The notes: a model not told the origin generated them from the letters alone. Shown: positions 1 to 64,000, counted from the first letter of the stretch. The stretch is 64,000 nt of DNA from a virus (IMGVR_UViG_3300032046_000009), one strand, 5' to 3'. Made by a program: numbers and translations.

Positions 1-26
1 TAGAACAGGAACTATGAAGTCAAATA

Positions 27-100
27 GGTAGTATATAAGGGTTTCGGTATAGGGTAGTATATAAACGTTTCGGTATGGCGACCTATATAAAGGTTGTGGT
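27..100 (-). promoter_or_regulatory. three tandem BRE/TATA-like promoter repeats (GTAGTATATAAGGGTTTCGGTAT-like), minus-oriented, driving transcription leftwards out of the window
   Basis: three consecutive approx 23-bp units each containing TATATAA plus GTTTCGG. Confidence 0.35.
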
Positions 101-351
101 CAACCGAAAGTTGAACTTCTGGGGGTAACTGTCTGGGGTGTAACGCACATAGGTATATATTAAGTTAAAATTTGTTTTTCCGCTAAGTTTGCAAGTCAAA
201 AAAAGAGGGAGTTTTATCGGTTCTGTTCGAGCAGTTCAAAAAATCGCTTATTAAACAGTTTGCCGAGATTTCCTTTTAATTTCGGTTGTGTCCGAATTCG
301 TCTTTTTTGTTCCATGATTATCACCAAAAAAACAAAAAGGGGGTAGGGGGG

Positions 352-618
352 TTAATAGCCGTATTTGTTGTTTAATTCGGTTCTGAATTGCTCTTTTTCT
401 GTTTCGGTCAAAGCGTCCGTCTTTTCTAGCAGTTTATGTATGACGGTTTCGAAGTCAAATTTCTCCCATGTTCTGTTTACGTAGCATACTTTAGCCTTTT
501 CGTATTCATTGCCATTTTTGAACAGCCTTGCATCATGTCTAAAACCGCTTCTTGTGCTCACAAATTCACAGAGTATTTCTGTGGTTTCATTCACTTTAAA
601 GATTCTTGCCATTTTCAC
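352..618 (-). CDS. hypothetical small protein (88 aa), probable ATG start at 612
   Basis: track ORF; promoter box TTTATAAGG about 30 nt upstream on minus strand (636-660). Confidence 0.5.
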   Translation of the reverse strand: MKMARIFKVNETTEILCEFVSTRSGFRHDARLFKNGNEYEKAKVCYVNRTWEKFDFETVIHKLLEKTDALTETEKEQFRTELNNKYGY

Positions 619-658
619 ACGTCCTTAATACCTATATGTCAGCGTCCCTTATAAACCT

Positions 659-949
659 TTAGGTGTTCGTTAATCCATAGCGATATTTGGCGTTAATGGT
701 TTGAATCACCTTAATAGCTGAGGCTTCAGGTTGAATAACCTGAACTTTACGGTATGCTAAAGCTATAAAGGTCTGACATTCACAGCATAAAACTTCGCAT
801 ACTTCTAAGTTGCTGTCAGGAACCGCTTCCCATGTGGTTTTTAGTTGTGCCTTTTTGTGCTCGCATGGGTTCTTATCTATGTCACGGTATCCGTCCATAA
901 CTTTTAGATAAGCGAAATATTCTTGTTGTTCTAGTTCGTCCACGTTCAC
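659..949 (-). CDS. hypothetical Cys-rich small protein (96 aa)
   Basis: track ORF; CEVLCCEC motif; AAGGACGTG leader; TATA at 980-1000. Confidence 0.5.
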   Translation of the reverse strand: MNVDELEQQEYFAYLKVMDGYRDIDKNPCEHKKAQLKTTWEAVPDSNLEVCEVLCCECQTFIALAYRKVQVIQPEASAIKVIQTINAKYRYGLTNT

Positions 950-1033
950 ACGTCCTTAACTATAGTAATAGCATCGCCTCTTATAAAGGTTTGCCTAAAA
1001 TCGGAAAGTTTATATACTAGAAAAAAGGGTTGT

Positions 1034-1321
1034 TTAGAGTTGCTGTTCTTCAATGGCTTTTTCTCTGAGTCTAGCGATGAGTCTAAGATGTAGCTGTTCG
1101 ATTTGTTCAGGGTAGAGGTAAACAAAAGACTCTTCAATATCGGATTCGCTGAAAGCTATTGCCCCGTTGTCGTATTCGATAAGTTCAACTATGCTTGTGT
1201 TTGCCCCACAGCATCGATGACGCTTATTTACTAACTTAGTTCGACATTTTACATTATCTTTCACTTTTCCACGTCCTTGTAATATAGTATAGCACCGACC
1301 TATATAAACGTTGCTACTCAA
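1034..1321 (-). CDS. hypothetical protein; true start probably GTG near 1265 (about 77 aa)
   Basis: track ORF; AAGGACGTG leader and TATA at 1298-1312 lie inside the annotated 5 prime end; oligo-A (minus oligo-T) terminator at 1021-1030. Confidence 0.4.
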   Translation of the reverse strand: MSSNVYIGRCYTILQGRGKVKDNVKCRTKLVNKRHRCCGANTSIVELIEYDNGAIAFSESDIEESFVYLYPEQIEQLHLRLIARLREKAIEEQQL

Positions 1322-1497
1322 AATTGAGTTCTGATGTCGGCGAATCTCGGTTGTCTCAGCCTAAACGCTCTTGTGAATGTAAAACCCTGTCTCGTGAGTT
1401 CAGCCCTCATATTTTCAACATTATGACCGCACAGTAAAAGCGTAGCTGTCCCGTGTGCCTCTGTTCGTGTTCCCGTAACGTAAAATAGCTGTGCCAT
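1318..1497 (-). CDS. hypothetical small protein (about 59 aa, MAQLFYVTGTRTEAHG...)
   Basis: hand-translated minus ORF with promoter box at 1532-1560. Confidence 0.3.
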   Translation of the reverse strand: MAQLFYVTGTRTEAHGTATLLLCGHNVENMRAELTRQGFTFTRAFRLRQPRFADIRTQF

Positions 1498-1678
1498 ATT
1501 TTCACCAATAGCATATAGGCATCGTAGCTTATAAACCTTTACCTAAAAACCGAAGGTTTATAAAGGACGACCACAACAAGCGCAAAACGGTTTTGTGTGA
1601 ATCAAAGTTTTACCGTAACCTATTGATTCTTCAACATATCGCCATATAACCTTATTTTTCTCCATTTTGTCACCGTCC

Positions 1679-1694
1679 TTAATCAGTTGATTAA
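1679..1694. promoter_or_regulatory. palindromic site TTAATCAGTTGATTAA
   Basis: TTAATCA-NN-TGATTAA family. Confidence 0.6.
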
Positions 1695-1699
1695 TTGGT

Positions 1700-2250
1700 G
1701 AGGCTTACGGATTCGCACCGTCAAACCCGAACCTACGCGAAGTTTGCACCTTCGCACGATTTGAGGCTTCGGTTTATAAGTCCTCGCCTCGCCTCTTCGG
1801 TTGTGCACCGAGTTCGCTACCGAGTAGAGCAAGTCCTCAATAGTATAATAGTACCGTCCTTTATAAAGGTTTCTGTACTAAAGTGTACGCAAAGGTTTAT
1901 ATACCCGTGTGCTATAGTAGTATTAGGGACGGTGGCGACACGAATCGGATATTACATGGACACGAATGCCATGAGTTCGGTTGCACCACGAGTTGAACTT
2001 TTGGTGTTCCGAAAAAATAATAGAAAAAAGGTGTCGGGAGTCCCGTTTAGTGTTTTGCACTTTTTTGGGTTATCCGTCTTTACGCTCTACCGTTCATCGA
2101 CTTACACTCCTATCGAACGTTTCGAACCGTTCTACCGTTCATCGGTAAGCACTCCTATCGAGCGTGTGTCAGAAGGCTAATTGTCCCTTTGTTAAGGGCT
2201 AATTGTCCCTCGTCCTTGTGAGGCTTCACGAGTTCGCCGTCTTGGGTCGC
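1700..2250 (-). ncRNA. candidate structured non-coding RNA or regulatory repeat region (GC-rich, ORF-less, promoter at 2278-2300)
   Basis: GC-rich island in an AT-rich context; minus-oriented TATA box upstream; tandem 48-bp repeat x2 and 14-bp repeat x2 inside; only a spurious plus ORF. Confidence 0.25.
2085..2211. repeat. tandem direct repeats: CTACCGTTCATCG..CTCCTATCGA(A/G)CGT x2 (about 48 bp period) and GGCTAATTGTCCCT x2
   Basis: read directly in the sequence. Confidence 0.7.
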
Positions 2251-2352
2251 CCGCGCCTCAATAATATACTATGTCAGCGTGGTATATAAACCTTTCTCAA
2301 TTTGTGATTATAGAAAGTTGAACTATTGTCCCTTGCTTATAAAGGTTTCGAC

Positions 2353-2368
2353 TTAATCAGTTGATTAA
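2353..2368. promoter_or_regulatory. palindromic site TTAATCAGTTGATTAA between TATA and ATG
   Basis: TTAATCA-NN-TGATTAA family. Confidence 0.6.
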
Positions 2369-2624
2369 AAAATGCCAAATTCGCCGTTCCGCTTCGCCGT
2401 ACCGTTCCATCAATACCTACGATGTTTCCGAATTTCGTGATGAAAAGTGGGCAACTGTGATTGAAAAGCATGGGAAAAGACCATACCTACACGTCTGTTC
2501 ACGATTCATCACAATGGGAGCTATGGGAAAAAAGCATGGTATTGTGGTGAATAGTGAGCAACTGTGTATTGTGTGGCTAAACGAAAAATTCTCTAAGTTT
2601 TCAGTTAATAGAAAGTTGTACTAA

Positions 2625-2640
2625 AAAAAGAAGGGAAAGT
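2625..2640 (-). terminator. oligo-T terminator (TCCCTTCTTTTTTT on minus strand)
   Basis: A7 run on plus strand immediately 3 prime of the minus gene end; same AAAAAAAGAGGGA-like element recurs at 195-210, 1021-1030, 3540-3555, 6975-6985. Confidence 0.45.
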
Positions 2641-2663
2641 TGCACCGTCTATATCACGGTGGT

Positions 2664-2897
2664 TTAACTCCACAGGCGCACCACAAGTCTGTTTACCGTT
2701 GCAAACTCTGGGTTGACCACGTTAGTTATCCCTGCAAGTTTAACTATTTCGCCGATTATGGTTATTCTTGCAGTTGTTCCGCAGTTGATACATTCGCTTG
2801 TACGCTGTGGTAGTCTCGCAGTTGCACTTTTTATAGCCTTCACGGATTTAACTATCGTGTGGTGTCTGCATTTGGGACAATTTCCGAAATATTCCAT
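2664..2897 (-). CDS. zinc-ribbon small protein (77 aa; CPKC...CINC)
   Basis: track ORF; two CxxC pairs; followed by minus-strand oligo-T at 2625-2640. Confidence 0.55.
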   Translation of the reverse strand: MEYFGNCPKCRHHTIVKSVKAIKSATARLPQRTSECINCGTTARITIIGEIVKLAGITNVVNPEFATVNRLVVRLWS

Positions 2898-3490
2898 TAT
2901 TCATTCACCTCTTTATTAGTTGTATAGTAGTCTAGTGAGTTAGGGCTGACGGTTGCACTTTTGATTATCTTTATTATTCGTTTCGCTCTTATATAATCTA
3001 TGTGTCCGTGTTTGCCCTTATATACTACAGGAACCGTTAGACTTCGAATCCCGACCCGTTTTAAGAGCCTTCTACGCAATGCGTCACGTCTTACGACTAA
3101 AAGGTAATTCTTGTGCCAATTTGGGCTTATTTCTATGTCAATTTGGGTCTTAGGGTCAAAGAAGTCTAATTTGAAAATGTGCCAGCGGTTGCACCTATCC
3201 TTAACTTTTATGCGTACCTCATGGTTCAACTCTAGGTTAAAGTCGTCCACTAATCTCTTGAATTGTGCCTCTAAATGGGTAAATACGTTAGGATTACGCT
3301 TAGAATTCAATTTCCAGCAATTTCCAAAGCCCTTTCCTTTAGCCTTGCCTTTTTCACAGTCCTTATAGTGTTTAAAGAATTCTAAGAACTGCACTTGTGA
3401 TTCTAGGCTTAAATCGAAGAGTCCGATAACGTCCGTGTCCTCTAGTTGTGTTAAGTGTTCGCATATTACGCTAAGTTGTAAGTGTTCCAC
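2897..3490 (-). CDS. hypothetical protein (197 aa), GTG start, lysine-rich
   Basis: track ORF; overlaps downstream gene at 2897; promoter box 3515-3545. Confidence 0.55.
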   Translation of the reverse strand: MEHLQLSVICEHLTQLEDTDVIGLFDLSLESQVQFLEFFKHYKDCEKGKAKGKGFGNCWKLNSKRNPNVFTHLEAQFKRLVDDFNLELNHEVRIKVKDRCNRWHIFKLDFFDPKTQIDIEISPNWHKNYLLVVRRDALRRRLLKRVGIRSLTVPVVYKGKHGHIDYIRAKRIIKIIKSATVSPNSLDYYTTNKEVNE

Positions 3491-3564
3491 GTTCGCACGT
3501 CCTTCAATACTATAATGTCAGCGTCCTATATAAACCTTCGCATTAAAAAAAGAAGGGAATTGTT

Positions 3565-3858
3565 TCAAACGAAATACGGATGTCCGTTTATGCTTATCAG
3601 TTGACTCTTCTGTGAGCATATCCGCTTTAAATCTTCGCCGTATTTAAGTATTTGTTCAGGAGAAACCACGGTTGAACTTTCGATTATCCAAATTTGCACG
3701 TTGTCCAGATACAATTTTCCGTTGTCCAGCCATAGACCCTCACAGTTGTTAATGATAGTTAAACCGCCGAATGCACCGCACAGTTGAACTTTCACAGCAT
3801 CCAATTTCGTTTTATCTGGGTTCTCAGTTGTGACCACGTAGATTTTTATTTCTACCAT
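3565..3858 (-). CDS. hypothetical protein (97 aa)
   Basis: track ORF; TATA at 3888-3900. Confidence 0.5.
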   Translation of the reverse strand: MVEIKIYVVTTENPDKTKLDAVKVQLCGAFGGLTIINNCEGLWLDNGKLYLDNVQIWIIESSTVVSPEQILKYGEDLKRICSQKSQLISINGHPYFV

Positions 3859-3894
3859 CTTTCCACGTCCTTAATAGTGTAATAGCACCGTGAC

Positions 3895-4416
3895 TTATAA
3901 ACCTTCGCTTTTTTTGGTAAACTTAGCGAATTTTGAGATAACGCTCTGCTGTAGCTCTAGCTGTGCATCTATTGTACATGTCCCGATAAACTCACAATAG
4001 ACCCACTCGTTTATCGTTTCTTGTATCAATTCCAACACTAGAGGGTCTGGATTATTATCAAGCAATTCATTTATTGCTGTTTTCCAAGCATAAACCTCTT
4101 GTTTCAGCAAAAATTCTCTATCGTATGACAGGCAAAATTCGGCAATATCCATATTAGGGTAAAGCGTTTGATATACGATAATATGTCCTATTTCGTGATT
4201 CAGAATTAACGCTTTTACCTTATCAGGTATTGAACCATAACCATTAATATAATTAGTTGAATAGTTCTTAGTTCCAATAATGATTTTTCGCTCAGGGTAA
4301 AATGAAGCCTTCGAATGATTCCAGCTTAGGATATAACTGTACTCGATACGGAAACCTAGTTTTTGCGCTAAGTTTTCAAGTCGTGTCAATTCATCCTTAT
4401 CGTTCAAATGTTCCAC
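3895..4416 (-). CDS. putative small zinc metallopeptidase-like protein (HEIGH = HExxH motif)
   Basis: track ORF 173 aa; LNHEIGHIIVY zincin-type motif; promoter elements 4440-4495. Confidence 0.45.
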   Translation of the reverse strand: MEHLNDKDELTRLENLAQKLGFRIEYSYILSWNHSKASFYPERKIIIGTKNYSTNYINGYGSIPDKVKALILNHEIGHIIVYQTLYPNMDIAEFCLSYDREFLLKQEVYAWKTAINELLDNNPDPLVLELIQETINEWVYCEFIGTCTIDAQLELQQSVISKFAKFTKKSEGL

Positions 4417-4499
4417 GTCCTTAAAGATGATATAACACCGTCCTTAATAAAGAGTTCTATGGTTTTTCTTGTAATAGGTATATAAACCTTTCGCTCTGT

Positions 4500-4760
4500 T
4501 CGAACCTGTCCGTGCCAGCGATACCCAAAAGGACTGTATATCAAACCCGTTTGTCAAAAACAAGCCCTGAGCATGTCGTTCGGACGAATACGCTCAATTC
4601 CCTTTATATTTGCTCAACGATATTGAGCGAGCAAGCCCCGTTTAGTCGAATAAGGCTAAATCGTGGAGTTCGGGTCTATGTTAGGCATGGTCAATTCAAC
4701 ATCAGTCCTATGGTAACTATGGTTCGATGACGTTCGTTTAGCTAAATCAGCCTTAGAGCT
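4500..4760 (-). ncRNA. candidate small structured RNA region (GC-rich, ORF-less)
   Basis: GC-rich; flanked by several TATA-like elements (4478-4495, 4858-4885); only a weak plus ORF. Confidence 0.2.
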
Positions 4761-5439
4761 AGTCATCGCGGCGAGTTCGAATCTATAAGATGCCTCTATT
4801 AACTGATTCCGCCTCAAATCGGGGTCCGATGATGTGTAGCTAAAGTGTATCTGTGTTCTACAACTAAAAGCAAACGTTTATATAGGACGCTGAGAACGTA
4901 GTATTTGGCGGCGGCGGTTCGCGTTAAGCGTATATTACATAGTTACGCATCTTATGAATTCAGTTGCACTAAAAGTTCAACTTTGGGTTGCCTCTCTCCC
5001 GTGTCTTGCGTCAAGCTACTAGCAGATACGCACAGCCCTATATAAACCTTCCTATTAAAGTGTAGAACAGAGATACAATAGGAACCTTTATATACCTCGC
5101 TATCCTCTTCTCAGCGCGCCTCAAATCGTGCTTCGTTTGGCTAATCCGCCTCGATTCAGCCCTAATTGAACATGGTTGTTCTAGGCAAACATTTATAAGC
5201 AACCATGCCTTTTATATGGTATGTATCGAAAGACGTGATTAAACCCAGAGTTGTACTTTATGGTTCGAATTTTGCTAAGTTTGCACATATATAAGCAACC
5301 GATAGGTTTAAATAGCTACTATATAAGGCTATCGGCGATACGCTTAAATAGGGGGTATATAAACGTTTTGGTCTAGCACAACTTCTAGTGTAACAAAAAG
5401 TGCAACTTTTGGGGTAACGCCTCGGCTAACAGGAAATTG

Positions 5440-5680
5440 TCCGTAGAATGCAACTGAGAATGTCACATAAGCGCACATAGGCGTTTTTTTGATTCCAATT
5501 ATTTTCTGGTCAGAGCTTCCACGCCGTCCGTTTTACCTGTCGGTTTGCCCTGCTTAATCACCTGATTAAAAGTTCTCCACAGTTCCGCGAGCCTTTCGGA
5601 TAATAAAGTCACCGTTTGCCAAAACGTCTTTTTTTCAGGGCTATTTTGGCATTCAGGGGAGCTAGAGGGGGGGGACTTGT
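5440..5680. repeat. composite intergenic module copy 1 (GTCACATAAGCGCACATAGGCGTTTTTTT ... palindrome ... AACGTCTTTTTTTCAGGG..GCTAGAGGGGGGGGACT)
   Basis: shares about 45-nt 5 prime block, internal TTAATCA palindrome and 3 prime G-rich block with copies at 19745-20035 and 40840-41070. Confidence 0.6.
5554..5569. promoter_or_regulatory. palindromic site TTAATCACCTGATTAA
   Basis: 16-bp perfect palindrome family TTAATCA-NN-TGATTAA. Confidence 0.6.
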
Positions 5681-5699
5681 TTATAATGGGGTATTAATC

Positions 5700-6260
5700 A
5701 GTTGTTTAAAATAGAGCTATAGCACTATGTCAGTCAGCACGTTGTCGTATGCCAACTATTCACTCCATAGACCCTTTACGTATGACAACCCTTTTCTTTA
5801 CGTATGTAAAGGTCATCAGTATCTTTTATCGAGCATTTCTTTTATCCATGTACTCCACTTTTTAGCTATTCTGGGGGTCTAGTACCACTTTTAGGGGTCT
5901 TTTGAGGGGTATAGGGAGTCATCTAGGGGGTTAGTGATTAGAGGTCGTTAGGGGTTCGTGGTTAAGGGGGTCGGACGGGGGTTCTCTGGGGTTCGGGAAT
6001 TTACTTAACAATTTCTGTTAATGGTTAGGGGGGTCGGGGTAAAGGGTGCATGTGGCATGAGAGAGCCTGTTACGAGCTACGATTCGTTAATCAGTTGATT
6101 AAAAGTTCGGGTTTGCCTGTGTCGCCTTGCTACGGGCTTGGCAGAACTTGGGTCAGTCTGGGTTGACTAGGTGAAATCAAAAAGTGTTAAGGATTCTTAA
6201 CAAAAATTGTCTAAGTTTGCAGAGGGTAAAAGAGGGGGTTTCGAGAGAGGTTAGAAGGAA
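5700..6260. repeat. G-tract-rich non-coding block (irregularly spaced TAGGGG(G)T / GGGGTC units, more than 15 G4-5 runs)
   Basis: read directly; no ORF; contains palindrome at 6087-6102. Confidence 0.6.
6087..6102. promoter_or_regulatory. palindromic site TTAATCAGTTGATTAA
   Basis: TTAATCA-NN-TGATTAA family. Confidence 0.6.
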
Positions 6261-6389
6261 TGAGTAGAACGGGCGAAGGGAAAGCGCGAGAAAGGACGGT
6301 GAAAAAATGGAACAATATCCCTTCGCCCTTGATAGAGTAGTATGTCAAACGGGTATATAAAGGTTGTGGTAGAAAGACCATGCTCGAAT

Positions 6390-6617
6390 CTAGTGTTCGA
6401 CTTTATAGATTCCATAGAGCAGTACCAATATTCCAACAGGGACACCCAAAAATAGAAGCGGTGAAAATAGCGCACCAAAAGTAGCAGAAAAAGCGAAAAT
6501 GAAAATTCCACCCAGAATTGCCCCTATACTTTGGGTTAGAGGGTCACGTATGACTTCGATGGTTCTTGTGTAGAGCCACTTAAAGAATCCTATTTTTTGC
6601 TTGACCATCTTGTTCAC
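6390..6617 (-). CDS. small membrane protein (75 aa, 2 predicted TM helices)
   Basis: track ORF; hydrophobic stretches; promoter box 6641-6675. Confidence 0.5.
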   Translation of the reverse strand: MNKMVKQKIGFFKWLYTRTIEVIRDPLTQSIGAILGGIFIFAFSATFGALFSPLLFLGVPVGILVLLYGIYKVEH

Positions 6618-6671
6618 TTGATAATAACAACAACACCGAGCTATATAAAGGTTTCCTAAGAACGTCCATGC

Positions 6672-6809
6672 TCAAAATTCAATGTGAACTTTGAGTATTC
6701 CAGAAAGTATTAGAGCTATTACAACTACGAAAAAGGCTATCGGGGCAAATGCCATGATTATGCCAGCGTTCTCTTTTACTTTCTTAATCACGGTTTTTAG
6801 TGTTATCAT
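6672..6809 (-). CDS. small membrane protein (about 45 aa, 1 TM) with approx 105-nt structured 5 prime leader
   Basis: hand-translated; leader 6810-6915 has hairpins GGAAAC-AA-GGTTTCC and CGTCC...GGACG; promoter box 6941-6980. Confidence 0.3.
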   Translation of the reverse strand: MITLKTVIKKVKENAGIIMAFAPIAFFVVVIALILSGILKVHIEF

Positions 6810-7165
6810 TTTAGACCACTTAGATTAGCGCGGAACACGGACGATTCTCCAATAAGCGTCCATCACTCGTCAGCTAAGGACGTAGTTTGGAAACCTTGTT
6901 TCCGTGCTCATACGAGTAATACAATAATCAAACAACTATATAAAGATTGTGGTAGAAACATCATACTCAAAAAAAGAGAGTTTTAGAGAAATTGTTTATT
7001 CTCTGTCCGTATCTGAATGTCAATGTCCGTAACGAGTATTTCAATGCTGTCTATGTTTTGTTGTTTCTTGCGTCTTTTAGTCTTTACGGCATCTTTTAAG
7101 AGCTTTATGACGTATCGAGCTTGTTTCGGGGTTATTTTGACCTTAAACTCTTTGTCTATCATGGC

Positions 7166-7513
7166 TTAAGCGTCCTTCAAGTAAAGCGTATATCCGACTG
7201 AGAACCATCCCGTTTGGCAGAAGCCAATAATAACGGTTTCTCCGCGCGTTTCGCACTCTTTTATCTTGTCTTTCAGCAATTCGGTCATTGCTTTCGGGTC
7301 TGTTCCAGATTCACCCATAGTTGCTATCCATCCAGAATGAAGGTGTTCATTTTGAAGCCCTGTGCCTGAACGGGTCGTAATTTTGTCGTCATTTCCTAGT
7401 TCAATAGCGTGGTAGCCCCGTTTCTTTGCCAGCGCGTCTAATCTGTCATAGTCTTGGAAAACATTGCAATGGACGGGTGGGAATTTGTCTTTTGATGTTA
7501 GGAAGTTCTTCAT
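7166..7513 (-). CDS. hypothetical protein (115 aa)
   Basis: track ORF, operon with 7525..7914. Confidence 0.5.
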   Translation of the reverse strand: MKNFLTSKDKFPPVHCNVFQDYDRLDALAKKRGYHAIELGNDDKITTRSGTGLQNEHLHSGWIATMGESGTDPKAMTELLKDKIKECETRGETVIIGFCQTGWFSVGYTLYLKDA

Positions 7514-7524
7514 TGCTCAGTCAC

Positions 7525-7914
7525 CTATTGATGTCCGTCTTGAATATTCTGGAAAACTTCAATGAATCCGTGCATGTGAACGGCACACGCGAATAACTCA
7601 TAGATTCCATAGTATGACGCAAAGTTGTCATAACCAACACCCGAATCTACGAAGATTCTGGGTCGCTTTTGGACATTGCCCTTCTCTGTGAGTCCCGCTA
7701 GAACAACGACACGTTTTTCTGGGTTCTTTAGAAGATATTTTTCTAATTGTTCTCTTGCCTCTTTGCCGAAGTTGTCCTCAATGTTCGCTAGGTTCAAGTA
7801 TGTCAGCTTAGAGTATCGTTCAGATGGTTGTGCTGGATATTGGTTTTCGAGCCATGACTCTGAGGGTTTAACGTTCTTCGATGTCAGCTTTTCCTTTAAC
7901 TCTTGTAACTTCAT
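7525..7914 (-). CDS. hypothetical protein (129 aa)
   Basis: track ORF; promoter box 7948-7984. Confidence 0.5.
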   Translation of the reverse strand: MKLQELKEKLTSKNVKPSESWLENQYPAQPSERYSKLTYLNLANIEDNFGKEAREQLEKYLLKNPEKRVVVLAGLTEKGNVQKRPRIFVDSGVGYDNFASYYGIYELFACAVHMHGFIEVFQNIQDGHQ

Positions 7915-8149
7915 AGTTTCAACCTTTGAAGAGTAGTGTTCGCCGTCCTATATAAAGGTTCGCTAAGAACGAACGTGCTCAAAATTTTAGGGGGGTCTTG
8001 GCTAGTGCGTTTCGCCGTGACCCTAGTTTTATTTAATGTAGAGGTTGAAATTTGCCCTATGTCGTATCGCACCGCATAAGGATTTTTCAACGTGCGGAAT
8101 AGACATATACACACCGAAGTATATAAACTTTCGCTAAGAACAACCATAC

Positions 8150-8533
8150 TCAGAGAGGAATAACACCTAGCCATTTATAAACTTCGGTGTTAATTTCAGC
8201 CATACCCGAACCCGTCCATACGTTGTGAGGAATAGAAGTATGAAGAGACTCTGGAATGAAAATAACGTGTGATTTATCGATGTGGTGTCCTTCTGAACCG
8301 TTAAAAGGTGCGTTTAGAATAATAGAGCCTAATTCTCGGCGTTTAGCTTGAATCCTAGCTTGCGTTTTCTTGTGATAAATTCGATGTTCTCTCTCATATT
8401 TTCTCTCATAGTTTGGGTTTTCTAATCTCCATTTCCTCTTATATAACTTTACCTCTTTCTTATGTTTCAAACGCCAATTCTTGTAATATGTAATACGTTT
8501 TTCTCTTGAATCTGTGAGCGTCATTTGATTCAC
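8150..8533 (-). CDS. HNH-like nuclease-motif protein (127 aa), paralog of 9378..9704
   Basis: basic N-terminus; shared C-terminal block GxxxHHID...IPxxLHxSIxHxVWTGxGMAEIN with the paralog; promoter box 8119-8152. Confidence 0.4.
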   Translation of the reverse strand: MNQMTLTDSREKRITYYKNWRLKHKKEVKLYKRKWRLENPNYERKYEREHRIYHKKTQARIQAKRRELGSIILNAPFNGSEGHHIDKSHVIFIPESLHTSIPHNVWTGSGMAEINTEVYKWLGVIPL

Positions 8534-8579
8534 ATTAAACTAAATGTTAAACGTGCTTATAAAGGTTTCGGTAAAAGTT

Positions 8580-8830
8580 AGTTGGAACACGGGGGAGAGT
8601 GTGCCCCCGTGTTCTCGGACGTGGTTTGTGGTTTTTTGTCAGTTGAAGCACAAGTTGGTGGAATGCCCCGTGTACGGGACAAACCTTCGGTCTTGTGCGG
8701 TTCCGTTCTTTGTCGCTTATTTCGAACGTAACCCTAGCGACTATGAAGGGTCGGCAAGTTTGTGAGCGTATAGCTCTTTGGTCTTGCGCGCCCTTTGTTT
8801 AGACGCAAGCGCGTCATGTATTATTGAGAT
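8580..8830 (-). ncRNA. candidate structured RNA (GC-rich, ORF-less, minus promoter at 8840-8870)
   Basis: perfect hairpin GAACACGGGGG-N8-CCCCCGTGTTC at 8588-8618; palindromic GACGCAAGCGCGTC; no credible ORF. Confidence 0.25.
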
Positions 8831-8870
8831 GTCAAACGACTATATAAACTTTTCGGGAGAAAGACCATGT

Positions 8871-9266
8871 TTATTGTCTGGGTTTGTTTGCCCTTTCTCT
8901 AAAATCGTCTGTTTCTTGTTGTGTGAAAACTTTATCAATAGCTGGAAGTCTATCGCTCTTTACATAACCATGTAAAAGGTTTCTCTCTTCTACATATTCA
9001 TTATCGCTTTCAGCGTTCAAGTTGTGAGAAATAGCTGATAAACTTTCGTATGGAAGAATTCGGTTTAATACTTCATAAATTGCAACTTCATTGAATTCGT
9101 GAACGAACAACTCAGCACCAATATCATCAGCGATTATACTGTCAATGGAATAGATAACTTTGGTAATTTTAGTATCATATCTTGAAATAGTCCCAGAAGC
9201 CAAAGCTGTTCCATCGAGTTCAGCGTTATCGAAGTAAATTTTCTCCGTGTTCATCGCGTTCACCAA
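8871..9266 (-). CDS. hypothetical acidic protein (about 127 aa from ATG 9254)
   Basis: track ORF; promoter box 9291-9331 flanked by two palindromic sites. Confidence 0.5.
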   Translation of the reverse strand: MVNAMNTEKIYFDNAELDGTALASGTISRYDTKITKVIYSIDSIIADDIGAELFVHEFNEVAIYEVLNRILPYESLSAISHNLNAESDNEYVEERNLLHGYVKSDRLPAIDKVFTQQETDDFRERANKPRQ

Positions 9267-9286
9267 TTAATCAACTGATTAATCAG
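9267..9286. promoter_or_regulatory. palindromic site TTAATCAACTGATTAA(TCAG), between TATA and start of 8871..9266
   Basis: operator-like position downstream of TATA. Confidence 0.6.
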
Positions 9287-9331
9287 TACAGCGCGCTATA
9301 TAAAGTTTCGCCTAGAACGTCCATGTTCGAG

Positions 9332-9347
9332 TTAATCAACTGATTAA
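9332..9347. promoter_or_regulatory. palindromic site TTAATCAACTGATTAA, upstream of the promoter box
   Basis: TTAATCA-NN-TGATTAA family. Confidence 0.6.
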
Positions 9348-9377
9348 AAATTCGCTAAAAACCACTTGTCGCCACGT

Positions 9378-9704
9378 TTATGTGGTAAGCCATTCGAAAA
9401 CTTTATCATTTATTTCTGCCATACCCTGACCTGTCCAAACGCAATGATGAATAGAAATATGAAGTTCTCTGGGAATATAGATAACACATTCAAAATCTAT
9501 ATGATGAGCAACAGAGCCAATAAATCTCCCATTAAAAGGGTCAAACCCTAATTCTCGCCGTTTTGCATTCTTCATTTTAGTTCGCTCTGGGTGTTTTTTT
9601 CCCCACATTTTTATTTGTTCTCGTTGTCTCTTTTTTTGTGATTCAGTTTTCTCTTTTATTTCAACGTCAAAATTTCCAATAGACTTTAATCGCATCTGAA
9701 TCAT
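9378..9704 (-). CDS. HNH-like nuclease-motif protein (108 aa), paralog of 8150..8533
   Basis: HHID...H...WTGQGMAEIN block; TATA at 9725-9740. Confidence 0.4.
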   Translation of the reverse strand: MIQMRLKSIGNFDVEIKEKTESQKKRQREQIKMWGKKHPERTKMKNAKRRELGFDPFNGRFIGSVAHHIDFECVIYIPRELHISIHHCVWTGQGMAEINDKVFEWLTT

Positions 9705-9745
9705 CTAAAGATAAAATAGTAGAAGTTGCTTATAAAGGTTATGGT

Positions 9746-9961
9746 TTATGTAAATTGAACCTGTTCTATGTCTTTCTTTTTGATGATTTTTTCGAAACAG
9801 TCAGGGCAGAGCCACGTTAAAGTTATGCCAATTTTTCCTCTTTCTTGTACTTTTCCTTTCAAACGATAAACTTTTAGGCTGTTTTTCCAACAATTAGTGC
9901 AACTATAATAGCTTATTGATGAAATACAAATATTATAATCGGTTTTTGTTAGTTGAATCAT
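9746..9961 (-). CDS. VxFT-tail family, Cys-rich; terminal member of array 1 (tail EQVQFT, TAA stop)
   Basis: track ORF; CxxC pairs; no downstream overlap and a TAA stop. Confidence 0.6.
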   Translation of the reverse strand: MIQLTKTDYNICISSISYYSCTNCWKNSLKVYRLKGKVQERGKIGITLTWLCPDCFEKIIKKKDIEQVQFT

Positions 9962-10200
9962 GTAAACTCTACCTTCTCTTTGCTGTTGAGAAAATCCTTA
10001 AACCACTTTTCCTTTTCCCATTCTTCAATGGGCGTATGAAAACCTAAAAGCGTCCCATGTTCTTTGTCAAACCTTTTTGAAAAATATCTCTTCCATTCTT
10101 CGTTACAACTTTCGCAGAGAACAGCCAATAATAGTTTAATTGGAAATTGACCGCTAACTATTCTTTTGCATTTTCTACAACGTCCTTTAAATTTTGTCAT
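9958..10200 (-). CDS. VxFT-tail family, Cys-rich (KEKVEFT)
   Basis: track ORF; ATGA junction at both ends. Confidence 0.6.
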   Translation of the reverse strand: MTKFKGRCRKCKRIVSGQFPIKLLLAVLCESCNEEWKRYFSKRFDKEHGTLLGFHTPIEEWEKEKWFKDFLNSKEKVEFT

Positions 10201-10426
10201 GTAAATTCAACCGTTTCCCGTTCACTCTTCCAATACTCACATGAACAACCTAAACGATAAGAATGTCTAGGACTACCTAACGGAGTTTTCACGTCCCTTA
10301 AAAATCCTGTAGCTTTCCCGTTCGGTTCAGTTAAGTTAGGTTGTGAGCGCATCTCTGTGCATTTATAATAAATCTTGTCGAGATTCCTCTTGTTCGAACA
10401 GTTAAAGCAACCTTTCTCTTTCAAGT
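10197..10426 (-). CDS. VxFT-tail family (RETVEFT); TTG start overlapping upstream ACTTGA (track start 10493 is an over-extension)
   Basis: CFNC...YKC...GCSC motifs; TTGA junction. Confidence 0.55.
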
Positions 10427-10660
10427 GAAATTGACCTTCTCTTTTGTTGTTACTTTGCGTTTTAATAGCCACTTTTTGAAAAAAGACTCCCAAGTATTAT
10501 CTCTTCTATCGTGAAAGAAGTCATGTCGTTCTTGTGATTTTTCCCACAAAATACCATGTGAGTCGCAAAGATAAAGTTTTTCCTCAGTCTGTATATCGTG
10601 ATAATTTGCATAACCTTTTTTACCGCAAATACAACACTTTTTACGGTTTGAATTTATCAT
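10421..10660 (-). CDS. VxFT-tail family, Cys-rich (KEKVNFT)
   Basis: track ORF. Confidence 0.6.
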   Translation of the reverse strand: MINSNRKKCCICGKKGYANYHDIQTEEKLYLCDSHGILWEKSQERHDFFHDRRDNTWESFFKKWLLKRKVTTKEKVNFT

Positions 10661-10836
10661 GTGAACTCGACCTGTTCTTTTTCGTTAGCCTTTTTATAAC
10701 AAACATTTAGGGTATTGCCTTTGAATCCTCTTTCTATTGAACATGGTTTGCAATAACACACGTTCGCGCTCAATTTATGCAAACTATCACATATATTATT
10801 GCAAGTGAATCTCTTTCCACAAACTTTACAAATCAT
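10657..10836 (-). CDS. VxFT-tail family (58 aa, EQVEFT), CxxCGKxFxC...CYCxxC subfamily
   Basis: hand-translated; below the 60-aa track cutoff; ATGA junctions. Confidence 0.45.
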   Translation of the reverse strand: MICKVCGKRFTCNNICDSLHKLSANVCYCKPCSIERGFKGNTLNVCYKKANEKEQVEFT

Positions 10837-11051
10837 GTGAACGTCACCGTTTCCCGTCCCTTTAGACGGTTAATAATCTCTCGCGCCTTCATTTTGTCTA
10901 AGAGTTCCATTATCTCTGGGTTATCGGAAAGTAACTTGTCTATGCGTTCGCCTTGCTCTCTGAGCCTGTCTAGCTCGTACATCATACAATTAAAGCATAA
11001 TTTCTCGTTAATTCGTTGTTTGAACTCGTTTCCACATTTAGAACAAATCAT
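10833..11051 (-). CDS. VxFT-tail family (RETVTFT); likely start ATG 11051
   Basis: track ORF 10833..11087, start revised to the ATGA junction. Confidence 0.55.
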   Translation of the reverse strand: MICSKCGNEFKQRINEKLCFNCMMYELDRLREQGERIDKLLSDNPEIMELLDKMKAREIINRLKGRETVTFT

Positions 11052-11194
11052 GTGAAACAGACCTTTTCTCTTCCTTTGTTGTTGCATTGCTTACACATTC
11101 TTGAACCTATCTTCTTTGCATCCGCATAGTTTTTAACGGGAATATTGAGAGGTCTGCCACATTTTGAACACGGTATAACGAGAACGCCCGTCAT
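11047..11194 (-). CDS. VxFT-tail family (48 aa, REKVCFT)
   Basis: hand-translated MTGVLVIPCSKCGRPLN... Confidence 0.45.
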
Positions 11195-11406
11195 GTGAAT
11201 AACACCTTCTCTTTTGGCTCTGGGGTTTTATATAGTTTGGTTCCTCGCGCTTTCATTTGAGAATTAAGTTCTTGACAACATTTATCAATTTCATCATAAT
11301 CAATACTGTTTTCGTGACATTTATCGTGCATCTTGCATTCCGTACACAAATCCTCATAATCGTACTCGATATAACCGTTATCGTCTATTGTTGTCATGTG
11401 AAACAT
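11191..11406 (-). CDS. VxFT-tail family (KEKVLFT), Cys/His-rich
   Basis: track ORF. Confidence 0.6.
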   Translation of the reverse strand: MFHMTTIDDNGYIEYDYEDLCTECKMHDKCHENSIDYDEIDKCCQELNSQMKARGTKLYKTPEPKEKVLFT

Positions 11407-11588
11407 ACCTTCTCCTTTTGTTGTAATTCGATTAAATCTGTATCAGATACAACATACCTTTCGGTTTTATATCTTATATCAATGGTTCTGTTTGACATAA
11501 TTCTTGTAATTTTAACAAATGAACCTTTGGGGCAATGCCTAAAGCCAGCGTATTTTAGCTTTGCCTTATCGCCAACTTGAAACGTCAC
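11394..11588 (-). CDS. VxFT-tail family (KEKVCFT), GTG start in a GTGA junction
   Basis: track ORF. Confidence 0.55.
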   Translation of the reverse strand: MTFQVGDKAKLKYAGFRHCPKGSFVKITRIMSNRTIDIRYKTERYVVSDTDLIELQQKEKVCFT

Positions 11589-11704
11589 GAGAAAATCACC
11601 CGTTCTTTTCTTCTGTCTAGCCAGCGATTAAACTCTGCCGTATGAATGAAACATCTAAGTTTTCCTGTATCTTTGTCGAACACTATTATAGCACAGTCAG
11701 TCAT
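11585..11704 (-). CDS. VxFT-tail family variant (38 aa, tail ERVIFS with S=TCG)
   Basis: hand-translated; TCGTGA junction giving a GTG start downstream. Confidence 0.4.
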   Translation of the reverse strand: MTDCAIIVFDKDTGKLRCFIHTAEFNRWLDRRKERVIFS

Positions 11705-11994
11705 GTAAACGTCACCTTTTCCCTTTTGTCGTATTCTGTTTTTAAACTGTCCTTTAAAAGCCATCCATTCGGATTTTCTCTCATAAATTGTTCAGCATGA
11801 CTTTTTGCCTCTTCATAAGTGTTAAAGATTCCCTCAGTATCGTATTTTCCTGTTTTATCATCTCTGAGCCAAATCTCTGTGCACTCACATTCATTGGGAG
11901 TATGAGTTTCACAATCTTCATAAACGTCTAAACTAAGAAATTCGGTTCCTATTCTCCACGAATTAGTTCCATCCCAGACCCATTTACCCGTCAT
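11701..11994 (-). CDS. VxFT-tail family (REKVTFT); start ATG 11994
   Basis: track ORF 11701..12042 trimmed to the ATGA junction. Confidence 0.55.
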   Translation of the reverse strand: MTGKWVWDGTNSWRIGTEFLSLDVYEDCETHTPNECECTEIWLRDDKTGKYDTEGIFNTYEEAKSHAEQFMRENPNGWLLKDSLKTEYDKREKVTFT

Positions 11995-12188
11995 GTAAAG
12001 TTCACCTTTTCCTTTGCGTCTGGGTATCTTTGCGCTTTGCATTCTTTATGTTTATAGTTAAGAAAAGGCAATAAGCATAGAGGTTTATAGGGGTTCTTTC
12101 TGTGAACCTTATGAGGACATTCTGCCTCATCAATGCAAATAGGGACATCGTGATTTTTCAGAAGAGCCTTTAAGTTTAAATCCGTCAC
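11991..12188 (-). CDS. VxFT-tail family (KEKVNFT), first gene after a approx 150-nt leader
   Basis: track ORF; leader 12190-12345 contains the palindrome near the TSS. Confidence 0.55.
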   Translation of the reverse strand: MTDLNLKALLKNHDVPICIDEAECPHKVHRKNPYKPLCLLPFLNYKHKECKAQRYPDAKEKVNFT

Positions 12189-12352
12189 GCTTTCAACCCC
12201 TCTCTAAACTTGCCATGTGCGAACGGTTGACCGTGATGTGAGCCTGTCGGCAGACTTGAATAGAAACGTCTAAGTTTTCGGACGTTCAACGGCAGACCCC
12301 CGTGACTTTGCGTTTTGCGAGTTTGCGCTTTATCCTATGAAGTTTTCCCGTA

Positions 12353-12368
12353 TTAATCACCTGATTAA
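12353..12368. promoter_or_regulatory. palindromic site TTAATCACCTGATTAA at the predicted TSS of the 11991..12188 transcript
   Basis: lies about 25 nt downstream of the TATA of promoter box 12372-12415. Confidence 0.55.
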
Positions 12369-12386
12369 CTAGAACAACACCGTGAC

Positions 12387-12635
12387 TTATAAAGGTTGTT
12401 CCAGAAAGACCATTCTCGAAATACTGTTCCGTATCTTACAACTTTCGAGTTTAAGCCCATATTCAGCCTCTAATTGCTTCGCCCTCTTCGCCAGCCCGTC
12501 CTTATAGGATTTAACGCCCAGAATGAGCAGACAATCTTTCATCCATCCCTCATAAACGATTAGTTTGTCCCCCTCAATTCGAACTCCAAATCCAATATGC
12601 CCAAGTTTTCGAGCTACGTTCTTCAAATCAGTCAT
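12387..12635 (-). CDS. hypothetical protein (82 aa), no VxFT tail; 3 prime end overlaps the next promoter box
   Basis: track ORF. Confidence 0.5.
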   Translation of the reverse strand: MTDLKNVARKLGHIGFGVRIEGDKLIVYEGWMKDCLLILGVKSYKDGLAKRAKQLEAEYGLKLESCKIRNSISRMVFLEQPL

Positions 12636-12853
12636 GTAAATTCAACCCTCTCAGGAACCATGAATTTCACCTTTCGAATTATGTCACCGTGAACGAAATA
12701 CTTTGACCATTTTCGTTTTACCACACACACGGTAAAAACAAGTGGGGTTTTTTTTGTAATTGATTCAACTTCTAGTATCGTGCCTACGGGAACGTAAGGA
12801 TTATTTGATTTAAGCAACCGTACAAAATCGCCAGCTTTTATTATTTGATTCAT
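12632..12853 (-). CDS. VxFT-tail family, non-Cys member (PERVEFT)
   Basis: track ORF. Confidence 0.55.
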   Translation of the reverse strand: MNQIIKAGDFVRLLKSNNPYVPVGTILEVESITKKTPLVFTVCVVKRKWSKYFVHGDIIRKVKFMVPERVEFT

Positions 12854-13005
12854 GTAAATGCAACCTTTTCCTTCGTCCGTTTGACCTCTACGACTGTGAG
12901 AATGCCCCCTTCGTCCATTCCGTTTGATAACAGACAGTCTTTCATGTCGAGCAATGTCGGGGGGTCGTCCCCTTCGTATGTAACTAAGAATTTCTTTTTA
13001 GACAT
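12850..13005 (-). CDS. VxFT-tail family (51 aa, KEKVAFT), first member of array 1
   Basis: hand-translated MSKKKFLVTYEGDDPP...; ATGA junction. Confidence 0.45.
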   Translation of the reverse strand: MSKKKFLVTYEGDDPPTLLDMKDCLLSNGMDEGGILTVVEVKRTKEKVAFT

Positions 13006-13282
13006 TATTTCACGCTCTTGTTCTCTAGTTTGTAAAGGTCTGAATTAAGAAACGCTTCGGAAAATTCACAACCGTTCAGCCAATTTTCTACTAATCCCCG
13101 TCTAACTTCGTTGCGTGTCAAAATTCGGTTATCCGTCCACGAAGGTTGTTTTGTCAAAGTTTTCACGTCCGTTCCTTAAAGATTTTTTTCGCTAACGGGT
13201 GTTCTGAAAACTTTTTGCCACCCTCAGTTTCACTAAAGATTTTACGAAATATTTCGTAGCCCGTTAGTTCTTTACTCATTTT

Positions 13283-13561
13283 TTAATCTTCCTTAATGTG
13301 TGGATTTAATGCAATTCCGTAGGCAACTAAGACTTCTTTAATTTTGCCTATGTCTTTTGTCGAAACATAAAAAGTGGACTCGGTACTAACCTCATATTCA
13401 AATTGAGAAAGAAGGTTGCATATAAGGTCAATATCTTCCTGTTCTTCTATGTCGAAACCGTCTTTTCTAATGAGCAACAGAGAACATGGTACTTTAAGGT
13501 TTGAGAACAGTTTAGCGTCCTCTTCTATTTCTTTGGTTGAAATTATATTGAATTGAAACAT
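13283..13561 (-). CDS. hypothetical acidic protein (92 aa)
   Basis: track ORF. Confidence 0.45.
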   Translation of the reverse strand: MFQFNIISTKEIEEDAKLFSNLKVPCSLLLIRKDGFDIEEQEDIDLICNLLSQFEYEVSTESTFYVSTKDIGKIKEVLVAYGIALNPHIKED

Positions 13562-13593
13562 TTTCTTTCACGCTCGAATTTTTGTCTAAGTTT

Positions 13594-14292
13594 TCAGTCC
13601 TCTTCTTTCTTGTTCTTCTTTGCCTTTTCTGCCTTTTGGTCACAGAGAAAACTTTCGCATTGCCCGTTCAATTCGTCCAGCATATTCACGGTGTCTAACA
13701 TTTCGTTATATCGCTCGTGTCCCTTCATGCTTTCGATGTGTGAATTGCAAATCTCAACTGCTTTTCGACATCTCCAAAGTGTGCTCTGAGCCATGCGTTT
13801 GTCTTTTAACCCGTCCTCTGCCATCTTGACGTGTTCCATTATGAAGTTAAGAATGAACTCTGCTTTCTTGTCTTTGTAGTTTTCGAATCCTTCTGGGGTC
13901 GTGAAAATCGGAATGATTTTTATGCGTCTGTCGATGTCCTCAAATCCTTTGCTCTTTGCCTTTGCCTTTATCTCTTCAATTTCTGCAACAGCTAAGTCCA
14001 GCTTATCGCCGTCCAGAAGCCAACTGCTTTCGAGATGTTTCACAGCGTCCAGCTTGAATTTCAGAGCGAACACAATTGCGTTTCTGAAAATTCGCGCAAG
14101 TTTGTTGAATCGCGTGTTTGCGTCCCGTTGTTCTTTTGTCAACTTTTTCTTTTCCGCGTCCGTCAGATATTTCTCGCTGTAAAGGTCATACTCTATTGTA
14201 TAAATCGTTTCGCCGTGTAGTCCTAACGATTCAAGAGCCTTTTCGTCTATGATGAGTTTGTTTGTCGTTTTTTGGTCAGCCATTTTAATCAC
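13594..14292 (-). CDS. hypothetical protein (232 aa), coiled-coil-like, Lys/Glu-rich
   Basis: track ORF; palindromic site immediately upstream (14285-14300). Confidence 0.55.
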   Translation of the reverse strand: MIKMADQKTTNKLIIDEKALESLGLHGETIYTIEYDLYSEKYLTDAEKKKLTKEQRDANTRFNKLARIFRNAIVFALKFKLDAVKHLESSWLLDGDKLDLAVAEIEEIKAKAKSKGFEDIDRRIKIIPIFTTPEGFENYKDKKAEFILNFIMEHVKMAEDGLKDKRMAQSTLWRCRKAVEICNSHIESMKGHERYNEMLDTVNMLDELNGQCESFLCDQKAEKAKKNKKEED

Positions 14293-14300
14293 TTGATTAA
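14285..14300. promoter_or_regulatory. palindromic site TTAATCACTTGATTAA
   Basis: TTAATCA-NN-TGATTAA family. Confidence 0.6.
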
Positions 14301-14352
14301 CTATAAATACAGCGTCCTATATAAACGTTTGCTAGGAATCTCCATTCTCATT

Positions 14353-14715
14353 TTACTTAATCAGGTGATTAAACGATTTATGACTAATAATTCTGTGACA
14401 ATTCGCGCAGACTAATCGAACGTCCTCTGGAATTTTCTCTGCCCTTCTCCAACGAACCAATTCTTTTACTCTTCGATTCGCATTTTTTTGTTGTTCATTG
14501 CAACGAAGCCATGTATCGTTTCCTTCATGGTGAAAATCATAAACACAAGAATCAAAATGTTTATCGCAATGAAAACACTTATCGCCTAACTTTTGAATCG
14601 CCCAGAGTTTTAATTCTTCTAGCCATTTTTGGTGATATATCTTTTGGCATTCAGGACATCTTTGAGATTTTGTATTTGTTTCTTTTTCACAGTCTTGACA
14701 TTTCATTTGAAACAC
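14353..14715 (-). CDS. HNH endonuclease family protein (120 aa)
   Basis: CxxC...DFHHEGND...N...CANCHRII motif arrangement typical of HNH nucleases. Confidence 0.55.
   Translation of the reverse strand: MFQMKCQDCEKETNTKSQRCPECQKIYHQKWLEELKLWAIQKLGDKCFHCDKHFDSCVYDFHHEGNDTWLRCNEQQKNANRRVKELVRWRRAEKIPEDVRLVCANCHRIISHKSFNHLIK
14357..14372. promoter_or_regulatory. palindromic site TTAATCAGGTGATTAA
   Basis: TTAATCA-NN-TGATTAA family. Confidence 0.6.
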
Positions 14716-14772
14716 TAATTAATAGATGGTTAATTAAGTATTTAAGTCTTATGGTTGATTAATTAGGTGAAT
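14716..14772. promoter_or_regulatory. cluster of degenerate TTAAT/ATTAA palindromic sites (TTAATTAATAGATGGTTAATTAAG ... GTTGATTAATTAGG)
   Basis: read directly. Confidence 0.4.
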
Positions 14773-15050
14773 TGAACACATTCTCTCTCAGGAGCTAAGA
14801 GGTTCCATCTGCCCTTATCATAAATGAATTGTTTTCCTTTGAAAAATAAAAAGTCAAAAGGCAAATCATTTTTACGACAAACTTCGCAAAAATAATGCAA
14901 AAAGTGAGTTTCCCTTATTTTTTGTCTATCGTGTTGTGAAAAACTATCTGTGAAAAAAAGTGTTCCACTTTGTTCTTCCAGAATAGAACCACAAGACGGA
15001 CATTTTCGAGTCAAGCGAATTGAACCGCAAGACGGACAATTTTGAATCAA
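14763..15050 (-). CDS. VxFT-tail family (ECVQFT), four CxxC pairs
   Basis: track ORF. Confidence 0.6.
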   Translation of the reverse strand: MIQNCPSCGSIRLTRKCPSCGSILEEQSGTLFFTDSFSQHDRQKIRETHFLHYFCEVCRKNDLPFDFLFFKGKQFIYDKGRWNLLAPERECVQFT

Positions 15051-15292
15051 GTAAATTGCACCTGTTCTCTAGCTTCGGATTCTGCTAGATAAGTTGTGCA
15101 ACAACAACCATAACGATAATCTTCCGCACCGTCCTTCAAAATCTCCATAAAATTAATTCCATTTCTTCTTTGTCCCTCAATAAGATGACATTTTTTGAAT
15201 CGAGCGCAATTAAAACAACCACGCTCTATCGTTAATTCTTCGTCTTGCCCGATATATGTCATTTTTTCACCAATGGAAAATTTCCCGTTCAA
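15047..15292 (-). CDS. VxFT-tail family (REQVQFT), CFNC...GCCC subfamily; probable start ATG about 15260
   Basis: track ORF; paralog of 38390..38578. Confidence 0.55.
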   Translation of the reverse strand: MNGKFSIGEKMTYIGQDEELTIERGCFNCARFKKCHLIEGQRRNGINFMEILKDGAEDYRYGCCCTTYLAESEAREQVQFT

Positions 15293-15419
15293 CTTTCTTT
15301 TTCGGTTTCGATTTTCGTTTGTGAGTTTGAGCGTATTTTTTCTGATAGTCTTTTCTTCTCTCGATTAGAAATTCTTGCATTTCTCTTCGCGCTAACGCCT
15401 CTTCAATATAATCAGTCAT
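15267..15419 (-). CDS. small basic protein (about 50 aa, MTDYIEEALARREMQEF...)
   Basis: hand-translated. Confidence 0.3.
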   Translation of the reverse strand: MTDYIEEALARREMQEFLIERRKDYQKKYAQTHKRKSKPKKKVEREIFHW

Positions 15420-15452
15420 TTTGGTTTTCCTCAAAAAAGTGGAATTTTGGGT

Positions 15453-15779
15453 TTACCATTTATCGTGTAGCCATAGCCAAATTGCACGTTGTTCAATTGG
15501 TAACTCTTCGAATTCTTTACAGTAGAAATGACGTATGAATTCGAGAAGTTTTCCATCTGCAATTTTGTGGCATTTTTTGTGAATATAGTGAATCCGTCCG
15601 TGTGCTTCGCAATGTGCAGTTTTGTGTTTCGGGTCTAGGCAAATTTCACAGATACCTTTCGGGGGGTTTTTGGGGTCAAACGGTTTCTGCAAAGTTTTTC
15701 GTGTCGGTTGTGGTGTTGGGGGTTCTTCGCCAGCAGGGTTCGCTACTATAATTTTTCTATTGCAAAAGAATCTATTCAT
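15453..15779 (-). CDS. Cys/His-rich small protein (108 aa) co-transcribed downstream of the MoxR ATPase
   Basis: track ORF; overlaps the AAA gene by 1 nt. Confidence 0.55.
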   Translation of the reverse strand: MNRFFCNRKIIVANPAGEEPPTPQPTRKTLQKPFDPKNPPKGICEICLDPKHKTAHCEAHGRIHYIHKKCHKIADGKLLEFIRHFYCKEFEELPIEQRAIWLWLHDKW

Positions 15780-16667
15780 TTAGGTATCCTCTTCTTTCTT
15801 TTTCAACTTTTCTACGTCTATCTCAGAGCTATCTTCGAAGAACGACCTAAATAAATTGCGCTCTTCTCTTGCGGTGTAAAGCGAACTTGCTATATCGATT
15901 ATGTCCTCTTCGGACATCTTCGCTTTGTAGAGTTTGCCGTAGTTTATTAGGTTGCCTGTCGTGAGGGGCGTTCTAAGTTTTCCGTTCTCGTATTCGGTTC
16001 GCGTCTTTTTGGCAATTTCTACGAACTTCGCAGAAAAGTCATAGTTTCCAGAGAACTTCTTTACCAATTCGCGTTCTTTCTGGGGGCTAAGGTATTCGAT
16101 TATCAGACCTTCAAATCGTCTAATGGTTGCAATGTTCTCGATGAATGTCCCAGAGTAACCCGATTTTTCTGAGGGGTTATAGCTGATAACGAGATAGTGC
16201 TGTGCTGTCCGTGTGAATTGCTTCTTGTATTCTGGAATATACACGTTTCCCCTAAAGTCTGCCAATGATTCCAGAAGTGAAATTATCGATGGTTCTGCAT
16301 AGTTGAACCCGTCTATGTAAAGCAGACCTTTCTCGCTGTTCAACCATTGAATTATGATTCCATCTCTTGTTTCTGTGCTTCCAGCTTTCAGAGTATCACA
16401 TGCCAGCAAATCCCACTTTGTCACGTCCCGTGTTAAGACAATTTCAAAAAGCGGAACCTCTAACAATTCAGCCAACTTGTGAACAAGAGTTGTTTTGCCC
16501 GTCCCCGTTTCGCCGACTAATCTAAGGTTGCCGACAATTTCAAGAATCGCTCTTGACTTTTCAATGTAGCCATGTTCGTCCACGAACTCGATGCCTTTGA
16601 CGTAGATGCCAGCACCTTCAAGTGCTGATTCGACCTTTGCATGAATCTTTTCAAATTCTGAGTTCAT
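15780..16667 (-). CDS. MoxR-family AAA+ ATPase
   Basis: Walker A GETGTGKT; MoxR-like block LYIDGFNYAEPSIISLLESL; 295 aa. Confidence 0.7.
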   Translation of the reverse strand: MNSEFEKIHAKVESALEGAGIYVKGIEFVDEHGYIEKSRAILEIVGNLRLVGETGTGKTTLVHKLAELLEVPLFEIVLTRDVTKWDLLACDTLKAGSTETRDGIIIQWLNSEKGLLYIDGFNYAEPSIISLLESLADFRGNVYIPEYKKQFTRTAQHYLVISYNPSEKSGYSGTFIENIATIRRFEGLIIEYLSPQKERELVKKFSGNYDFSAKFVEIAKKTRTEYENGKLRTPLTTGNLINYGKLYKAKMSEEDIIDIASSLYTAREERNLFRSFFEDSSEIDVEKLKKKEEDT

Positions 16668-16698
16668 CTTTATTACCTTACGAGTATAGATGCCAGCG

Positions 16699-16756
16699 TC
16701 CTATTTAAATGTTTGCTTAGAAAGACCATGTTCATTTTAGTTAATCAACTGATTAA
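16699..16756 (-). promoter_or_regulatory. promoter box (TATTTAAAT TATA, GACCATGTTCA upstream element) plus upstream palindromic site TTAATCAACTGATTAA (16741-16756)
   Basis: near-identical architecture repeated at 18963-19023 for the VWA gene. Confidence 0.6.
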
Positions 16757-16805
16757 AATTTCTCAAAACCCCTCTCCCGCCCGAACCAAAGGTTGCACCA
16801 AAAGT

Positions 16806-17033
16806 TTAAGTAAATTGCACTTCTTCTCTGCCCGATTCTTGGCAATGAAATTGAACAACGTTAAAAGATTCATAAGTAGAGTCTGCCCCAGACAACTTTG
16901 AAAACTCTTCCGAAACTTTTTTTACACACTCAAGACAATAACAGTCATTCGGATTTTTAAGTCTATCACTTTTGCATTTTCCGTTGCAGAAAAAATTGTT
17001 CTTACAATGTGTGCAATGTCTTTTATATTTCAC
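16806..17033 (-). CDS. VxFT-tail family (EEVQFT, TAA stop), CxxCxxxFxC subfamily; singleton inside the MoxR/VWA operon
   Basis: track ORF. Confidence 0.6.
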   Translation of the reverse strand: MKYKRHCTHCKNNFFCNGKCKSDRLKNPNDCYCLECVKKVSEEFSKLSGADSTYESFNVVQFHCQESGREEVQFT

Positions 17034-17210
17034 AAGTTATCACATTCGAGTTTTGTTAAGTTTACTTCGTTTCAATTCGCAATAAAGCATAGTCCACAAG
17101 AATTTTTTGGTTAGCTTTATCTTGTGTTTATTGTATTCGAAGAGGTCTTTAGAAATTTCGTCTGCCAATTTTCTACATTCTTTATCGTCAATTATGCAAA
17201 CCATTTTTAC

Positions 17211-18938
17211 TCACTTCTGGGTTTCTACGTTTAGATACACGTTTAGGAATCTCTGAGGTAATTCGGATATTTGGTTTATCCGTGTTCGTGAGCACTTCAA
17301 GTTTTTCACTTTGCTTGCGAAGGTTTCTACATTCTCACAGTCACAGAAACCTATGAAGATACATTCAATTCCAGCTTTCGCATATTGGTCGATTAATTCC
17401 TCTGCTTTCGTTTCTTCATCACCACAGAAGCAGAAATCGGACGCAATGACCAGAATCTTTCGGCGTTCGCCTTTAATCGTATTGAACATTCTCAGGCTTG
17501 CCTCTAATCCAACGGAAACCTCAGTACCGCCAGCATTCACCGAAATAGCTCCAATTCTTGCCCGTGTGTTTTCGAAGGTTTCAAAGAAAGTCTTTACTTT
17601 CTGGGTATCTGCCCCAAAGCACCCAATACTGAACCCGTAATCGTCAACGTAATGTCCAAAGACCTCATTCAGTATAGTGGTTATCTTTTCAGCCTCTATT
17701 CGACTAACTGACCCTGAGAAATCGAACCAAAATTGAATTGCGACTTGTTCCTTCTCAAATTTTGTTGTTGTACGCAGATACACATTGCGAACGGTTCCCC
17801 TAAAGCTGTTTGTGTAGATGCGTGGAACAATTGGACTCATCATTTTTCCGCGTTTCTGGAAAATGTCCCGTTGAACTCTCGGTTTCATTTTCTTCTTTAG
17901 TTGATTCAATAGCTCGGAAATTTCAGGCTTGCATTCGTCCAGAAGTTTCGAATACGCCTCAAAATCTGGGTCTGGGGCTGGAATCTCTTCGCCTGTGCCT
18001 TCGCCAGCACCCGAACCTTTCTGCAAATCTTCTAGGTGTTTCTTCTTGTCCTCTTCTGCCTTTTCTTGCTCTTCCTCTTTTTCTAGTAATTGCCTAAGTC
18101 TGTCCGATATTTTGCCCTTTACGTTGCCCCCTCTTCTAGAAACGACATATTCCTTTGTCGTATAGTCAGCGTTCAAGTGTTTAGCTACCAATTCATAAAT
18201 CGTTTGGCAAGACCTTATTATGTCGAGTTTGACACGTTGATATTTCGTCCCCTCTAGCACTTTAAGGGCTGTTTCACAGTCCTTTCTAGCATCTGGGCTT
18301 AGTTTGTTCCATAACTCTGTGCATTTAGCCTCATATAGACCTTCATTGCACAAAATTGCAACCATGTAAACCCCGTCTTGTTGTCCAGCTTGAATTGTCA
18401 TGTTTGGAATTTCGTTTTCGCCTAAGTTTTCGCCCTTCGGTAAGATGGTTGACATGGCTATTTGTGGCTTTTCAATTGTGTTGTCTATCATGTCTTTTAG
18501 TATCAAATTCGCCAAAAGTAGCCTCTTGCCGACATCAAACCTGTATCTGAGAATTATGAAATGATTCACGCGCTTATCTTCAACTATGTTGCAAACTTCG
18601 TGAGCCAGCTTGTAAAATCCTCTCTGTCGTTTGATTTTTGTTGTCCAATTGTTGAAAAATTCCCAATTCGGTTTTGTTAGAATCAGATGACCGCACTCGT
18701 GAACCATGTCACCGTCTAGGATTTTTCGGAATAGACGGGGCGATGTTTTCACGAAATCGGGATAACTCTGTAAACTCAAAGAAATCTCAAAGTTTTCCAT
18801 ATTGAAAGCAGAAGTTGGTTGTTCTGGAATATACTTGATACGAATCCGTTTGTCCTTCGTAATTGCTATGGCAAGATTCCTCATCTCGTCAAGTATCTTA
18901 GAGAAGTTGTTCGTCTTTGCTTGTTTCTGCTTTGTCAT
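17211..18938 (-). CDS. von Willebrand factor A domain protein with N-terminal HExxH (HECGH) zincin-like motif and acidic linker
   Basis: MIDAS motif DFSGSVS plus downstream GGTE and D; 575 aa; adjacent to the MoxR ATPase. Confidence 0.6.
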   Translation of the reverse strand: MTKQKQAKTNNFSKILDEMRNLAIAITKDKRIRIKYIPEQPTSAFNMENFEISLSLQSYPDFVKTSPRLFRKILDGDMVHECGHLILTKPNWEFFNNWTTKIKRQRGFYKLAHEVCNIVEDKRVNHFIILRYRFDVGKRLLLANLILKDMIDNTIEKPQIAMSTILPKGENLGENEIPNMTIQAGQQDGVYMVAILCNEGLYEAKCTELWNKLSPDARKDCETALKVLEGTKYQRVKLDIIRSCQTIYELVAKHLNADYTTKEYVVSRRGGNVKGKISDRLRQLLEKEEEQEKAEEDKKKHLEDLQKGSGAGEGTGEEIPAPDPDFEAYSKLLDECKPEISELLNQLKKKMKPRVQRDIFQKRGKMMSPIVPRIYTNSFRGTVRNVYLRTTTKFEKEQVAIQFWFDFSGSVSRIEAEKITTILNEVFGHYVDDYGFSIGCFGADTQKVKTFFETFENTRARIGAISVNAGGTEVSVGLEASLRMFNTIKGERRKILVIASDFCFCGDEETKAEELIDQYAKAGIECIFIGFCDCENVETFASKVKNLKCSRTRINQISELPQRFLNVYLNVETQK

Positions 18939-18962
18939 TTTTCCACACCTTTATAGATGCCA

Positions 18963-19023
18963 GCGTAGCTTATAAAGGTTTCCCCAGAACGACCATGCTC
19001 GTTTTAGTTAATCAACTGTTTAA
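18963..19023 (-). promoter_or_regulatory. promoter box plus upstream near-palindrome TTAATCAACTGTTTAA
   Basis: duplicate of the 16699-16756 architecture. Confidence 0.55.
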
Positions 19024-19099
19024 AAAAGTGAAAGGTTGCACTCTGAGTGACTTAAATGTTGATGGTCAAAGGCATGGTCGAAACTTTTATTACACCTAG

Positions 19100-19200
19100 A
19101 GTTTAACTGTGCCCCGAAGTAGTGTCCCCCAAAGGACTGTGGATAATGCCCGACTCTCAATTTCATCCCCTGAGCGTTCTCTTCGGGGCAAATCGTTCAA
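19100..19200 (-). ncRNA. candidate small structured RNA (terminal 10-bp stem GCCCCGAAG...CTTCGGGGC), minus promoter at 19205-19228
   Basis: inverted repeat at 19111-19120 / 19181-19190; TATATAAAC immediately upstream in minus orientation. Confidence 0.25.
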
Positions 19201-19406
19201 TAATTTCGAACATATATAAACGATATTGAACGAGTGTCCTTCTTTTGTTCGAAGAGGCTCAAATAATGCTTTTCGACCAATGGAAACGATGTTAAAAAGA
19301 CCATCAGTCCTATGGAATCTGGGTTTCGTTCGGGTTCGTTTTGGAAAATCAGTCTTGGAAAACGGCAACGCGCAGACTTCGAATGTAAAGGCTTCGAGTT
19401 TTGAAA

Positions 19407-19422
19407 TTAATCATTTGATTAA
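19407..19422. promoter_or_regulatory. palindromic site TTAATCATTTGATTAA
   Basis: TTAATCA-NN-TGATTAA family. Confidence 0.55.
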
Positions 19423-19472
19423 ATAAGCTCAACAGTTCGCATCGTGCCTCGGCGTGAAGGGGCGTGAAGCAG

Positions 19473-19488
19473 TTAATCACCTGATTAA
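19473..19488. promoter_or_regulatory. palindromic site TTAATCACCTGATTAA
   Basis: TTAATCA-NN-TGATTAA family. Confidence 0.6.
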
Positions 19489-19744
19489 TTAAATGCGCCT
19501 CGCACCGCGTCCCGTTTGGCAAAAGCGACCATTGTGAAAGCTGTGCTGGAAATTGAGCATGGCGTTTTTAGGGAAAGATTTATAAGCTACCGTGTTGTAG
19601 TATTCACAAAGAGGCACAAATATGTTTCCGTTTGATACTCTGGGTTTCATAATAGGTTTAATTGTTCTTGCAAAAGTAGTTAAAACTTTCAGGCGACCCG
19701 TTGGTTGTCCCGACCCGTCAGAACTTGAGGAAGCACTAGAGGAC

Positions 19745-20035
19745 GAAGGCTAGGTCACACTTTCGGTGTAACTTTCCGTCCCCTCGAAAATTAAATTTTT
19801 AGTAGAATCCTGAGTGTCACATAACGCACATAGGCGTTTTTTCTTCCCAATTAGATTTCGGTTTATGGTGAAGCCCTCTGCCAGCCCCCAACGTATTCCC
19901 CAGACTTTTAATCAACTGATTAAAAAAGCACCGACTTCAGGCTTCAGTTCCCATTGGCTTCGCCCTAGCATCCAGAACGTCTTTTTCCCTAGTCTATTTA
20001 CCTGTCAAATGTAGCTAGGGGTAGGGGACTAATCG
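19745..20035. repeat. composite intergenic module copy 2
   Basis: GTCACATAACGCACATAGGCGTTTTTT ... TTAATCAACTGATTAA (19908-19923) ... AACGTCTTTTTCCC..GCTAGGGGTAGGGGACTA. Confidence 0.6.
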
Positions 20036-20154
20036 AACCGAACTTTCTCTTTTTGTTTATACAATAGTTTTAGACATTCGGGACAAAAAAGTGCACGACT
20101 TCCAGCGAAGGGTTTGCAGAACCAAAGTTTTCCACATCTAAAACATTCTATCAT
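20029..20154 (-). CDS. VxFT-tail family (about 41 aa, KEKVRFD, TAG stop), terminal member of array 4
   Basis: hand-translated MIECFRCGKLWFCKPF... Confidence 0.4.
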   Translation of the reverse strand: MIECFRCGKLWFCKPFAGSRALFCPECLKLLYKQKEKVRFD

Positions 20155-20165
20155 TTTCTCTTCTG

Positions 20166-20396
20166 TCAATCGAAACTCACCTTTTCTGGAATCCGAAACA
20201 TAAGTTCAGAAATTCTAATATCGACTTTTCTCTTCTTTATCAGACAAACCATTTGCATTGGAAAATTTCTCTCTTTTTTATGTAGTTCCGCAGACCTAGT
20301 TAATCGGTTGCTCAATGCTTGTAAAGTATGAATTTCACTTTTCAATTCGACAAGTGGTTTCTTTTTCCATTGTGCAAGCGGAGATTTATGGGTCAT
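20166..20396 (-). CDS. VxFT-tail family variant (PEKVSFD)
   Basis: track ORF. Confidence 0.5.
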   Translation of the reverse strand: MTHKSPLAQWKKKPLVELKSEIHTLQALSNRLTRSAELHKKERNFPMQMVCLIKKRKVDIRISELMFRIPEKVSFD

Positions 20397-20608
20397 GTGA
20401 ATGACACCGTTTCTTTAGCTTTACAGAATCGTGAACAAACTTCTTTCAAATCTTTTGGGTATTCCCCAACTTCGGATTTCTCAAACTTTCGCGCACAATC
20501 GGAGCAATAACAACCCCCGTATTGCACTTTGCCATGACTAAGACCTAATCTAGCGCACCCATTATTGCACACGAAATGTTTTCCGCATTTTCCACAAATT
20601 TTGTTCAT
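20393..20608 (-). CDS. VxFT-tail family (KETVSFT), CxxCGKxFxC subfamily
   Basis: track ORF. Confidence 0.6.
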   Translation of the reverse strand: MNKICGKCGKHFVCNNGCARLGLSHGKVQYGGCYCSDCARKFEKSEVGEYPKDLKEVCSRFCKAKETVSFT

Positions 20609-20883
20609 GTGAATCGAACAACCTCTCTCATATTAAACCAGAGATTCCAGCAATATTCCCATCTTCCAAAATGTTTCCCATGAAAGATGCCCCATTCGTC
20701 ATAACATCCTCTACAAATCCAGATGTTATGTTTAAATCCGCTATTTACTAAAAAGATTAAAACCGCATCTATCGTTTTGGTATCTTCGTCTTTATGTTCA
20801 AAATTATTAGAATTGCTTACGTGGAACCATTTCTTTTTTGGAAGAGTTACAGTTATTGGTTTTCCACATTTCGAACATTTCAA
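20605..20883 (-). CDS. VxFT-tail family (REVVRFT)
   Basis: track ORF. Confidence 0.6.
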   Translation of the reverse strand: MKCSKCGKPITVTLPKKKWFHVSNSNNFEHKDEDTKTIDAVLIFLVNSGFKHNIWICRGCYDEWGIFHGKHFGRWEYCWNLWFNMREVVRFT

Positions 20884-21089
20884 GTGAACTCTACCTTCTC
20901 TTTGAGTTTGGCTAAATATTCTGGAATATGGTCTGAAATTATTATGTCATTCGGATATTTTTCATGACTCCACTTGACAAAAACCATCCAACATTTTATA
21001 CAAAGAAACGCCCATTTTCCGTTATTCTTTTCTCCGCACACGGGACAAAAATCTGGAAGTTCTTCTTTATCAACGAGTTTGTTTGTCAA
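20880..21089 (-). CDS. VxFT-tail family (KEKVEFT); TTG start at the TTGA junction
   Basis: track ORF 20880..21131 trimmed. Confidence 0.55.
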   Translation of the reverse strand: MTNKLVDKEELPDFCPVCGEKNNGKWAFLCIKCWMVFVKWSHEKYPNDIIISDHIPEYLAKLKEKVEFT

Positions 21090-21283
21090 GTGAATAACAC
21101 CTTCTCTTTTTCGGGTATTCCCCCATAGCACAATTCAAGTGACCCTATATCTTCAGTAAATTTTGTTCCCCATTTTTTGATTGAACATTCTTTACAATAG
21201 CATAATGTAGCGTCTGGGGAACATTCTTCGTCACAATTACAGAAGAACTTTTTTCCGCAAACTTGGCACGTCATTTCTTTCAA
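21086..21283 (-). CDS. VxFT-tail family (KEKVLFT), CxxCGKxFxC subfamily
   Basis: track ORF. Confidence 0.6.
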   Translation of the reverse strand: MKEMTCQVCGKKFFCNCDEECSPDATLCYCKECSIKKWGTKFTEDIGSLELCYGGIPEKEKVLFT

Positions 21284-21423
21284 GTGAATTGAACCTCTTC
21301 TTTTTGTTTTCTCACTTCACAAATCGAACGTTGTCTGCAACTCTTTTGACAAAAATCGTCATAATGATTTATCTCCCCGACATCGCAGTAAATTATTTTT
21401 CCAGCGCAGTATATTTCCGTCAT
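21280..21423 (-). CDS. VxFT-tail family (46 aa, EEVQFT)
   Basis: hand-translated MTEIYCAGKIIYCDVGE... Confidence 0.45.
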   Translation of the reverse strand: MTEIYCAGKIIYCDVGEINHYDDFCQKSCRQRSICEVRKQKEEVQFT

Positions 21424-21629
21424 GTGAATTGCACCACTTCTTTTAAGTCAACCTCTTCGCAACCTTCTGGACGACCCGACCCATGATTGCATTTTTCACA
21501 CCAACAAACGCTATATTCGTGAGGACATTTTCCCGTTATTGAAGATTTAGTCCATCCTCTCCCTTTACAAGTGAAAGTTCTACCACAATTACCGCACTTC
21601 TTTGTTAGAGCTAATGGATATTTCTTCAT
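21420..21629 (-). CDS. VxFT-tail family (KEVVQFT)
   Basis: track ORF. Confidence 0.6.
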   Translation of the reverse strand: MKKYPLALTKKCGNCGRTFTCKGRGWTKSSITGKCPHEYSVCWCEKCNHGSGRPEGCEEVDLKEVVQFT

Positions 21630-21841
21630 GTAAATTGCACTACCTCTTTATCTACCCTTTTAATAAACTTGTCCCAGAGAAAGGTTGCTTTTGCTTCGGA
21701 TTCTGGAATGTCGGCATCGTTTTTGTGAAGTTCGTAAAAATTATACCATTTTTCTCTGCATTTTTGACAAAGAATATCGTTATTCGTTTGAAAAGATTCA
21801 CCGCATTTTTCACAAATACGATTATAGGATTTTTGTGTCAT
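21626..21841 (-). CDS. VxFT-tail family (KEVVQFT)
   Basis: track ORF. Confidence 0.6.
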   Translation of the reverse strand: MTQKSYNRICEKCGESFQTNNDILCQKCREKWYNFYELHKNDADIPESEAKATFLWDKFIKRVDKEVVQFT

Positions 21842-21939
21842 GTGAATTGCACTCTCACGGGTTCTTTCTCAATTTCAAAACGGTCATACCATTTTTTGAG
21901 ACTTCTATATTTTGTAAAAATATGTTGTAGATGGTTCAT
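21838..21939 (-). CDS. VxFT-tail family mini member (33 aa, PVRVQFT)
   Basis: track ORF 21838..22041 trimmed to the ATGA junction. Confidence 0.45.
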   Translation of the reverse strand: MNHLQHIFTKYRSLKKWYDRFEIEKEPVRVQFT

Positions 21940-22151
21940 GTAAATTGTACAACCTCTTGATAACGATATTTGTTTCGCTCCATTCGTTCTTCGCAAGAAC
22001 GACCATTTTCCCTTACTGTTTTTGCGTGGCATAATCCACATTCACAACCATTACTATGTTTGCTCTTTTCAAGTTTTCCACAATCATTATCACAGTAAAA
22101 AATTCGTCCACACGTTCTACAAGTTCTTTTGAAAAGTTCGGGGACTATCAT
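21936..22151 (-). CDS. VxFT-tail family (QEVVQFT)
   Basis: track ORF. Confidence 0.6.
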   Translation of the reverse strand: MIVPELFKRTCRTCGRIFYCDNDCGKLEKSKHSNGCECGLCHAKTVRENGRSCEERMERNKYRYQEVVQFT

Positions 22152-22528
22152 GTAAACTCAACCTTTTCTTTTGAATGTAAACGTACAAGTTCGCTATATC
22201 CCTCATTTATTTCTAGTGTCATATCTAAAATTTCTGAATATGCCAAGTCGGTTGTGACAGTCCCGTAACAAGTTCCACTAGCAATTACCTTATCGCCCTT
22301 CCAAATCTCATAGTCAAATTGGTAGCTATCATTTTCTTTATCTATCTCTTTGAAAGCTCCAATAGGAAAAATCAGTTCAAACCCCTTATCCCATAATTTC
22401 TCCCGTTTCAAAATGATAAGGATATTTTTCTCTATCGTGTCATCTGAATATTCTTCCATAATATCTGTTAGTTCGGTTTCAAACTCAGGTTCTTTGCGTA
22501 AAGTCCAATTCGAAAAAGTGCCACTCAA
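22148..22528 (-). CDS. VxFT-tail family, larger non-Cys member (126 aa, KEKVEFT), TTG start
   Basis: track ORF. Confidence 0.55.
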   Translation of the reverse strand: MSGTFSNWTLRKEPEFETELTDIMEEYSDDTIEKNILIILKREKLWDKGFELIFPIGAFKEIDKENDSYQFDYEIWKGDKVIASGTCYGTVTTDLAYSEILDMTLEINEGYSELVRLHSKEKVEFT

Positions 22529-22670
22529 GTAAACTCAACTCGCTCTCTGTTATCTGGAATAAAGCAAGTCCAACTTGTGCAATACCACAATCCTCTTTTT
22601 GAATCCCATACTCTTCCCTCACAATCCAACTCACACTTTTTGCAATAATCAGGTTGTTCGTTTCGATTCA
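22525..22670 (-). CDS. VxFT-tail family (RERVEFT); start at the ATGA junction
   Basis: track ORF 22525..22731 trimmed. Confidence 0.5.
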
Positions 22671-22895
22671 TGTAAATTCTACCTGTTCTTTGTCTATAAT
22701 TCCTATGAACTTGTGATACTCTTCTTTCCAAACTTTATTTTGAAGTTGGAAACCTTCTAATATCTGAATCTTTTTCTCATAAATTTTTATCCAAACTGTT
22801 CTGCACCCCATACAAATAATTCTCATAGTTTCTTTAGATTCTCCTATCTTAACTTCTCGTCCCTGAATTTCTTTGTGACATTTAGCGCACTTCAA
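22668..22895 (-). CDS. VxFT-tail family (KEQVEFT); TTG start
   Basis: track ORF 22668..22934 trimmed. Confidence 0.55.
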   Translation of the reverse strand: MKCAKCHKEIQGREVKIGESKETMRIICMGCRTVWIKIYEKKIQILEGFQLQNKVWKEEYHKFIGIIDKEQVEFT

Positions 22896-23050
22896 GTGAA
22901 CAATACCTTCTCTCTGATTTTGATTTCTCTGCACAAAATTTTGTAAGGATAATTTTCTCTGTCAGCACCACATGAATGACTTTTACAAGTTTTATAGCAG
23001 AAGTTAGCACAACCGTTGCAATGACACTTTTCACAATCGGGGTTATTCAT
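22892..23050 (-). CDS. VxFT-tail family (48 aa, REKVLFT)
   Basis: hand-translated MNNPDCEKCHCNGCANFC... Confidence 0.45.
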   Translation of the reverse strand: MNNPDCEKCHCNGCANFCYKTCKSHSCGADRENYPYKILCREIKIREKVLFT

Positions 23051-23313
23051 GTAAATTGCACTCGTTCTTTTTTAGGTTTGTCTATACTCTTATCCCAGAA
23101 GTTAGGAAGTTCGCCTAGAAAAACAGCCCAACTTGCGTGATGTCCATTTATGCCCTGAGTATATTTTCTTTCAATATCCCTTCCATATTTGTGATGAAAT
23201 TTGTGCCACATCGCAAGACAATCTTTGCACAAAGAAACGTCTATCATATCATCGTCCCGATTATATTCAGGAACCCATGCACCACATTTTAGACAATCCG
23301 TTTTCAACATCAT
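23047..23313 (-). CDS. VxFT-tail family (KERVQFT)
   Basis: track ORF. Confidence 0.6.
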   Translation of the reverse strand: MMLKTDCLKCGAWVPEYNRDDDMIDVSLCKDCLAMWHKFHHKYGRDIERKYTQGINGHHASWAVFLGELPNFWDKSIDKPKKERVQFT

Positions 23314-23585
23314 GTGAAGTCCACTTTCTCAGGTTTCATTGTTACCTGTAATTCAAAATCATCGTATGCAAGAAGGTCTTTGCCAACACGAACAAGATAT
23401 TGAACGTGTGTAGAATTTACGTCTTTAATGTCTGTTATAGAGCCTATTTTGTCAATGAACCCTATCTTGCCTTTGTTTTCCCCCCTCAATATTTTTACGT
23501 CATCGTCTAGTTTAAGTTTTGTTCGTTGCTTAACAAGTTTGTCTATCTGAGCGCGAAACGCTTTACTTCCTTCCATTGCAGACAC
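23310..23585 (-). CDS. VxFT-tail family, non-Cys first member of array 4 (PEKVDFT)
   Basis: track ORF; promoter box 23608-23645. Confidence 0.55.
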   Translation of the reverse strand: MSAMEGSKAFRAQIDKLVKQRTKLKLDDDVKILRGENKGKIGFIDKIGSITDIKDVNSTHVQYLVRVGKDLLAYDDFELQVTMKPEKVDFT

Positions 23586-23639
23586 TCAGTTATGTCTATG
23601 TGTTCGTCCTATATAAATGTATGCCTAGAACGAACGTAC

Positions 23640-23876
23640 TCAGCAAACGTAACCTCTAAGTCTTTCCTTCCTTTTTTCGGGGTTCTCAACCATTTCTTCC
23701 GAAAACGCCAACTCGGAAACGGCTTGTTTCTCCGCATTAAATTGTCGTGTGAATATCGGGGTCGGATTATCGCAGATGAAAAGAATCGCCGTTCCCTTCA
23801 TTCGTCTAAGTTCTGCATTCGGGTCTTTCTTTTTCTTTTGGGCTTCAATGTAAATCGAAGATTCAAGCGTTGGCAT
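23640..23876 (-). CDS. hypothetical protein (78 aa), last gene of a five-gene operon of small proteins
   Basis: track ORF. Confidence 0.45.
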   Translation of the reverse strand: MPTLESSIYIEAQKKKKDPNAELRRMKGTAILFICDNPTPIFTRQFNAEKQAVSELAFSEEMVENPEKRKERLRGYVC

Positions 23877-24033
23877 CGTCTATTTTCTCCATTGCTTTTC
23901 TTAATTCGATAACTATTTCTGTTGCATCTTCTTTTGAATAGCCTAGAACTCTGAGTCTTTCGTAAACTCTTGACCGAAAGTCTATCTTTCGAACTAGGTC
24001 TTTTACTTGTTCATCTGTTGCTTGTTTTGGCAT
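23863..24033 (-). CDS. hypothetical small protein (56 aa, MPKQATDEQVKDL...)
   Basis: hand-translated; overlapping junction. Confidence 0.35.
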   Translation of the reverse strand: MPKQATDEQVKDLVRKIDFRSRVYERLRVLGYSKEDATEIVIELRKAMEKIDDANA

Positions 24034-24034
24034 T

Positions 24035-24169
24035 TTACTTTTCTCCTAGAAACTTCTCAACTTTTTTTACAATCTCCGAAGCAACTATTTCTGAATCGAC
24101 ATCTTCTCCGTAGTATTTCAATTGTTTGTCCAATTCCTTTAAGACAACATCATAAAGGGTTTTTGGCAT
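24035..24169 (-). CDS. hypothetical small protein (44 aa, MPKTLYDVVLKEL...)
   Basis: hand-translated. Confidence 0.35.
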   Translation of the reverse strand: MPKTLYDVVLKELDKQLKYYGEDVDSEIVASEIVKKVEKFLGEK

Positions 24170-24170
24170 T

Positions 24171-24335
24171 TCATTCACCGCTAAGTTTTGCTTCCTGATT
24201 CCATGCTAAGTTGAAGAGAATCTTTTCGTCCCTGTCCAACTTTTTCTCTGCCTGTATGTAGGCTGTTTGCTTGTCCTTCGCTTTCTCAACCCAATTGCGT
24301 TTACTCGTAACTATTTTGAATTTCGGTTCAGGCAT
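24171..24335 (-). CDS. hypothetical small protein (54 aa, MPEPKFKIVTSKRN...)
   Basis: hand-translated. Confidence 0.35.
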   Translation of the reverse strand: MPEPKFKIVTSKRNWVEKAKDKQTAYIQAEKKLDRDEKILFNLAWNQEAKLSGE

Positions 24336-24556
24336 TAACCTTCGTCCTCTTCGAATGTTCGAGTTATATTTCCCTGTTTATCTAGGTAGCCAGCTTCGAT
24401 TAATTGGTGAGCCATGCGTCCGTAGGTTCCCTGTAAACTCCAAGCGTGTCCGTTTTTCACTAGCATCGAGAAAAGTTCCAGAGTTTTCTGTTCGTCTAGT
24501 TCGCCTGATTCGTAGGCGATAATCAAATCAACTTCGGAGTCCATTTTTATCAACAA
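24335..24556 (-). CDS. hypothetical acidic protein (73 aa)
   Basis: track ORF; promoter box 24570-24603. Confidence 0.45.
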   Translation of the reverse strand: MLIKMDSEVDLIIAYESGELDEQKTLELFSMLVKNGHAWSLQGTYGRMAHQLIEAGYLDKQGNITRTFEEDEG

Positions 24557-24605
24557 GAGTATATTAGCATCGTCCTATATAAACCTTAGCCCAGAACTAC
24601 CATAC

Positions 24606-24893
24606 TCAAGTGAACTGAACTACTTCTTTTATAGCGTTCCTTATATCGCCTAGTGAAGTAATTTTAATATCCAAAATCATCTCATCTGCCATCTGTTGAA
24701 AGTGTTCTATCTCGCTTTCGTGTATCTCTTCAAATGAACATTTAGATATATGTTCTCCGTCATCGTAGTCATCTTCAAAAAACATAGAGCAAAGAGCACA
24801 TTCCTCTGAACCCCCACTTATACCCCCTCTAAATTTTACTGCAAGAGGGTCATTAGAATACGCAAGCCATCTTAAACTAACTTTACGTGTCAT
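24606..24893 (-). CDS. VxFT-tail family (KEVVQFT); stop embedded in the next promoter box
   Basis: track ORF. Confidence 0.6.
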   Translation of the reverse strand: MTRKVSLRWLAYSNDPLAVKFRGGISGGSEECALCSMFFEDDYDDGEHISKCSFEEIHESEIEHFQQMADEMILDIKITSLGDIRNAIKEVVQFT

Positions 24894-25105
24894 GTGAACT
24901 CAACCCTCTCTTTTCTTTTTTCTTTCAAAATTAGCTTTTTGAAACATTCGGGACAAAGCCACCAAAACTTGTGAGCAAATTTTACTCTTCCCCCATTGCC
25001 TATTTCTCTAATACTACTTGCGAACTTCTCACAATTATAACAAGTAAGTTTCTCTCTATAATCTGGGGGGTCATAATCTTCTTCTAGCGGAATTTTTTCG
25101 GTCAA
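24890..25105 (-). CDS. VxFT-tail family (KERVEFT); probable TTG start at the junction
   Basis: track ORF 24890..25114. Confidence 0.55.
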   Translation of the reverse strand: MTEKIPLEEDYDPPDYREKLTCYNCEKFASSIREIGNGGRVKFAHKFWWLCPECFKKLILKEKRKERVEFT

Positions 25106-25266
25106 GTGAAACACACAACTTCCTTTTTAGGCTTTTTGCCACTAACATCGCACACAGAATACATGTCACACTTTTGGCATCTGTCTTGTAAATAGTTTGT
25201 GCATATCAAAACTTTCAGAGTAGTTACGCCCGTTTTTATGTTAGCTTGCAGTTGCATTCTTCTCAA
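25102..25266 (-). CDS. VxFT-tail family (about 53 aa, KEVVCFT)
   Basis: hand-translated. Confidence 0.4.
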   Translation of the reverse strand: MRRMQLQANIKTGVTTLKVLICTNYLQDRCQKCDMYSVCDVSGKKPKKEVVCFT

Positions 25267-25391
25267 GTGAAGGACACCTTTTCTTTATTCTCCAAGATGT
25301 AAATTAATGCCTGAGCAATTATTTGCTGATTCTGTTGGACATTTCCTGTTGGAACAGATTTTAGATTTTTGATTATCTGTTCTCGATTCAA
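25263..25391 (-). CDS. VxFT-tail family, non-Cys helical member (42 aa, KEKVSFT)
   Basis: hand-translated. Confidence 0.4.
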   Translation of the reverse strand: MNREQIIKNLKSVPTGNVQQNQQIIAQALIYILENKEKVSFT

Positions 25392-25537
25392 GTGAATTGC
25401 ACTTCCTCTTGTTCTTCTAAATATGGAATCCCATGAACTATTTTTTGAACCAGATAACGATAACCGTTTTTGTGAAAGACATCTCCAACTTTCAACTCTT
25501 CTCTGTTGGCTTGTCCTCTGGGTATTATTTTGTTCAA
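25388..25537 (-). CDS. VxFT-tail family, non-Cys member (50 aa, EEVQFT)
   Basis: hand-translated. Confidence 0.4.
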   Translation of the reverse strand: MNKIIPRGQANREELKVGDVFHKNGYRYLVQKIVHGIPYLEEQEEVQFT

Positions 25538-25707
25538 GTGAACATCACTATTTCCCTTTCATTTGGTTGCTTGACTTTAAGACATTCTACAAGTCTTTCT
25601 TTCTTTTTCACCCAACAATCAGGACATAAACATTGGTTCATCTTTCTATTTTTCGCATCACATGATTGCTTGCAATTAAACTCTTTTTTACAATTTTTAC
25701 ACTTCAA
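25534..25707 (-). CDS. VxFT-tail family (56 aa, EIVMFT), CxxCxxxFxC subfamily
   Basis: hand-translated MKCKNCKKEFNCKQSCD... Confidence 0.45.
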   Translation of the reverse strand: MKCKNCKKEFNCKQSCDAKNRKMNQCLCPDCWVKKKERLVECLKVKQPNEREIVMFT

Positions 25708-25931
25708 GTAAACTTCACCCTTTCCTTTACTTTCTCTTTATCCCATTTTGCGAAAAGGTCTATTCCTTGTTTCCAAGTTATACAACTGCTTCCTGTCGTC
25801 TTAATGGATTTTTCGCTGTGTTTTCCTATATTCTCATATCTCGTTCCATATTGTTCTCCTTTCGTATCACAATATCCTTTTTTTCGGTTGTTAAACAAAC
25901 AGTTGAAACAGCCCTGTGTTGGTAAACTCAA
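25704..25931 (-). CDS. VxFT-tail family (ERVKFT)
   Basis: track ORF. Confidence 0.6.
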   Translation of the reverse strand: MSLPTQGCFNCLFNNRKKGYCDTKGEQYGTRYENIGKHSEKSIKTTGSSCITWKQGIDLFAKWDKEKVKERVKFT

Positions 25932-26251
25932 CTGAATTGCACCTTAACCTTTGGTTCTTTACCGTCTTTAGTGAATGGTTTATTAGGGTCAATTATGTTT
26001 ATCGTAAATTGTTCTGAACTATTGTGGTATTCCCAATAAAAACAACCGTCAGCTAAATCTTTGAGAATATAGTCTATACAATCATCGTTACAAACTACGT
26101 CCTCAAAATCTGTGCCATTATATTCTTTCTTAACTTTCTCTTTCACTTGTTCAAGAGTCAAATCTAGCAAACCGCGTTTTCTCAGTTGTTCGACTAACTC
26201 TTCCGCGTCCCCAACTTGAAAATCATCTAAGATTTTTAATCCGACAATCAT
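25928..26251 (-). CDS. VxFT-tail family variant (KVKVQFS; S=AGT with a TTGA junction)
   Basis: track ORF. Confidence 0.55.
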   Translation of the reverse strand: MIVGLKILDDFQVGDAEELVEQLRKRGLLDLTLEQVKEKVKKEYNGTDFEDVVCNDDCIDYILKDLADGCFYWEYHNSSEQFTINIIDPNKPFTKDGKEPKVKVQFS

Positions 26252-26469
26252 GTGAATTTCACCATTTCTGGTTCTACGTCCTCAACTTTTCTGTAACCGC
26301 ATTTTTTAATTCCTTTCGCGGTATCTAAGCGTTGTTTTCTCGTACATTCTTCACAATAACATTCATGTATCTTTTTGTGAAATTGTGAAACTCGAATGCC
26401 GACAGAACACATATCATTACCATTACAGTAAAATTCTTTTTTGCAATTCGCACATCTGACCTTAATCAT
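26248..26469 (-). CDS. VxFT-tail family (EMVKFT), CxxCxxxFxC subfamily, first member of array 5
   Basis: track ORF. Confidence 0.6.
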   Translation of the reverse strand: MIKVRCANCKKEFYCNGNDMCSVGIRVSQFHKKIHECYCEECTRKQRLDTAKGIKKCGYRKVEDVEPEMVKFT

Positions 26470-26611
26470 TCTGTTGTTCTCCCTTTCAATGCTAAAACTA
26501 TTAATGGGTCATTGAGAAGGAAAAAAAGGAAAAGAAGAAATTCAGAATGGGTGTAATAGGCAATAATATTGCCCGTAACCAAAACCCATTTCTGATAAAC
26601 TTTCCAGAAAT

Positions 26612-27478
26612 TCATAGGAAAACTCTCTCGGCATGAATCCTTGTGTTAATGGTTTTGTCGTTAAATTCATAAGGTTTACCGTTCTGTTCGAACTTTGGAA
26701 ACGAAATTTTCATAGAGTTTTCGCCCTCTCTGTCAACCCAGAGAAATTCGCCTTTTCGCAAACTCATAACTACATTTGCTATTCTCTGTCCCTTCTCTGA
26801 ACCAAATGCCCTTTTCAATTTCGAGATGTCGTTATCGCCAGCGAGAGAACCTATCAGTAGATATTTTGTGCGCTCAACTATCTGAGTAGAAATGTCACTC
26901 AGACGTTGACCTATTCCTATGAAGAATTGACTATAATTTCTTGATTCGCTCCAAATCTTCAACCAGAAGTCAGATTTCTTGTAAGAACCAAACAAGTTCT
27001 GAATCTCTTCCAGAACGTAGATTCTCTGGATTTCTGCCGTCCCGTTGTTCTTGTTCATTGATTCTCTCTGAATGTAATAGTCTTGTCCGACTAAGTTTTC
27101 GACTAGGCTAACATTTTTTGCAGTTGATAAGAATCCCAAATCAAGCAAAACTGTTTTCTCGTCCTCTGGAATGCTCGGTTTCTTTGTTATGTCAACGTAG
27201 GGTATTTCATCAAATGTGAGTTTCCATGTATTAGCACTATCGCCTATTCGAATTACTATTTTTCCCTCTTTATATCTTTGTGAGTTTCGAATGTATCTTA
27301 CTATGTGCTTCACGGCGTTTGTCTTGCCCGTTCCCCCTAGCCCAATAACAAGCAATCTTCCGTTATCGACTAGGTTCTTCACTATCATTTCAAGTATTGC
27401 ATCGCTCATTTCTTGAACCTTATCGGGTTCAGATATTTCAACCGCGATTTTATTTTCTGTTTCGGTCATTCCATTCAC
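26612..27478 (-). CDS. P-loop NTPase (288 aa)
   Basis: Walker A GLGGTGKT; hydrophobic-D Walker B candidates. Confidence 0.55.
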   Translation of the reverse strand: MNGMTETENKIAVEISEPDKVQEMSDAILEMIVKNLVDNGRLLVIGLGGTGKTNAVKHIVRYIRNSQRYKEGKIVIRIGDSANTWKLTFDEIPYVDITKKPSIPEDEKTVLLDLGFLSTAKNVSLVENLVGQDYYIQRESMNKNNGTAEIQRIYVLEEIQNLFGSYKKSDFWLKIWSESRNYSQFFIGIGQRLSDISTQIVERTKYLLIGSLAGDNDISKLKRAFGSEKGQRIANVVMSLRKGEFLWVDREGENSMKISFPKFEQNGKPYEFNDKTINTRIHAERVFL

Positions 27479-27736
27479 CTAAAGTGGTGTTGCCATACTG
27501 CTTAATAGTACATTCATAAACTCTATGAATGCCAAAGCTAACAACAAACCCCCGAAAATCCAAAAACACGCAAGTTTCTTCGAACGGAACATTGAAAACT
27601 CTTCCATACGTTTATCTCGAACAAGCATTGCTCTACGTTGTCTTTCTTTTAGCTTTTGAACTGCCGTTTCAATATCCATTTCGTTTTCTGGATTAACACT
27701 CAAATCACGCATTAATGTTTCTTTTTTCTTTGTCAT
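27479..27736 (-). CDS. small membrane-anchored protein (85 aa)
   Basis: track ORF; C-terminal TM segment. Confidence 0.45.
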   Translation of the reverse strand: MTKKKETLMRDLSVNPENEMDIETAVQKLKERQRRAMLVRDKRMEEFSMFRSKKLACFWIFGGLLLALAFIEFMNVLLSSMATPL

Positions 27737-27799
27737 CTAATCTACCCTGAATTATTAATAGCATCGACCCTTATAAACCTTTGCCCTAAAACCCCATAC

Positions 27800-28090
27800 T
27801 CAAGTGAAGGACACCTTTTCTGCCCCATTCTTTGCCTTTTCCTCTTCTTGGCGTTTGTCATCTAAATCTCCTAGATAACAGTCAATAGTATCCCAAGTTA
27901 CACCTATTGTTGCGTCATGTCTATGTTCCATTATGTCAATAATTTCCTCTGCTTCATTTTTGGTAATTTTCATACCCCTGTCTTTTGCCCGTCCCAGAAC
28001 GTCCTCAACATTCCAAATTATTAGACAGATATGTTCGTTTGGCTTGTTATAATTCTGAATGTGCTTTATTGCATCTTCTCTTGTTGTCAT
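27800..28090 (-). CDS. VxFT-tail family singleton (AEKVSFT), non-Cys
   Basis: track ORF; promoter box 28110-28150. Confidence 0.55.
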   Translation of the reverse strand: MTTREDAIKHIQNYNKPNEHICLIIWNVEDVLGRAKDRGMKITKNEAEEIIDIMEHRHDATIGVTWDTIDCYLGDLDDKRQEEEKAKNGAEKVSFT

Positions 28091-28248
28091 ATTAGGATAT
28101 ATTATCAGCGTCCCTTATAAACTTTTGCCTAGAACATCCATGCCAATATAACCGTCTGTCCAAGCCCTTGTGCCATCAAAAGCCACTTTTTTAAACAGTT
28201 GATTAACTCGACTTTGGAAAAAATTCCACGGTCTTTCCAATAAATTAA

Positions 28249-28264
28249 TTAATCAACTGATTAA
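28249..28264. promoter_or_regulatory. palindromic site TTAATCAACTGATTAA (plus degenerate copy at 28191-28206)
   Basis: TTAATCA-NN-TGATTAA family. Confidence 0.6.
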
Positions 28265-28417
28265 AATTTCTCAAATTTGCCGTTCCGCCCACAGTAGTAG
28301 TGTTTAAGAAGGGTTCATATATAAAACCAGAAGAGTTTGTTATGTTTTAAAGTTACAGAAAATTAAAGCAGTATGCCCTAAAATGGATAACTAGATTAAA
28401 AAAGAGAAATATAGAGA

Positions 28418-28432
28418 GCAATTAAAAAAATG
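28418..28432 (-). terminator. oligo-T terminator (A7 on plus strand) after 28435..29115
   Basis: T7 run on the minus strand directly 3 prime of the stop. Confidence 0.45.
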
Positions 28433-28434
28433 CT

Positions 28435-29115
28435 CTATTGTTTGGTATTTTTGTTTTTGGTTTCTTTGACGCAAACACACTTTCGATTGTTGAGCAATGC
28501 CCCAATTATCAGTCCTAGTATGAAAGTCAGTATGATTATCAAGAGCCAACATGGGTTACAGTCTTTCTTGTTGTCGGTGATATAGACGTAGAATGGCTTG
28601 TCAACGTAAACAACTCTGTTCACGTAAAGGACTTTCTCGATGTACTTGATGACTTCTTTTGGCACTTCGATATAGACCGTGTTGTTGCAGTATTTGATTA
28701 TTTCGACTTCCTTGATGACTTCGACAGGCACTTCCTTAATGACTTCTTTGATGACCTCTATTGGCACTTCAACGTAAACGACTGTTTCAACAACTTTGTC
28801 AACATAGACAATCTTTTCAACTATTCTGTCAATGTAAACAGTCTTTTCCACTATTCTGTCTTTGTAAACGATTTTCTCAACAACTCTGTCAACGTACACT
28901 ATTCTGTCCACGTAAACAGGAACTTCAACCGTTTGGTTGACGTAAACAATTCTGTCCACGTAGATTATTTTGGTCTTGTTGTTACAAGAGTTGCCATCGT
29001 CACCGTCATTGCAATTTGGCTTATCATTGTCGTCAGAAGCAAATGCTGGAACTATCACTATTGGTATCACTAACGCAATCAAAAGCGCGATTATTATCAA
29101 ATTTCTTTTTTTCAT
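28435..29115 (-). CDS. secreted/surface repetitive protein: signal peptide, approx 11-aa (33-bp) VYVDRIVEK-type tandem repeats, C-terminal TM anchor
   Basis: track ORF; N-terminal hydrophobic leader; DNA tandem repeats 28790-28960; C-terminal hydrophobic helix plus basic tail. Confidence 0.55.
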   Translation of the reverse strand: MKKRNLIIIALLIALVIPIVIVPAFASDDNDKPNCNDGDDGNSCNNKTKIIYVDRIVYVNQTVEVPVYVDRIVYVDRVVEKIVYKDRIVEKTVYIDRIVEKIVYVDKVVETVVYVEVPIEVIKEVIKEVPVEVIKEVEIIKYCNNTVYIEVPKEVIKYIEKVLYVNRVVYVDKPFYVYITDNKKDCNPCWLLIIILTFILGLIIGALLNNRKCVCVKETKNKNTKQ

Positions 29116-29202
29116 TTTTCTCGACCTTACTAGAATACTATAACAATCCTCTATATAAATGTTTACTAAGAAAACCCATATACAAAAAAAGAAAGGAAGA
29201 TT

Positions 29203-30099
29203 TTATGGAGTTGTCGAATTGGTTGGCAGTTGGAAGAACGGAATTATACCGCTTCCGTAATAGGTCGGCAGTTTGCCGTCCCATTGTTGCAGATAGAGAT
29301 ATTGAAGATATTCTGGGCTAACATTTAGTTTCTGTGCGATTAATTGCAATGCTTCCGCGTCTGCATTGGCTTTTGCCAAAGTTGCGTATGCGTATGCGTC
29401 TGCTTCAATTCTTGTCATGTTTGCTTGTGCTTGTTGCTTGAGAATTTCCTGTTCCTGTTGATAGCGAACTATTTCTAAGTTGTTCTTTTCTGTGATTGCT
29501 TGCTGTTCGGCTGTTACTTTGTTCTCAATGGCTTCGTTGAACTTTGTTGAGAATGCGAAGTTCTCTAGCTGAACGTCAACGACTGTTATGTGATAATCCT
29601 TTATTCGTGAGCGAAGTGTGTCTAAAAAGAGAACTTTTACTGCATCTCGTTTTTGGAGAAGTTCTTCTGCTTTGAAAGTAGAGATTGAACCTTTTAGACT
29701 TTCTTGCATGTTGTTGATTATAACCCGTGATTCCCAATCTGTGCGGAGTGTTCTGTAAATATCCTCTGCAAATCCAGACTCAATTCGATAGTTTATTGCA
29801 ACTGTGGTTGTGACTTCTTGCATGTCGTTAGTTCCACAAGACATGTTTGCTAGTTCTGCTTTATGAATCTGCAAGTCAATGTTCACTATGTCTTGTCCAA
29901 ACCAAATGTTGACCCAATGAATGCCTTCACCCGTTGTGCCTGTAATTTGCCCGAATTGAGTAGAAACGCCTATGTAACCGCTTGGAACAGTCCTGATTCC
30001 TAGAACGCCTGTCAACACTAGAAATGCGGAAATGATGACAACAATAGCAATTCGAATAATGCTCCATTCGCCGTTTTTATTCTTTAGTATATTTCTCAT
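29203..30099 (-). CDS. SPFH/band-7 (prohibitin/stomatin-like) membrane protein
   Basis: N-terminal TM then GYIGVSTQFGQI...GIHW block characteristic of SPFH; C-terminal coiled coil; 298 aa. Confidence 0.65.
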   Translation of the reverse strand: MRNILKNKNGEWSIIRIAIVVIISAFLVLTGVLGIRTVPSGYIGVSTQFGQITGTTGEGIHWVNIWFGQDIVNIDLQIHKAELANMSCGTNDMQEVTTTVAINYRIESGFAEDIYRTLRTDWESRVIINNMQESLKGSISTFKAEELLQKRDAVKVLFLDTLRSRIKDYHITVVDVQLENFAFSTKFNEAIENKVTAEQQAITEKNNLEIVRYQQEQEILKQQAQANMTRIEADAYAYATLAKANADAEALQLIAQKLNVSPEYLQYLYLQQWDGKLPTYYGSGIIPFFQLPTNSTTP

Positions 30100-30167
30100 T
30101 TATTCTCGACCTTACTGAAAGTAAGTTATCAGCGTCACTTATAAACCTTCGCTAAGAAAGTCCATGT

Positions 30168-30437
30168 TCAAGTAAATTGAACACGTTCGGGTTCGTTCCA
30201 GATTTCAACTCGTCTTTGCCAAGCTAAACGGCGAACCCCTAAATTAAGTGAAATAGAAGGATAATAAGATTCTCCGCTATGAAGTAGTGCCACGTTGTTG
30301 TGAACAATCGCACCATTATATAGTGCAAGAGAATGTATAAACGCATCTCTGTGAAGTTTCTCGTGTTCCTCTCTAGCAAGAAGAATAAATTTTGTTTTGC
30401 ATCCACATTGCAGATATTGTTTTACTTTTTCACTCAC
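30168..30437 (-). CDS. VxFT-tail family singleton (PERVQFT)
   Basis: track ORF; stop embedded in a promoter box. Confidence 0.55.
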   Translation of the reverse strand: MSEKVKQYLQCGCKTKFILLAREEHEKLHRDAFIHSLALYNGAIVHNNVALLHSGESYYPSISLNLGVRRLAWQRRVEIWNEPERVQFT

Positions 30438-30439
30438 GG

Positions 30440-30455
30440 TTAAACACCTGATTAA
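30440..30455. promoter_or_regulatory. degenerate palindromic site TTAAACACCTGATTAA
   Basis: one mismatch to the family consensus. Confidence 0.4.
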
Positions 30456-30592
30456 TTAGTCAGAGGGAAATTTAGGAACGACAAAAAGAATTTCTTCGCC
30501 TTTCTCGGCTAGTTTCCACGCCTCTCGCTCCGCGTCTGCTTTTCTTTTAGCCTTAACTTCAAATTTACGTTTGCTAGTTACAACTGTCCACT

Positions 30593-30817
30593 TCAAGTGA
30601 ACATCACCTTTTCGCTAATAAAGCCTTTCCAGCGTTTGTTTGATTCCTCTCTCATTTCTCTAAGTTTTTGTTCTACGTTATCTCTGGAATAATCTATGTT
30701 AGTTTTCAAAGGATGAGTTTTCATATACGTCTGCCATTCTTTATTGCATTCAAAACAAGTGTCCGAAGGATTAAAGATTCTCCGTCCGCATCGAATACAA
30801 TGTCTTTCTTTAGTCAT
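30593..30817 (-). CDS. VxFT-tail family singleton (SEKVMFT), Cys-rich
   Basis: track ORF. Confidence 0.55.
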   Translation of the reverse strand: MTKERHCIRCGRRIFNPSDTCFECNKEWQTYMKTHPLKTNIDYSRDNVEQKLREMREESNKRWKGFISEKVMFT

Positions 30818-30974
30818 TGATTCAACCTATTCCTTGCTAACCAAAGTTCTGATATTTGTAATTGCCCTTCACGTTCGCCTTTTACTCTGCTATCGCACCA
30901 CTTTCTAAATTCCATTTCGTCAACTAAGAAGCATCGTTCACGAAGAAGTTTCAATGCTCGGCGTTCGTCTTGAT

Positions 30975-31241
30975 TCATAGTTTTCGCTCTCTAGTGTTTC
31001 TCCATTTGTGGTATCCTCTCGTGTGCGCTAAACACAAACAAGAATCTGGTACTCTTGCTGTTTGACCGCATTTGACACACGACCCATATAGCGCACGTTT
31101 TCGAAATTCCTCTTCGGATATTCCCAGATAATCCCAAATGGCAAGATGTTTTCGTAATTGTCCCCTATTCATACATCTTACGTTCATGCTAAACGCCCCA
31201 GATGTTGAATGAATTGCTGTCCCTGTGGTGAAGTAACCCAA
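30975..31241 (-). CDS. Cys/His-rich small protein (88 aa), no VxFT tail
   Basis: track ORF. Confidence 0.45.
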   Translation of the reverse strand: MGYFTTGTAIHSTSGAFSMNVRCMNRGQLRKHLAIWDYLGISEEEFRKRALYGSCVKCGQTARVPDSCLCLAHTRGYHKWRNTRERKL

Positions 31242-31335
31242 CTAAGAAACCATATCCAAGTTCCAAAGCTAGACATACCAATCCACACCCAATTTCGCCA
31301 ATCTCGGATTTCTTTCTTCCAATTTATTTTGTTCA

Positions 31336-31599
31336 TTATTGGTTCCCTTCCATATTGTAAAGTTGTGCTAGTGGAGATTTCTCAGTTGGCAACATTATGT
31401 GAGATGTGTGTAACCAATGAACGTGAGGATGACACTTCATAGATTCAAGACAACTTTCATAATGAGCCTTATCGCCAACAATTTCTCTTTTCGACCAAGC
31501 CCTCAAATTTCCCATACCTTCACCGTAATATCTAGCTTGCATACTGCAAACTGAGCATCGCCCGTTAGAACCCCAATGATGTTCTCGACATTCGCTCAT
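31336..31599 (-). CDS. Cys/His-rich small protein (87 aa)
   Basis: track ORF. Confidence 0.45.
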   Translation of the reverse strand: MSECREHHWGSNGRCSVCSMQARYYGEGMGNLRAWSKREIVGDKAHYESCLESMKCHPHVHWLHTSHIMLPTEKSPLAQLYNMEGNQ

Positions 31600-31817
31600 C
31601 TGAAAACACCTTTGCTTTCTAGGTATAGGTCTGAATATTCTATTAGTTCACCTATATTCATTATCAGTATTCGAATGGTTTCTTGAGCAATCATTTTTTC
31701 TAAATCCCTTTCGATTCGTTTATCTTGTGTTCGAATTATTTTCAGTCTTTCTTTGAGCATTTTACGGGGAACTTCACGACAACCGTTGCACTCGTGACAG
31801 TTACAACCGCTATTCAT
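31596..31817 (-). CDS. small protein (73 aa, CNCHECNGC)
   Basis: track ORF. Confidence 0.45.
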   Translation of the reverse strand: MNSGCNCHECNGCREVPRKMLKERLKIIRTQDKRIERDLEKMIAQETIRILIMNIGELIEYSDLYLESKGVFR

Positions 31818-32067
31818 AGTTCCAATACCTCAGTTTGTAGTTGTCAAGCCAAACTCTAAGTTGCCAATACCGATATTGTAATTCTAGTTTGATTTTTGTT
31901 AATACCTGATGTCGTCTATGCCTTTCGCTTAGATAATTCTCATAATCAGAGCATCCCGTTGCATAAGCACATTTCGGACAAACCTTTTTTGGGTTAACCG
32001 TTTCCCCTATTTGACATTCTATTTCACTCTTTGGAGTTTCCCGATTTCTAAGTCTAACGTGTGCCAT
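31810..32067 (-). CDS. small Zn-finger-like protein (85 aa)
   Basis: track ORF. Confidence 0.45.
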   Translation of the reverse strand: MAHVRLRNRETPKSEIECQIGETVNPKKVCPKCAYATGCSDYENYLSERHRRHQVLTKIKLELQYRYWQLRVWLDNYKLRYWNYE

Positions 32068-32258
32068 TATCTTATTTCTCCTTTATAGCCACACTTTTTA
32101 CATGTTGCGTGAAAATCTGTCCGACCCTCTGACTTTACTATTCCCTCAATATGCCTGTACGCTTCTGCCTTTGCTTTCTTCGATAACTTTGAACGATTCA
32201 CATCGTATGCGATTTTTGAACTTCCGCAATTAGGACACTTCATTTTAATCGCTTCCAT
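32067..32258 (-). CDS. zinc-ribbon protein (63 aa, CPNC...CKKC)
   Basis: track ORF. Confidence 0.5.
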   Translation of the reverse strand: MEAIKMKCPNCGSSKIAYDVNRSKLSKKAKAEAYRHIEGIVKSEGRTDFHATCKKCGYKGEIR

Positions 32259-32514
32259 TGTAGAGTTTCCAAATGTCTTTGCCGAAGATTTCCATAACTA
32301 ACTCGAAAGCATAGTGGTCATTATCGTTATCTTCACACCAATCTTCGCCGAGTTTTTCGTCCATGATTTTTTTGGCGAATGCGTAAACTTTACGGAAATA
32401 TTCTATCTTTTCTTTGTCTGTAAAAGATTCAAAAGTTCTGAGTTGTTTTGATTCTTTTTCCATCTCTGCAATCTTCGTCAATTCGCTTTCGAGTTTTCGT
32501 TTTCTTGTTTCCAT
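32245..32514 (-). CDS. acidic small protein (89 aa)
   Basis: track ORF. Confidence 0.45.
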   Translation of the reverse strand: METRKRKLESELTKIAEMEKESKQLRTFESFTDKEKIEYFRKVYAFAKKIMDEKLGEDWCEDNDNDHYAFELVMEIFGKDIWKLYNGSD

Positions 32515-32807
32515 CTTCAGTCACTATCTATGTTTGTTTCTTCGACAACTATTTCTTTATCCTTCTCAACGATTTCGCAAACTTTTCCGAATTGAGTTGT
32601 GTAGCCCAATATCTTCTTTGTCATTTCAACCACTTTATACTTATGTTATAACAGCGTAACTAATAAAGGTTTCCCTAGAAAGACCATACTCAATCACGTT
32701 TGAACGGTTCTGGGGGTTTGTGCTTCTCATACTTCAAGTGAGCGAATATAACCACACCGAGAAAGTAGAGAGCCATCAAGCCGTAGAATTGAAGTTCGGT
32801 CAACATA

Positions 32808-32823
32808 TTAATCACTTGATTAA
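32808..32823. promoter_or_regulatory. palindromic site TTAATCACTTGATTAA lying inside an operon (between the ATPase stop and a small TM gene start)
   Basis: TTAATCA-NN-TGATTAA family. Confidence 0.55.
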
Positions 32824-33756
32824 TTGAAGTATCCCATCTTTACTTATTTGGAGTTTGTGGTATCGCATATCAGCCTTGCCTAGCCGACACTTGAGAACCC
32901 GTATGAAGTGTAGAAGTTCGCCTTGTTTTGCTTCGGTGTCGATTTTCATTTGAGCGTCCCAACTTGAGAGTTTCTTAAAGTTGATTTCAAACTCCACGTC
33001 TAGCAAATGGCTTAATGCAATGCCCCCTGCAAGTCCGTGTTGGTCAACTGATTCCTCATTTGCTTTCTGTGAGATAAAGATTCCTGTCACGCCTTTCTTC
33101 TGATTATAGCGGACAAATTCGCCTAAGTGGAATTTCAGTCCAGCACGATAATCATCTAGGAGAGTTAACGAATCGACAATTAGAAACTCAGCCTTTTCCT
33201 GTTCTACGAGTACGCGATAAGTTGAAACAAGTGTATTCCATTCTCTAAGTTCGCCGTGTGCAATAACGTCCAGCACAAAAAGATTCTGCTTTATGTTTTC
33301 CCAACTCAGTCCCAGAAAAGTTGCCATCTGTTTCATTCGACTCTGCAAATCAAATCTGTCGTTGTCAGCTTGGAAAATATCTTCGCTAGTTGTGAAAATA
33401 ACTTTGTTTCCGTCACTAGCTAATCTGAGCGCAACTTCCTGAGCGATTAAAGACTTGCCGACATCTGGGTTTCCGACCACACCTATCTGTGCAACTTTCG
33501 GAATGCCCCCCATAGGTTTATCGTCTTTGTCTAAGAAGAAATTGTCTAGGAAGGTTCTGCTTTTGAATAATGCTATTTGTGTCTTTATCTTTGCATCGTT
33601 CGGTCTAGTGGTCAGAAAGTCTTTAGTAAGTTGAATTGGTTTGTTAAAACTCTCTAGCGTTCCATCATTCTGAGCCTTAGCGATTATCTCTTCCATTCTC
33701 TCCATTACAGATTTAGCTCTTTCCTCTAGTTCTTTTTTACTTTGTTCTTCGCTCAT
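32812..33756 (-). CDS. RecA-superfamily ATPase (KaiC/DnaB/RadA-like)
   Basis: Walker A GNPDVGKS; Walker B FLIVDSLTLL; 314 aa. Confidence 0.6.
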   Translation of the reverse strand: MSEEQSKKELEERAKSVMERMEEIIAKAQNDGTLESFNKPIQLTKDFLTTRPNDAKIKTQIALFKSRTFLDNFFLDKDDKPMGGIPKVAQIGVVGNPDVGKSLIAQEVALRLASDGNKVIFTTSEDIFQADNDRFDLQSRMKQMATFLGLSWENIKQNLFVLDVIAHGELREWNTLVSTYRVLVEQEKAEFLIVDSLTLLDDYRAGLKFHLGEFVRYNQKKGVTGIFISQKANEESVDQHGLAGGIALSHLLDVEFEINFKKLSSWDAQMKIDTEAKQGELLHFIRVLKCRLGKADMRYHKLQISKDGILQLIK

Positions 33757-33758
33757 TT

Positions 33759-33977
33759 TTATTCCTCTGTCTTTACTATCGCTTGAAGGATAATTTCTCG
33801 AAGTTTTACAACAGCCAGCGCAGTTGCTTTCGGTCTTGAACGCTGTGCATCGCCAGCACTTATAGAAACGGTTACTCTATGTCCACAATCATATTCAATC
33901 GACAAGTAACCTAATTCTTTCAGCGCGTCTAGTATTCCCTGTGCTTGTGCTTTTTGTTTTTCAGACATTTCAATCAC
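33759..33977 (-). CDS. hypothetical small protein (about 70 aa from the second ATG)
   Basis: track ORF; AAGGTGATTGAAATG leader. Confidence 0.45.
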   Translation of the reverse strand: MIEMSEKQKAQAQGILDALKELGYLSIEYDCGHRVTVSISAGDAQRSRPKATALAVVKLREIILQAIVKTEE

Positions 33978-34174
33978 CTTAAATTAGTGAATTTAAAGAA
34001 TCTCCAATGAATCTTCTTGTCCTCAAAGTCTATCTGCAAATAGATAAAATGTTCTATCTTTGGGTTTGGAACTATGCCTATCTGGAAATAGAAAGCTAGA
34101 TTAGAAAGCATCGCGTAGAATCTTTCGCCTAAATGGAAAGTACCTACGAATTTTATTTCGGACATTTCAATCAA
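33974..34174 (-). CDS. hypothetical small protein (about 64 aa)
   Basis: track ORF; TTGATTGAAATG leader. Confidence 0.45.
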   Translation of the reverse strand: MIEMSEIKFVGTFHLGERFYAMLSNLAFYFQIGIVPNPKIEHFIYLQIDFEDKKIHWRFFKFTNLR

Positions 34175-34175
34175 C

Positions 34176-34409
34176 TCAAGTGAATTGAACCTTTTCTTTT
34201 CCCGTCAACTTCTTTAACTCTTTTCTTAAACCTTCGTTTTCCTCTTTCAAGTCTAAGTATCGTAATTCGAAATGGTGAAGATAATTCGTAAGTGTTTCCA
34301 TTCTGTCGCGGTAAGTACGAATCGTTTCGCTCTCTAATCTCATTGCGTCCTCTAAAATTTTCGCTGTTGGACAACTATCGCATTTATCTTTCTTTCCCCA
34401 TCCGAACAT
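34176..34409 (-). CDS. VxFT-tail family singleton (KEKVQFT), coiled-coil-like
   Basis: track ORF. Confidence 0.55.
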   Translation of the reverse strand: MFGWGKKDKCDSCPTAKILEDAMRLESETIRTYRDRMETLTNYLHHFELRYLDLKEENEGLRKELKKLTGKEKVQFT

Positions 34410-34410
34410 T

Positions 34411-34728
34411 TCAATCGTCCTCTATTTCTTTGATTTCGATTTTGCCTTTTTGTATTTTGTTCTTTACCGAGTAAACTGTGACTAGAACCCAATATGCAAC
34501 TGTTGGAAGAGCGAAGAAAAATGAAACCCAATAATTTCCCAAACCCTGTCCGATAAAGACAATATACGCTCCCTGAACGCAAGCCATCGCCGACAAAGTT
34601 AGCAATGCCCCTAGCCAATCGTAGCCTTTCAAGATGTTTCGGTTCTTCAATACTGCCCTAATCAGCGCAGATGTGCCAAGCAGAAAGAGAATGTTAGAAA
34701 TGTTGAAAAGCATTGAGGGGTCTATCAT
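34411..34728 (-). CDS. multi-pass membrane protein (105 aa)
   Basis: track ORF; three hydrophobic segments. Confidence 0.45.
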   Translation of the reverse strand: MIDPSMLFNISNILFLLGTSALIRAVLKNRNILKGYDWLGALLTLSAMACVQGAYIVFIGQGLGNYWVSFFFALPTVAYWVLVTVYSVKNKIQKGKIEIKEIEDD

Positions 34729-35054
34729 TCTCTTTTCCCCTTTGCCTTTCCGCTTAGATATTCTTCTTTTGAAAAAATAAGAGCCAAACTAACATCGTGA
34801 ACTAATTCAATCGTTTTCACTACTCTTCCGTTGTTTTCAAGATATTTTATCTTCTCGCGTATCGCTTTTCGCAACTCTTTAGGAGTTTTCCCTTCTGCAT
34901 AAGCAGTATAATGATACTCTGCTCCCCGTTGCTTCTCTTCTGGAACTATGAAACCTATTTTTGCATTCCATTTGTCGTGTTTTTCTACTTGCATTCTAAT
35001 CTTCTCTACGTTTTCGTTTGTTCTTTTTTCCACCCAAATTCGGGTTTGGAACAA
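34725..35054 (-). CDS. hypothetical protein (109 aa, TTG start), possibly the downstream half of a frameshifted gene
   Basis: track ORF; upstream ORF (about 35010-35160) ends just after an A6/T6 homopolymer at 35021-35035. Confidence 0.4.
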   Translation of the reverse strand: MFQTRIWVEKRTNENVEKIRMQVEKHDKWNAKIGFIVPEEKQRGAEYHYTAYAEGKTPKELRKAIREKIKYLENNGRVVKTIELVHDVSLALIFSKEEYLSGKAKGKRE

Positions 35055-35223
35055 GCATCGTGACTAACGTATCGTAGCCATGTCTTTGTTGAATTTGTGT
35101 TATCCAAATCTTCTCGGACTTGGTATCTATCTTTTTCGTATCTCTGTCAACCATTTCAATCACTTTACTTCTATACTATCTCAATGTGACTTATAAACTT
35201 TGCGTTAGAACGTCCATGCTCGA

Positions 35224-35421
35224 TTAATCGTGCATCACGGGGATTCCTTTTGCTCTAAGTTTTGCTTTACGTCTTGCAACCTCTTCAAAATCGTCCGCGC
35301 CAGCGTCATAACCCTCTGAAAATCCAGCTTCATGTGCTTCCCATTCTTTTTCTTCGGACGTTTGTTTTATTTTCTTTCCTTCTAAAAAAAGGTGAAGTTT
35401 TTTGGTTTTTATCGTGTTCAT
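35224..35421 (-). CDS. acidic small protein (65 aa)
   Basis: track ORF; promoter box 35188-35225. Confidence 0.45.
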   Translation of the reverse strand: MNTIKTKKLHLFLEGKKIKQTSEEKEWEAHEAGFSEGYDAGADDFEEVARRKAKLRAKGIPVMHD

Positions 35422-35834
35422 CGAGATAGCAATGCTCCTATCAAAGCTCCTATGAACACCGTGACTACGAGTGTTGAAACGGCAAAAAGAATTATTCCGA
35501 TAATCAGGCAGTAAATCAATGGGGCATAGATTAGCAAGTTTGTGAAGGTTGCTGTTTGTGCAGTTGTAAAGTTTCCCAGACTAATCAGTAATTGATTTAG
35601 TTGTATCGCCCAGACCCAATAGAGATATATGCCAACGTAGGGAATAAGCGAAGCCAGCATTATGAGTTCAGTCAGGAAAACCATAACGAAGCCGACTATG
35701 AATCCTTGTATGCTTGACGTAATTAGAAAGCCGACAGCACCGACTATGAGTGCGATAATCAGCGAAGTTATCCACGAAGTTCCATAGGTTTTTACTACGA
35801 CTTGAGTTGATTTCTTGTCGTTCATTTCAATCAC
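35418..35834 (-). CDS. multi-pass membrane protein (about 135 aa)
   Basis: track ORF; 4 hydrophobic helices; promoter box 35858-35895. Confidence 0.55.
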   Translation of the reverse strand: MIEMNDKKSTQVVVKTYGTSWITSLIIALIVGAVGFLITSSIQGFIVGFVMVFLTELIMLASLIPYVGIYLYWVWAIQLNQLLISLGNFTTAQTATFTNLLIYAPLIYCLIIGIILFAVSTLVVTVFIGALIGALLSR

Positions 35835-35879
35835 TACACACTAAGATAGCAATGTCCCTTATAAACTTTCCCTAAGAAT

Positions 35880-36640
35880 TGCCATGCTCAGTTTCGAAGT
35901 TAGTTCGAAAAAGTATATGAATTAAATTTAAGATTTAATGGGACTGTTATATAATTTTTCATGGTCTTTTCCCATAGGTTATAAACTATTCCATAAATCC
36001 TAAATATAATCCTTGATAGATTTCGGAGTTAGTTCGAAACATCAAAAAGTCCATACTTTTACCATAGACTATTCGAACAATTTTCGAAAAGAAAATATAA
36101 TTATTTAGGATTTTATGGATTAAAATAACTATCCGATTGCCCAGAGAAGCCATAAGAATGCCCCGTTTGACAAAAGGACATAGATATAAAAAATATTAAA
36201 ATTATATTTTAGAATTTTAATCAGGTGATTAACCGTGGTCGTATATTGCATGGACAATATAGGATAATTAATCAACTGATTAAAAATTCGAAAAATCGGG
36301 TGAGTCGCGCTCGCGCAAAATTTTGAGCATTCGAAAAAAAACTAACGTAGAAAAATTGAAAATGAAACATCCAAAACGGAACAGCCGTTAGGGGGTTTCG
36401 CTTCGTCCACTTGAACGGGACGGGCACGATTAGGCTAGAAGTACGTGTTTCTTTCTACACGCATTTTAATTCTATATACCAATTCATTAAATATATATAA
36501 TGGAAACAGTAATCGTTGTTTCAAGTCCTATTCTAGCATTCAGACGATTCGTTGTGGTGTAGTTTTCCATGCTATCACCCATAGCTGAGAAGTAGTATGT
36601 GCAAACTACTATATAAAGGTTGTGGTAGAAGAACCATGCT
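35880..36640. repeat. AT-rich repeat-rich intergenic region (TTCGAA-containing direct repeats, two palindromic sites at 36227-36242 and 36278-36293)
   Basis: direct repeat TTCG(A/G)AGTTAGTTCGAAA at 35893 and 36022; no ORFs; long AT tracts. Confidence 0.5.
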
Positions 36641-36786
36641 CAAGTAAAGGTTACTTTCTCCACGTCCATTTTGTGCATACAGTCATAACAAAGCCACTTT
36701 CTTCCTTTAAGAACTACCACAATCTGTTTTCTTCCGCATCCGTCACACGTTAATCCTGTATAAGCCATAGTGATTTTGGCATTCAT
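36640..36786 (-). CDS. VxFT-tail family (49 aa, EKVTFT), terminal member of array 6; stop lies inside a promoter box
   Basis: hand-translated MNAKITMAYTGLTCDGCGRK... Confidence 0.45.
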   Translation of the reverse strand: MNAKITMAYTGLTCDGCGRKQIVVVLKGRKWLCYDCMHKMDVEKVTFT

Positions 36787-37076
36787 GTAAATGCAACCTT
36801 CTCTTTTCTGGTTTCTATGTTTTTCAAAAACTCTTCAAAATATTTGTTCCAAATTTCGCTGAATTCTTTCCACGCTTTTTCACCCTCATCGTTATCATTT
36901 CCAAATTTTGCACTATTGTTATAATTTTTACGAGCATCATTTAATCTTTGTATTCTACTTCCTTTGTCAAGAAAGTGTGTCCATTTTGAAAAACAATCTT
37001 TACATATAGTATATGGGGCAATAGAATGGCATGTCTTTTCCTCATTACAAACAGAACAAATTTTCAGGTCTGTCAA
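36783..37076 (-). CDS. VxFT-tail family (KEKVAFT), TTG start
   Basis: track ORF. Confidence 0.6.
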   Translation of the reverse strand: MTDLKICSVCNEEKTCHSIAPYTICKDCFSKWTHFLDKGSRIQRLNDARKNYNNSAKFGNDNDEGEKAWKEFSEIWNKYFEEFLKNIETRKEKVAFT

Positions 37077-37213
37077 GTAAACTCAACTCTTTCTTTCTGT
37101 TGAATATAAAATCCGTCAGCTATACAGAAATATTGTTTCTTCTCATCGTCCCATTCTTTGCCCCAACAATCCATTTGACAACCTTTGCACTTATGTTCTG
37201 GAAGTTCGGTCAT
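37073..37213 (-). CDS. VxFT-tail family (44 aa, KERVEFT)
   Basis: hand-translated MTELPEHKCKGCQMDCW... Confidence 0.45.
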   Translation of the reverse strand: MTELPEHKCKGCQMDCWGKEWDDEKKQYFCIADGFYIQQKERVEFT

Positions 37214-37350
37214 GTAAACTGTACCTTCTCCTTTGTATCCTTTATTGGTTTTCCCATGACAATCATTTTATCTCCTCTAATAGCAACCAAGAACCCGTCT
37301 TTCTCCATTATTTCTATGGCTTTCTGAATGTCAGCGTAGTCTATACTCAT
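37210..37350 (-). CDS. VxFT-tail family, non-Cys (45 aa, KEKVQFT)
   Basis: hand-translated MSIDYADIQKAIEIMEKDG... Confidence 0.4.
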   Translation of the reverse strand: MSIDYADIQKAIEIMEKDGFLVAIRGDKMIVMGKPIKDTKEKVQFT

Positions 37351-37364
37351 AGTGATTCTTTTGC

Positions 37365-37688
37365 TCAAGTAAAACTCACAACCTCTGGAAGTGTATCAAA
37401 TGGTTCGCTAGTTCTGCCACAAATTTTTACCCACTCATTTTCGTTGTGCATGTGAAAATGTTCTCTAATTGGTTTGCCGTTTGTTGAGCCGAAATGATAC
37501 CATCCATCATTTTCAAGTTTCCACGAATTTAGTTGGTAAACTTGCCCGTCTGAATCTTCTTGAAAAATACTGCAACTACATTTGAAAGTGTCTCCAACTT
37601 TGGCTTTCAGTTTTTCGTCTTGAGTTACGCTTTGGTTGTTCGGTTGATGAAACATTTTTTGTTTGCAGAAGGGACAATAGTAAGTCAA
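37365..37688 (-). CDS. VxFT-tail family (PEVVSFT)
   Basis: track ORF. Confidence 0.6.
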   Translation of the reverse strand: MTYYCPFCKQKMFHQPNNQSVTQDEKLKAKVGDTFKCSCSIFQEDSDGQVYQLNSWKLENDGWYHFGSTNGKPIREHFHMHNENEWVKICGRTSEPFDTLPEVVSFT

Positions 37689-37921
37689 GTGAACTCGACC
37701 TTTTCCTTATCAACATACTCTATTCTGAAAACTTTACCACATTTCTTGCAAGTTACTTTAAGAGGATAAGGGTCGTGTCCTTCAACAACTTTATATCCCA
37801 TTAAGAATTTATGTCCGTTCGGAACCCATTTTATGTCTTTTTGCTCAAAAGCAAATCCCCATTCATTCCATCCGTTTCCACATTTAGGACATTTTACGTT
37901 TTGTCTATTTTTCGGTTTCAA
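37685..37921 (-). CDS. VxFT-tail family (KEKVEFT)
   Basis: track ORF. Confidence 0.6.
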   Translation of the reverse strand: MKPKNRQNVKCPKCGNGWNEWGFAFEQKDIKWVPNGHKFLMGYKVVEGHDPYPLKVTCKKCGKVFRIEYVDKEKVEFT

Positions 37922-38121
37922 GTAAATTGCACCCTTATTCTATCATCCACTTTAGGTTTCAAGTCGAAAATCTCTCGCTGTATATTCTTATATCTGAGCC
38001 ATTTATTTTCTTGTTTAAAATGTTCTTCACAAAGAAAAATTATTTCTACTCTGTTCACCTTTTTGTAAACGTGAACTTCTTTTACAGCTTCTTTATTGCA
38101 CATCGGAATTTGGCATTTCAA
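37918..38121 (-). CDS. VxFT-tail family (RIRVQFT)
   Basis: track ORF. Confidence 0.6.
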   Translation of the reverse strand: MKCQIPMCNKEAVKEVHVYKKVNRVEIIFLCEEHFKQENKWLRYKNIQREIFDLKPKVDDRIRVQFT

Positions 38122-38393
38122 GTGAATTGCACCTTCACAAAATCGTCCGCGAACTCTTTGGCTAATTCGTTTGCTTCACCTATTCCCTTTGAAAATATTA
38201 TAGACGCGCCCCATCTTTTCTTTTCAATTTTGATATTTGGGTCTTTCTCTTTAAGAAATTTCAACCACTTCCAAAAACAACCACAATCAGCACCAATATA
38301 AAATACAGGATTTAGTTTAAGAATGTTGGTTGTCCCCGTTTCCCTAAACATCGTGGCTTTTCCGTTTTCCTTTCCGCATTTAGCACAAATCAT
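38118..38393 (-). CDS. VxFT-tail family (DFVKVQFT); ATG start at the junction
   Basis: track ORF 38118..38438 trimmed. Confidence 0.55.
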   Translation of the reverse strand: MICAKCGKENGKATMFRETGTTNILKLNPVFYIGADCGCFWKWLKFLKEKDPNIKIEKKRWGASIIFSKGIGEANELAKEFADDFVKVQFT

Positions 38394-38578
38394 GTGAACA
38401 GCACCTTTTCTTTGACAAACTCGTAATTTTGGCAACAACAGCCAGCACGATAAGGTATATTATTTCTACCTTTCTGAATTTCTTTTGGGTCTATTCCTTT
38501 TTCACTATCTATGGAACCACGACAATTTTTGTATTTCTTACAGTTGAAGCAACCACGATTAATTGATAAACCACTCAA
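38390..38578 (-). CDS. VxFT-tail family (KEKVLFT), CFNC...GCCC subfamily; TTG start
   Basis: track ORF 38390..38611 trimmed; paralog of 15047..15292. Confidence 0.55.
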   Translation of the reverse strand: MSGLSINRGCFNCKKYKNCRGSIDSEKGIDPKEIQKGRNNIPYRAGCCCQNYEFVKEKVLFT

Positions 38579-38763
38579 GTAAAGTTCACCTTTTCCTTTA
38601 CCTCTATGCAAGTATGTCTAGGTTGTGGTTCTCCACTATTACTAACTGCTGTCCAGAGGCAATGTTCACAGCAGAAGTTTTGTTCACCAATATCGTGAGC
38701 GTCCCCGTATTGTTCATAAGACCGTCCGCAAACGTCACACTTAACAATTTGCCAAGTCGTCAA
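38575..38763 (-). CDS. VxFT-tail family (KEKVNFT)
   Basis: track ORF. Confidence 0.6.
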   Translation of the reverse strand: MTTWQIVKCDVCGRSYEQYGDAHDIGEQNFCCEHCLWTAVSNSGEPQPRHTCIEVKEKVNFT

Positions 38764-38996
38764 GTGAACACAACCTTCTCTCTAGTATAGTCTGCAATTT
38801 TCCCCTTAAATACTTCCCAAGTTGGGTTTATTTTCTTAGGATATTTAGCAACAAAAAATGTATTATGGTCAGCAAAAAACTCTAGCCATTTTCTTAGACA
38901 AGAACCACAAAGAATAGCGTCTATAGAATGAGGATATTTTAGTTTATCTTCTGTCACCGTGAAAACTCGTCCACATTTCTCACAGTTTCTTTTAGT
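38760..38996 (-). CDS. VxFT-tail family (REKVVFT); TTG start overlapping the upstream TTTGACTAA
   Basis: track ORF 38760..39047 trimmed. Confidence 0.5.
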   Translation of the reverse strand, partial: TKRNCEKCGRVFTVTEDKLKYPHSIDAILCGSCLRKWLEFFADHNTFFVAKYPKKINPTWEVFKGKIADYTREKVVFT

Positions 38997-39225
38997 CAAA
39001 GCTAACAACTTCTGGACGTTCCTCTTCTGCAAGAACTTCCTTTGCACTTCCTTCCATGTTTCCTAAAATATAAGTGAATCCTTTTTCTTTACCTTCCGTA
39101 CAAAGTTCATACCATCTTGCAAGTCGTCTGAGATGTTCTTCACTTTTAAAATGAGTATCAACGCCTCTCTTTGTTGCAAAGTTTTTCTTGCACAAACCAC
39201 AACGCGCGTAGAATTTCTTAGGCAT
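38992..39225 (-). CDS. VxFT-tail family variant (PEVVSFD, TAA stop) with C2H2-like zinc finger (CGLC-x12-H-x5-H)
   Basis: track ORF. Confidence 0.55.
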   Translation of the reverse strand: MPKKFYARCGLCKKNFATKRGVDTHFKSEEHLRRLARWYELCTEGKEKGFTYILGNMEGSAKEVLAEEERPEVVSFD

Positions 39226-39315
39226 TAATCAAGTTCTCCTAAGTCGAATGGATTCCCGTGAGGCATCGGTCTAGTCGGGCGTTCATCGTCCTCAATGAAA
39301 GGACGCGGAATGAAT

Positions 39316-39972
39316 CTATGCTTCACCATTTATTATCTCCTTCAATTCCTTTATTCTTCTTCTATCGTAATATGTGTTTCGTTCATAATAGTTGACGTTT
39401 ACTTTTACGAATTGTCCCTTATCTTTTTTTGCTTTCCTGACTTGTTCCAAATCATCGGCTAGTTCTTTCTTCCAATATTCCAATTCCCGTTCAGCCCAGA
39501 ACTTTGTCAAATCCCATCTTTTACTTTTCGGATAATAGACATACAACATACTTCGCATGGGATTTTCTTCATGCTGTTTCTTGTCATAAGTTGAATAACC
39601 AGAGTGCATATAGAAAGATTCGAGTTTTTCTCTTTCCATGAATTGATGAATTGTATTTAGGTAATGTTCGACAGTTTCCATGTATTCGGGTGTTTGAGCG
39701 TCAATCTCCCCTCTGAGAGAAAGAAGGCATGACCAATATTGGTGTGACCAAATCCATCTACCTGTCGGATACCACGGATAAGGTATGTCCGAGTTCTCGA
39801 AAGACTTCTTTACTAACGCTAGAAAAACTTCACCGAGTTCATCAAGAACGTCATAATATTCATCTGTTGTACCTTTTCTACTCACACGAAACGGGTGTCG
39901 AATAGCTAAATGGTGAAGGTCTTGCAACCGTTCCATTGTAACTATAATTTTCTTTCTCTTTTCCTCAATCAT
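39316..39972 (-). CDS. hypothetical protein (218 aa)
   Basis: track ORF. Confidence 0.55.
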   Translation of the reverse strand: MIEEKRKKIIVTMERLQDLHHLAIRHPFRVSRKGTTDEYYDVLDELGEVFLALVKKSFENSDIPYPWYPTGRWIWSHQYWSCLLSLRGEIDAQTPEYMETVEHYLNTIHQFMEREKLESFYMHSGYSTYDKKQHEENPMRSMLYVYYPKSKRWDLTKFWAERELEYWKKELADDLEQVRKAKKDKGQFVKVNVNYYERNTYYDRRRIKELKEIINGEA

Positions 39973-40193
39973 TATTCATCCTTCCCTGTATCAAGAAAGT
40001 GCATTGCTTCCATGACGCTAACGTATTGGTTTGTTCTCGTTAGAATCTTGAAAAATTCGGAGTCAAGATATTCAGTTAAGACTTTTGGGTGTTTCTTTGC
40101 AACCCATTGAATGAGACATTGAGCATTATCGAGATTGGTTTTCGGTCTGTTCCTGATTCCTATCTGCTTCATTGTATCTCTAACTTTTCCCAT
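39972..40193 (-). CDS. hypothetical protein (73 aa)
   Basis: track ORF; promoter box 40228-40262. Confidence 0.5.
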   Translation of the reverse strand: MGKVRDTMKQIGIRNRPKTNLDNAQCLIQWVAKKHPKVLTEYLDSEFFKILTRTNQYVSVMEAMHFLDTGKDE

Positions 40194-40325
40194 TAATCGG
40201 TCACTACCTAGAGATATAGCTTTCCCCTATATAAAGGTTTAGTAAGAACTCCCATGCTCAAAACCCTATGAGTATCGCTGGTTTGCATGGACTTCTCCAT
40301 GCCGAAGGTCATAAAAGGAACTATT

Positions 40326-40341
40326 TTAATCAGTTGATTAA
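40326..40341. promoter_or_regulatory. palindromic site TTAATCAGTTGATTAA
   Basis: TTAATCA-NN-TGATTAA family. Confidence 0.6.
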
Positions 40342-40469
40342 ACATTCGGTTTCCATGACCAGCAGGGTTGGGAGCTTTTTTGGCACTTCGAAAAATTTCG
40401 AAAGCCATTCTCTCCATACAAACATCCCCAACCAGCAAAAAAGTGATGGTCATTTGCGAGACCTGTAAA

Positions 40470-40640
40470 AATTATCTGCCTCGAAATTTGCTCGTTTTCG
40501 GAAATTCGACTCAGTTCGAAACTCACCCTATGGGAAATTTTCTCGGTGGGAAAGGGCGGGAGCCAAATCGCCCCGAAATTTGCTCGTATTGCCGAGTTCG
40601 ATTCAGTTCGGGGGTCAGATGGCTTTTTTCCACCCCCTCG
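40470..40640. repeat. two imperfect approx 90-bp tandem repeats (CGAAATTTGCTCGT(T/A)TT..GTTCGA..)
   Basis: read directly. Confidence 0.5.
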
Positions 40641-40658
40641 GCTCCATGCCCCAAACTT

Positions 40659-40674
40659 TTAATCAGTTGATTAA
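40659..40674. promoter_or_regulatory. palindromic site TTAATCAGTTGATTAA
   Basis: TTAATCA-NN-TGATTAA family. Confidence 0.6.
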
Positions 40675-40839
40675 TAACTACCGAAAGGTTTATATGGTGC
40701 AACTCGTATTATATAAGGAAGAGTTGAACTTTCAATGACACAGAAAGTTACACTAACCGTAACCTCGAAAGTGACCCAGACGGAAACACGGAAAAGGGTA
40801 ACGCAGAAAAACCTTTAGGAAAAAACCATCGGTCACACT

Positions 40840-41070
40840 TTTTGAAACCACATACCCACACATAGGCGGCGCGCAGGCGAAAATTTGATTTTGGTCGGCG
40901 AACTTTGTGATTTCTGTTATGATTGTTATTTTGGTATTATTTTTATTTCCTATTTCCTGAGCATTTCGATTTAGATTTACTAAGGATTCGAGAAAAGAAA
41001 ATAACTGAAAACGTCTTTTTTTCAGGGAGTTTTGAACGTCTAGGGGAGCTAGGGGTAGGGGACTATCCCA
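40840..41070. repeat. composite intergenic module copy 3 (partial 5 prime block CACATAGGCG; full 3 prime block AACGTCTTTTTTTCAGGG..GCTAGGGGTAGGGGACTA)
   Basis: read directly. Confidence 0.55.
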
Positions 41071-41088
41071 GAGAAAGTTGGTATATGC

Positions 41089-41277
41089 TCAGAAGGAAGC
41101 GGGTGGCGGGGAAGCTGTTGTAATAAAGTCTGGGCACTTGCCATTCTCCTTTATTGCCTGAACGATAAGGTCGTTTACTGGAATACGCTTGCAGTATTCT
41201 TCCCTTAAACATTCCTTACATTTTGCACGTTCCTTTATCTCTTCAAATGGTATCTTATTCACCACCCTTATTGCCAT
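41089..41277 (-). CDS. small Cys-rich protein (62 aa)
   Basis: track ORF. Confidence 0.45.
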   Translation of the reverse strand: MAIRVVNKIPFEEIKERAKCKECLREEYCKRIPVNDLIVQAIKENGKCPDFITTASPPPASF

Positions 41278-41552
41278 ATTTCCCTTAATATTTCGTGGTA
41301 GTACAATCCAAGACTCTCTAAGTATTTGTCATATTGTTTAGGTCTTGTTTTTGTCATATTTGTAATTATCCAATGAAGAAACTCGTGATTAAGAACGCAA
41401 CACATATCTTCTACATTAAGCCACTTTTCTTGGTCAGTAATCTCCACTTTAGCCGAACCTTTTTTAACCCAAATTTTTGCTCGTCTATGATTTTTAGGCG
41501 TACTTTTTCGCACCTTAATAATGAGGTTTTCAAGATTTATTTCTTCGGTCAA
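41268..41552 (-). CDS. minimal HExxH (HEFLH) zincin-like protein, TTG start translationally coupled to the last array-7 member
   Basis: track ORF 41268..41576 trimmed; VLNHEFLHWI motif. Confidence 0.5.
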   Translation of the reverse strand: MTEEINLENLIIKVRKSTPKNHRRAKIWVKKGSAKVEITDQEKWLNVEDMCCVLNHEFLHWIITNMTKTRPKQYDKYLESLGLYYHEILREIWQ

Positions 41553-41788
41553 GTGAATTGTACCTTCTCTATCCATTCAGCCAAAAACTTGGCGTAAATT
41601 TTTTCCCATAATTCAGACCATTTAGGAGTTCTCGCTACATCATGAAGTTTGGAAAGAAATGGTTGTATAAAATTACCCCATTCTGTACTACATTCTCTGC
41701 AAAGAAAATGTTCAAATTTGCCTAAAACCAATTCAGATTCTTTTCCACAACGGTCACATTTTCTACCTTTAAGCCAATTAGCTCTCAT
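41549..41788 (-). CDS. VxFT-tail family (IEKVQFT)
   Basis: track ORF. Confidence 0.6.
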   Translation of the reverse strand: MRANWLKGRKCDRCGKESELVLGKFEHFLCRECSTEWGNFIQPFLSKLHDVARTPKWSELWEKIYAKFLAEWIEKVQFT

Positions 41789-41964
41789 GTGAATTGCACT
41801 ACCTCTCTCGGTATTATCACTTTTAAATCCCCACGTTTTATTTCCCTTTCAATTGGAATTTTGATACTTTTACCACCATGAGTGCAAAAAATTTCTCCAT
41901 GTTTGTTAGTCCGTAATATGCATCCTTTGGTAAGTGTGCAACAAGTACATTTATATTCAGTCAA
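41785..41964 (-). CDS. VxFT-tail family (56 aa, REVVQFT)
   Basis: hand-translated (L)TEYKCTCCTLTKGC... Confidence 0.45.
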   Translation of the reverse strand: MTEYKCTCCTLTKGCILRTNKHGEIFCTHGGKSIKIPIEREIKRGDLKVIIPREVVQFT

Positions 41965-42251
41965 GTAAACTGCACCTTTATTCTCTTTAATTCTTTCGGC
42001 ACATCTTTAGGCGTTCCCCACATATCCCTTTCATCATAAAATCTCCATTTGTCATTAAGAAGATGTTCCCATTTATTATCATAGAAAATCTTTGGAGTCC
42101 CATCTTCATTTTTGAATGCCTCGCTAATAATATTGTGCCCGCACTCACAAGCATAGAAACTCGCGCCTAAATCTCCAAACCAACCTATGCCATTTCGTTT
42201 TCCAGTAAATATCAGTTCACTTTTACAGAACGGACAAATCCAAACAGTCAT
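41961..42251 (-). CDS. VxFT-tail family (RIKVQFT)
   Basis: track ORF. Confidence 0.6.
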   Translation of the reverse strand: MTVWICPFCKSELIFTGKRNGIGWFGDLGASFYACECGHNIISEAFKNEDGTPKIFYDNKWEHLLNDKWRFYDERDMWGTPKDVPKELKRIKVQFT

Positions 42252-42451
42252 GTGAACTGCACTACCTCTGGGTCCTCTGGTACTATAAAAACTTTGTTGC
42301 TATGCTCAAAATATGTCCCATCTGTTTTTCTATTCCAAATACACGTCAATGATTCTTTGTCGAAAAGATGTACTCTTCGAACAAACTGAGCATGACAATC
42401 TTTACATTCCATACATACTTCTTTCTTTTCTATATTTCGTGAATGGCACAT
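42248..42451 (-). CDS. VxFT-tail family (PEVVQFT); paralog of 44551..44823 but apparently N-terminally truncated
   Basis: track ORF; in-frame conserved KCPMC codons lie upstream of the ATG with no start codon. Confidence 0.5.
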   Translation of the reverse strand: MCHSRNIEKKEVCMECKDCHAQFVRRVHLFDKESLTCIWNRKTDGTYFEHSNKVFIVPEDPEVVQFT

Positions 42452-42495
42452 AGGGCATTTAGTGAAGTTGAATTTTAAACCAAAAGTATTGAGAG

Positions 42496-42726
42496 CTATG
42501 TGAATTCCACCTTCTCCTTTGCATCAATTCCAAAATCCATTCTACTTCTACAACGCTCTTTTCCAGAGACAATTTCTCTGCCACCCTTCTCTCTCTCAAA
42601 TTCTTGAATGCAAGCCCCACAATAGCAAGCAGTTTCTTGTTTAGCTTTAAGTTCTATTCCACATTCTCCGTGACACATAAAACTGCAATGGCAATAACAA
42701 CACTTTTTATGATACCATCGTTTCAT
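42496..42726 (-). CDS. VxFT-tail family (KEKVEFT, TAG stop)
   Basis: track ORF. Confidence 0.6.
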   Translation of the reverse strand: MKRWYHKKCCYCHCSFMCHGECGIELKAKQETACYCGACIQEFEREKGGREIVSGKERCRSRMDFGIDAKEKVEFT

Positions 42727-42971
42727 GTAAACTGCACCTTTACTGGTCTATTTATTCTCTTTGTTCTTACTTTTAGTCCTAAGTAATTTGAAAAATACAT
42801 ACCGAACTCATAAGCATGTTCTTCACAAAATTCATCGTGGCATATATGTGTTATTTTTGTAGCAAATTCACGAGTGCTCCCTTCGCTTCGCACCATTTTG
42901 TATGACAAAATAATCTCTGATTCTTTTCTACAATCAACCGCGAGACAACAGGTTAAAACACGACCATTCAA
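42723..42971 (-). CDS. VxFT-tail family (PVKVQFT); TTG start; paralog of 44306..44554
   Basis: track ORF 42723..43034 trimmed; shared AYEFxMYFSNYLGLKV block. Confidence 0.55.
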   Translation of the reverse strand: MNGRVLTCCLAVDCRKESEIILSYKMVRSEGSTREFATKITHICHDEFCEEHAYEFGMYFSNYLGLKVRTKRINRPVKVQFT

Positions 42972-43096
42972 GTAAACTGCACCTTTTCCCTTCTGTGTTT
43001 GTTCTGTCTCCAAATTGCAACAACAAGCATCCAATCTATTACTCTAGCTTTGTATTGAATTTCTGTATCCCAATTATCAAATAACTTTGACTTCAC
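42968..43096 (-). CDS. VxFT-tail family, non-Cys (about 42 aa, REKVQFT) with GTG start in an ACGTGA junction
   Basis: hand-translated. Confidence 0.4.
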   Translation of the reverse strand: MKSKLFDNWDTEIQYKARVIDWMLVVAIWRQNKHRREKVQFT

Positions 43097-43446
43097 GTAA
43101 ATTGCACCTTTTCTCTAGTGATTCCTTCTCTGGAAGCCCAACGTATATTAGATGCGATTCCATTTACACGACATTGAGTTTGTGATAAAAATTCAATCTC
43201 AGTTATTAGTATTTCCCCTGTAGTAGTTTCAATCATTGGTTTTGAATCCTTCATTGATGTACTTTCTATATGAAGCCTGAACATTTTGTTATTATCACAA
43301 TCTTTACATAATTTCTGTGCGTTATCTATTTTAAGTTCGATTTCCCAAATGTCGCCACCATTCACTTTTACTGTCATATCGACTGATGAAATCCCCTCAT
43401 ATTTCTTGTTACCCTGAACTAGATATGCCCGTAAAAATTTGCTCAT
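43093..43446 (-). CDS. VxFT-tail family (REKVQFT; T codon ACG)
   Basis: track ORF 43093..43488 trimmed to the ATGA junction. Confidence 0.55.
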   Translation of the reverse strand: MSKFLRAYLVQGNKKYEGISSVDMTVKVNGGDIWEIELKIDNAQKLCKDCDNNKMFRLHIESTSMKDSKPMIETTTGEILITEIEFLSQTQCRVNGIASNIRWASREGITREKVQFT

Positions 43447-43658
43447 GTAAACTTCACCTTTACAGGTCTCTTTAATTCTTCTCTCCATTCAGTAGCAATT
43501 CTTTTCCATTTTGAAAGACGTAAAGTTTTATTACGGTCTTTGATATATATTCTTACTCTTTTTATCATTTTGCGTTTTTGTCTTTTTGCCTCTAATACCA
43601 TTGCAATAATTAGACCACAAATTGTACTTATCATTCCAATAATTAGTAGTTCAGTCAT
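43443..43658 (-). CDS. VxFT-tail family member with TM helix (PVKVKFT)
   Basis: track ORF. Confidence 0.55.
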   Translation of the reverse strand: MTELLIIGMISTICGLIIAMVLEAKRQKRKMIKRVRIYIKDRNKTLRLSKWKRIATEWREELKRPVKVKFT

Positions 43659-43882
43659 GTAAATTGCACTACCTCTCGTTCTAATTCTGGATGACTTTCT
43701 GGTTTAGCTATTATCTGTCCGCAATTGTGACATTGAACAACTTTGTTATAAGAATTCCATTTTATTGCTCCATTATATCCACAACCGAAACAAATATTAG
43801 AATGTATAGACCTATGTTCTCGCGTAGTCAAACGAACCAAACCACAATCTTTATCATAATGCAAAACTTTGAGTTGTTTCAT
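43655..43882 (-). CDS. VxFT-tail family (REVVQFT)
   Basis: track ORF. Confidence 0.6.
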   Translation of the reverse strand: MKQLKVLHYDKDCGLVRLTTREHRSIHSNICFGCGYNGAIKWNSYNKVVQCHNCGQIIAKPESHPELEREVVQFT

Positions 43883-44061
43883 GTGAATTGAACCTTCTCC
43901 CGTTCATTCATAATTGACACATAAACCGTACAATGTTCTCTTATTCTGCAAGATTTTATGCAATATTCTTTGTTAAGCGAATTATGTACTGTGCATCCCG
44001 AAATACTCCATTTAACGTTCAGTTTAGAAGGATGCGTTAAAAGAACTGGTTCAGCACTCAT
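43879..44061 (-). CDS. VxFT-tail family (REKVQFT)
   Basis: track ORF. Confidence 0.6.
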   Translation of the reverse strand: MSAEPVLLTHPSKLNVKWSISGCTVHNSLNKEYCIKSCRIREHCTVYVSIMNEREKVQFT

Positions 44062-44309
44062 GTAAACTGCACCACTTCTCGTTCTTCATATTTCCCACTC
44101 ATAAAGTTTTCCCAAGAATTAGTCCACGCACTTTGGAATTTAATAGAATCAACATTCTTTACTTCCTTATCATAAACTTTTCCCCACGCCGCACGACAAT
44201 TTGGGCAAAGATAAACAGTTTCCAAATTTTGTCCATTTTTATCAATTGGATGTACTCTTACTAACGCATCAGACATATTATTGCACTTGTCACATGGTCT
44301 CTTCATCAT
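44058..44309 (-). CDS. VxFT-tail family (REVVQFT)
   Basis: track ORF. Confidence 0.6.
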   Translation of the reverse strand: MMKRPCDKCNNMSDALVRVHPIDKNGQNLETVYLCPNCRAAWGKVYDKEVKNVDSIKFQSAWTNSWENFMSGKYEEREVVQFT

Positions 44310-44554
44310 GTAAATTGTACCCTCTCTTTAAGTCTCATCTCTTCGATTATTACTTTTAGCCCTAGATAATTCGAGAAATACATTGAGAATTCATATGCGT
44401 CATCTTCGCAAAACGGTTCAACATTAACTCTTCCTTGTATTTTATAGTAAAGTAAGAATTCTGCCTCTTTTGGGCATTGGTCACTCCGACCATGCATTGC
44501 TACACATCTAGTGTGTCCGTCTTTTCTTATATTAGCAATAGTTGACCCAATCAT
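44306..44554 (-). CDS. VxFT-tail family (KERVQFT)
   Basis: track ORF. Confidence 0.6.
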   Translation of the reverse strand: MIGSTIANIRKDGHTRCVAMHGRSDQCPKEAEFLLYYKIQGRVNVEPFCEDDAYEFSMYFSNYLGLKVIIEEMRLKERVQFT

Positions 44555-44823
44555 GTAAAATGCACAACCTCTGGGTCTTCTGGCGTTACAAAGACGCTAG
44601 TGCTTTCAGGCTCAATTTTAGTGCCATTTCCTCTACGATTCCAAATAACAATAGATTCTGTTGGGGAATTACTTGAACAACTTCTAACAAACATTGCCGT
44701 ACAATCTTCGCAACGAACCCACGGTACTTCCTTTTCAGTATGTTGGCTATGAAGATGAGGGGCTAAATTTCGTGAGCCGCACATAGGACATTTCTTGAAG
44801 TTCTTTTTAAGTATGATTGTCAT
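44551..44823 (-). CDS. VxFT-tail family (PEVVHFT); ATG start at 44823
   Basis: track ORF 44551..44952 trimmed; the 5 prime extension is the overlapping frame of the upstream member. Confidence 0.55.
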   Translation of the reverse strand: MTIILKKNFKKCPMCGSRNLAPHLHSQHTEKEVPWVRCEDCTAMFVRSCSSNSPTESIVIWNRRGNGTKIEPESTSVFVTPEDPEVVHFT

Positions 44824-44987
44824 GTGAACTGTACCTTCTTCTCTCCTTCTATATATTTTTTCCGTGCTATTTTTGCACAAGCAACAGAACAAAAGCCCTT
44901 TTGACTTGAAAGAGTGCCGTTGTATATGTATTCTTTGTGGCATATTGAGCAAGTTCTAGGACCATTACCATGTCTATGTCGTTTCAA
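44820..44987 (-). CDS. VxFT-tail family (55 aa, KKVQFT), TTG start
   Basis: hand-translated (L)KRHRHGNGPRTCSICHKEY... Confidence 0.45.
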   Translation of the reverse strand: MKRHRHGNGPRTCSICHKEYIYNGTLSSQKGFCSVACAKIARKKYIEGEKKVQFT

Positions 44988-45085
44988 GTGAATTGCACCT
45001 TCTCTTTCTGATATTCTTTAGCAAGTCGTTTAAACCAGCGAAGTCGTCTAAAGATGAGAGGATAGTCTATATCTTTTCTGTTCAT
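44984..45085 (-). CDS. VxFT-tail family mini member (33 aa, KEKVQFT), no Cys
   Basis: hand-translated. Confidence 0.4.
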   Translation of the reverse strand: MNRKDIDYPLIFRRLRWFKRLAKEYQKEKVQFT

Positions 45086-45318
45086 GTGAAATGCACTACT
45101 TCTCCTATTGTGATAATATTTTTTACTTCTTTACTAGACAAAGTTATTTCCTTCCATTCTGGATGTTCAATCACTCTAATGAAAAGAATTGGCTCATCAG
45201 TATTCACAAATGGTCTAACAACATAACGATAACCTTTAGCTGACACTCTGCCATGAAGCATTTTTCCTTCTCGCTCGAACATTACAATGTCGCCAGCCCT
45301 TATTTTGTCAAAGTTCAA
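45082..45318 (-). CDS. VxFT-tail family, non-Cys (GEVVHFT)
   Basis: track ORF. Confidence 0.55.
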   Translation of the reverse strand: MNFDKIRAGDIVMFEREGKMLHGRVSAKGYRYVVRPFVNTDEPILFIRVIEHPEWKEITLSSKEVKNIITIGEVVHFT

Positions 45319-45533
45319 GTAAATGTCACCTTTATAACTGGGTCTGTAAGTTCATAGATTTCTATAGGTTTCTGTTTTGTCTCAGGAAAATCATGCTGTA
45401 ATTTTTTGAAGTGTGTTCCACAAAGAAAGTTATGGTCCGCAAAAGGTTCAATGATTATTGGTCTAGGCTCGTTTTTCCAATTGATAACATATTCCGATTT
45501 CTTAGAACACCCTCTCCATTCACAATGAATCAT
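45315..45533 (-). CDS. VxFT-tail family (VIKVTFT)
   Basis: track ORF. Confidence 0.6.
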   Translation of the reverse strand: MIHCEWRGCSKKSEYVINWKNEPRPIIIEPFADHNFLCGTHFKKLQHDFPETKQKPIEIYELTDPVIKVTFT

Positions 45534-45667
45534 TCTCTCAGAAACCCCGCTCCTTTACATCTTCTACACATAACTCTAATCCATCTATCTCCTTTTGGGT
45601 CTGGATTTCTTTCTATCACGTAACCAATTCCTCTACAAACAAAACATTCTTTCGGTGGCTTCATCAT
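45530..45667 (-). CDS. small Cys-rich protein (about 45 aa) inside array 7 without the tail (ends FLRE)
   Basis: hand-translated MMKPPKECFVCRGIGY... Confidence 0.35.
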   Translation of the reverse strand: MMKPPKECFVCRGIGYVIERNPDPKGDRWIRVMCRRCKGAGFLRE

Positions 45668-45906
45668 GTGAACGTCACTTTCTCTTTGGCTTTAAACTTC
45701 TCTTCGGCTTCCCTTATGCCCTCTGCTTTTCCTTCCTGATAACCCTCATCATGTGCTGTACCGCATCCTTCGTCATAGCCAGCTTGCCATGCATCTGCTA
45801 ATGCCTCACCAATCTCGTCTTCCAACTTCTTTGTATCAATATCACCAGCAATTTGCTCTGCTCGTCTGTTGAGTTTTCCGAATGGGGTTTTACGATTGTC
45901 GCTCAT
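45664..45906 (-). CDS. VxFT-tail family, acidic non-Cys first member of array 7 (KEKVTFT)
   Basis: track ORF; promoter box 45940-45975. Confidence 0.55.
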   Translation of the reverse strand: MSDNRKTPFGKLNRRAEQIAGDIDTKKLEDEIGEALADAWQAGYDEGCGTAHDEGYQEGKAEGIREAEEKFKAKEKVTFT

Positions 45907-46024
45907 TTTCCATCTGGGAATAATAATGTCTTTCGTCCCTTATAAACCTTGCGCTAGAAACTCCATACTCAATTTTTCCGCAACCGAAAGACTTAAATAC
46001 TTATAATCACATATTGTATTATAA

Positions 46025-46453
46025 GTGAAAAATATGTCAGAAAGAAAAGAAAAAAACCACAAATATTTTTTAACCCATAAACCATACTTTAGAGATTATA
46101 TGAGAAATTGGTCGAGAAAAAACAAAAACAAAGTAAGTGACTATCACTTTCATAAAAAGTTAATAGCACTTGCCCATTATGGTGGAGAGCCACCAAAATG
46201 TGTTTGTTGCGGTGAAACAGAACCAAGATTTCTTACTATAGACCACATTAATGGTGATGGAGATAAACACAGAAGAGCTATTTCTAATAATCGCAGTTTT
46301 TCTGGTGGACCATTTTACGGTTGGTTAATCAAAAATAATTTCCCAGAAGGATACCAAGTAATGTGTTCTAATTGTAATATGGCTAAAGGGAAAACGAAAG
46401 TTAAGTTTTGTCCAGTTCATCATCCAGAACTATACCAACCGCAACATTTATAA
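46025..46453 (+). CDS. HNH endonuclease
   Basis: CVCCGE...TIDHINGDGDKHR...N...CSNCN arrangement; 142 aa; rare plus-strand gene. Confidence 0.65.
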   Translation: MKNMSERKEKNHKYFLTHKPYFRDYMRNWSRKNKNKVSDYHFHKKLIALAHYGGEPPKCVCCGETEPRFLTIDHINGDGDKHRRAISNNRSFSGGPFYGWLIKNNFPEGYQVMCSNCNMAKGKTKVKFCPVHHPELYQPQHL

Positions 46454-46548
46454 GTCGGTTTTGACTTATGGTGCGGAGCAGAGCCACGGAGTCAAGATTT
46501 CTATAACGCCTCTTCATCCTCGCCGCGATTCTAAAATTTTAAACAGTT

Positions 46549-46564
46549 GATTAAAAGAATTCAC
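46549..46564. promoter_or_regulatory. degenerate palindromic site TTAAACAGTTGATTAA
   Basis: one mismatch to the family consensus. Confidence 0.4.
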
Positions 46565-46602
46565 GTATAATGCCTATTTACGCCTTTCGCAATACTTATA
46601 TA

Positions 46603-47040
46603 CTAGAAGATTTCTATAGTTGTACTATTCTTCTTTTTCGTAACAAATTCGACTGTAAATCGCCATTTTTTTGTGTTAGTATCATAGCAATAAAGTGATT
46701 TGTGAATATTGTCGAGAGACATCTTAGCCTCATGTCCCACAACTTGGTCTAACACTTGATGAAGAACTTCATGCCCAATAATTTCTTCAGCGCATTTCTC
46801 ATAATCGCTACATTCTGGTCGAGCAAAAATTTTTATCTGAATCCACCCAGTATATCCACCCGCAATACAATTATCAAAATACATATTGACTTCGGATTTG
46901 TTGCAGATTCCTACATAAACTCCTATAGGATTCTCTTTTGTTACAGCGGCTTTGATTTTAAGATAATAGTCATAAAAGGCGGGCAAAGACACTCGTATCA
47001 AATCAAATGGAAACCGTGCTTTTTTCTTTAAGCCAGCCAT
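46603..47040 (-). CDS. hypothetical protein (145 aa)
   Basis: track ORF; TATA TTTAAAGG at 47075-47090. Confidence 0.5.
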   Translation of the reverse strand: MAGLKKKARFPFDLIRVSLPAFYDYYLKIKAAVTKENPIGVYVGICNKSEVNMYFDNCIAGGYTGWIQIKIFARPECSDYEKCAEEIIGHEVLHQVLDQVVGHEAKMSLDNIHKSLYCYDTNTKKWRFTVEFVTKKKNSTTIEIF

Positions 47041-47089
47041 ATTTACCTATAGAAAGAGAAGAAAAACGGGTATTTAAAGGTTATGGAAA

Positions 47090-47400
47090 TAGAATGTGGG
47101 GACGGGTAAAGTACACCCGACCCCATAGCTATCACGGCGAGCCGTTGCCAATCCGTATATCATAGTGTACGTTTCGCTCCCACCGTGGGTCTTCGGTCAT
47201 GACACGGTTTTGTCAGGGTTTCGCCACCCCCAATGCATTGCTGGCGGGTTCACCCAACTCCTATAGGTCTTGTTCGTTGTCCGACCAATCATGTTGTCGC
47301 CAATCGTGTACCCGAAAGGTCCTAACATGGGGCATGTCCATCTATGTAAGTTGTGAACAATTACCCGTGTCTAAGAGATACTGTATTAAAAGAAGTATAT
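47090..47400 (-). ncRNA. candidate structured RNA (GC-rich, about 55% GC, ORF-less; minus promoter TATATAAACTT at 47396-47410)
   Basis: strong GC enrichment versus the surrounding AT-rich DNA; several short helices such as CCCACCGTGGG; only a weak plus ORF. Confidence 0.3.
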
Positions 47401-47572
47401 AAACTTTACGGTTAGTCGAATTGTACCTTTACTGGTCGGTTCCAAAAATCTGAAAGATAATTCTCAGCGTAAATATCAGACCATATTCGTCCACAATGGG
47501 GGCACTTATTTATACACATTATTGGGTCATGAATAGGAACAGAACCACAATATGGACATCTATTACAATCAC

Positions 47573-48328
47573 TCATGGTTCACGCCGTTTTTCCTTGCCT
47601 CGCTCTTTATATTTTCCACCCTTGCGAATTGACTTGCGCTTTGACATTCGAATAGCATCCTCTTTTGCTTCCAGTTCTTCCTCTTCTTCCCAGCATTCAT
47701 CACTTCGAGAACGTATTACAGGAACAAATGGTTTAGCCTCTTCTGTCTTTAATGCGTCTAATCCCTTTTTTATTTCCTTTTTTTCTCTAGGAGAAACACC
47801 TTCTCGCGGAGAACTTAGATAGTCAGCTAATTCTTGGTTATATGTTACTGGAAATGTTGGTTTCTTGAATCTTTCGGGATTTATCGGACACTTCTCTTCG
47901 CCACACCATTTGAGATGATTTGGGTTGCCCATCTGGTGATTCTTATAGCAAACTGGGTTACATTCTTTGCAAGCCAACTCGCTACCAAACCACGCAAGAT
48001 GACAATGAATAGATTTGGTTTCAAGTTTTTCATAAGTTTTAGCCAAGTTTTCCACACTAGCTCCTTCCCATATTTTTATTTCATGATACAACGATATTGC
48101 TTTTTCCCACGGAATATCTCTTGCTTCAAATTCTCTAATCATTTTGAGTTCCTTTAAGGTAACTACAGAAACGTGACCGTAACACATTTCAAGTGTAGCA
48201 TTTCGTTGTTGAGCATGACATATTGGACAGTCCAATACTCCGCCTAAACCTATAGGCATCCAATTATCTGGATATTCTTCACTTACCCAACCGCAAATAC
48301 ATATCATATATTTTGCCATATTAGTCAT
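47573..48328 (-). CDS. Cys-rich protein (251 aa) with basic C-terminal tail
   Basis: track ORF; multiple CxxC and CxxxH motifs. Confidence 0.55.
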   Translation of the reverse strand: MTNMAKYMICICGWVSEEYPDNWMPIGLGGVLDCPICHAQQRNATLEMCYGHVSVVTLKELKMIREFEARDIPWEKAISLYHEIKIWEGASVENLAKTYEKLETKSIHCHLAWFGSELACKECNPVCYKNHQMGNPNHLKWCGEEKCPINPERFKKPTFPVTYNQELADYLSSPREGVSPREKKEIKKGLDALKTEEAKPFVPVIRSRSDECWEEEEELEAKEDAIRMSKRKSIRKGGKYKERGKEKRREP

Positions 48329-48341
48329 CTATAGAATGTAT

Positions 48342-48548
48342 CTATCGGTCACTAATAAACCTTGCGGTTTCTCTCATCTTTTTGAGGTCTTCTCGTTTAG
48401 CGTATCGGGCATAATACATGATAAAAAACGCCCATACCAATCCCAGAAACCCAAAGTAATTGAAAAGAATCACAGCCGTTAGAAGCCACCACATTAGAGA
48501 AAGCTGTAGAGTAATGAAAAGATTCCAGAGTTTCTTGAGGGGATTCAT
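48342..48548 (-). CDS. small membrane protein (68 aa, 2 TM)
   Basis: track ORF. Confidence 0.45.
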   Translation of the reverse strand: MNPLKKLWNLFITLQLSLMWWLLTAVILFNYFGFLGLVWAFFIMYYARYAKREDLKKMRETARFISDR

Positions 48549-48621
48549 GAAGGATTAAACACCCAATTGTCAGTAAGATATGCTTGCCAGAATAATGAAC
48601 CGTCTTCTAATTCTTCCTCGC

Positions 48622-48782
48622 TCAAAATTCTTCCTCTCCTATCATTCCATTCATTATGAAATACCAGATACATTTTTTGCATCCAGTTTCGTAGTCGTAA
48701 CGGCATGAAGTACAAACCCGTTGTGCTATCCTAGTGGCTCTAGCCTGTTGTTCCTCTTTTGTCAAAGGAATAAATGGCTTTG
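48622..48782 (-). CDS. small Cys-rich protein (about 53 aa from MAKPFIPLT)
   Basis: track ORF 48622..48870 trimmed. Confidence 0.35.
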
Positions 48783-48789
48783 CCATGCT

Positions 48790-48835
48790 TATCACTACAC
48801 AATCTGTATATAGAAGGAGAAAGGTATATATAAGT
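48790..48835. promoter_or_regulatory. divergent promoter region (CTGTATATAGAAGGAGAAAGGTATATATAAGTC) at the switch from minus to plus coding polarity
   Basis: two TATA elements; GAAAGG + TATATATAAG in plus orientation precedes the plus-strand array. Confidence 0.45.
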
Positions 48836-48837
48836 CT

Positions 48838-48976
48838 TATGGTTATTGTTCTATTGATTACCATGTGCAACTATCGTTGGGATGACTATTACAACATTGT
48901 TCTACTTCCAGCCGACAAAATGAAACCTAAATTTCCGAAAAAAGAAGATGAGAGGGTAAAGGTGCAGTTCGATTGA
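48838..48976 (+). CDS. VxFT-tail family variant (ERVKVQFD), start uncertain; first plus-strand array member
   Basis: track ORF 48734..48976 3 prime part; GATTGA junction. Confidence 0.4.
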
Positions 48977-49155
48977 TAAAAATGAAATGTGTTGATTGTG
49001 GAAAAGAATTTTTCTGTAAAGGTGATATAGTGTGTGAGGAAAGTGTGTCAAAAGGACTTTCTGTTTGTCTTTGTAAAAAATGCACTTGTAAAAGTAAAGG
49101 TCAAATTAAAGAATGTGGTTATAGAGAACTTGGAGAGAAGGTCGAGTTCACTTGA
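48973..49155 (+). CDS. VxFT-tail family (GEKVEFT), CxxCGKxFxC subfamily
   Basis: track ORF; TTGATAAAAATG leader. Confidence 0.6.
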   Translation: MIKMKCVDCGKEFFCKGDIVCEESVSKGLSVCLCKKCTCKSKGQIKECGYRELGEKVEFT

Positions 49156-49271
49156 TTTGCGATGGGTGTGGCAAAGATGTTCAAGTATTATACAAGAAGC
49201 CAAAGACGACACGATGGCTCTGTGAGAATTGTAAACATATAAAAGAAAAAACTAAGGTGCAGTTCACTTGA
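49152..49271 (+). CDS. VxFT-tail family (36 aa, KTKVQFT), TTG start
   Basis: hand-translated (L)ICDGCGKDVQVLYKKPKTTRWLCENCKH... Confidence 0.45.
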   Translation: MICDGCGKDVQVLYKKPKTTRWLCENCKHIKEKTKVQFT

Positions 49272-49537
49272 AAATCCCTATAATTATGGTTCCCATAGAC
49301 AAAATAATTCCAAGAGGAAATCCCAAAGTTGAGAAGGTATTACTTGAAGATATTCGAGTTAATGGATTAAAAGAGCCTTTGCGAGTAATGTTTCGTGAAG
49401 ATGGAAAAGCCATAATTCTGAATGGTCATCATCGGTACTTTTGTTGTAAAGAATTGAACTATAAAGAAATACCATGTTTTGATGGGAAAATTTATTACCC
49501 ACCTAATTCCTATCTTGATTATCCCAAATCAATTTGA
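49268..49537 (+). CDS. ParB/Srx-like nuclease-domain protein, TTG start translationally coupled to the plus-strand VxFT array
   Basis: ILNGHHRYFC = ParB-like GxHR motif; 89 aa. Confidence 0.5.
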   Translation: MKIPIIMVPIDKIIPRGNPKVEKVLLEDIRVNGLKEPLRVMFREDGKAIILNGHHRYFCCKELNYKEIPCFDGKIYYPPNSYLDYPKSI

Positions 49538-50175
49538 TTGGGGTCTGGACCATCTTCTAAATTCCAATGTGTAGTTTCATATTCGTGAAGCCAATGTTTG
49601 TATTCTTCCTCTCGTTTACGCATCTTCTTTATGTCGGCTATTTTTTGATGGTCAAATACAATATTGATTATTGGAGCATGTACTATATCTAATTCACCAT
49701 CTTTATCAAATATTCTCCTATGGTCTGTTGACCAATGTATTGTTTCTGTCTTTTTAACAAGTCCATATCTTAGAAGTGCCGTATGAGGTTTATAAAATTT
49801 CCAATAAATACGATATACTTTCTCATTTGATATTTCAAGCGTTTTACGAACATTATCGCCCCACATGATTATTATCTCATCTGAGTCGAGAAAAATTGCC
49901 CAATCTCCATCACCACAAAATTTTAATGATTCTGTCCTAGCTTCCCATTGATGCATAGGTCGTAATCTTGTGTAACAAACACGAGATTTTGAATGTTCAG
50001 AAAAATTCAAAATTATTTCCTGTGTTTCATCAGTTGAATGGTCTAAACCACTCGTACCAATCCATCGCCCGTCAAGACAAAATATCTCATCAACTTTGCC
50101 GTCTATAGATTTTAAGGCTTCTAGAACTACATCAGCCGAGTTGTAAACTGGCATTAAGCAAATAAGTTTGTTCAT
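49519..50175 (-). CDS. family-2-like glycosyltransferase (218 aa), paralog of 63122..63691
   Basis: N-terminal ICLMPVYN...LEALKSI block and DxD (FLDSDEII). Confidence 0.5.
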   Translation of the reverse strand: MNKLICLMPVYNSADVVLEALKSIDGKVDEIFCLDGRWIGTSGLDHSTDETQEIILNFSEHSKSRVCYTRLRPMHQWEARTESLKFCGDGDWAIFLDSDEIIIMWGDNVRKTLEISNEKVYRIYWKFYKPHTALLRYGLVKKTETIHWSTDHRRIFDKDGELDIVHAPIINIVFDHQKIADIKKMRKREEEYKHWLHEYETTHWNLEDGPDPNQIDLG

Positions 50176-50450
50176 ATTCTATTTCTACTCACATATCTGT
50201 TCAAGTCTTCTATTCCGAACATATGATTAACCTCTCTTTCCTCAAGTTCAAACCATAATTCATCTTTAGTAAACTTCCATTGTTTCTCTCTTTCAAATAT
50301 GGCTTTATAGATAACGCCTTTCTCTTCCGTATCAGCGATAACTCTAAGACTCTGTAACTGAACTTTAGCAGTTTCTATAGTTACTATTTGAAATTCCCAG
50401 ACTAACCATACTTTCTTTTTAGGTATCATAGAATAACCGTTTCTCTTCAA
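50172..50450 (-). CDS. hypothetical protein (92 aa)
   Basis: track ORF. Confidence 0.45.
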   Translation of the reverse strand: MKRNGYSMIPKKKVWLVWEFQIVTIETAKVQLQSLRVIADTEEKGVIYKAIFEREKQWKFTKDELWFELEEREVNHMFGIEDLNRYVSRNRI

Positions 50451-50814
50451 CGCCTAATTCTTCTAAGGCTTTCTTTACTTCATCAAAGAATCCCATATTT
50501 ATAAGTGCCCGTGGACATGCTTTTCGAACTTTTGCCCAATGATAAGCGAAATCTCTGCCGTCAATATTAAGCATAAATACCATTACGGCACATGCGATAG
50601 TATTTGACCGAGATATTCCGCCGCAACATCTAACTACAACTTTTTGCCCGACAGAAAGAAGGTTAGCTATGATTTGTATTTTGGTTTTTATAGCTTCAAT
50701 ATCGTTGCCAGTTCCATCCTTTATATCTCTAACATCTACGATTATCCATCCTTCGGGAGTCATAGATTCTAAGATGTTACAAGTTGCCAAATGGTCTTTC
50801 CAGATTTCAAACAT
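50419..50814 (-). CDS. dual-specificity (Cys-based) protein phosphatase
   Basis: catalytic loop VVVRCCGGISRSNT (C-x5-R-S/T); 131 aa; promoter box 50855-50890. Confidence 0.65.
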   Translation of the reverse strand: MFEIWKDHLATCNILESMTPEGWIIVDVRDIKDGTGNDIEAIKTKIQIIANLLSVGQKVVVRCCGGISRSNTIACAVMVFMLNIDGRDFAYHWAKVRKACPRALINMGFFDEVKKALEELGVEEKRLFYDT

Positions 50815-50904
50815 TACTGTTTCACCTATCTACACACTAATACGCATTCATTCCTTATAAACTTTGTGGTAGAACGCCCATGCTCAAAATTTCGAACATA
50901 TCAA

Positions 50905-51070
50905 TCGTCCTCATGCAATTTTGGCATTAGATAATACTTCTTTGAAAGACAGTTAATACAATAGTATGCACAGGTATGCAAATTCTCACAATATGCCGCT
51001 TCGATTTCTGTTAATTCTCTTTTACAACTTTTACATTTTTTACCAGACGACTTAACCCATTGTTTCATTG
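50905..51070 (-). CDS. small zinc-ribbon protein (about 55 aa), approximate coordinates
   Basis: hand-translated MKQWVKSSGKKCKSCKREL... Confidence 0.25.
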
Positions 51071-51195
51071 TTTCATTCAATTTTTACTACCACATTTATT
51101 CCAACACACTTCACATATCCATGACATTGAAGTGCCGTTCCAGTAAAGATGAACTTCTTGAACGAGAACATCGTTTCCACAATGGTCACAAGATT
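51065..51195 (-). CDS. small zinc-ribbon protein (about 43 aa), approximate coordinates
   Basis: hand-translated MVAIKSCDHCGNDVLV... Confidence 0.25.
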
Positions 51196-51207
51196 TAATA
51201 GCAACCA

Positions 51208-51468
51208 TTATTTCACCTGATTGTCAATATCTTTTTGTGTATAACCATAATAGACAGGAAACTCTAAACCTTTTCTACAATCTTGGTTAATACACATCCA
51301 TTTGCAATCGACACGCTGACGTTCCTTCTCTTCATTAACCCGAATAAGCAATTCACCACATTTGGGGCATTTAAGAAGTTTAACTTCCTCGGTCATAAAT
51401 CGAGAATCCCCAATTTGACGAATGTTCCTATAATCCAGTACCAAAGAGTTATCGGGGTTGTAAGCCAT
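51208..51468 (-). CDS. zinc-ribbon protein (86 aa)
   Basis: track ORF; CPKC...CINQDC. Confidence 0.5.
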   Translation of the reverse strand: MAYNPDNSLVLDYRNIRQIGDSRFMTEEVKLLKCPKCGELLIRVNEEKERQRVDCKWMCINQDCRKGLEFPVYYGYTQKDIDNQVK

Positions 51469-51556
51469 AGACTAATTTCAAGAGCCATTGGAATATTTTT
51501 TCTATCTAGGAAAAACATTATGTCCACTTGAATTTTCCATCTGGCTTCGTTAAAGT

Positions 51557-52234
51557 TCATGGTTCTTCCTTCTTTTCTTCCTTGAATTCTAAAGATTTCT
51601 GTAGTTCCTTTTTGTATCCCTCTAAGCCCAACTTCTTTATTTTGTCTTCTATGAATGCGGTAACTTCATTCTTTGCTTCGACTACAGTTTCATCCATCTG
51701 TTCTGAGAATTGTCTTTTTATAAAAGGAACATTATTTTCTATCTGCATCTTTAACTGGTCGAGTTGCTTTTGAATTTCTTCCCTATCATGTTTTCCTATG
51801 CTCGGCTTCGCTAGTATCCCAGCAATCTTGGTGTAAAATTGGTTAGTAGTCGATGCGACTTCCTTCATCTTATCTTCGAATTCGGTATCGAACTGCACAC
51901 GTTTACTTTCAAATTGTGCCTCTTTTACTTCATGTCCATCCATGTAACGTATTGTGCATGGGGTTCCTTCACCCTGATTCAAAGATGTTATAGCATCTGC
52001 AAACTGTGACGGCGAAAGATAAACGGATACTATCGGTACGCCGTGGTCCGACATAATCCAATCTTTGTAAAGGTCCCTCATAAGAATAGCTTTGCTAATA
52101 TCTACTCTGATGAATGTTCTCTGCTGGATACTGCTTCCAAACAAATTCATTTTCTCTGAGCAAACGCCCCTAGAGATATTTATTACACCAAAACTTGGGT
52201 GTCTTATTTCTTTTCTTTTCTCTTCATCAGGCAT
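51557..52234 (-). CDS. hypothetical protein (225 aa), C-terminal coiled coil
   Basis: track ORF. Confidence 0.55.
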   Translation of the reverse strand: MPDEEKRKEIRHPSFGVINISRGVCSEKMNLFGSSIQQRTFIRVDISKAILMRDLYKDWIMSDHGVPIVSVYLSPSQFADAITSLNQGEGTPCTIRYMDGHEVKEAQFESKRVQFDTEFEDKMKEVASTTNQFYTKIAGILAKPSIGKHDREEIQKQLDQLKMQIENNVPFIKRQFSEQMDETVVEAKNEVTAFIEDKIKKLGLEGYKKELQKSLEFKEEKKEEP

Positions 52235-52652
52235 ATTTTTTTGGCTTCCTTTTATGTAGTTTCTCTCGTAAATCTTTTAAATCAAATTGTGACGGTTTGG
52301 AAACACAGAGAGAACCAATATCGCTTACTTCTTCTGAAAAACCAAATCGCCGCATTATTCGATAAATTAATGCATGTTCCAACTCGTGGCTAATTACATC
52401 ATCAACGGTTTTCAATTGGAACAAACGTTTCAAATACATTTTGTTCAACCTAATAAGGTTGTAATAAGGTGAATATTCCCCACTAATACGACTATCGAGA
52501 TTAGAAGCCCTCAAAAATACATCGTTAAAATCCACGGCATATTCTTCTCTATATTTCTTGAAGCAACATACGCACAATTCACATTTATCTATCTGTGTAT
52601 CGGGGTTATATTTTTCTTTAAGACTCTTTTTAGCTTTTTTAAGCCAGTTCAT
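52227..52652 (-). CDS. minimal HExxH (HELEH) zincin-like protein (SprT/WLM-like size)
   Basis: ISHELEHALIYRIM; 141 aa. Confidence 0.45.
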   Translation of the reverse strand: MNWLKKAKKSLKEKYNPDTQIDKCELCVCCFKKYREEYAVDFNDVFLRASNLDSRISGEYSPYYNLIRLNKMYLKRLFQLKTVDDVISHELEHALIYRIMRRFGFSEEVSDIGSLCVSKPSQFDLKDLREKLHKRKPKKYA

Positions 52653-52870
52653 TTTCTTCCCTCATTTATGTGCCAAGTTGAACAGTCTATTAGAGTATGC
52701 CCATTTTCACTATATACTTCAACGTCTGCCGCAAAGTGACTGTGCCATCTCTTCTTTTTATCCTGATGCCAACCACGATGACAAACATTACAAGTATAAA
52801 GGTCGGCATCTAGTTGAACGTTATGTCTGGGATTTACTAATTCTCCTTTTCTGCAATGTGGACATATCAT
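52649..52870 (-). CDS. zinc-ribbon protein (73 aa)
   Basis: track ORF; CPHC...CNVCH. Confidence 0.5.
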   Translation of the reverse strand: MICPHCRKGELVNPRHNVQLDADLYTCNVCHRGWHQDKKKRWHSHFAADVEVYSENGHTLIDCSTWHINEGRK

Positions 52871-53012
52871 TTTCTCATTACCTTTACAACTTTAAGATAC
52901 CTATAGACTCTGTTATATTCTCGCCTTGCTTCCAAATATTCTTTAAGACTTTCTGAAATTATTCGTAATTCTTCATCGGTCATTTCTTTCTACTCTCCAT
53001 ATATCACTATCA

Positions 53013-53336
53013 TCATCTTTTTAAATAAGAAATTTTATTATCTTCGAGAAGTTTTTGGAGATAATGTTCGTAATGTAATCCACATTTGGCACATTCTGTA
53101 ACCCAATCATAATCACTTTGCCATTTATGTTCTGGGCAATGTTCTTCACAATAGTATTTGTCTTCGTAAAGATGACAAAGATTCATAACAAGCCGTGCAT
53201 TACAAATAGTACAATTTCGAAAGGATTCTATCTCTTTCTTTTTCTGTTCCCATTCCTCATTAGAAAGATTTAATATTCCTTCAAATGTAGCTTTCATTTT
53301 TTCTTCTCCGTCCATTCTCTGCAACTTCCCCACCAT
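53013..53336 (-). CDS. Cys/His-rich protein (107 aa)
   Basis: track ORF. Confidence 0.5.
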   Translation of the reverse strand: MVGKLQRMDGEEKMKATFEGILNLSNEEWEQKKKEIESFRNCTICNARLVMNLCHLYEDKYYCEEHCPEHKWQSDYDWVTECAKCGLHYEHYLQKLLEDNKISYLKR

Positions 53337-53406
53337 CTATGGGTGCATTCTTCATTTCCACAGGTTGCACAACAATTATACGGTCTAAAGTTAACGGGAT
53401 ACCTTC

Positions 53407-54525
53407 TCATTTCTTTCTTCGCTCCATGTAATCTTCATAGAATGTGAACAAGTTTCCACGACTTGAGTAGAGATGTTTTCGGCATTCTTCTGAAACGGCT
53501 TTAGCAATAAGTGGCATATCATGTTTTGGTGTACCATCTAATCCAAAGTCCGCTTCGACATGGCTTATTGCACCCATGATTTCGCTCTCTGGAATTTGTG
53601 GTAACTTTGGCGGTCCCTCTCGTATCCGTTCGACTATTGGCTTTGGAATATCTAGTTTCACTTTTGCTTGAATATACTCTCCTTCTTTATCGAATGTTTT
53701 CAGTACCATACCTTCATCTTTGCCGTAATCCTTTTCGGTGTTACAGTATTCCAGAACGTGATTAGAAAACTTTATCAAATCCTTTATTGTTCTGTGTCTT
53801 GTTGATGCGTAAAGCTGGACAACTGGAATTTTAGAGTGATAACAATATTGATATACCTGTGTATAAGGAAGGAAATTCTTGAGTGCGGTATCGTAGATGT
53901 CAACAACGAACAGGATAGGCTTTTCATACCTTCTTATCCCTGTGACGCTTGCACCTTTGGCACATTCTTCTACAATTACTCTGAATGTTGGATTAGCTTC
54001 GATTAGTGCTACGATTTTCTCATAATCCTCTACACAATCTTTTCTTACTCTGGCTTGAATATCCTTAGCGGCTATCTCTTGATTATGACTTGATATGACA
54101 AACTCGAACTGTTTCCGCGTATGTGGTTTCTTTCTCTTCCATATGGTAACATTTTCACCATCTTCTTTTATTGTCCATTGAAGTCTAAGTCCGAGCAATG
54201 ACCTTCTAAGTCTGGCATTAGTTGTCAAAATAGGAATATGAGGGTAGTGTTCCCACGGAAGTTCTTTTTGGCGTTTCTTTGTTCCAGTAAAGAATGGAGA
54301 TATACATATGGCTGGTTTATCGAAATCAACCTTAACAGATTCCTTAACCAACTTTCTCAGTTTTGCATTATTACATCTAGTATCAATCAATTCTTTAGCT
54401 TTAGGGTCCCATTCGAATCCTTCTGGAATCTTTCGTGGTTTTCTCATCTTCTTTCCTAATTTCTCCAACCTTTTGAATACTTTGGAAGGTTTCCAGATTT
54501 CGTCTGGATTATCTGCGCCTGTCAT
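53407..54525 (-). CDS. putative covalent nucleotidyltransferase (ATP-dependent RNA/DNA ligase-like)
   Basis: candidate motif I KEDG (TIKEDGENV), motif IV DEGMVLK, motif V AKVKLD in the expected order; 372 aa. Confidence 0.4.
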   Translation of the reverse strand: MTGADNPDEIWKPSKVFKRLEKLGKKMRKPRKIPEGFEWDPKAKELIDTRCNNAKLRKLVKESVKVDFDKPAICISPFFTGTKKRQKELPWEHYPHIPILTTNARLRRSLLGLRLQWTIKEDGENVTIWKRKKPHTRKQFEFVISSHNQEIAAKDIQARVRKDCVEDYEKIVALIEANPTFRVIVEECAKGASVTGIRRYEKPILFVVDIYDTALKNFLPYTQVYQYCYHSKIPVVQLYASTRHRTIKDLIKFSNHVLEYCNTEKDYGKDEGMVLKTFDKEGEYIQAKVKLDIPKPIVERIREGPPKLPQIPESEIMGAISHVEADFGLDGTPKHDMPLIAKAVSEECRKHLYSSRGNLFTFYEDYMERRKK

Positions 54526-55238
54526 TACTTCTCAGCCTTTTGTGCTTTCTCAAGTTTCTTTTTCAGTTCGGCTATGTGAGCGTCTTTCTTCTTTACTTCT
54601 TCTATGATTTTTGCAGTTTCGGGGTCAATCAATGGTATCATTTCTTCTTTTGTGGGTATCATAGTTTCTGGTTTCTTAAATTGTTCGGCTAGTTTTGCTT
54701 GGCGTTCAGCTTCCATTGCGGCACGTTCTTTCTTCTGTAGTTCATATGCTTCCGCTTTTCTAGTTTCCTGATAGTCTGTCTGGGTTTTTCTGAAAATTTC
54801 ATATTTGTAAATATCAGCGTTACTTATCGAATCTGGAACCACCTTTATGTCATCAGGCACACCCATTGCAATTTTTCGTTCACGATTCTTGGTAGCTTGT
54901 TCGCTTCTAATTTGCCAATTACGACATTTCTGGCACATTGATTTCTCTGGAATCATAACATTGTCAACCTCTGTGTTCGGTTCCTTTATTAGTCTTTTTC
55001 CTTTTTCTTCGAGACTTCGAGTTGAACCCTCAATTTTTGTGCCCATACTATTCCATTCGGTTGGAACAGTTTTACGAAATACCTTCTTACATTTAGGGCA
55101 ACCAAAAATATTCCCATCAATAGACTTCGCCAATTCTGTTTTGTCGTCAGGGCAAGTATGTTTCTTGAAGACGTAAACCTTCAACATTGTTACGAAATAA
55201 TCTTGTCCACATGATGAACATTTCTGTTTTTGTTTCAT
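54525..55238 (-). CDS. zinc-ribbon plus Lys/Glu-rich coiled-coil protein (237 aa)
   Basis: track ORF; CSSC...CPKCKK; C-terminal KAE repeats; promoter box 55275-55310. Confidence 0.55.
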   Translation of the reverse strand: MKQKQKCSSCGQDYFVTMLKVYVFKKHTCPDDKTELAKSIDGNIFGCPKCKKVFRKTVPTEWNSMGTKIEGSTRSLEEKGKRLIKEPNTEVDNVMIPEKSMCQKCRNWQIRSEQATKNRERKIAMGVPDDIKVVPDSISNADIYKYEIFRKTQTDYQETRKAEAYELQKKERAAMEAERQAKLAEQFKKPETMIPTKEEMIPLIDPETAKIIEEVKKKDAHIAELKKKLEKAQKAEK

Positions 55239-55487
55239 ATTTCAATCACTATAAAGGTATTACGCACTCGTCCTATTTAAACTTTGCGTCAGAAACTCCA
55301 TGCTCAACTTCTAATCAATGAGAGGGTCAACCATTCATTGACGAGAACCATAATGTCATCTGGGTATTTTGGAAACTCTGGAATATCTAAAAATAGAAAC
55401 AACTCGATAAAGAAGTAAGGCTTTCGGTCTGTCCAATAAATTCTTTGAACCATCGAAGGACGTATTCTAAGTTCTTTTATCAATCGA

Positions 55488-55659
55488 ACTTCACCTTTTC
55501 AGACTCTACACGAACTTTATAACAGTCATCAAATGCATGGGGATTCTCAATATACGAACGAGTTTTCTTCCAACATTTTCTACAGAAACATTCTTTGGTT
55601 CTACAGTCTTTAAACTTGGCATCACATTCGAATTCGATACCGCAATTAAGGCATTTCAA
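55488..55659 (-). CDS. VxFT-tail family (about 55 aa, SEKVKFD)
   Basis: hand-translated (L)KCLNCGIEFECDAKFKDC... Confidence 0.4.
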
Positions 55660-55805
55660 TCGAATTGGACCTTCTCTATTTTATGAAAATAGTTGTAATA
55701 TTCGTGAGCAAGTCGTACAAACCATCTCATACATGCTCTATGATTACTACCACATTGAGTGGTCGGTGGTGGTATTATACATCCCCATGTATTTTTTGGT
55801 TTCAT
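55656..55805 (-). CDS. VxFT-tail family (47 aa, IEKVQFD)
   Basis: hand-translated MKPKNTWGCIIPPPTTQCG... Confidence 0.4.
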   Translation of the reverse strand: MKPKNTWGCIIPPPTTQCGSNHRACMRWFVRLAHEYYNYFHKIEKVQFD

Positions 55806-55849
55806 GTGAACGTAACCTTTTCTTCTTCTACAAATTTAATTGCCATCAT
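55802..55849 (-). CDS. mini-ORF (MMAIKFVEEEKVTFT, 15 aa) consisting almost only of the conserved tail, first cistron after a TATA at 55895-55910
   Basis: hand-translated; ATGA junction to the next member. Confidence 0.3.
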   Translation of the reverse strand: MMAIKFVEEEKVTFT

Positions 55850-55925
55850 AATAAAACGAGTGTACCATCCTAAAGCCGCTCTGCATTTGTTATTTCCAAG
55901 TCGAAATTTGTGATTATGGATTTGC

Positions 55926-56618
55926 CTATATAATTTTGTTTGAGCCATCCCGCCATTCCCTCAGTCCGTAACTTTTGTTTGCCTTAATGAACACGAGTGG
56001 ACCGTGGGTATAACTCATTTCCTTAACTTCTCTTTGCAATCTTGGAATCAGATTAAGTTTATCTTGAACGGTCCATTCTGATTTTTGAGCGGCTTGAATA
56101 TCTTTCTTAATAAGGGCATCAGCCATAATGTTGACACAGCATATCTCACCACATTGTATAAGTCTGTCAGTCACGACATGAGTTAATTCGTTAAGTTCTT
56201 CTCCTGTAAAATCATTCACCGTAAAGTGTGAATTAACATTAATCATATGTGGTTGGTCTTTGAAAATAATTTTCGTCCTATATTGCCATTTCTTCCACCA
56301 CGACTGAACCCAAAAATGAACAAATTCCTCTGTGTCTTTTATATCTTGCAAATTTTTGGTTACGCCAAAATTTTCTACAATTAATGATATAATCTCTTCC
56401 ATGATTACTTGTTGCGAAGGTAGAAACTCTTGAGATATTTGTTTATCAACACTCATATGGTTTCTGTCAAGATATTCAGTATAATTCTTAAAGTCTTCAA
56501 TGCAGATTTCATAAACCTTTCGGTCTTCGCCAGTAAGACTTAGCAATGGACAAATTTCAGCTAGATTATTGAAAATTAACGTGTTAATCCAAAATCTCAT
56601 ATCTATATTAAGAGCCAT
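55926..56618 (-). CDS. hypothetical protein (230 aa)
   Basis: track ORF; promoter box 56655-56695 plus palindromic site 56711-56726. Confidence 0.55.
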   Translation of the reverse strand: MALNIDMRFWINTLIFNNLAEICPLLSLTGEDRKVYEICIEDFKNYTEYLDRNHMSVDKQISQEFLPSQQVIMEEIISLIVENFGVTKNLQDIKDTEEFVHFWVQSWWKKWQYRTKIIFKDQPHMINVNSHFTVNDFTGEELNELTHVVTDRLIQCGEICCVNIMADALIKKDIQAAQKSEWTVQDKLNLIPRLQREVKEMSYTHGPLVFIKANKSYGLREWRDGSNKII

Positions 56619-56710
56619 TATACATCAATACTCCAACTACTATAATCTCTCCGTCCCTTATAAACCTTACGCTAGAATAACCATGCTCAATTTAAAGGTT
56701 ATGATGCCAG

Positions 56711-56726
56711 TTAATCAACTGATTAA
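56711..56726. promoter_or_regulatory. palindromic site TTAATCAACTGATTAA upstream of the promoter box
   Basis: TTAATCA-NN-TGATTAA family. Confidence 0.6.
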
Positions 56727-56792
56727 AATATTGGTTTTGATAACCTTCTCCGCCGTTTTCCCATGCTTTCAACATGCTTTATAATATAGTTA

Positions 56793-57068
56793 TCAAACTT
56801 TAGTTCTGATTTTTTTCTGCTTGGCGTGAAACTTTTTGTGACATTTTGTGTGAGCCAATACTAGATATTCAGGAGAATAAGAAACATGGTGAATATCAAC
56901 TTTGTCCCTTCCATCAATCGGAAAATCGGATGCATCAAAAGGCAAACCACAAAAGTAGCATATTGTTGGATTAGACCTTTGCATTATAGAAATTATGTTT
57001 ATCATGCGTTCTTTAAAAAGAAATGTGCGATAGGACTTAGAAATCTTCTTCGTCTTTTTGCTCTTCAA
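56793..57068 (-). CDS. small HNH-like nuclease-motif protein (91 aa)
   Basis: CYFCG...DIHHV...HTKCH. Confidence 0.4.
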   Translation of the reverse strand: MKSKKTKKISKSYRTFLFKERMINIISIMQRSNPTICYFCGLPFDASDFPIDGRDKVDIHHVSYSPEYLVLAHTKCHKKFHAKQKKIRTKV

Positions 57069-57315
57069 GTTTCTTACCTCTAAGTTTGTATTCGGTTTCT
57101 ACTGGATTTTCTCCGAACCTAGCTTTATCGGAAAGTATTTCTTCCATAGTTGATTTGGGACTATCACCAGTTTCCCAATCCTTATCTGCAATACGCTCCC
57201 AGCATTTGGCACATACACCTATTTGACCCTTCTTTTTCCAAGTTATATAAACAATGGCTGGGTCTTCGAGAGTCTTGCACCGAACGTGAAGTTTCATTTC
57301 ATTTACTTGGCACAT
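57037..57315 (-). CDS. small Cys-containing protein (92 aa)
   Basis: track ORF. Confidence 0.45.
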   Translation of the reverse strand: MCQVNEMKLHVRCKTLEDPAIVYITWKKKGQIGVCAKCWERIADKDWETGDSPKSTMEEILSDKARFGENPVETEYKLRGKKLEEQKDEEDF

Positions 57316-57464
57316 TGAGTTCTTTTTCTCCTAAAGTCCATTCTAACAAATCTATGTAACTTTTCAAAATATGGAACATCGCCCACTCGTGGTCAACTTT
57401 AGCTTTTTCTCTCAACTTCTTGAAAGAATCAATCATCATATGAATTTCTTCAACAGTTTTTCTC

Positions 57465-57863
57465 TTATACGCCATAATGAAGTTGCTCCTGTAGTTTGAC
57501 TAAGAAACTAATCCAATTCTCATGATTCTTCATTGAACGAGTTGCACAATGAGAAAGTTCCTCAACCAAGACAGCACTCATGAATTGACTTATTCCGACC
57601 ATATCCTCTGGACAGTCATGCATCTTCTTAGCCATATAAAGATTCATCGTCACCAAGTTAATAGGCTTTGCATAGAATGTATTTCCAGATTGAAGTCTTT
57701 TGTTCCAGACCCAGATAATATAGGGGTCTTCATCTATATCAGGTTCTTTGAATATATACTTGTCTTTTATTCGTATTGTCTTTATCTGTGGTGCATTAGG
57801 AAAATTCAATTCAAGAGGCATTTTTTTCTTCCTTCTCTTTTGGTACTTCTTGCATAGGACCAC
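57465..57863 (-). CDS. hypothetical protein (132 aa)
   Basis: track ORF. Confidence 0.5.
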   Translation of the reverse strand: MVLCKKYQKRRKKKMPLELNFPNAPQIKTIRIKDKYIFKEPDIDEDPYIIWVWNKRLQSGNTFYAKPINLVTMNLYMAKKMHDCPEDMVGISQFMSAVLVEELSHCATRSMKNHENWISFLVKLQEQLHYGV

Positions 57864-58206
57864 CTTGCCATTCTACTTTATCCTTCTTTGGTCGCCCACG
57901 CTTTCGTTTCTCAAGAGTTTCCCCAATTTCCATCTGAATGTCTTTGTCTGCTTTCCACTCAGTTTTTGGATAAATTTTAGCAAAACATTCTCTATTAAAA
58001 GTAGCCAAGCAAACTCTGAATGTGCATTTACATTTAGGACATTCAAGTAAACCTTCTGGACCTTTATTCTCTTCTTTGAGTTGAAGTTCTGCGTTACAAT
58101 GTGGACAATGAATGGTTACTGGCATTATTGTATCAATCCTTCCTTTGCTAATTTCTTTGCTTCTCTCCAATTCGTTTTGAGCAATTTTCGTTTGCATTCC
58201 GCACAA
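57811..58206 (-). CDS. zinc-ribbon protein with AT-hook-like KRKRGRPKK tail (131 aa)
   Basis: CPHCNAE...CPKCKC; GRP motif. Confidence 0.5.
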   Translation of the reverse strand: MCGMQTKIAQNELERSKEISKGRIDTIMPVTIHCPHCNAELQLKEENKGPEGLLECPKCKCTFRVCLATFNRECFAKIYPKTEWKADKDIQMEIGETLEKRKRGRPKKDKVEWQGGPMQEVPKEKEEKNAS

Positions 58207-58514
58207 TTATCTACGCTGTCGTCATTTCCTAACTCATAAGTGTTTCCTAGATATAGCCAACGTCCGCAAAGCGCACGATGTTCCTTGACATAATGTGCCT
58301 TTTTGCTATTAAGAAACCAAACCCATCCTTCCTTAAGTGGTGCTGGTTGTCTCCAATCGTCACCAACCCGATAACCACATTTACGACATTCCATCTTTGT
58401 ATAAGTTTCTGAAACATATGTAAGTTTGACTTCTATTGAGCCGCACTTCGGACATTTCTCTTGATTGATAGGAAGAACTGGCTTGATTGTTGGTACTTTC
58501 GGTATTTCTGGCAT
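58125..58514 (-). CDS. zinc-ribbon protein (129 aa)
   Basis: CPKCGS...CRKCGY...CAECKRK. Confidence 0.5.
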   Translation of the reverse strand: MPEIPKVPTIKPVLPINQEKCPKCGSIEVKLTYVSETYTKMECRKCGYRVGDDWRQPAPLKEGWVWFLNSKKAHYVKEHRALCGRWLYLGNTYELGNDDSVDNCAECKRKLLKTNWREAKKLAKEGLIQ

Positions 58515-58744
58515 TATTCATTAACCTCTACTGATTTGGCTCCCATAACGATATAGGCTTTGAATGCTTCATTTATTTCCCTAAGAGCTTGTTCCATTAT
58601 CCAAAGATTATAGGATTCGCCTATTTTTCTTTGTGCCCATCTTCTCAAGCTCTCGTAATCCCTTATAGTTATTTTACCCATTTTTAGGTCACTATCCTAT
58701 TATATCAGTCGTCCTATATAAATCTTGCGTAAAAAACACCATGC

Positions 58745-59680
58745 TCAATATTTGAAATCTTTCACATAGGTAGCCCACGGACGGTTTTTTGCCGTTTCAT
58801 TAGACATAGCACCCAAATGAGCGAACTTTATTCTGAAATCAAGATGAACTGAATATCCCAAACTACCAGCTAAAAGACAAAATCCAAAGTCTTCGCTTGC
58901 CCCCTCTTCTTGTTTAGCCAAATCATGGCGTATAGGAACAAAATTCAATCTTTTATCATTAAGAATTTTTCTGCTTAACGCCAAAGCACCAGCACTTGTG
59001 CAAGTCGCTTTGTATATCTTTCCCTCGTCATAATCTTGATATTTAAAGCCGAGAACATTAAGATTAAGTTGTCTGGCTTTTCTTATCTCTTTTGCAATTC
59101 CTCGTTTTATAATCGGAACAGTCCCTTTCGGCATGTCCTTAATAGGAGCATCAATAGACCATACGGTTGCTACCATAGTTTCTTGTGGAAAATCCCTAGT
59201 ATATGACCCGCCACAAATATCGAGATTATTGTCGTAATAAATATTATCCAAAAACCTTTGAATAAAATCTTTATCCTGTGGGATACAGTCATCATCGAGA
59301 AATATCGCTATGTTTGCACCAAATGTTCTTGCCCGTGTTAAAAGCAGTTGACGAACATTAGCTATTGGCTCATAAGGTTGTCCCTTAGCGGCATCTTCTT
59401 TGAACCAAATACGAATAACTTCGTGTGGCAACTGAAACTTTTCAATCAGTTCAAGAGTATTATCTACGCTATTGTTTTCGCAGAAGATGACTTTTTCAGG
59501 CTGTGGGTCTAAGCGATAAAGTGCTCGTTCGAAAACTTTCCAGCAACGTCTTGTAGTATTGTAAATAGGCACAAGAAGAACTACATCTTTAGCTACTTTC
59601 CCTAAAAATGGGGTATCATCTCTAACCCAAAGAAGAGTGAAAGAAACTTTGAAGCCCTCAATTTCTATTAGTGGCAACAT
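58745..59680 (-). CDS. family-2 glycosyltransferase (GT-A fold)
   Basis: CENNSVDNTLELIEKF and LDDDCIPQ (DxD) motifs; 311 aa; promoter box 58715-58750. Confidence 0.6.
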   Translation of the reverse strand: MLPLIEIEGFKVSFTLLWVRDDTPFLGKVAKDVVLLVPIYNTTRRCWKVFERALYRLDPQPEKVIFCENNSVDNTLELIEKFQLPHEVIRIWFKEDAAKGQPYEPIANVRQLLLTRARTFGANIAIFLDDDCIPQDKDFIQRFLDNIYYDNNLDICGGSYTRDFPQETMVATVWSIDAPIKDMPKGTVPIIKRGIAKEIRKARQLNLNVLGFKYQDYDEGKIYKATCTSAGALALSRKILNDKRLNFVPIRHDLAKQEEGASEDFGFCLLAGSLGYSVHLDFRIKFAHLGAMSNETAKNRPWATYVKDFKY

Positions 59681-59966
59681 TGATTATTTTTCTTCCCCAT
59701 TGTATTCTATTCCATCCACGTTCATTGAAATAGGTAATAGCATAACAAAGTCCTTCTATCCCAATTGCTACGCCTAAAGATTCCGCTGGACGTTGGAAGA
59801 TAAGGTCGAGAACTATGAAGTCAAATACTACTTCCAACATCTTTGCGGTTACACCTTTAAGGACTGTACGCAAACGACTTTCGCAGACCTTATGCTCGTG
59901 GTCGCATTTGGACATTAGATTGCCTCTGTTTCTTCTTCGCTTGGAATGGTTTCTTTGCGCCAGCAT
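59658..59966 (-). CDS. hypothetical protein (102 aa)
   Basis: track ORF. Confidence 0.45.
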   Translation of the reverse strand: MLAQRNHSKRRRNRGNLMSKCDHEHKVCESRLRTVLKGVTAKMLEVVFDFIVLDLIFQRPAESLGVAIGIEGLCYAITYFNERGWNRIQWGRKIINVATNRN

Positions 59967-60276
59967 CTCTAACTAATTCTTCTGCCGTCTTTGGTTTAGT
60001 CTTGTATGAGATGACTTCTGCACCAACTTTGAATTTCTGCCACGGATGGTCTTGGCATATGAAATATTTGGTGAGTCCTTCTCGGCATTTAGGCATGAAA
60101 TCTTTGCGGCATTTCAAGCATTTACGCATACCTTTCTTTTTCTCGGTCAAGATGAATGGCTTAGATTGACTTCTTTTACAGTTAGGGCATTCGGATAATC
60201 CCAAGTTAGTTATGAGTTTTCTGGTTCGCAGTAATCTAATACATTTTGGTTCTGGACATCTAGGGTTCAAACTCAT
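59890..60276 (-). CDS. basic zinc-ribbon protein (128 aa)
   Basis: CPNCKRS...CLKCRKD. Confidence 0.5.
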   Translation of the reverse strand: MSLNPRCPEPKCIRLLRTRKLITNLGLSECPNCKRSQSKPFILTEKKKGMRKCLKCRKDFMPKCREGLTKYFICQDHPWQKFKVGAEVISYKTKPKTAEELVRDAGAKKPFQAKKKQRQSNVQMRPRA

Positions 60277-60285
60277 TCACCACCT

Positions 60286-60516
60286 TTATTCTTCGCTCCA
60301 TTGATTGAAATGCGGTATTACCAATTGTATTGGTTTCTGCGATAATTCAATGGCTTTTTTATTATCCACTAGCCAGCTAAGAACTTTTAGATAGATAGTC
60401 TCATATGGGGTTCTCGGCATCTTCTTCTCTTGTAACTTACAAAGCAAATAGTATGCTTCTCGGTCAACAAGATAAGTTTTTTCTCCGATGTAAACCATTG
60501 ACATATAATCTGGCAT
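60286..60516 (-). CDS. hypothetical protein (76 aa)
   Basis: track ORF. Confidence 0.45.
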   Translation of the reverse strand: MPDYMSMVYIGEKTYLVDREAYYLLCKLQEKKMPRTPYETIYLKVLSWLVDNKKAIELSQKPIQLVIPHFNQWSEE

Positions 60517-60524
60517 AAAACCAT

Positions 60525-60824
60525 CTACTTCGTTTGTCTATTGGCGTATGTGAGAATCCCATGTAATTTGCCATTCCCGTTGTTGATTGTGCAGTAGAGA
60601 CATTCCTCAATAACGAATAGCTTTCCGTCAATATGTTGTGTGTACTTCATACGTTTATGTCGTCCACAAGTAAGACACGGTTCTTCAACATTAACTACAA
60701 CGATTCGCCCATCCATTTCCTTGATTTTTCGTTTCTCGTCTTCGCTTATGTTTTCTAAAGGAATCCGCATACAACTTCGGATTTGTTTTATCATTTTTTT
60801 CTTACCTTGAATATATACACGCAT
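60525..60824 (-). CDS. zinc-ribbon protein (99 aa)
   Basis: CLTCGRH...CLYC; promoter box 60820-60860. Confidence 0.5.
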   Translation of the reverse strand: MRVYIQGKKKMIKQIRSCMRIPLENISEDEKRKIKEMDGRIVVVNVEEPCLTCGRHKRMKYTQHIDGKLFVIEECLYCTINNGNGKLHGILTYANRQTK

Positions 60825-61020
60825 TCGTCCTATATAAACCTTGCCCTAGAAAGACCATGCTCAACTTTCGAGTCTCTGTTCTTTTCCAAGATGTCTCAGA
60901 ATAATAAATTGATGATGAAATCCCTCAACTGGTGGAATAAGATTTTCGCCCTTCATTTTCCATTCTATACTATATCTATCGGTTGCATGAATCCAAAGTC
61001 CATCATATTCGAAACTCATA

Positions 61021-61422
61021 TTACCATCTTGGTCTATTTCTCTTTGTTACAGGTTCTAGGCAAGTGCCATTTACTCCATACAAAGAAATGAAGTGAGCTA
61101 TGAAAGTTCCTCTATATCCTTTAATGTTAAAGTCTGCATTCCAATCTTTGCGATACTTTATTAGGATTTTGATAATCTCAACTTCTGTGAATTCATGAAT
61201 ATATGTTCCTAAATCCTGAGAATATCTGGGAGCAATTTCTACTGTTTCTGTTGCAAAACAAACCCCAGTTTCGGAAAGATAAACTGGGCGAACATGGTCA
61301 TTGCATAAATGTCGAGAACGACAATGTTTACATATATCATGTTTCCATTCACTACATTCATGAACACATGTAAATTTGAAACCTAATAGGTCATGCTTTG
61401 TATATACCTTTCGTTCACTCAA
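61021..61422 (-). CDS. Cys/His-rich protein (133 aa)
   Basis: track ORF. Confidence 0.5.
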   Translation of the reverse strand: MSERKVYTKHDLLGFKFTCVHECSEWKHDICKHCRSRHLCNDHVRPVYLSETGVCFATETVEIAPRYSQDLGTYIHEFTEVEIIKILIKYRKDWNADFNIKGYRGTFIAHFISLYGVNGTCLEPVTKRNRPRW

Positions 61423-61735
61423 TCAATATACCCTCGGACCTTAATTCTCTAATTACATCGTCACGAGAAATTGGTAGAAGTATTCTCTTATAATAGAGTG
61501 CCCAATCGAACATAACGTGCATCTTTGCTACTTCAATAAATCTTTCACGTTGTTTTATATCTGGGTAATCCTCTGGGTTGTATTTATCATAAATTGCAAT
61601 TGTATAGTGTGTATCTATCCAATGAGTACGTCCGTTAGTTCCATTATATGTTCCATCTATCCACTTATGAACTTCGGGATAAGATTCTCCAAAAATTTTC
61701 CAATCAATATCTTCATGAATTTTCGGGTTAGGCAT
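61415..61735 (-). CDS. hypothetical protein (106 aa)
   Basis: track ORF. Confidence 0.5.
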   Translation of the reverse strand: MPNPKIHEDIDWKIFGESYPEVHKWIDGTYNGTNGRTHWIDTHYTIAIYDKYNPEDYPDIKQRERFIEVAKMHVMFDWALYYKRILLPISRDDVIRELRSEGILIE

Positions 61736-61813
61736 ATTTTCTCACTAAGGGATAACATAGAGTAAAGGAAGTATTTAAATCTTGCGGAAAAAGAGGGAGA
61801 GTGAAGGTAGTTC

Positions 61814-62686
61814 TTATTCTTGATGAGAACTGCCTTTTGGTGCGGGGAAGGACATTTTTCGTTCTTCCTCTTCCATTTTCGCCTTACGAAGTTCTGCACA
61901 TTTCTTGCTGTCGGTTGTCTTGTCGTAAACAAACTGGAAAAAGTTTTCTTCTAGGAAACGGTAGATACTATCAATCGGTATGAAAAATCCCATCCAAGTG
62001 ATTATGTCCACACCGAAACCAAGTTGCACACTTGCTACTCTAGCGGTATTTCCTATATATTCATAGGTATCTTCCAGAAAAACTGGACCGCCTGAGTTGC
62101 CAAAGATGATGTTGGCAGAAGTCATCCAGTATTCTTTTGCTTCTATTTGGTCGCCTTTGCTTGTCAAACTTCCAAAAGTGAAAAACGGATTATGTGCCAT
62201 CGAACAACCACAGCTTATCATTGATGTGCCGAGTTTTATATCATCTCCTTTTTCTCTTGGAAAGAGTTTTGCAACATGTTCTACTTTATCAGAGCATTTT
62301 ACCTTGAGTAAAGCGACATCAAGTGGTTTATCATAAGCAACTATTTCGGCATCCAAAGTTGTGCCACCTATGCATCGACTCAACTTTTCGTATTTGAAAA
62401 GTTCCACACGCACAAGTTCGTTAGCTTCAACCGTGATGTCTTTCTTGGAAATGCTAGACCACTTTTTGACGAACTTGATTGCTTCTTCAACAACGTGGTG
62501 GCAAGTTACAACATATGATTCATACTCTTTGTCTTCGTCTGGTTTGTCGATAGTCTCTGGTGTTACAGCCGAGTAGATAACTACGCCAGTTCCAGCGGCA
62601 TGTTCCGTCAAAACTCTAACAATAGGATAAAGGATATTCCGATGAATTTCTTTTAGTTTTTCAGCAGATATTCCCATCATAGTCAC
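61814..62686 (-). CDS. trypsin-like (S1/HtrA-type) serine peptidase
   Basis: His motif VTCHHVV and Ser motif GNSGGPVF in the correct order; 290 aa. Confidence 0.6.
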   Translation of the reverse strand: MTMMGISAEKLKEIHRNILYPIVRVLTEHAAGTGVVIYSAVTPETIDKPDEDKEYESYVVTCHHVVEEAIKFVKKWSSISKKDITVEANELVRVELFKYEKLSRCIGGTTLDAEIVAYDKPLDVALLKVKCSDKVEHVAKLFPREKGDDIKLGTSMISCGCSMAHNPFFTFGSLTSKGDQIEAKEYWMTSANIIFGNSGGPVFLEDTYEYIGNTARVASVQLGFGVDIITWMGFFIPIDSIYRFLEENFFQFVYDKTTDSKKCAELRKAKMEEEERKMSFPAPKGSSHQE

Positions 62687-62734
62687 CTATAAAGTAATAG
62701 ACAACCCAAGTATATAAGTGTTATGGTTTATGGT

Positions 62735-63091
62735 TTAACCAAAACTTTGTCCTATATGGTCAATTACACCAGACCAACCACCATCGCCATCTTCATCCTC
62801 TTCTTCTTCTTCCTCATCTGGACCCATTAATTCATTCCAAATATTGTTTTCGCTTTTCTCTCCATCTTCGGGCGGTGGGGGCAAGACATCCTCTTCCATT
62901 CTTTCTAAAATATGAAAAGCGCAAAGATAAATTTGAACCATCTCATACATTCCTCTACGTTCACGTTTCACAAGAACAGGATACAAACTTTCAGTTGATT
63001 TACCACAAACATCACACTTCGGACCAATAGCTTTCTCTTTTGCTTCTTCTTCCTCTGGGCAATAATCGTCTTCTGACATAATCAACACCAA
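62735..63091 (-). CDS. acidic zinc-ribbon protein (118 aa)
   Basis: track ORF. Confidence 0.5.
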   Translation of the reverse strand: MVLIMSEDDYCPEEEEAKEKAIGPKCDVCGKSTESLYPVLVKRERRGMYEMVQIYLCAFHILERMEEDVLPPPPEDGEKSENNIWNELMGPDEEEEEEDEDGDGGWSGVIDHIGQSFG

Positions 63092-63121
63092 GAAAGATAA
63101 AGTAGAAGTAGTATTTAAAGG

Positions 63122-63691
63122 TTATGGATGTGGTCTCTGAGCAGTTTCCGAAGCGTGTTTCTCGCGTTTTCGTTTGTTGAAATCATGACGTACATTAATG
63201 TTAATCATGTAAAGGGCTTGCAATATCTTGCCTTTAGAATCACAAACTCTACAAGTGAAATATTTCATACATTTTTCCTTTCTAAAGAGGCGGCAAACTG
63301 GAAACATATGACTATCCATATACCAAAAGAATCCTTTCTCTATGGTGTTCTCAAGAATAGAACGAACATTATCATCCCATCGTATAACTACTTCGTCAGA
63401 ATCTATAGCAAAAACCCAATCTCCTTCTGCCACATTTTCTATAGAAGCATCTCTGCATTTTTGTTCACTCATTGGGGACGATAACATAATATAGTCTGCT
63501 TTCGTCTTAGAGGTTTTAGAGAAATTTTCTATTATTTGTTTCGTATCGTCAGAAGAATGCAAAGTTGACGGGTTAATCAGCCAACAAGTATCGTAACAAT
63601 GAATCTCATCAACTTTTCCATCCACACTTCTTAGCGTTTCGAGTAGCATATCTCCGCAATTGTAAACTGGTATCACACAAATTATTCGCAT
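63122..63691 (-). CDS. family-2-like glycosyltransferase (189 aa), paralog of 49519..50175
   Basis: ICVIPVYNCGDMLLETLRSVDGKVDEI and AIDSDEVV blocks shared with the paralog. Confidence 0.5.
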   Translation of the reverse strand: MRIICVIPVYNCGDMLLETLRSVDGKVDEIHCYDTCWLINPSTLHSSDDTKQIIENFSKTSKTKADYIMLSSPMSEQKCRDASIENVAEGDWVFAIDSDEVVIRWDDNVRSILENTIEKGFFWYMDSHMFPVCRLFRKEKCMKYFTCRVCDSKGKILQALYMININVRHDFNKRKREKHASETAQRPHP

Positions 63692-63963
63692 TTATATCTA
63701 TCTCTTGGAAATGGGGTTGCATGTGGTCCGTAGTTCCGAACTATGCATTCCACTTCCTTCCAGCCTAACATTTTGCAAGCTCTCAATCTGTGAACACCTT
63801 CTACAACTTCATAGTAATCTTTTACTCGATGAATTTCTATCGGATTTTTCAAACCATTTTTTGAGATGTCTTCAGCTAATTCTTCTACACGCCGTTTAGC
63901 CGCTTTGAATCTACTATAATACAAGTCAAAGTCATCACGAATTTCATCAATTTTGACTAACAT
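63682..63963 (-). CDS. ParB/Srx-like nuclease-domain protein (93 aa)
   Basis: VVEGVHRLRAC (GxHR) motif; directly upstream of the GT2 paralog. Confidence 0.45.
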   Translation of the reverse strand: MLVKIDEIRDDFDLYYSRFKAAKRRVEELAEDISKNGLKNPIEIHRVKDYYEVVEGVHRLRACKMLGWKEVECIVRNYGPHATPFPRDRYKCE

Positions 63964-64000
63964 TTTATCACTTCGACTTTGGTGGACGTGGACTAGCCTG

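What the first reader, a model, noticed from the sequence alone, without database searches (positions are those of the whole stretch)
49268..63963. Duplicated module of a ParB/Srx-like nuclease-domain protein adjacent to a GT2-like glycosyltransferase, one copy translationally coupled to the VxFT array
Two ParB-like small proteins (49268..49537 plus, 63682..63963 minus) are each adjacent to paralogous GT2-like glycosyltransferases (49519..50175, 63122..63691) that share the IC(L/V)(M/I)PVYN...DGKVDEI...DSDE(I/V) blocks. A third, larger GT2 lies at 58745..59680. The plus-strand ParB-like gene starts with a TTG that overlaps the last tail-family gene. ParB-like domains paired with sugar-transferases suggest a nucleic-acid or protein modification function.
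Basis: partly seen in the sequence, partly recalled or inferred. Interest (0 to 1): 0.65.

Follow-up and report, generated by a model that had tools for sequence, protein, structure and literature searches.

The report
Viral glycosyltransferases with small ParB-like partner

Summary
All five ORFs exist at the stated coordinates, and profile and structure searches support the proposed folds. There are two single-domain ParB/sulfiredoxin-fold proteins (89 and 93 aa), two paralogous minimal GT2 enzymes (38% identity) and a third, only distantly related GT2.

"Duplicated module" is not supported.
- **Pair B is real.** ParB-B (63682..63963, -) followed by GT2-B (63122..63691, -) is a conserved operon with overlapping genes. 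It recurs in 7 of the 8 related lineages where the upstream DNA can be read.
- **Pair A is not.** ParB-A (49268..49537, +) lies convergent to GT2-A. It is present only in the closest relative and absent at the same site in all other lineages. It is no closer to ParB-B than to unrelated phage ParBs, and it looks like a recently spread cassette.
- **No tail genes.** The "tail-family/VxFT array" is a run of zinc-ribbon mini-genes joined by a conserved ribosome-binding/start-stop motif.

Pair B sits at the edge of a nucleotide-sugar and multi-glycosyltransferase island that extends beyond the window. GT2-B most resembles the peptide glycosyltransferases SunS/ThuS and GmaR, not phage DNA glycosyltransferases. 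At least four unrelated transferase families around ParB-B share a C-terminal "PHP" tail.

Best reading: a glycan/protein glycosylation system with ParB-B as a non-DNA-binding accessory subunit. The target is unproven.

The parts
63682..63963 (-). ParB-B: 93-aa single-domain ParB/sulfiredoxin-fold protein (motif EGVHRLRA; conserved N-terminal IRDDFDLYY; Pro-rich disordered tail GPHATPFPRDRY)
   Evidence: Pfam ParB_N E 1.3e-9, above the gathering score. PDB profile search: best hit A. thaliana sulfiredoxin 6ky4, E 2.4e-10, then Noc, SbnI and ParB. AF2 pLDDT 87.5. Foldseek: top hit 6ky4, then M. xanthus ParB-CTP structures. Family alignment.
63122..63691 (-). GT2-B: 189-aa minimal GT-A glycosyltransferase (DSDE = DxD motif) with an invariant C-terminal ...AQRPHP tail. 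Its ATG lies 10 nt inside the end of ParB-B.
   Evidence: PF00535 28.5 bits, above the gathering score. AF2 pLDDT 88.6. Foldseek PDB: top hits SunS/ThuS glycocin S-glycosyltransferases, E 5e-9, TMq 0.67-0.69 over the full length. PDB profile search: best hit GmaR. Tail and invariant residues. Junction sequence.
63968..64000 (-). Last 10 codons (plus stop) of the ~390-aa unknown family gene that precedes ParB-B in all lineages. Here it ends QASPRPPKSK, a degenerate form of the QARPHP tail.
   Evidence: Sequence. Full-length copies: L008 8818-9996, L013 8829-9992, L011 6985-8157 and L066 2550-3716, 55-63% identical where compared (L066 not compared).
62735..63091 (-). Acidic (pI 4.1) CxxC protein downstream of GT2-B, conserved in L008 and L054
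61814..62686 (-). Trypsin-like serine protease, conserved downstream of the pair (L008, L013, L054)
   Evidence: Pfam Trypsin_2 E 9e-15. Context.
58745..59680 (-). GT2-C: 311-aa GT2 of polysaccharide-synthesis type, only distantly related to GT2-A/B. Conserved at this position in L008, L010 and L013; a 303-aa gene with no Pfam hit sits at the same place in L011.
   Evidence: PF00535 29 bits. NCBIfam weak hits to HpsE/HfsG/EpsD. hhalign against the A/B profile gives probability 45%. Context.
59658..59966 (-). Small ORF (85-102 aa) overlapping the start of GT2-C
   Evidence: Called as an 85-aa gene overlapping GT2-C in L008, L011 and L013.
49519..50175 (-). GT2-A: 218-aa paralogue of GT2-B with a different conserved tail (HWNxEDGPDPNQIxL)
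   Evidence: PF00535 32.7 bits. 38% identity to GT2-B, E 2e-37. 23 metagenomic relatives. Alignment.
50172..50450 (-). 92-aa unknown protein overlapping the start of GT2-A. An 85-89-aa counterpart is present in L004/5 and L007.
50419..50814 (-). Cys-based dual-specificity-phosphatase-like protein (CCGGISRS). Its synteny with GT2-A is conserved in 5 lineages.
   Evidence: Pfam DSPc E 3.4e-7, below the gathering score. Context.
49268..49537 (+). ParB-A: 89-aa single-domain ParB/Srx-like protein (NGHHRYFCC). It is the last gene of a short + strand operon. Its last 6 codons run antisense through the last 6 codons of GT2-A.
   Evidence: Pfam ParB_N E 0.0094. PHROG 4715 E 1.7e-9. Weak NCBIfam SerK hit. 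94.6% identical copy in L007 only. pS 0.073 versus 0.339 for GT2-A.
48863..49271 (+). Three coupled mini-ORFs (about 48863..48976, 48973..49155, 49152..49271) ending KVQFD, KVEFT and KVQFT. The last two have CxxC zinc-ribbon-like motifs. They form the + strand mini-operon that ParB-A terminates.
   Evidence: Sequence. Junction motifs at 48961, 49140 and 49256. Homologous operon without ParB-A in L006 and L059/60. The start of the first ORF is inferred.

Best explanation
The three GT2 genes belong to a glycosylation system encoded by a ~135-152 kb virus-like element, probably archaeal.

**The island.** Just beyond the right end of the window it also encodes a UDP-GlcNAc 2-epimerase (WecB), a nucleotide-sugar (UDP-ManNAc-type) dehydrogenase, an Asn-synthase-like amidotransferase, a sugar N-acetyltransferase, a PIG-L deacetylase, an SDR and larger multi-domain glycosyltransferases.

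**The enzymes.** GT2-A and GT2-B are old paralogues of a minimal, soluble GT-A enzyme. Its closest solved relatives glycosylate peptides or proteins (SunS/ThuS, GmaR). I infer that they add sugars to a protein-linked or other non-DNA glycan made by the island.

**ParB-B.** It consists of the ParB/sulfiredoxin nucleotide-binding fold only. It has no HTH, no dimerisation domain, no Srx cysteine and no ParB catalytic Glu. It is the fixed, translationally coupled partner of GT2-B. I infer that it is a non-DNA-binding accessory or activator subunit, possibly nucleotide-gated. It may dock GT2-B and the neighbouring transferases through their shared C-terminal ...[R/G]PHP tails.

**ParB-A.** It is not part of a duplicated module. 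It is a separately acquired, recently spread single-domain ParB-fold cassette added behind a junction motif at the end of a convergent mini-operon.

**Shown versus inferred.**
- Shown: the folds, the GT2 paralogy, the conserved gene pairing, the island content, the PHP tail, and the non-conservation of pair A.
- Inferred: the acceptor, the role of ParB-B, and tail docking.
For: **Folds**
- Supported.

**Pair B is conserved**
- ParB_N lies immediately upstream of a PHP-tailed GT2-B (or one gene away) in the window/L008-10, L013/14, L011/12, L066, L054, L056/57 and L053. GT2-B identity falls to about 40-50% across these.
- Overlaps are 4-10 nt in most cases.
- None of about 20 more distant GT2 loci has a ParB neighbour, and none of 38 IMG/VR ParB loci has this GT2.

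**Island content**
- Pfam and NCBIfam assignments. WecB scores 230 bits, above its cutoff.

**PHP tail**
- Found in 17 of 686 distinct ORFs of this element group, all in the ParB/GT block, against 1 of 1938 in control loci.
- Codons vary synonymously, so the selection is on the peptide.
- P187, H188 and P189 are invariant in the 12-sequence GT2-B subfamily.

**Leaning to protein/glycan rather than DNA**
- SunS/ThuS are the only full-length structural matches. GmaR is the best sequence-profile match.
- Distant homologues are fused to FkbM or SAM methyltransferases and to further GT domains, never to ParB or DNA-binding domains.
- The GT2-A/B families are acidic to neutral, pI 5.3-7.05.

**Precedent for a ParB-fold accessory protein**
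- Phage ParB without a DNA-binding domain activates its cognate 5mYOX, and the ParB-dependent enzymes carry a C-terminal extension (PMC13229309).
- Single-domain ParB-fold proteins of about 100 aa are noted in phages and archaea (PMC12704722).

**ParB-A as a cassette**
-.
Against: - There is no direct evidence that ParB-B and GT2-B interact, and no multimer model could be run.
- The acceptor is unknown. Similarity to SunS covers the catalytic GT-A domain only, and the substrate-recognition domain of SunS/GmaR is absent.
- The ~390-aa protein of the source genome has a degenerate tail (QASPRPPKSK) even though ParB-B is present.
- L058 shows PHP-tailed transferases without a visible ParB, but that contig is truncated.
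- ParB-B keeps Srx-like nucleotide-binding residues (GxHR, mostly basic position 18) and a conserved acidic IRDDFD motif. This could mean it is an enzyme rather than an adaptor.
- Only 64 kb plus 10 kb of a ~152 kb genome was seen, so a 5mYOX or hydroxymethylase elsewhere cannot be excluded. Relatives carry a divergent ThyA-like gene.
- Adjacency of ParB-A to one of only three GT2 genes has roughly a 3% chance expectation, so a functional reason for its retention there is not ruled out.
Confidence: 0.5

Rival explanations
1. DNA hypermodification. GT2-B, and perhaps the whole island, glycosylates hydroxymethylated or otherwise modified bases of the element's own DNA. ParB-B plays the part of the ParB-like activator that helps a DNA-modifying enzyme work on double-stranded DNA.
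For: - ParB-like proteins activate phage thymine dioxygenases on dsDNA (PMC13229309).
- ParB-like genes are listed among the neighbours of phage DNA glycosyltransferases (bioRxiv 10.1101/2023.12.21.572611).
- Relatives carry ThyA-like genes that could be hydroxymethylases.
- The pair lies near replication and repair genes: MCM, Endo VII, RNA ligase.
Against: - ParB-B is the nucleotide-binding domain only. The 5mYOX activators need both that domain and the C-terminal dimerisation domain.
- No TET/JBP or thymidylate-synthase family appears among 121 window ORFs, nor among the separately scanned genes of the finding region.
- GT2-A/B lack the R..DDD..EDY/F motifs of phage GT-A DNA glycosyltransferases.
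- The best full-length structural matches are peptide glycosyltransferases. TarS and other GT2 structures match only the N-terminal ~135 residues, and TarP is not among the listed hits.
- The enzymes are acidic.
- The island has five or more GT domains plus uronic-acid and amidation enzymes, which is typical of surface or protein glycans.
Confidence: 0.15
2. ParB-B is itself an enzyme: a sulfiredoxin/SerK-like ATP-dependent phosphotransferase. It would phosphorylate the acceptor (a Ser/Thr or a sugar) or an intermediate, so that GT2-B builds a phosphate-linked or otherwise activated glycan.
For: - The GxHR motif is of the Srx/SerK type rather than the ParB GERR type.
- The best PDB profile hit is sulfiredoxin, with SbnI and SerK also hit.
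- R9, D10, D11, F12 and Y16 are nearly invariant next to the predicted nucleotide site.
- The fold binds ATP, GTP or CTP in different families (PMC12704722).
Against: - It lacks the Srx catalytic Cys (GVHR instead of GCHR).
- It lacks the second domain of SerK/SbnI (93 aa versus about 240 aa).
- The position equivalent to the Srx phosphate-binding Lys is not conserved.
- No phospho-acceptor candidate was identified.
Confidence: 0.17
3. A true duplicated two-gene module. An ancestral ParB-GT2 pair duplicated, and one copy was later inverted.
For: - Two ParB-fold genes each touch one of the two paralogous GT2 genes in this window.
- Chance adjacency of ParB-A to any of the three GT2 genes is only about 3%.
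Against: - ParB-A is missing at the same site in L006, L059/60, L004/5 and L001-3, while GT2-A is kept.
- ParB-A is no closer to the ParB-B family than to unrelated ParBs.
- pS for ParB-A is 0.073, against 0.339 for the adjacent GT2-A.
- ParB-A sits on the opposite strand, in a different operon, behind a junction motif.
Confidence: 0.04
4. No functional link. The ParB-fold genes act on DNA on their own, as partition-like, nuclease or selfish mobile genes, and merely sit beside glycosyltransferases.
For: - ParB-A has the pattern of a free-standing mobile gene: sporadic distribution, insertion at a gene junction, and lower divergence than its flanks.
- ParB_N proteins are very common orphans on mobile elements.
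Against: For ParB-B the pairing holds across 7 lineages, even though the upstream gene content changes. It usually involves overlapping start and stop codons, and it is specific to the PHP-tailed GT2-B subfamily.
Confidence: 0.08

Closest known systems
ParB-dependent phage thymine dioxygenases (5mYOX + ParB activator; PMC13229309)
   Same: A phage ParB-fold protein with no DNA-binding HTH is encoded next to a modifying enzyme and is needed as its partner. The partner enzymes carry a distinctive C-terminal extension.
   Different: In that system the enzyme is an Fe/2OG dioxygenase acting on DNA, and ParB needs both its nucleotide-binding domain and a C-terminal dimerisation domain. Here the enzyme is a GT2, ParB-B is the 93-aa nucleotide-binding fold only, and no 5mYOX was found in the window.
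Sulfiredoxin (Srx)
   Same: Best sequence-profile and structural match. Both are single-domain proteins of about 100 aa with a GxHR motif. From my own knowledge, Srx binds the C-terminal tail of its partner peroxiredoxin.
   Different: The catalytic Cys of GCHR is replaced (GVHR in ParB-B, GHHR in ParB-A). There is no peroxiredoxin context, and the phosphate-binding Lys is not conserved.
SunS/ThuS glycocin S-glycosyltransferases and the GmaR flagellin O-GlcNAc transferase (GT2)
   Same: Closest solved structures and sequences to GT2-B over the whole catalytic GT-A domain (E 5e-9, TMq about 0.68; GmaR E 3.8e-5).
   Different: GT2-A/B are only 189-218 aa and lack the C-terminal helical/TPR substrate-recognition domain. 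There is no glycocin peptide, flagellin or transporter context. Identity is only about 20%.
Phage GT-A DNA glycosyltransferases (JGT/TarP-like; bioRxiv 10.1101/2023.12.21.572611)
   Same: Virus-encoded GT-A fold enzymes, sometimes with ParB-like and sugar-epimerase neighbours.
   Different: The conserved R..DDD..EDY/F motifs are absent. No 5mYOX or ThyS is adjacent. TarS matches only the N-terminal half of the model.
Virus-encoded glycosylation islands (chloroviruses and mimiviruses; mycobacteriophage virion glycosylation) - from my own knowledge
   Same: A viral genome encodes its own nucleotide-sugar synthesis together with several glycosyltransferases.
   Different: Those systems have no reported ParB-fold partner and no shared C-terminal PHP tail. 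The host here is probably archaeal, and the acceptor is unknown.
DpdA/DpdB 7-deazaguanine DNA modification (PMC10164549; the paper surfaced, but the role described here is from my own knowledge, as I did not read it)
   Same: A ParB-like NTPase works together with a transferase.
   Different: DpdB is a larger ATPase acting with a transglycosylase on DNA. There is no homology in the transferase component.

Membership tests
Glycosyltransferase family 2 (GT-A fold) | Match to PF00535 above the gathering score, and a GT-A Rossmann-like fold | tested here: met
   GT2-A scores 32.7 bits, GT2-B 28.5 and GT2-C 29.0, against a cutoff of 23.3. The AF2 model of GT2-B has pLDDT 88.6 and gives GT2 structure matches.
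Glycosyltransferase family 2 (GT-A fold) | DxD metal and nucleotide-sugar binding motif | tested here: met
   D97, D99 and E100 are invariant (LDSDE) across 29 sequences.
SunS/ThuS-type glycocin S-glycosyltransferases | Catalytic GT-A domain plus a C-terminal helical/TPR-like substrate-binding and dimerisation domain | tested here: not met
   GT2-B is 189 aa and matches only the GT-A part of the 420-430-aa SunS/ThuS (TMt 0.32-0.41). There are no extra domains.
SunS/ThuS-type glycocin S-glycosyltransferases | Gene cluster with a glycocin precursor peptide, thiol-disulfide oxidoreductases and an exporter | tested here: not met
   The neighbours are ParB-B, an acidic Zn-ribbon protein, a trypsin-like protease, and sugar-nucleotide enzymes.
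Phage GT-A DNA glycosyltransferases (JGT/TarP-like) | Conserved R...DDD...EDY/F active-site motifs | tested here: not met
   The motifs are described. The invariant residues of the GT2-A/B family are D24, D28, C32, D34, W37, S46, D48, T50, W92, D97, D99 and E100, with no EDY/F.
Phage GT-A DNA glycosyltransferases (JGT/TarP-like) | Neighbouring 5mYOX/TET, or a thymidylate-synthase-type hydroxymethylase, supplying the acceptor base | tested here: inconclusive
   None appears among 121 window ORFs, the other scanned genes of the finding region, or the 10 kb beyond the window. Less than half of the ~152 kb genome was seen, and relatives have a divergent ThyA-like gene.
ParB/Srx superfamily (PF02195 fold) | ParB N-terminal domain fold with a GxxR-type motif | tested here: met
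   ParB-B scores 38.5 bits against a cutoff of 26.3, with Foldseek matches to Srx and ParB. ParB-A is below the Pfam cutoff (16.4 bits) but is supported by PHROGs at E 1.7e-9 and by alignment to ParB-B.
Canonical CTP-dependent ParB clamps (ParB, Noc, KorB) | HTH DNA-binding domain and C-terminal dimerisation domain | tested here: not met
   The proteins are 89 and 93 aa, and the model shows only the N-terminal fold plus a disordered tail.
Canonical CTP-dependent ParB clamps (ParB, Noc, KorB) | GERR box II with catalytic Glu, the box I Gln, and the box III ENxxR Asn | tested here: not met
   ParB-B has GVHR and ParB-A has GHHR. The Gln position is Tyr16. The protein ends before box III (alignment to Noc; residue roles).
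Sulfiredoxin | Catalytic cysteine in the GCHR motif | tested here: not met
   In the alignment to AtSrx, SGCHRYEA aligns with EGVHRLRA. The position is Val or Ile throughout the ParB-B family and His in ParB-A.
Free serine kinases SerK/SbnI | Two-domain protein of about 240 aa scoring above the equivalog cutoff | tested here: not met
   The NCBIfam SerK model gives 21.7-24.7 bits against a cutoff of 380, and only the N-terminal domain is covered.
5mYOX-associated ParB activators | Nucleotide-binding domain plus C-terminal dimerisation domain, both required, with an adjacent cognate 5mYOX | tested here: not met
   There is no C-terminal domain (93 aa) and no 5mYOX in the window or its flank.
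ParB-B / PHP-tailed GT2-B pair (family proposed here) | A single-domain ParB_N gene directly upstream of a ~190-210-aa GT2 that ends in PHP | tested here: met
   Found in the window and in L008-14, L053, L054, L056/57 and L066. The window's pair A does not meet it.

The most novel reading that the evidence does not exclude
The 93-aa ParB/sulfiredoxin-fold protein is a nucleotide-gated hub. It would capture the C-terminal ...[R/G]PHP tails of several unrelated glycosyltransferases (GT2-B, the ~390-aa family, the 600-660-aa GT2/Anp1 proteins and the ~244-aa family) and so assemble or activate a virus-encoded multi-enzyme glycosylation machine. That would be a new job for the ParB-CTPase fold outside DNA biology. 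A bolder variant is that the same hub directs a complex glycan onto the viral DNA of an archaeal virus.
Probability: 0.22. Interest if true: 0.78.

Novelty: new variant of a known kind. Interest (0 to 1): 0.55.

Why it matters
Single-domain ParB-fold proteins of about 100 aa were recently noted as common in phages and archaea but have no known function (PMC12704722). The only partner enzyme tested so far for a phage ParB-like protein is a DNA dioxygenase (PMC13229309).

A strictly conserved, translationally coupled pairing with a minimal SunS/GmaR-like glycosyltransferase gives a concrete, testable second partnership. It sits inside a viral sugar-synthesis island whose transferases share a unique C-terminal PHP tail.

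If the pairing is functional, it would extend the ParB fold from DNA and nucleotide switches to the control of glycosylation. It would also point to elaborate virus-encoded glycosylation in a probably archaeal, ~150 kb virus lineage that is absent from IMG/VR and GenBank phage collections.

If it is not functional, the result is still useful. The apparent "duplicated module" is shown to be one real operon plus one recently inserted cassette.

Tried and rejected
**Alternative genetic code**
- Only 28 ORFs of 110 aa or more occur in the first 50 kb, and recoding a stop codon raises long-ORF coverage.
- However, 125 minus-strand ORFs of 70 aa or more already cover 69% of the window in the standard code. 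The genome is simply made of many small genes.

**Nucleotide and protein similarity to known phages**
- Megablast of 46-64 kb against GenBank phages gave nothing.
- tblastn of GT2-B and of the 575-aa protein against phages gave nothing.

**Scans of public collections**
- IMG/VR scan with GT2-A: no relatives.
- IMG/VR scan with the ParB profile: only distant multi-domain ParBs, none beside this GT2.
- GTDB genome scan with the GT2 profile: nothing.
- GTDB scan with the 18-nt junction motif: five single matches, consistent with chance, with no further motif copies and no homology to the window. No host was identified.
- Metagenome scan with the GT2-B profile: only one further close locus, L066.

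**Rosetta-stone fusions**
- I looked for GT2-ParB fusions among the 150 best of 1366 HMMER hits. The ten mid-length (403-800 aa) multi-domain hits I scanned carried only methyltransferase or extra GT2 domains.

**Complex modelling**
- A multimer model of ParB-B with GT2-B could not be run.

**Pfam on neighbouring families**
- Pfam and NCBIfam found nothing for the ~390-aa and ~222-244-aa families.

**TGA read-through**
- I first wondered whether the VxFT ends reflected TGA read-through. I rejected this because each TTGA or ATGA junction has an SD-like AAGGTG 8 nt upstream and starts a separate CxxC mini-protein.

Full report
**1. What is in the sequence**

The region is almost entirely coded on the minus strand by many short genes. 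All ORFs named in the finding exist.

- **ParB-B (63682..63963, -).** It passes the Pfam ParB_N gathering score (38.5 bits).
- **ParB-A (49268..49537, +).** It is below the Pfam gathering score (E 0.0094) but matches PHROG ParB-like families at 1.7e-9.
- **The three GT2 genes.** GT2-A (49519..50175), GT2-B (63122..63691) and GT2-C (58745..59680) all lie on the minus strand and all pass the PF00535 threshold.
- **GT2 paralogy.** GT2-C is related only at superfamily level.
- **ParB relationship.** The two ParB-like proteins align over just 46 residues at 41% identity.

**2. Fold checks**

- **GT2-B.** An AF2 model built from 29 family members has pLDDT 88.6.
  - Its only full-length matches in the PDB are the glycocin S-glycosyltransferases SunS and ThuS (E 5e-9, TMq 0.67-0.69). 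TarS, SpsA and others match only the N-terminal ~135 residues.
  - A family profile hits GmaR, the Listeria flagellin O-GlcNAc transferase, best (3.8e-5).
- **ParB-B.** A model built from 13 sequences has pLDDT 87.5, with a disordered C-terminal tail.
  - Its best hits are A. thaliana sulfiredoxin, then the CTP-binding domains of ParB, Noc and KorB, and then SerK and SbnI.
  - ParB-B has GVHR, and ParB-A has GHHR, at the position of GCHR in Srx and GERR in ParB.
  - The box I Gln position is Tyr. Box III, the HTH and the dimerisation domain are all missing (residue roles from PMC13229309).
- **Conclusion.** These are sulfiredoxin-sized, single-domain members of the ParB fold. That category has recently been noted in phages and archaea but remains uncharacterised (PMC12704722).

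**3. The "VxFT array" is not a set of tail genes**

- A motif, gaRAAGGTGCAGTTCAC(T/A)TGA, occurs at least 43 times in the window at up to 2 mismatches.
- At up to 1 mismatch there are 15 matches, against 0.01 expected. Almost all are in gene orientation.
- The motif is an SD-like AAGGTG, a fixed 8-nt spacer, and a TTG or ATG start overlapping the TGA stop of the upstream ORF. This forces upstream proteins to end in KVxF(T/D).
- The ORFs it joins are mostly 40-100 aa, many with CxxC zinc-ribbon-like motifs.
- Three motif copies lie on the plus strand at 48961, 49140 and 49256.

**4. Pair A is not a conserved module**

- **GT2-A family.** It has 23 metagenomic relatives.
- **Conserved synteny.** What is conserved is a DSP-like phosphatase, sometimes an 85-92-aa ORF, and then GT2-A. 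This holds in the window, L007, L006, L004/5 and L059/60.
- **The convergent mini-operon without ParB-A.** It is present in L006 and in L059/60 but ends without ParB-A. The last VxF(T/D) mini-ORF abuts the stop of GT2-A directly.
- **Distribution of ParB-A.** Only L007 (GT2-A 87% identical) carries ParB-A, at 94.6% identity.
- **Divergence.** Between the window and L007, synonymous divergence is 0.073 for ParB-A and 0.339 for the adjacent GT2-A. This indicates recent spread of ParB-A by recombination.
- **Affinity.** ParB-A scores 22-32 bits against ParB-B family members and 29 bits against an unrelated IMG/VR ParB.
- **Overlap.** Its last six codons simply run antisense through the conserved tail codons of GT2-A.
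- **Conclusion.** ParB-A is a lineage-specific cassette added behind a junction motif. It is not half of a duplicated module.

**5. Pair B is a real, conserved operon**

- **Source genome.** A protein identical to ParB-B occurs on contigs of up to 151.8 kb.
- **Recurrence.** A single-domain ParB_N gene lies directly upstream of a GT2-B orthologue in:
  - the source genome (L008-L010);
  - L013/14 (ParB-B 79% identical);
  - L011/12 (63%);
  - L066 (GT2-B 68% identical);
  - L054 (GT2-B 51% identical);
  - the still more divergent L053.
- **L056/57.** ParB is followed by two tandem GT2-B-like genes.
- **Gene overlap.** Overlaps are 4-10 nt in most cases.
- **Exception.** Only the truncated L058 shows no ParB.
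- **Independence from upstream context.** The pairing holds although the upstream genes differ between lineages.
- **Specificity.** About 20 more distant GT2 loci have no ParB neighbour, and 38 IMG/VR ParB loci have no such GT2.

**6. Context beyond the window**

Upstream of ParB-B the source genome encodes the following:

- a LonB-type protease;
- a PIG-L deacetylase;
- a FabG-like SDR;
- a NeuD/PglB-type sugar acetyltransferase;
- a 646-aa two-domain GT2/Anp1 protein;
- an Asn-synthase-like amidotransferase;
- WecB (230 bits, above its cutoff);
- a UDP-ManNAc-type dehydrogenase;
- a ~390-aa protein of unknown family, whose last codons are window 63968..64000.

Other lineages swap in an ATP-grasp enzyme, a GDSL/SGNH-GT fusion, or a 658-aa fusion of the Anp1-like and ~390-aa modules. 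This is a nucleotide-sugar (ManNAc/uronic-acid type) and multi-glycosyltransferase island.

**7. An unexpected shared tail**

- **Where it occurs.** GT2-B orthologues all end in ...A(Q)(R/G)PHP, and P187, H188 and P189 are invariant in 12 sequences. The same terminal PHP ends:
  - the ~390-aa family;
  - the 646-, 607- and 658-aa transferases;
  - one member (L058) of a ~222-244-aa family.
  ParB-B tails are also Pro-rich and sometimes contain PHP.
- **Statistics.** 17 of 686 distinct ORFs in this element group carry the tail, all within the ParB/GT block, against 1 of 1938 in control loci.
- **Level of selection.** Codon usage at the tail varies synonymously and the downstream DNA is not conserved, so the selection is on the peptide.
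- **GT2-A.** It has a different conserved tail (GPDPNQIxL).

**8. Interpretation**

*Shown*
- The folds and the GT2 paralogy.
- The conserved pairing of ParB-B with GT2-B.
- The island content and the PHP tail.
- That pair A is not conserved.

*Inferred*
- The island makes a complex glycan, and GT2-A and GT2-B add sugars to a protein-linked or other non-DNA acceptor. The reasons are:
  - the closest solved relatives are peptide or protein glycosyltransferases;
  - distant homologues are fused to FkbM or SAM methyltransferases and to extra GT domains, never to DNA-binding modules;
  - the enzymes are acidic;
  - the motifs of phage DNA GT-A enzymes are absent.
- ParB-B is most simply an accessory or activator subunit.
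  - The experimental precedent is the phage ParB that activates its cognate thymine dioxygenase, where the ParB-dependent enzymes carry a C-terminal extension.
  - From my own knowledge, peroxiredoxin's C-terminal tail wraps around sulfiredoxin.
  - The PHP tails are therefore an obvious candidate docking element. This is a hypothesis, not a result.

*Rivals*
- DNA glycosylation with ParB-B as a DNA-side activator (about 0.15).
- ParB-B as an Srx/SerK-like phosphotransferase (about 0.17).
- No functional link (about 0.08).

**9. Nature of the element**

- **Phage-like families.** Several window proteins match phage protein families, including PHROG 6452 at 2.7e-40, HNH endonucleases, and a weak terminase hit.
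- **Archaeal signals.**
  - The MCM helicase of two related lineages hits only archaeal viruses in the GenBank virus set.
  - The Lon protease is of LonB type.
  - The ThyA-like gene of a relative is closest to the methanogen-type model.
- **Database searches.** The lineage gave no hits to the queries tried against IMG/VR, GenBank phages or GTDB genomes.
- **Conclusion.** An archaeal host is likely but unproven.

**10. Verdict**

- The real feature is one conserved ParB-fold/GT2 operon within a viral glycosylation island with a distinctive PHP-tail signature.
- The literature searches run here found no description of such a pairing.
- I rate it a new variant of a known kind, namely a ParB-fold accessory protein partnered with a modifying enzyme, of moderate interest.

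Noticed in passing
window-wide; e.g. 48961-48976(+), 49140-49155(+), 49256-49271(+), 37685-37700(-), 55480-55495(-): A junction motif, gaRAAGGTGCAGTTCAC(T/A)TGA, occurs at least 43 times at up to 2 mismatches. At up to 1 mismatch there are 15 matches against 0.01 expected. It is an SD-like box, a fixed 8-nt spacer, and a start codon overlapping the upstream TGA stop, which forces KVxF(T/D) C-termini. It is equally dense in relatives L001, L004, L006 and L059 (0.7-1.45 per kb) but rare in the glycosyltransferase island. The fixed spacer is unexplained. The motif may also serve as a recombination joint for gene cassettes, since ParB-A sits exactly behind one.
   Followed up: partly
window 63122-63133 (the GT2-B tail codons); L008 5763-5777; L011 8143-8157, 9977-9991, 10861-10875; L013 8805-8819, 9978-9992; L058 1593-1607: A C-terminal ...[Q/K][R/G]PHP-COOH tail is shared by at least four unrelated glycosyltransferase-like families, all clustered around ParB-B. 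It occurs in 17 of 686 ORFs against 1 of 1938 in controls. Synonymous codon variation shows selection on the peptide. No known function.
   Followed up: partly
L008/L009 1-10000 (the sequence immediately right of window position 64000): A nucleotide-sugar and glycan island: LonB protease, PIG-L deacetylase, FabG-like SDR, NeuD/PglB-type acetyltransferase, a 646-aa GT2/Anp1 double transferase, an Asn-synthase-like amidotransferase, WecB (above its equivalog cutoff), a UDP-ManNAc-type dehydrogenase and a ~390-aa unknown family.
   Followed up: partly
window 49268-49537 versus L007 8091-8360: Synonymous divergence of ParB-A is 0.073, while the adjacent GT2-A has 0.339 between the same two genomes. 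This is the signature of a recently exchanged cassette. The distribution is sporadic, like that of a free-standing mobile gene.
   Followed up: yes
window 50419-50814 and 50172-50450 (-): A Cys-based dual-specificity-phosphatase-like gene, sometimes followed by an 85-92-aa ORF, is conserved directly upstream of GT2-A in five lineages. Each of the three GT2 genes in the window has a small upstream ORF overlapping its start.
   Followed up: partly
L011 3852-5852; L013 1556-3553: An MCM helicase (NCBIfam MCM domain, 522 bits) whose only matches in the GenBank phage/virus set are archaeal viruses (Halorubrum, Altiarchaeum, Thermococcus, Methanocaldococcus, Haloferax). Together with LonB, a methanogen-type ThyA-like gene and DUF7417/DUF7569 hits, this suggests an archaeal host.
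   Followed up: partly
window 53407-54525 (-), 51557-52234 (-), 29203-30099 (-), 32812-33756 (-), 15780-16667 (-): Other recognisable genes are an RNA ligase (PF09414), a widely distributed phage protein (PHROG 6452, E 2.7e-40), an SPFH/Band-7 protein, a KaiC/RecA-like ATPase and a MoxR/CbbQ-like AAA_5 ATPase. No capsid, portal or tail family was detected among 121 ORFs.
   Followed up: partly
L053 2194-2334 (+): A second ParB-like coding stretch lies downstream of the ParB, GT2-B and 242-aa genes on this short contig, so some relatives may flank the transferases with two ParB-fold genes.
   Followed up: no
window 62735-63091 (-): A strongly acidic (pI 4.1) CxxC protein with a poly-Glu/Asp tail follows GT2-B and is conserved in L054. 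A trypsin-like protease (61814-62686) lies downstream and is also conserved.
   Followed up: no
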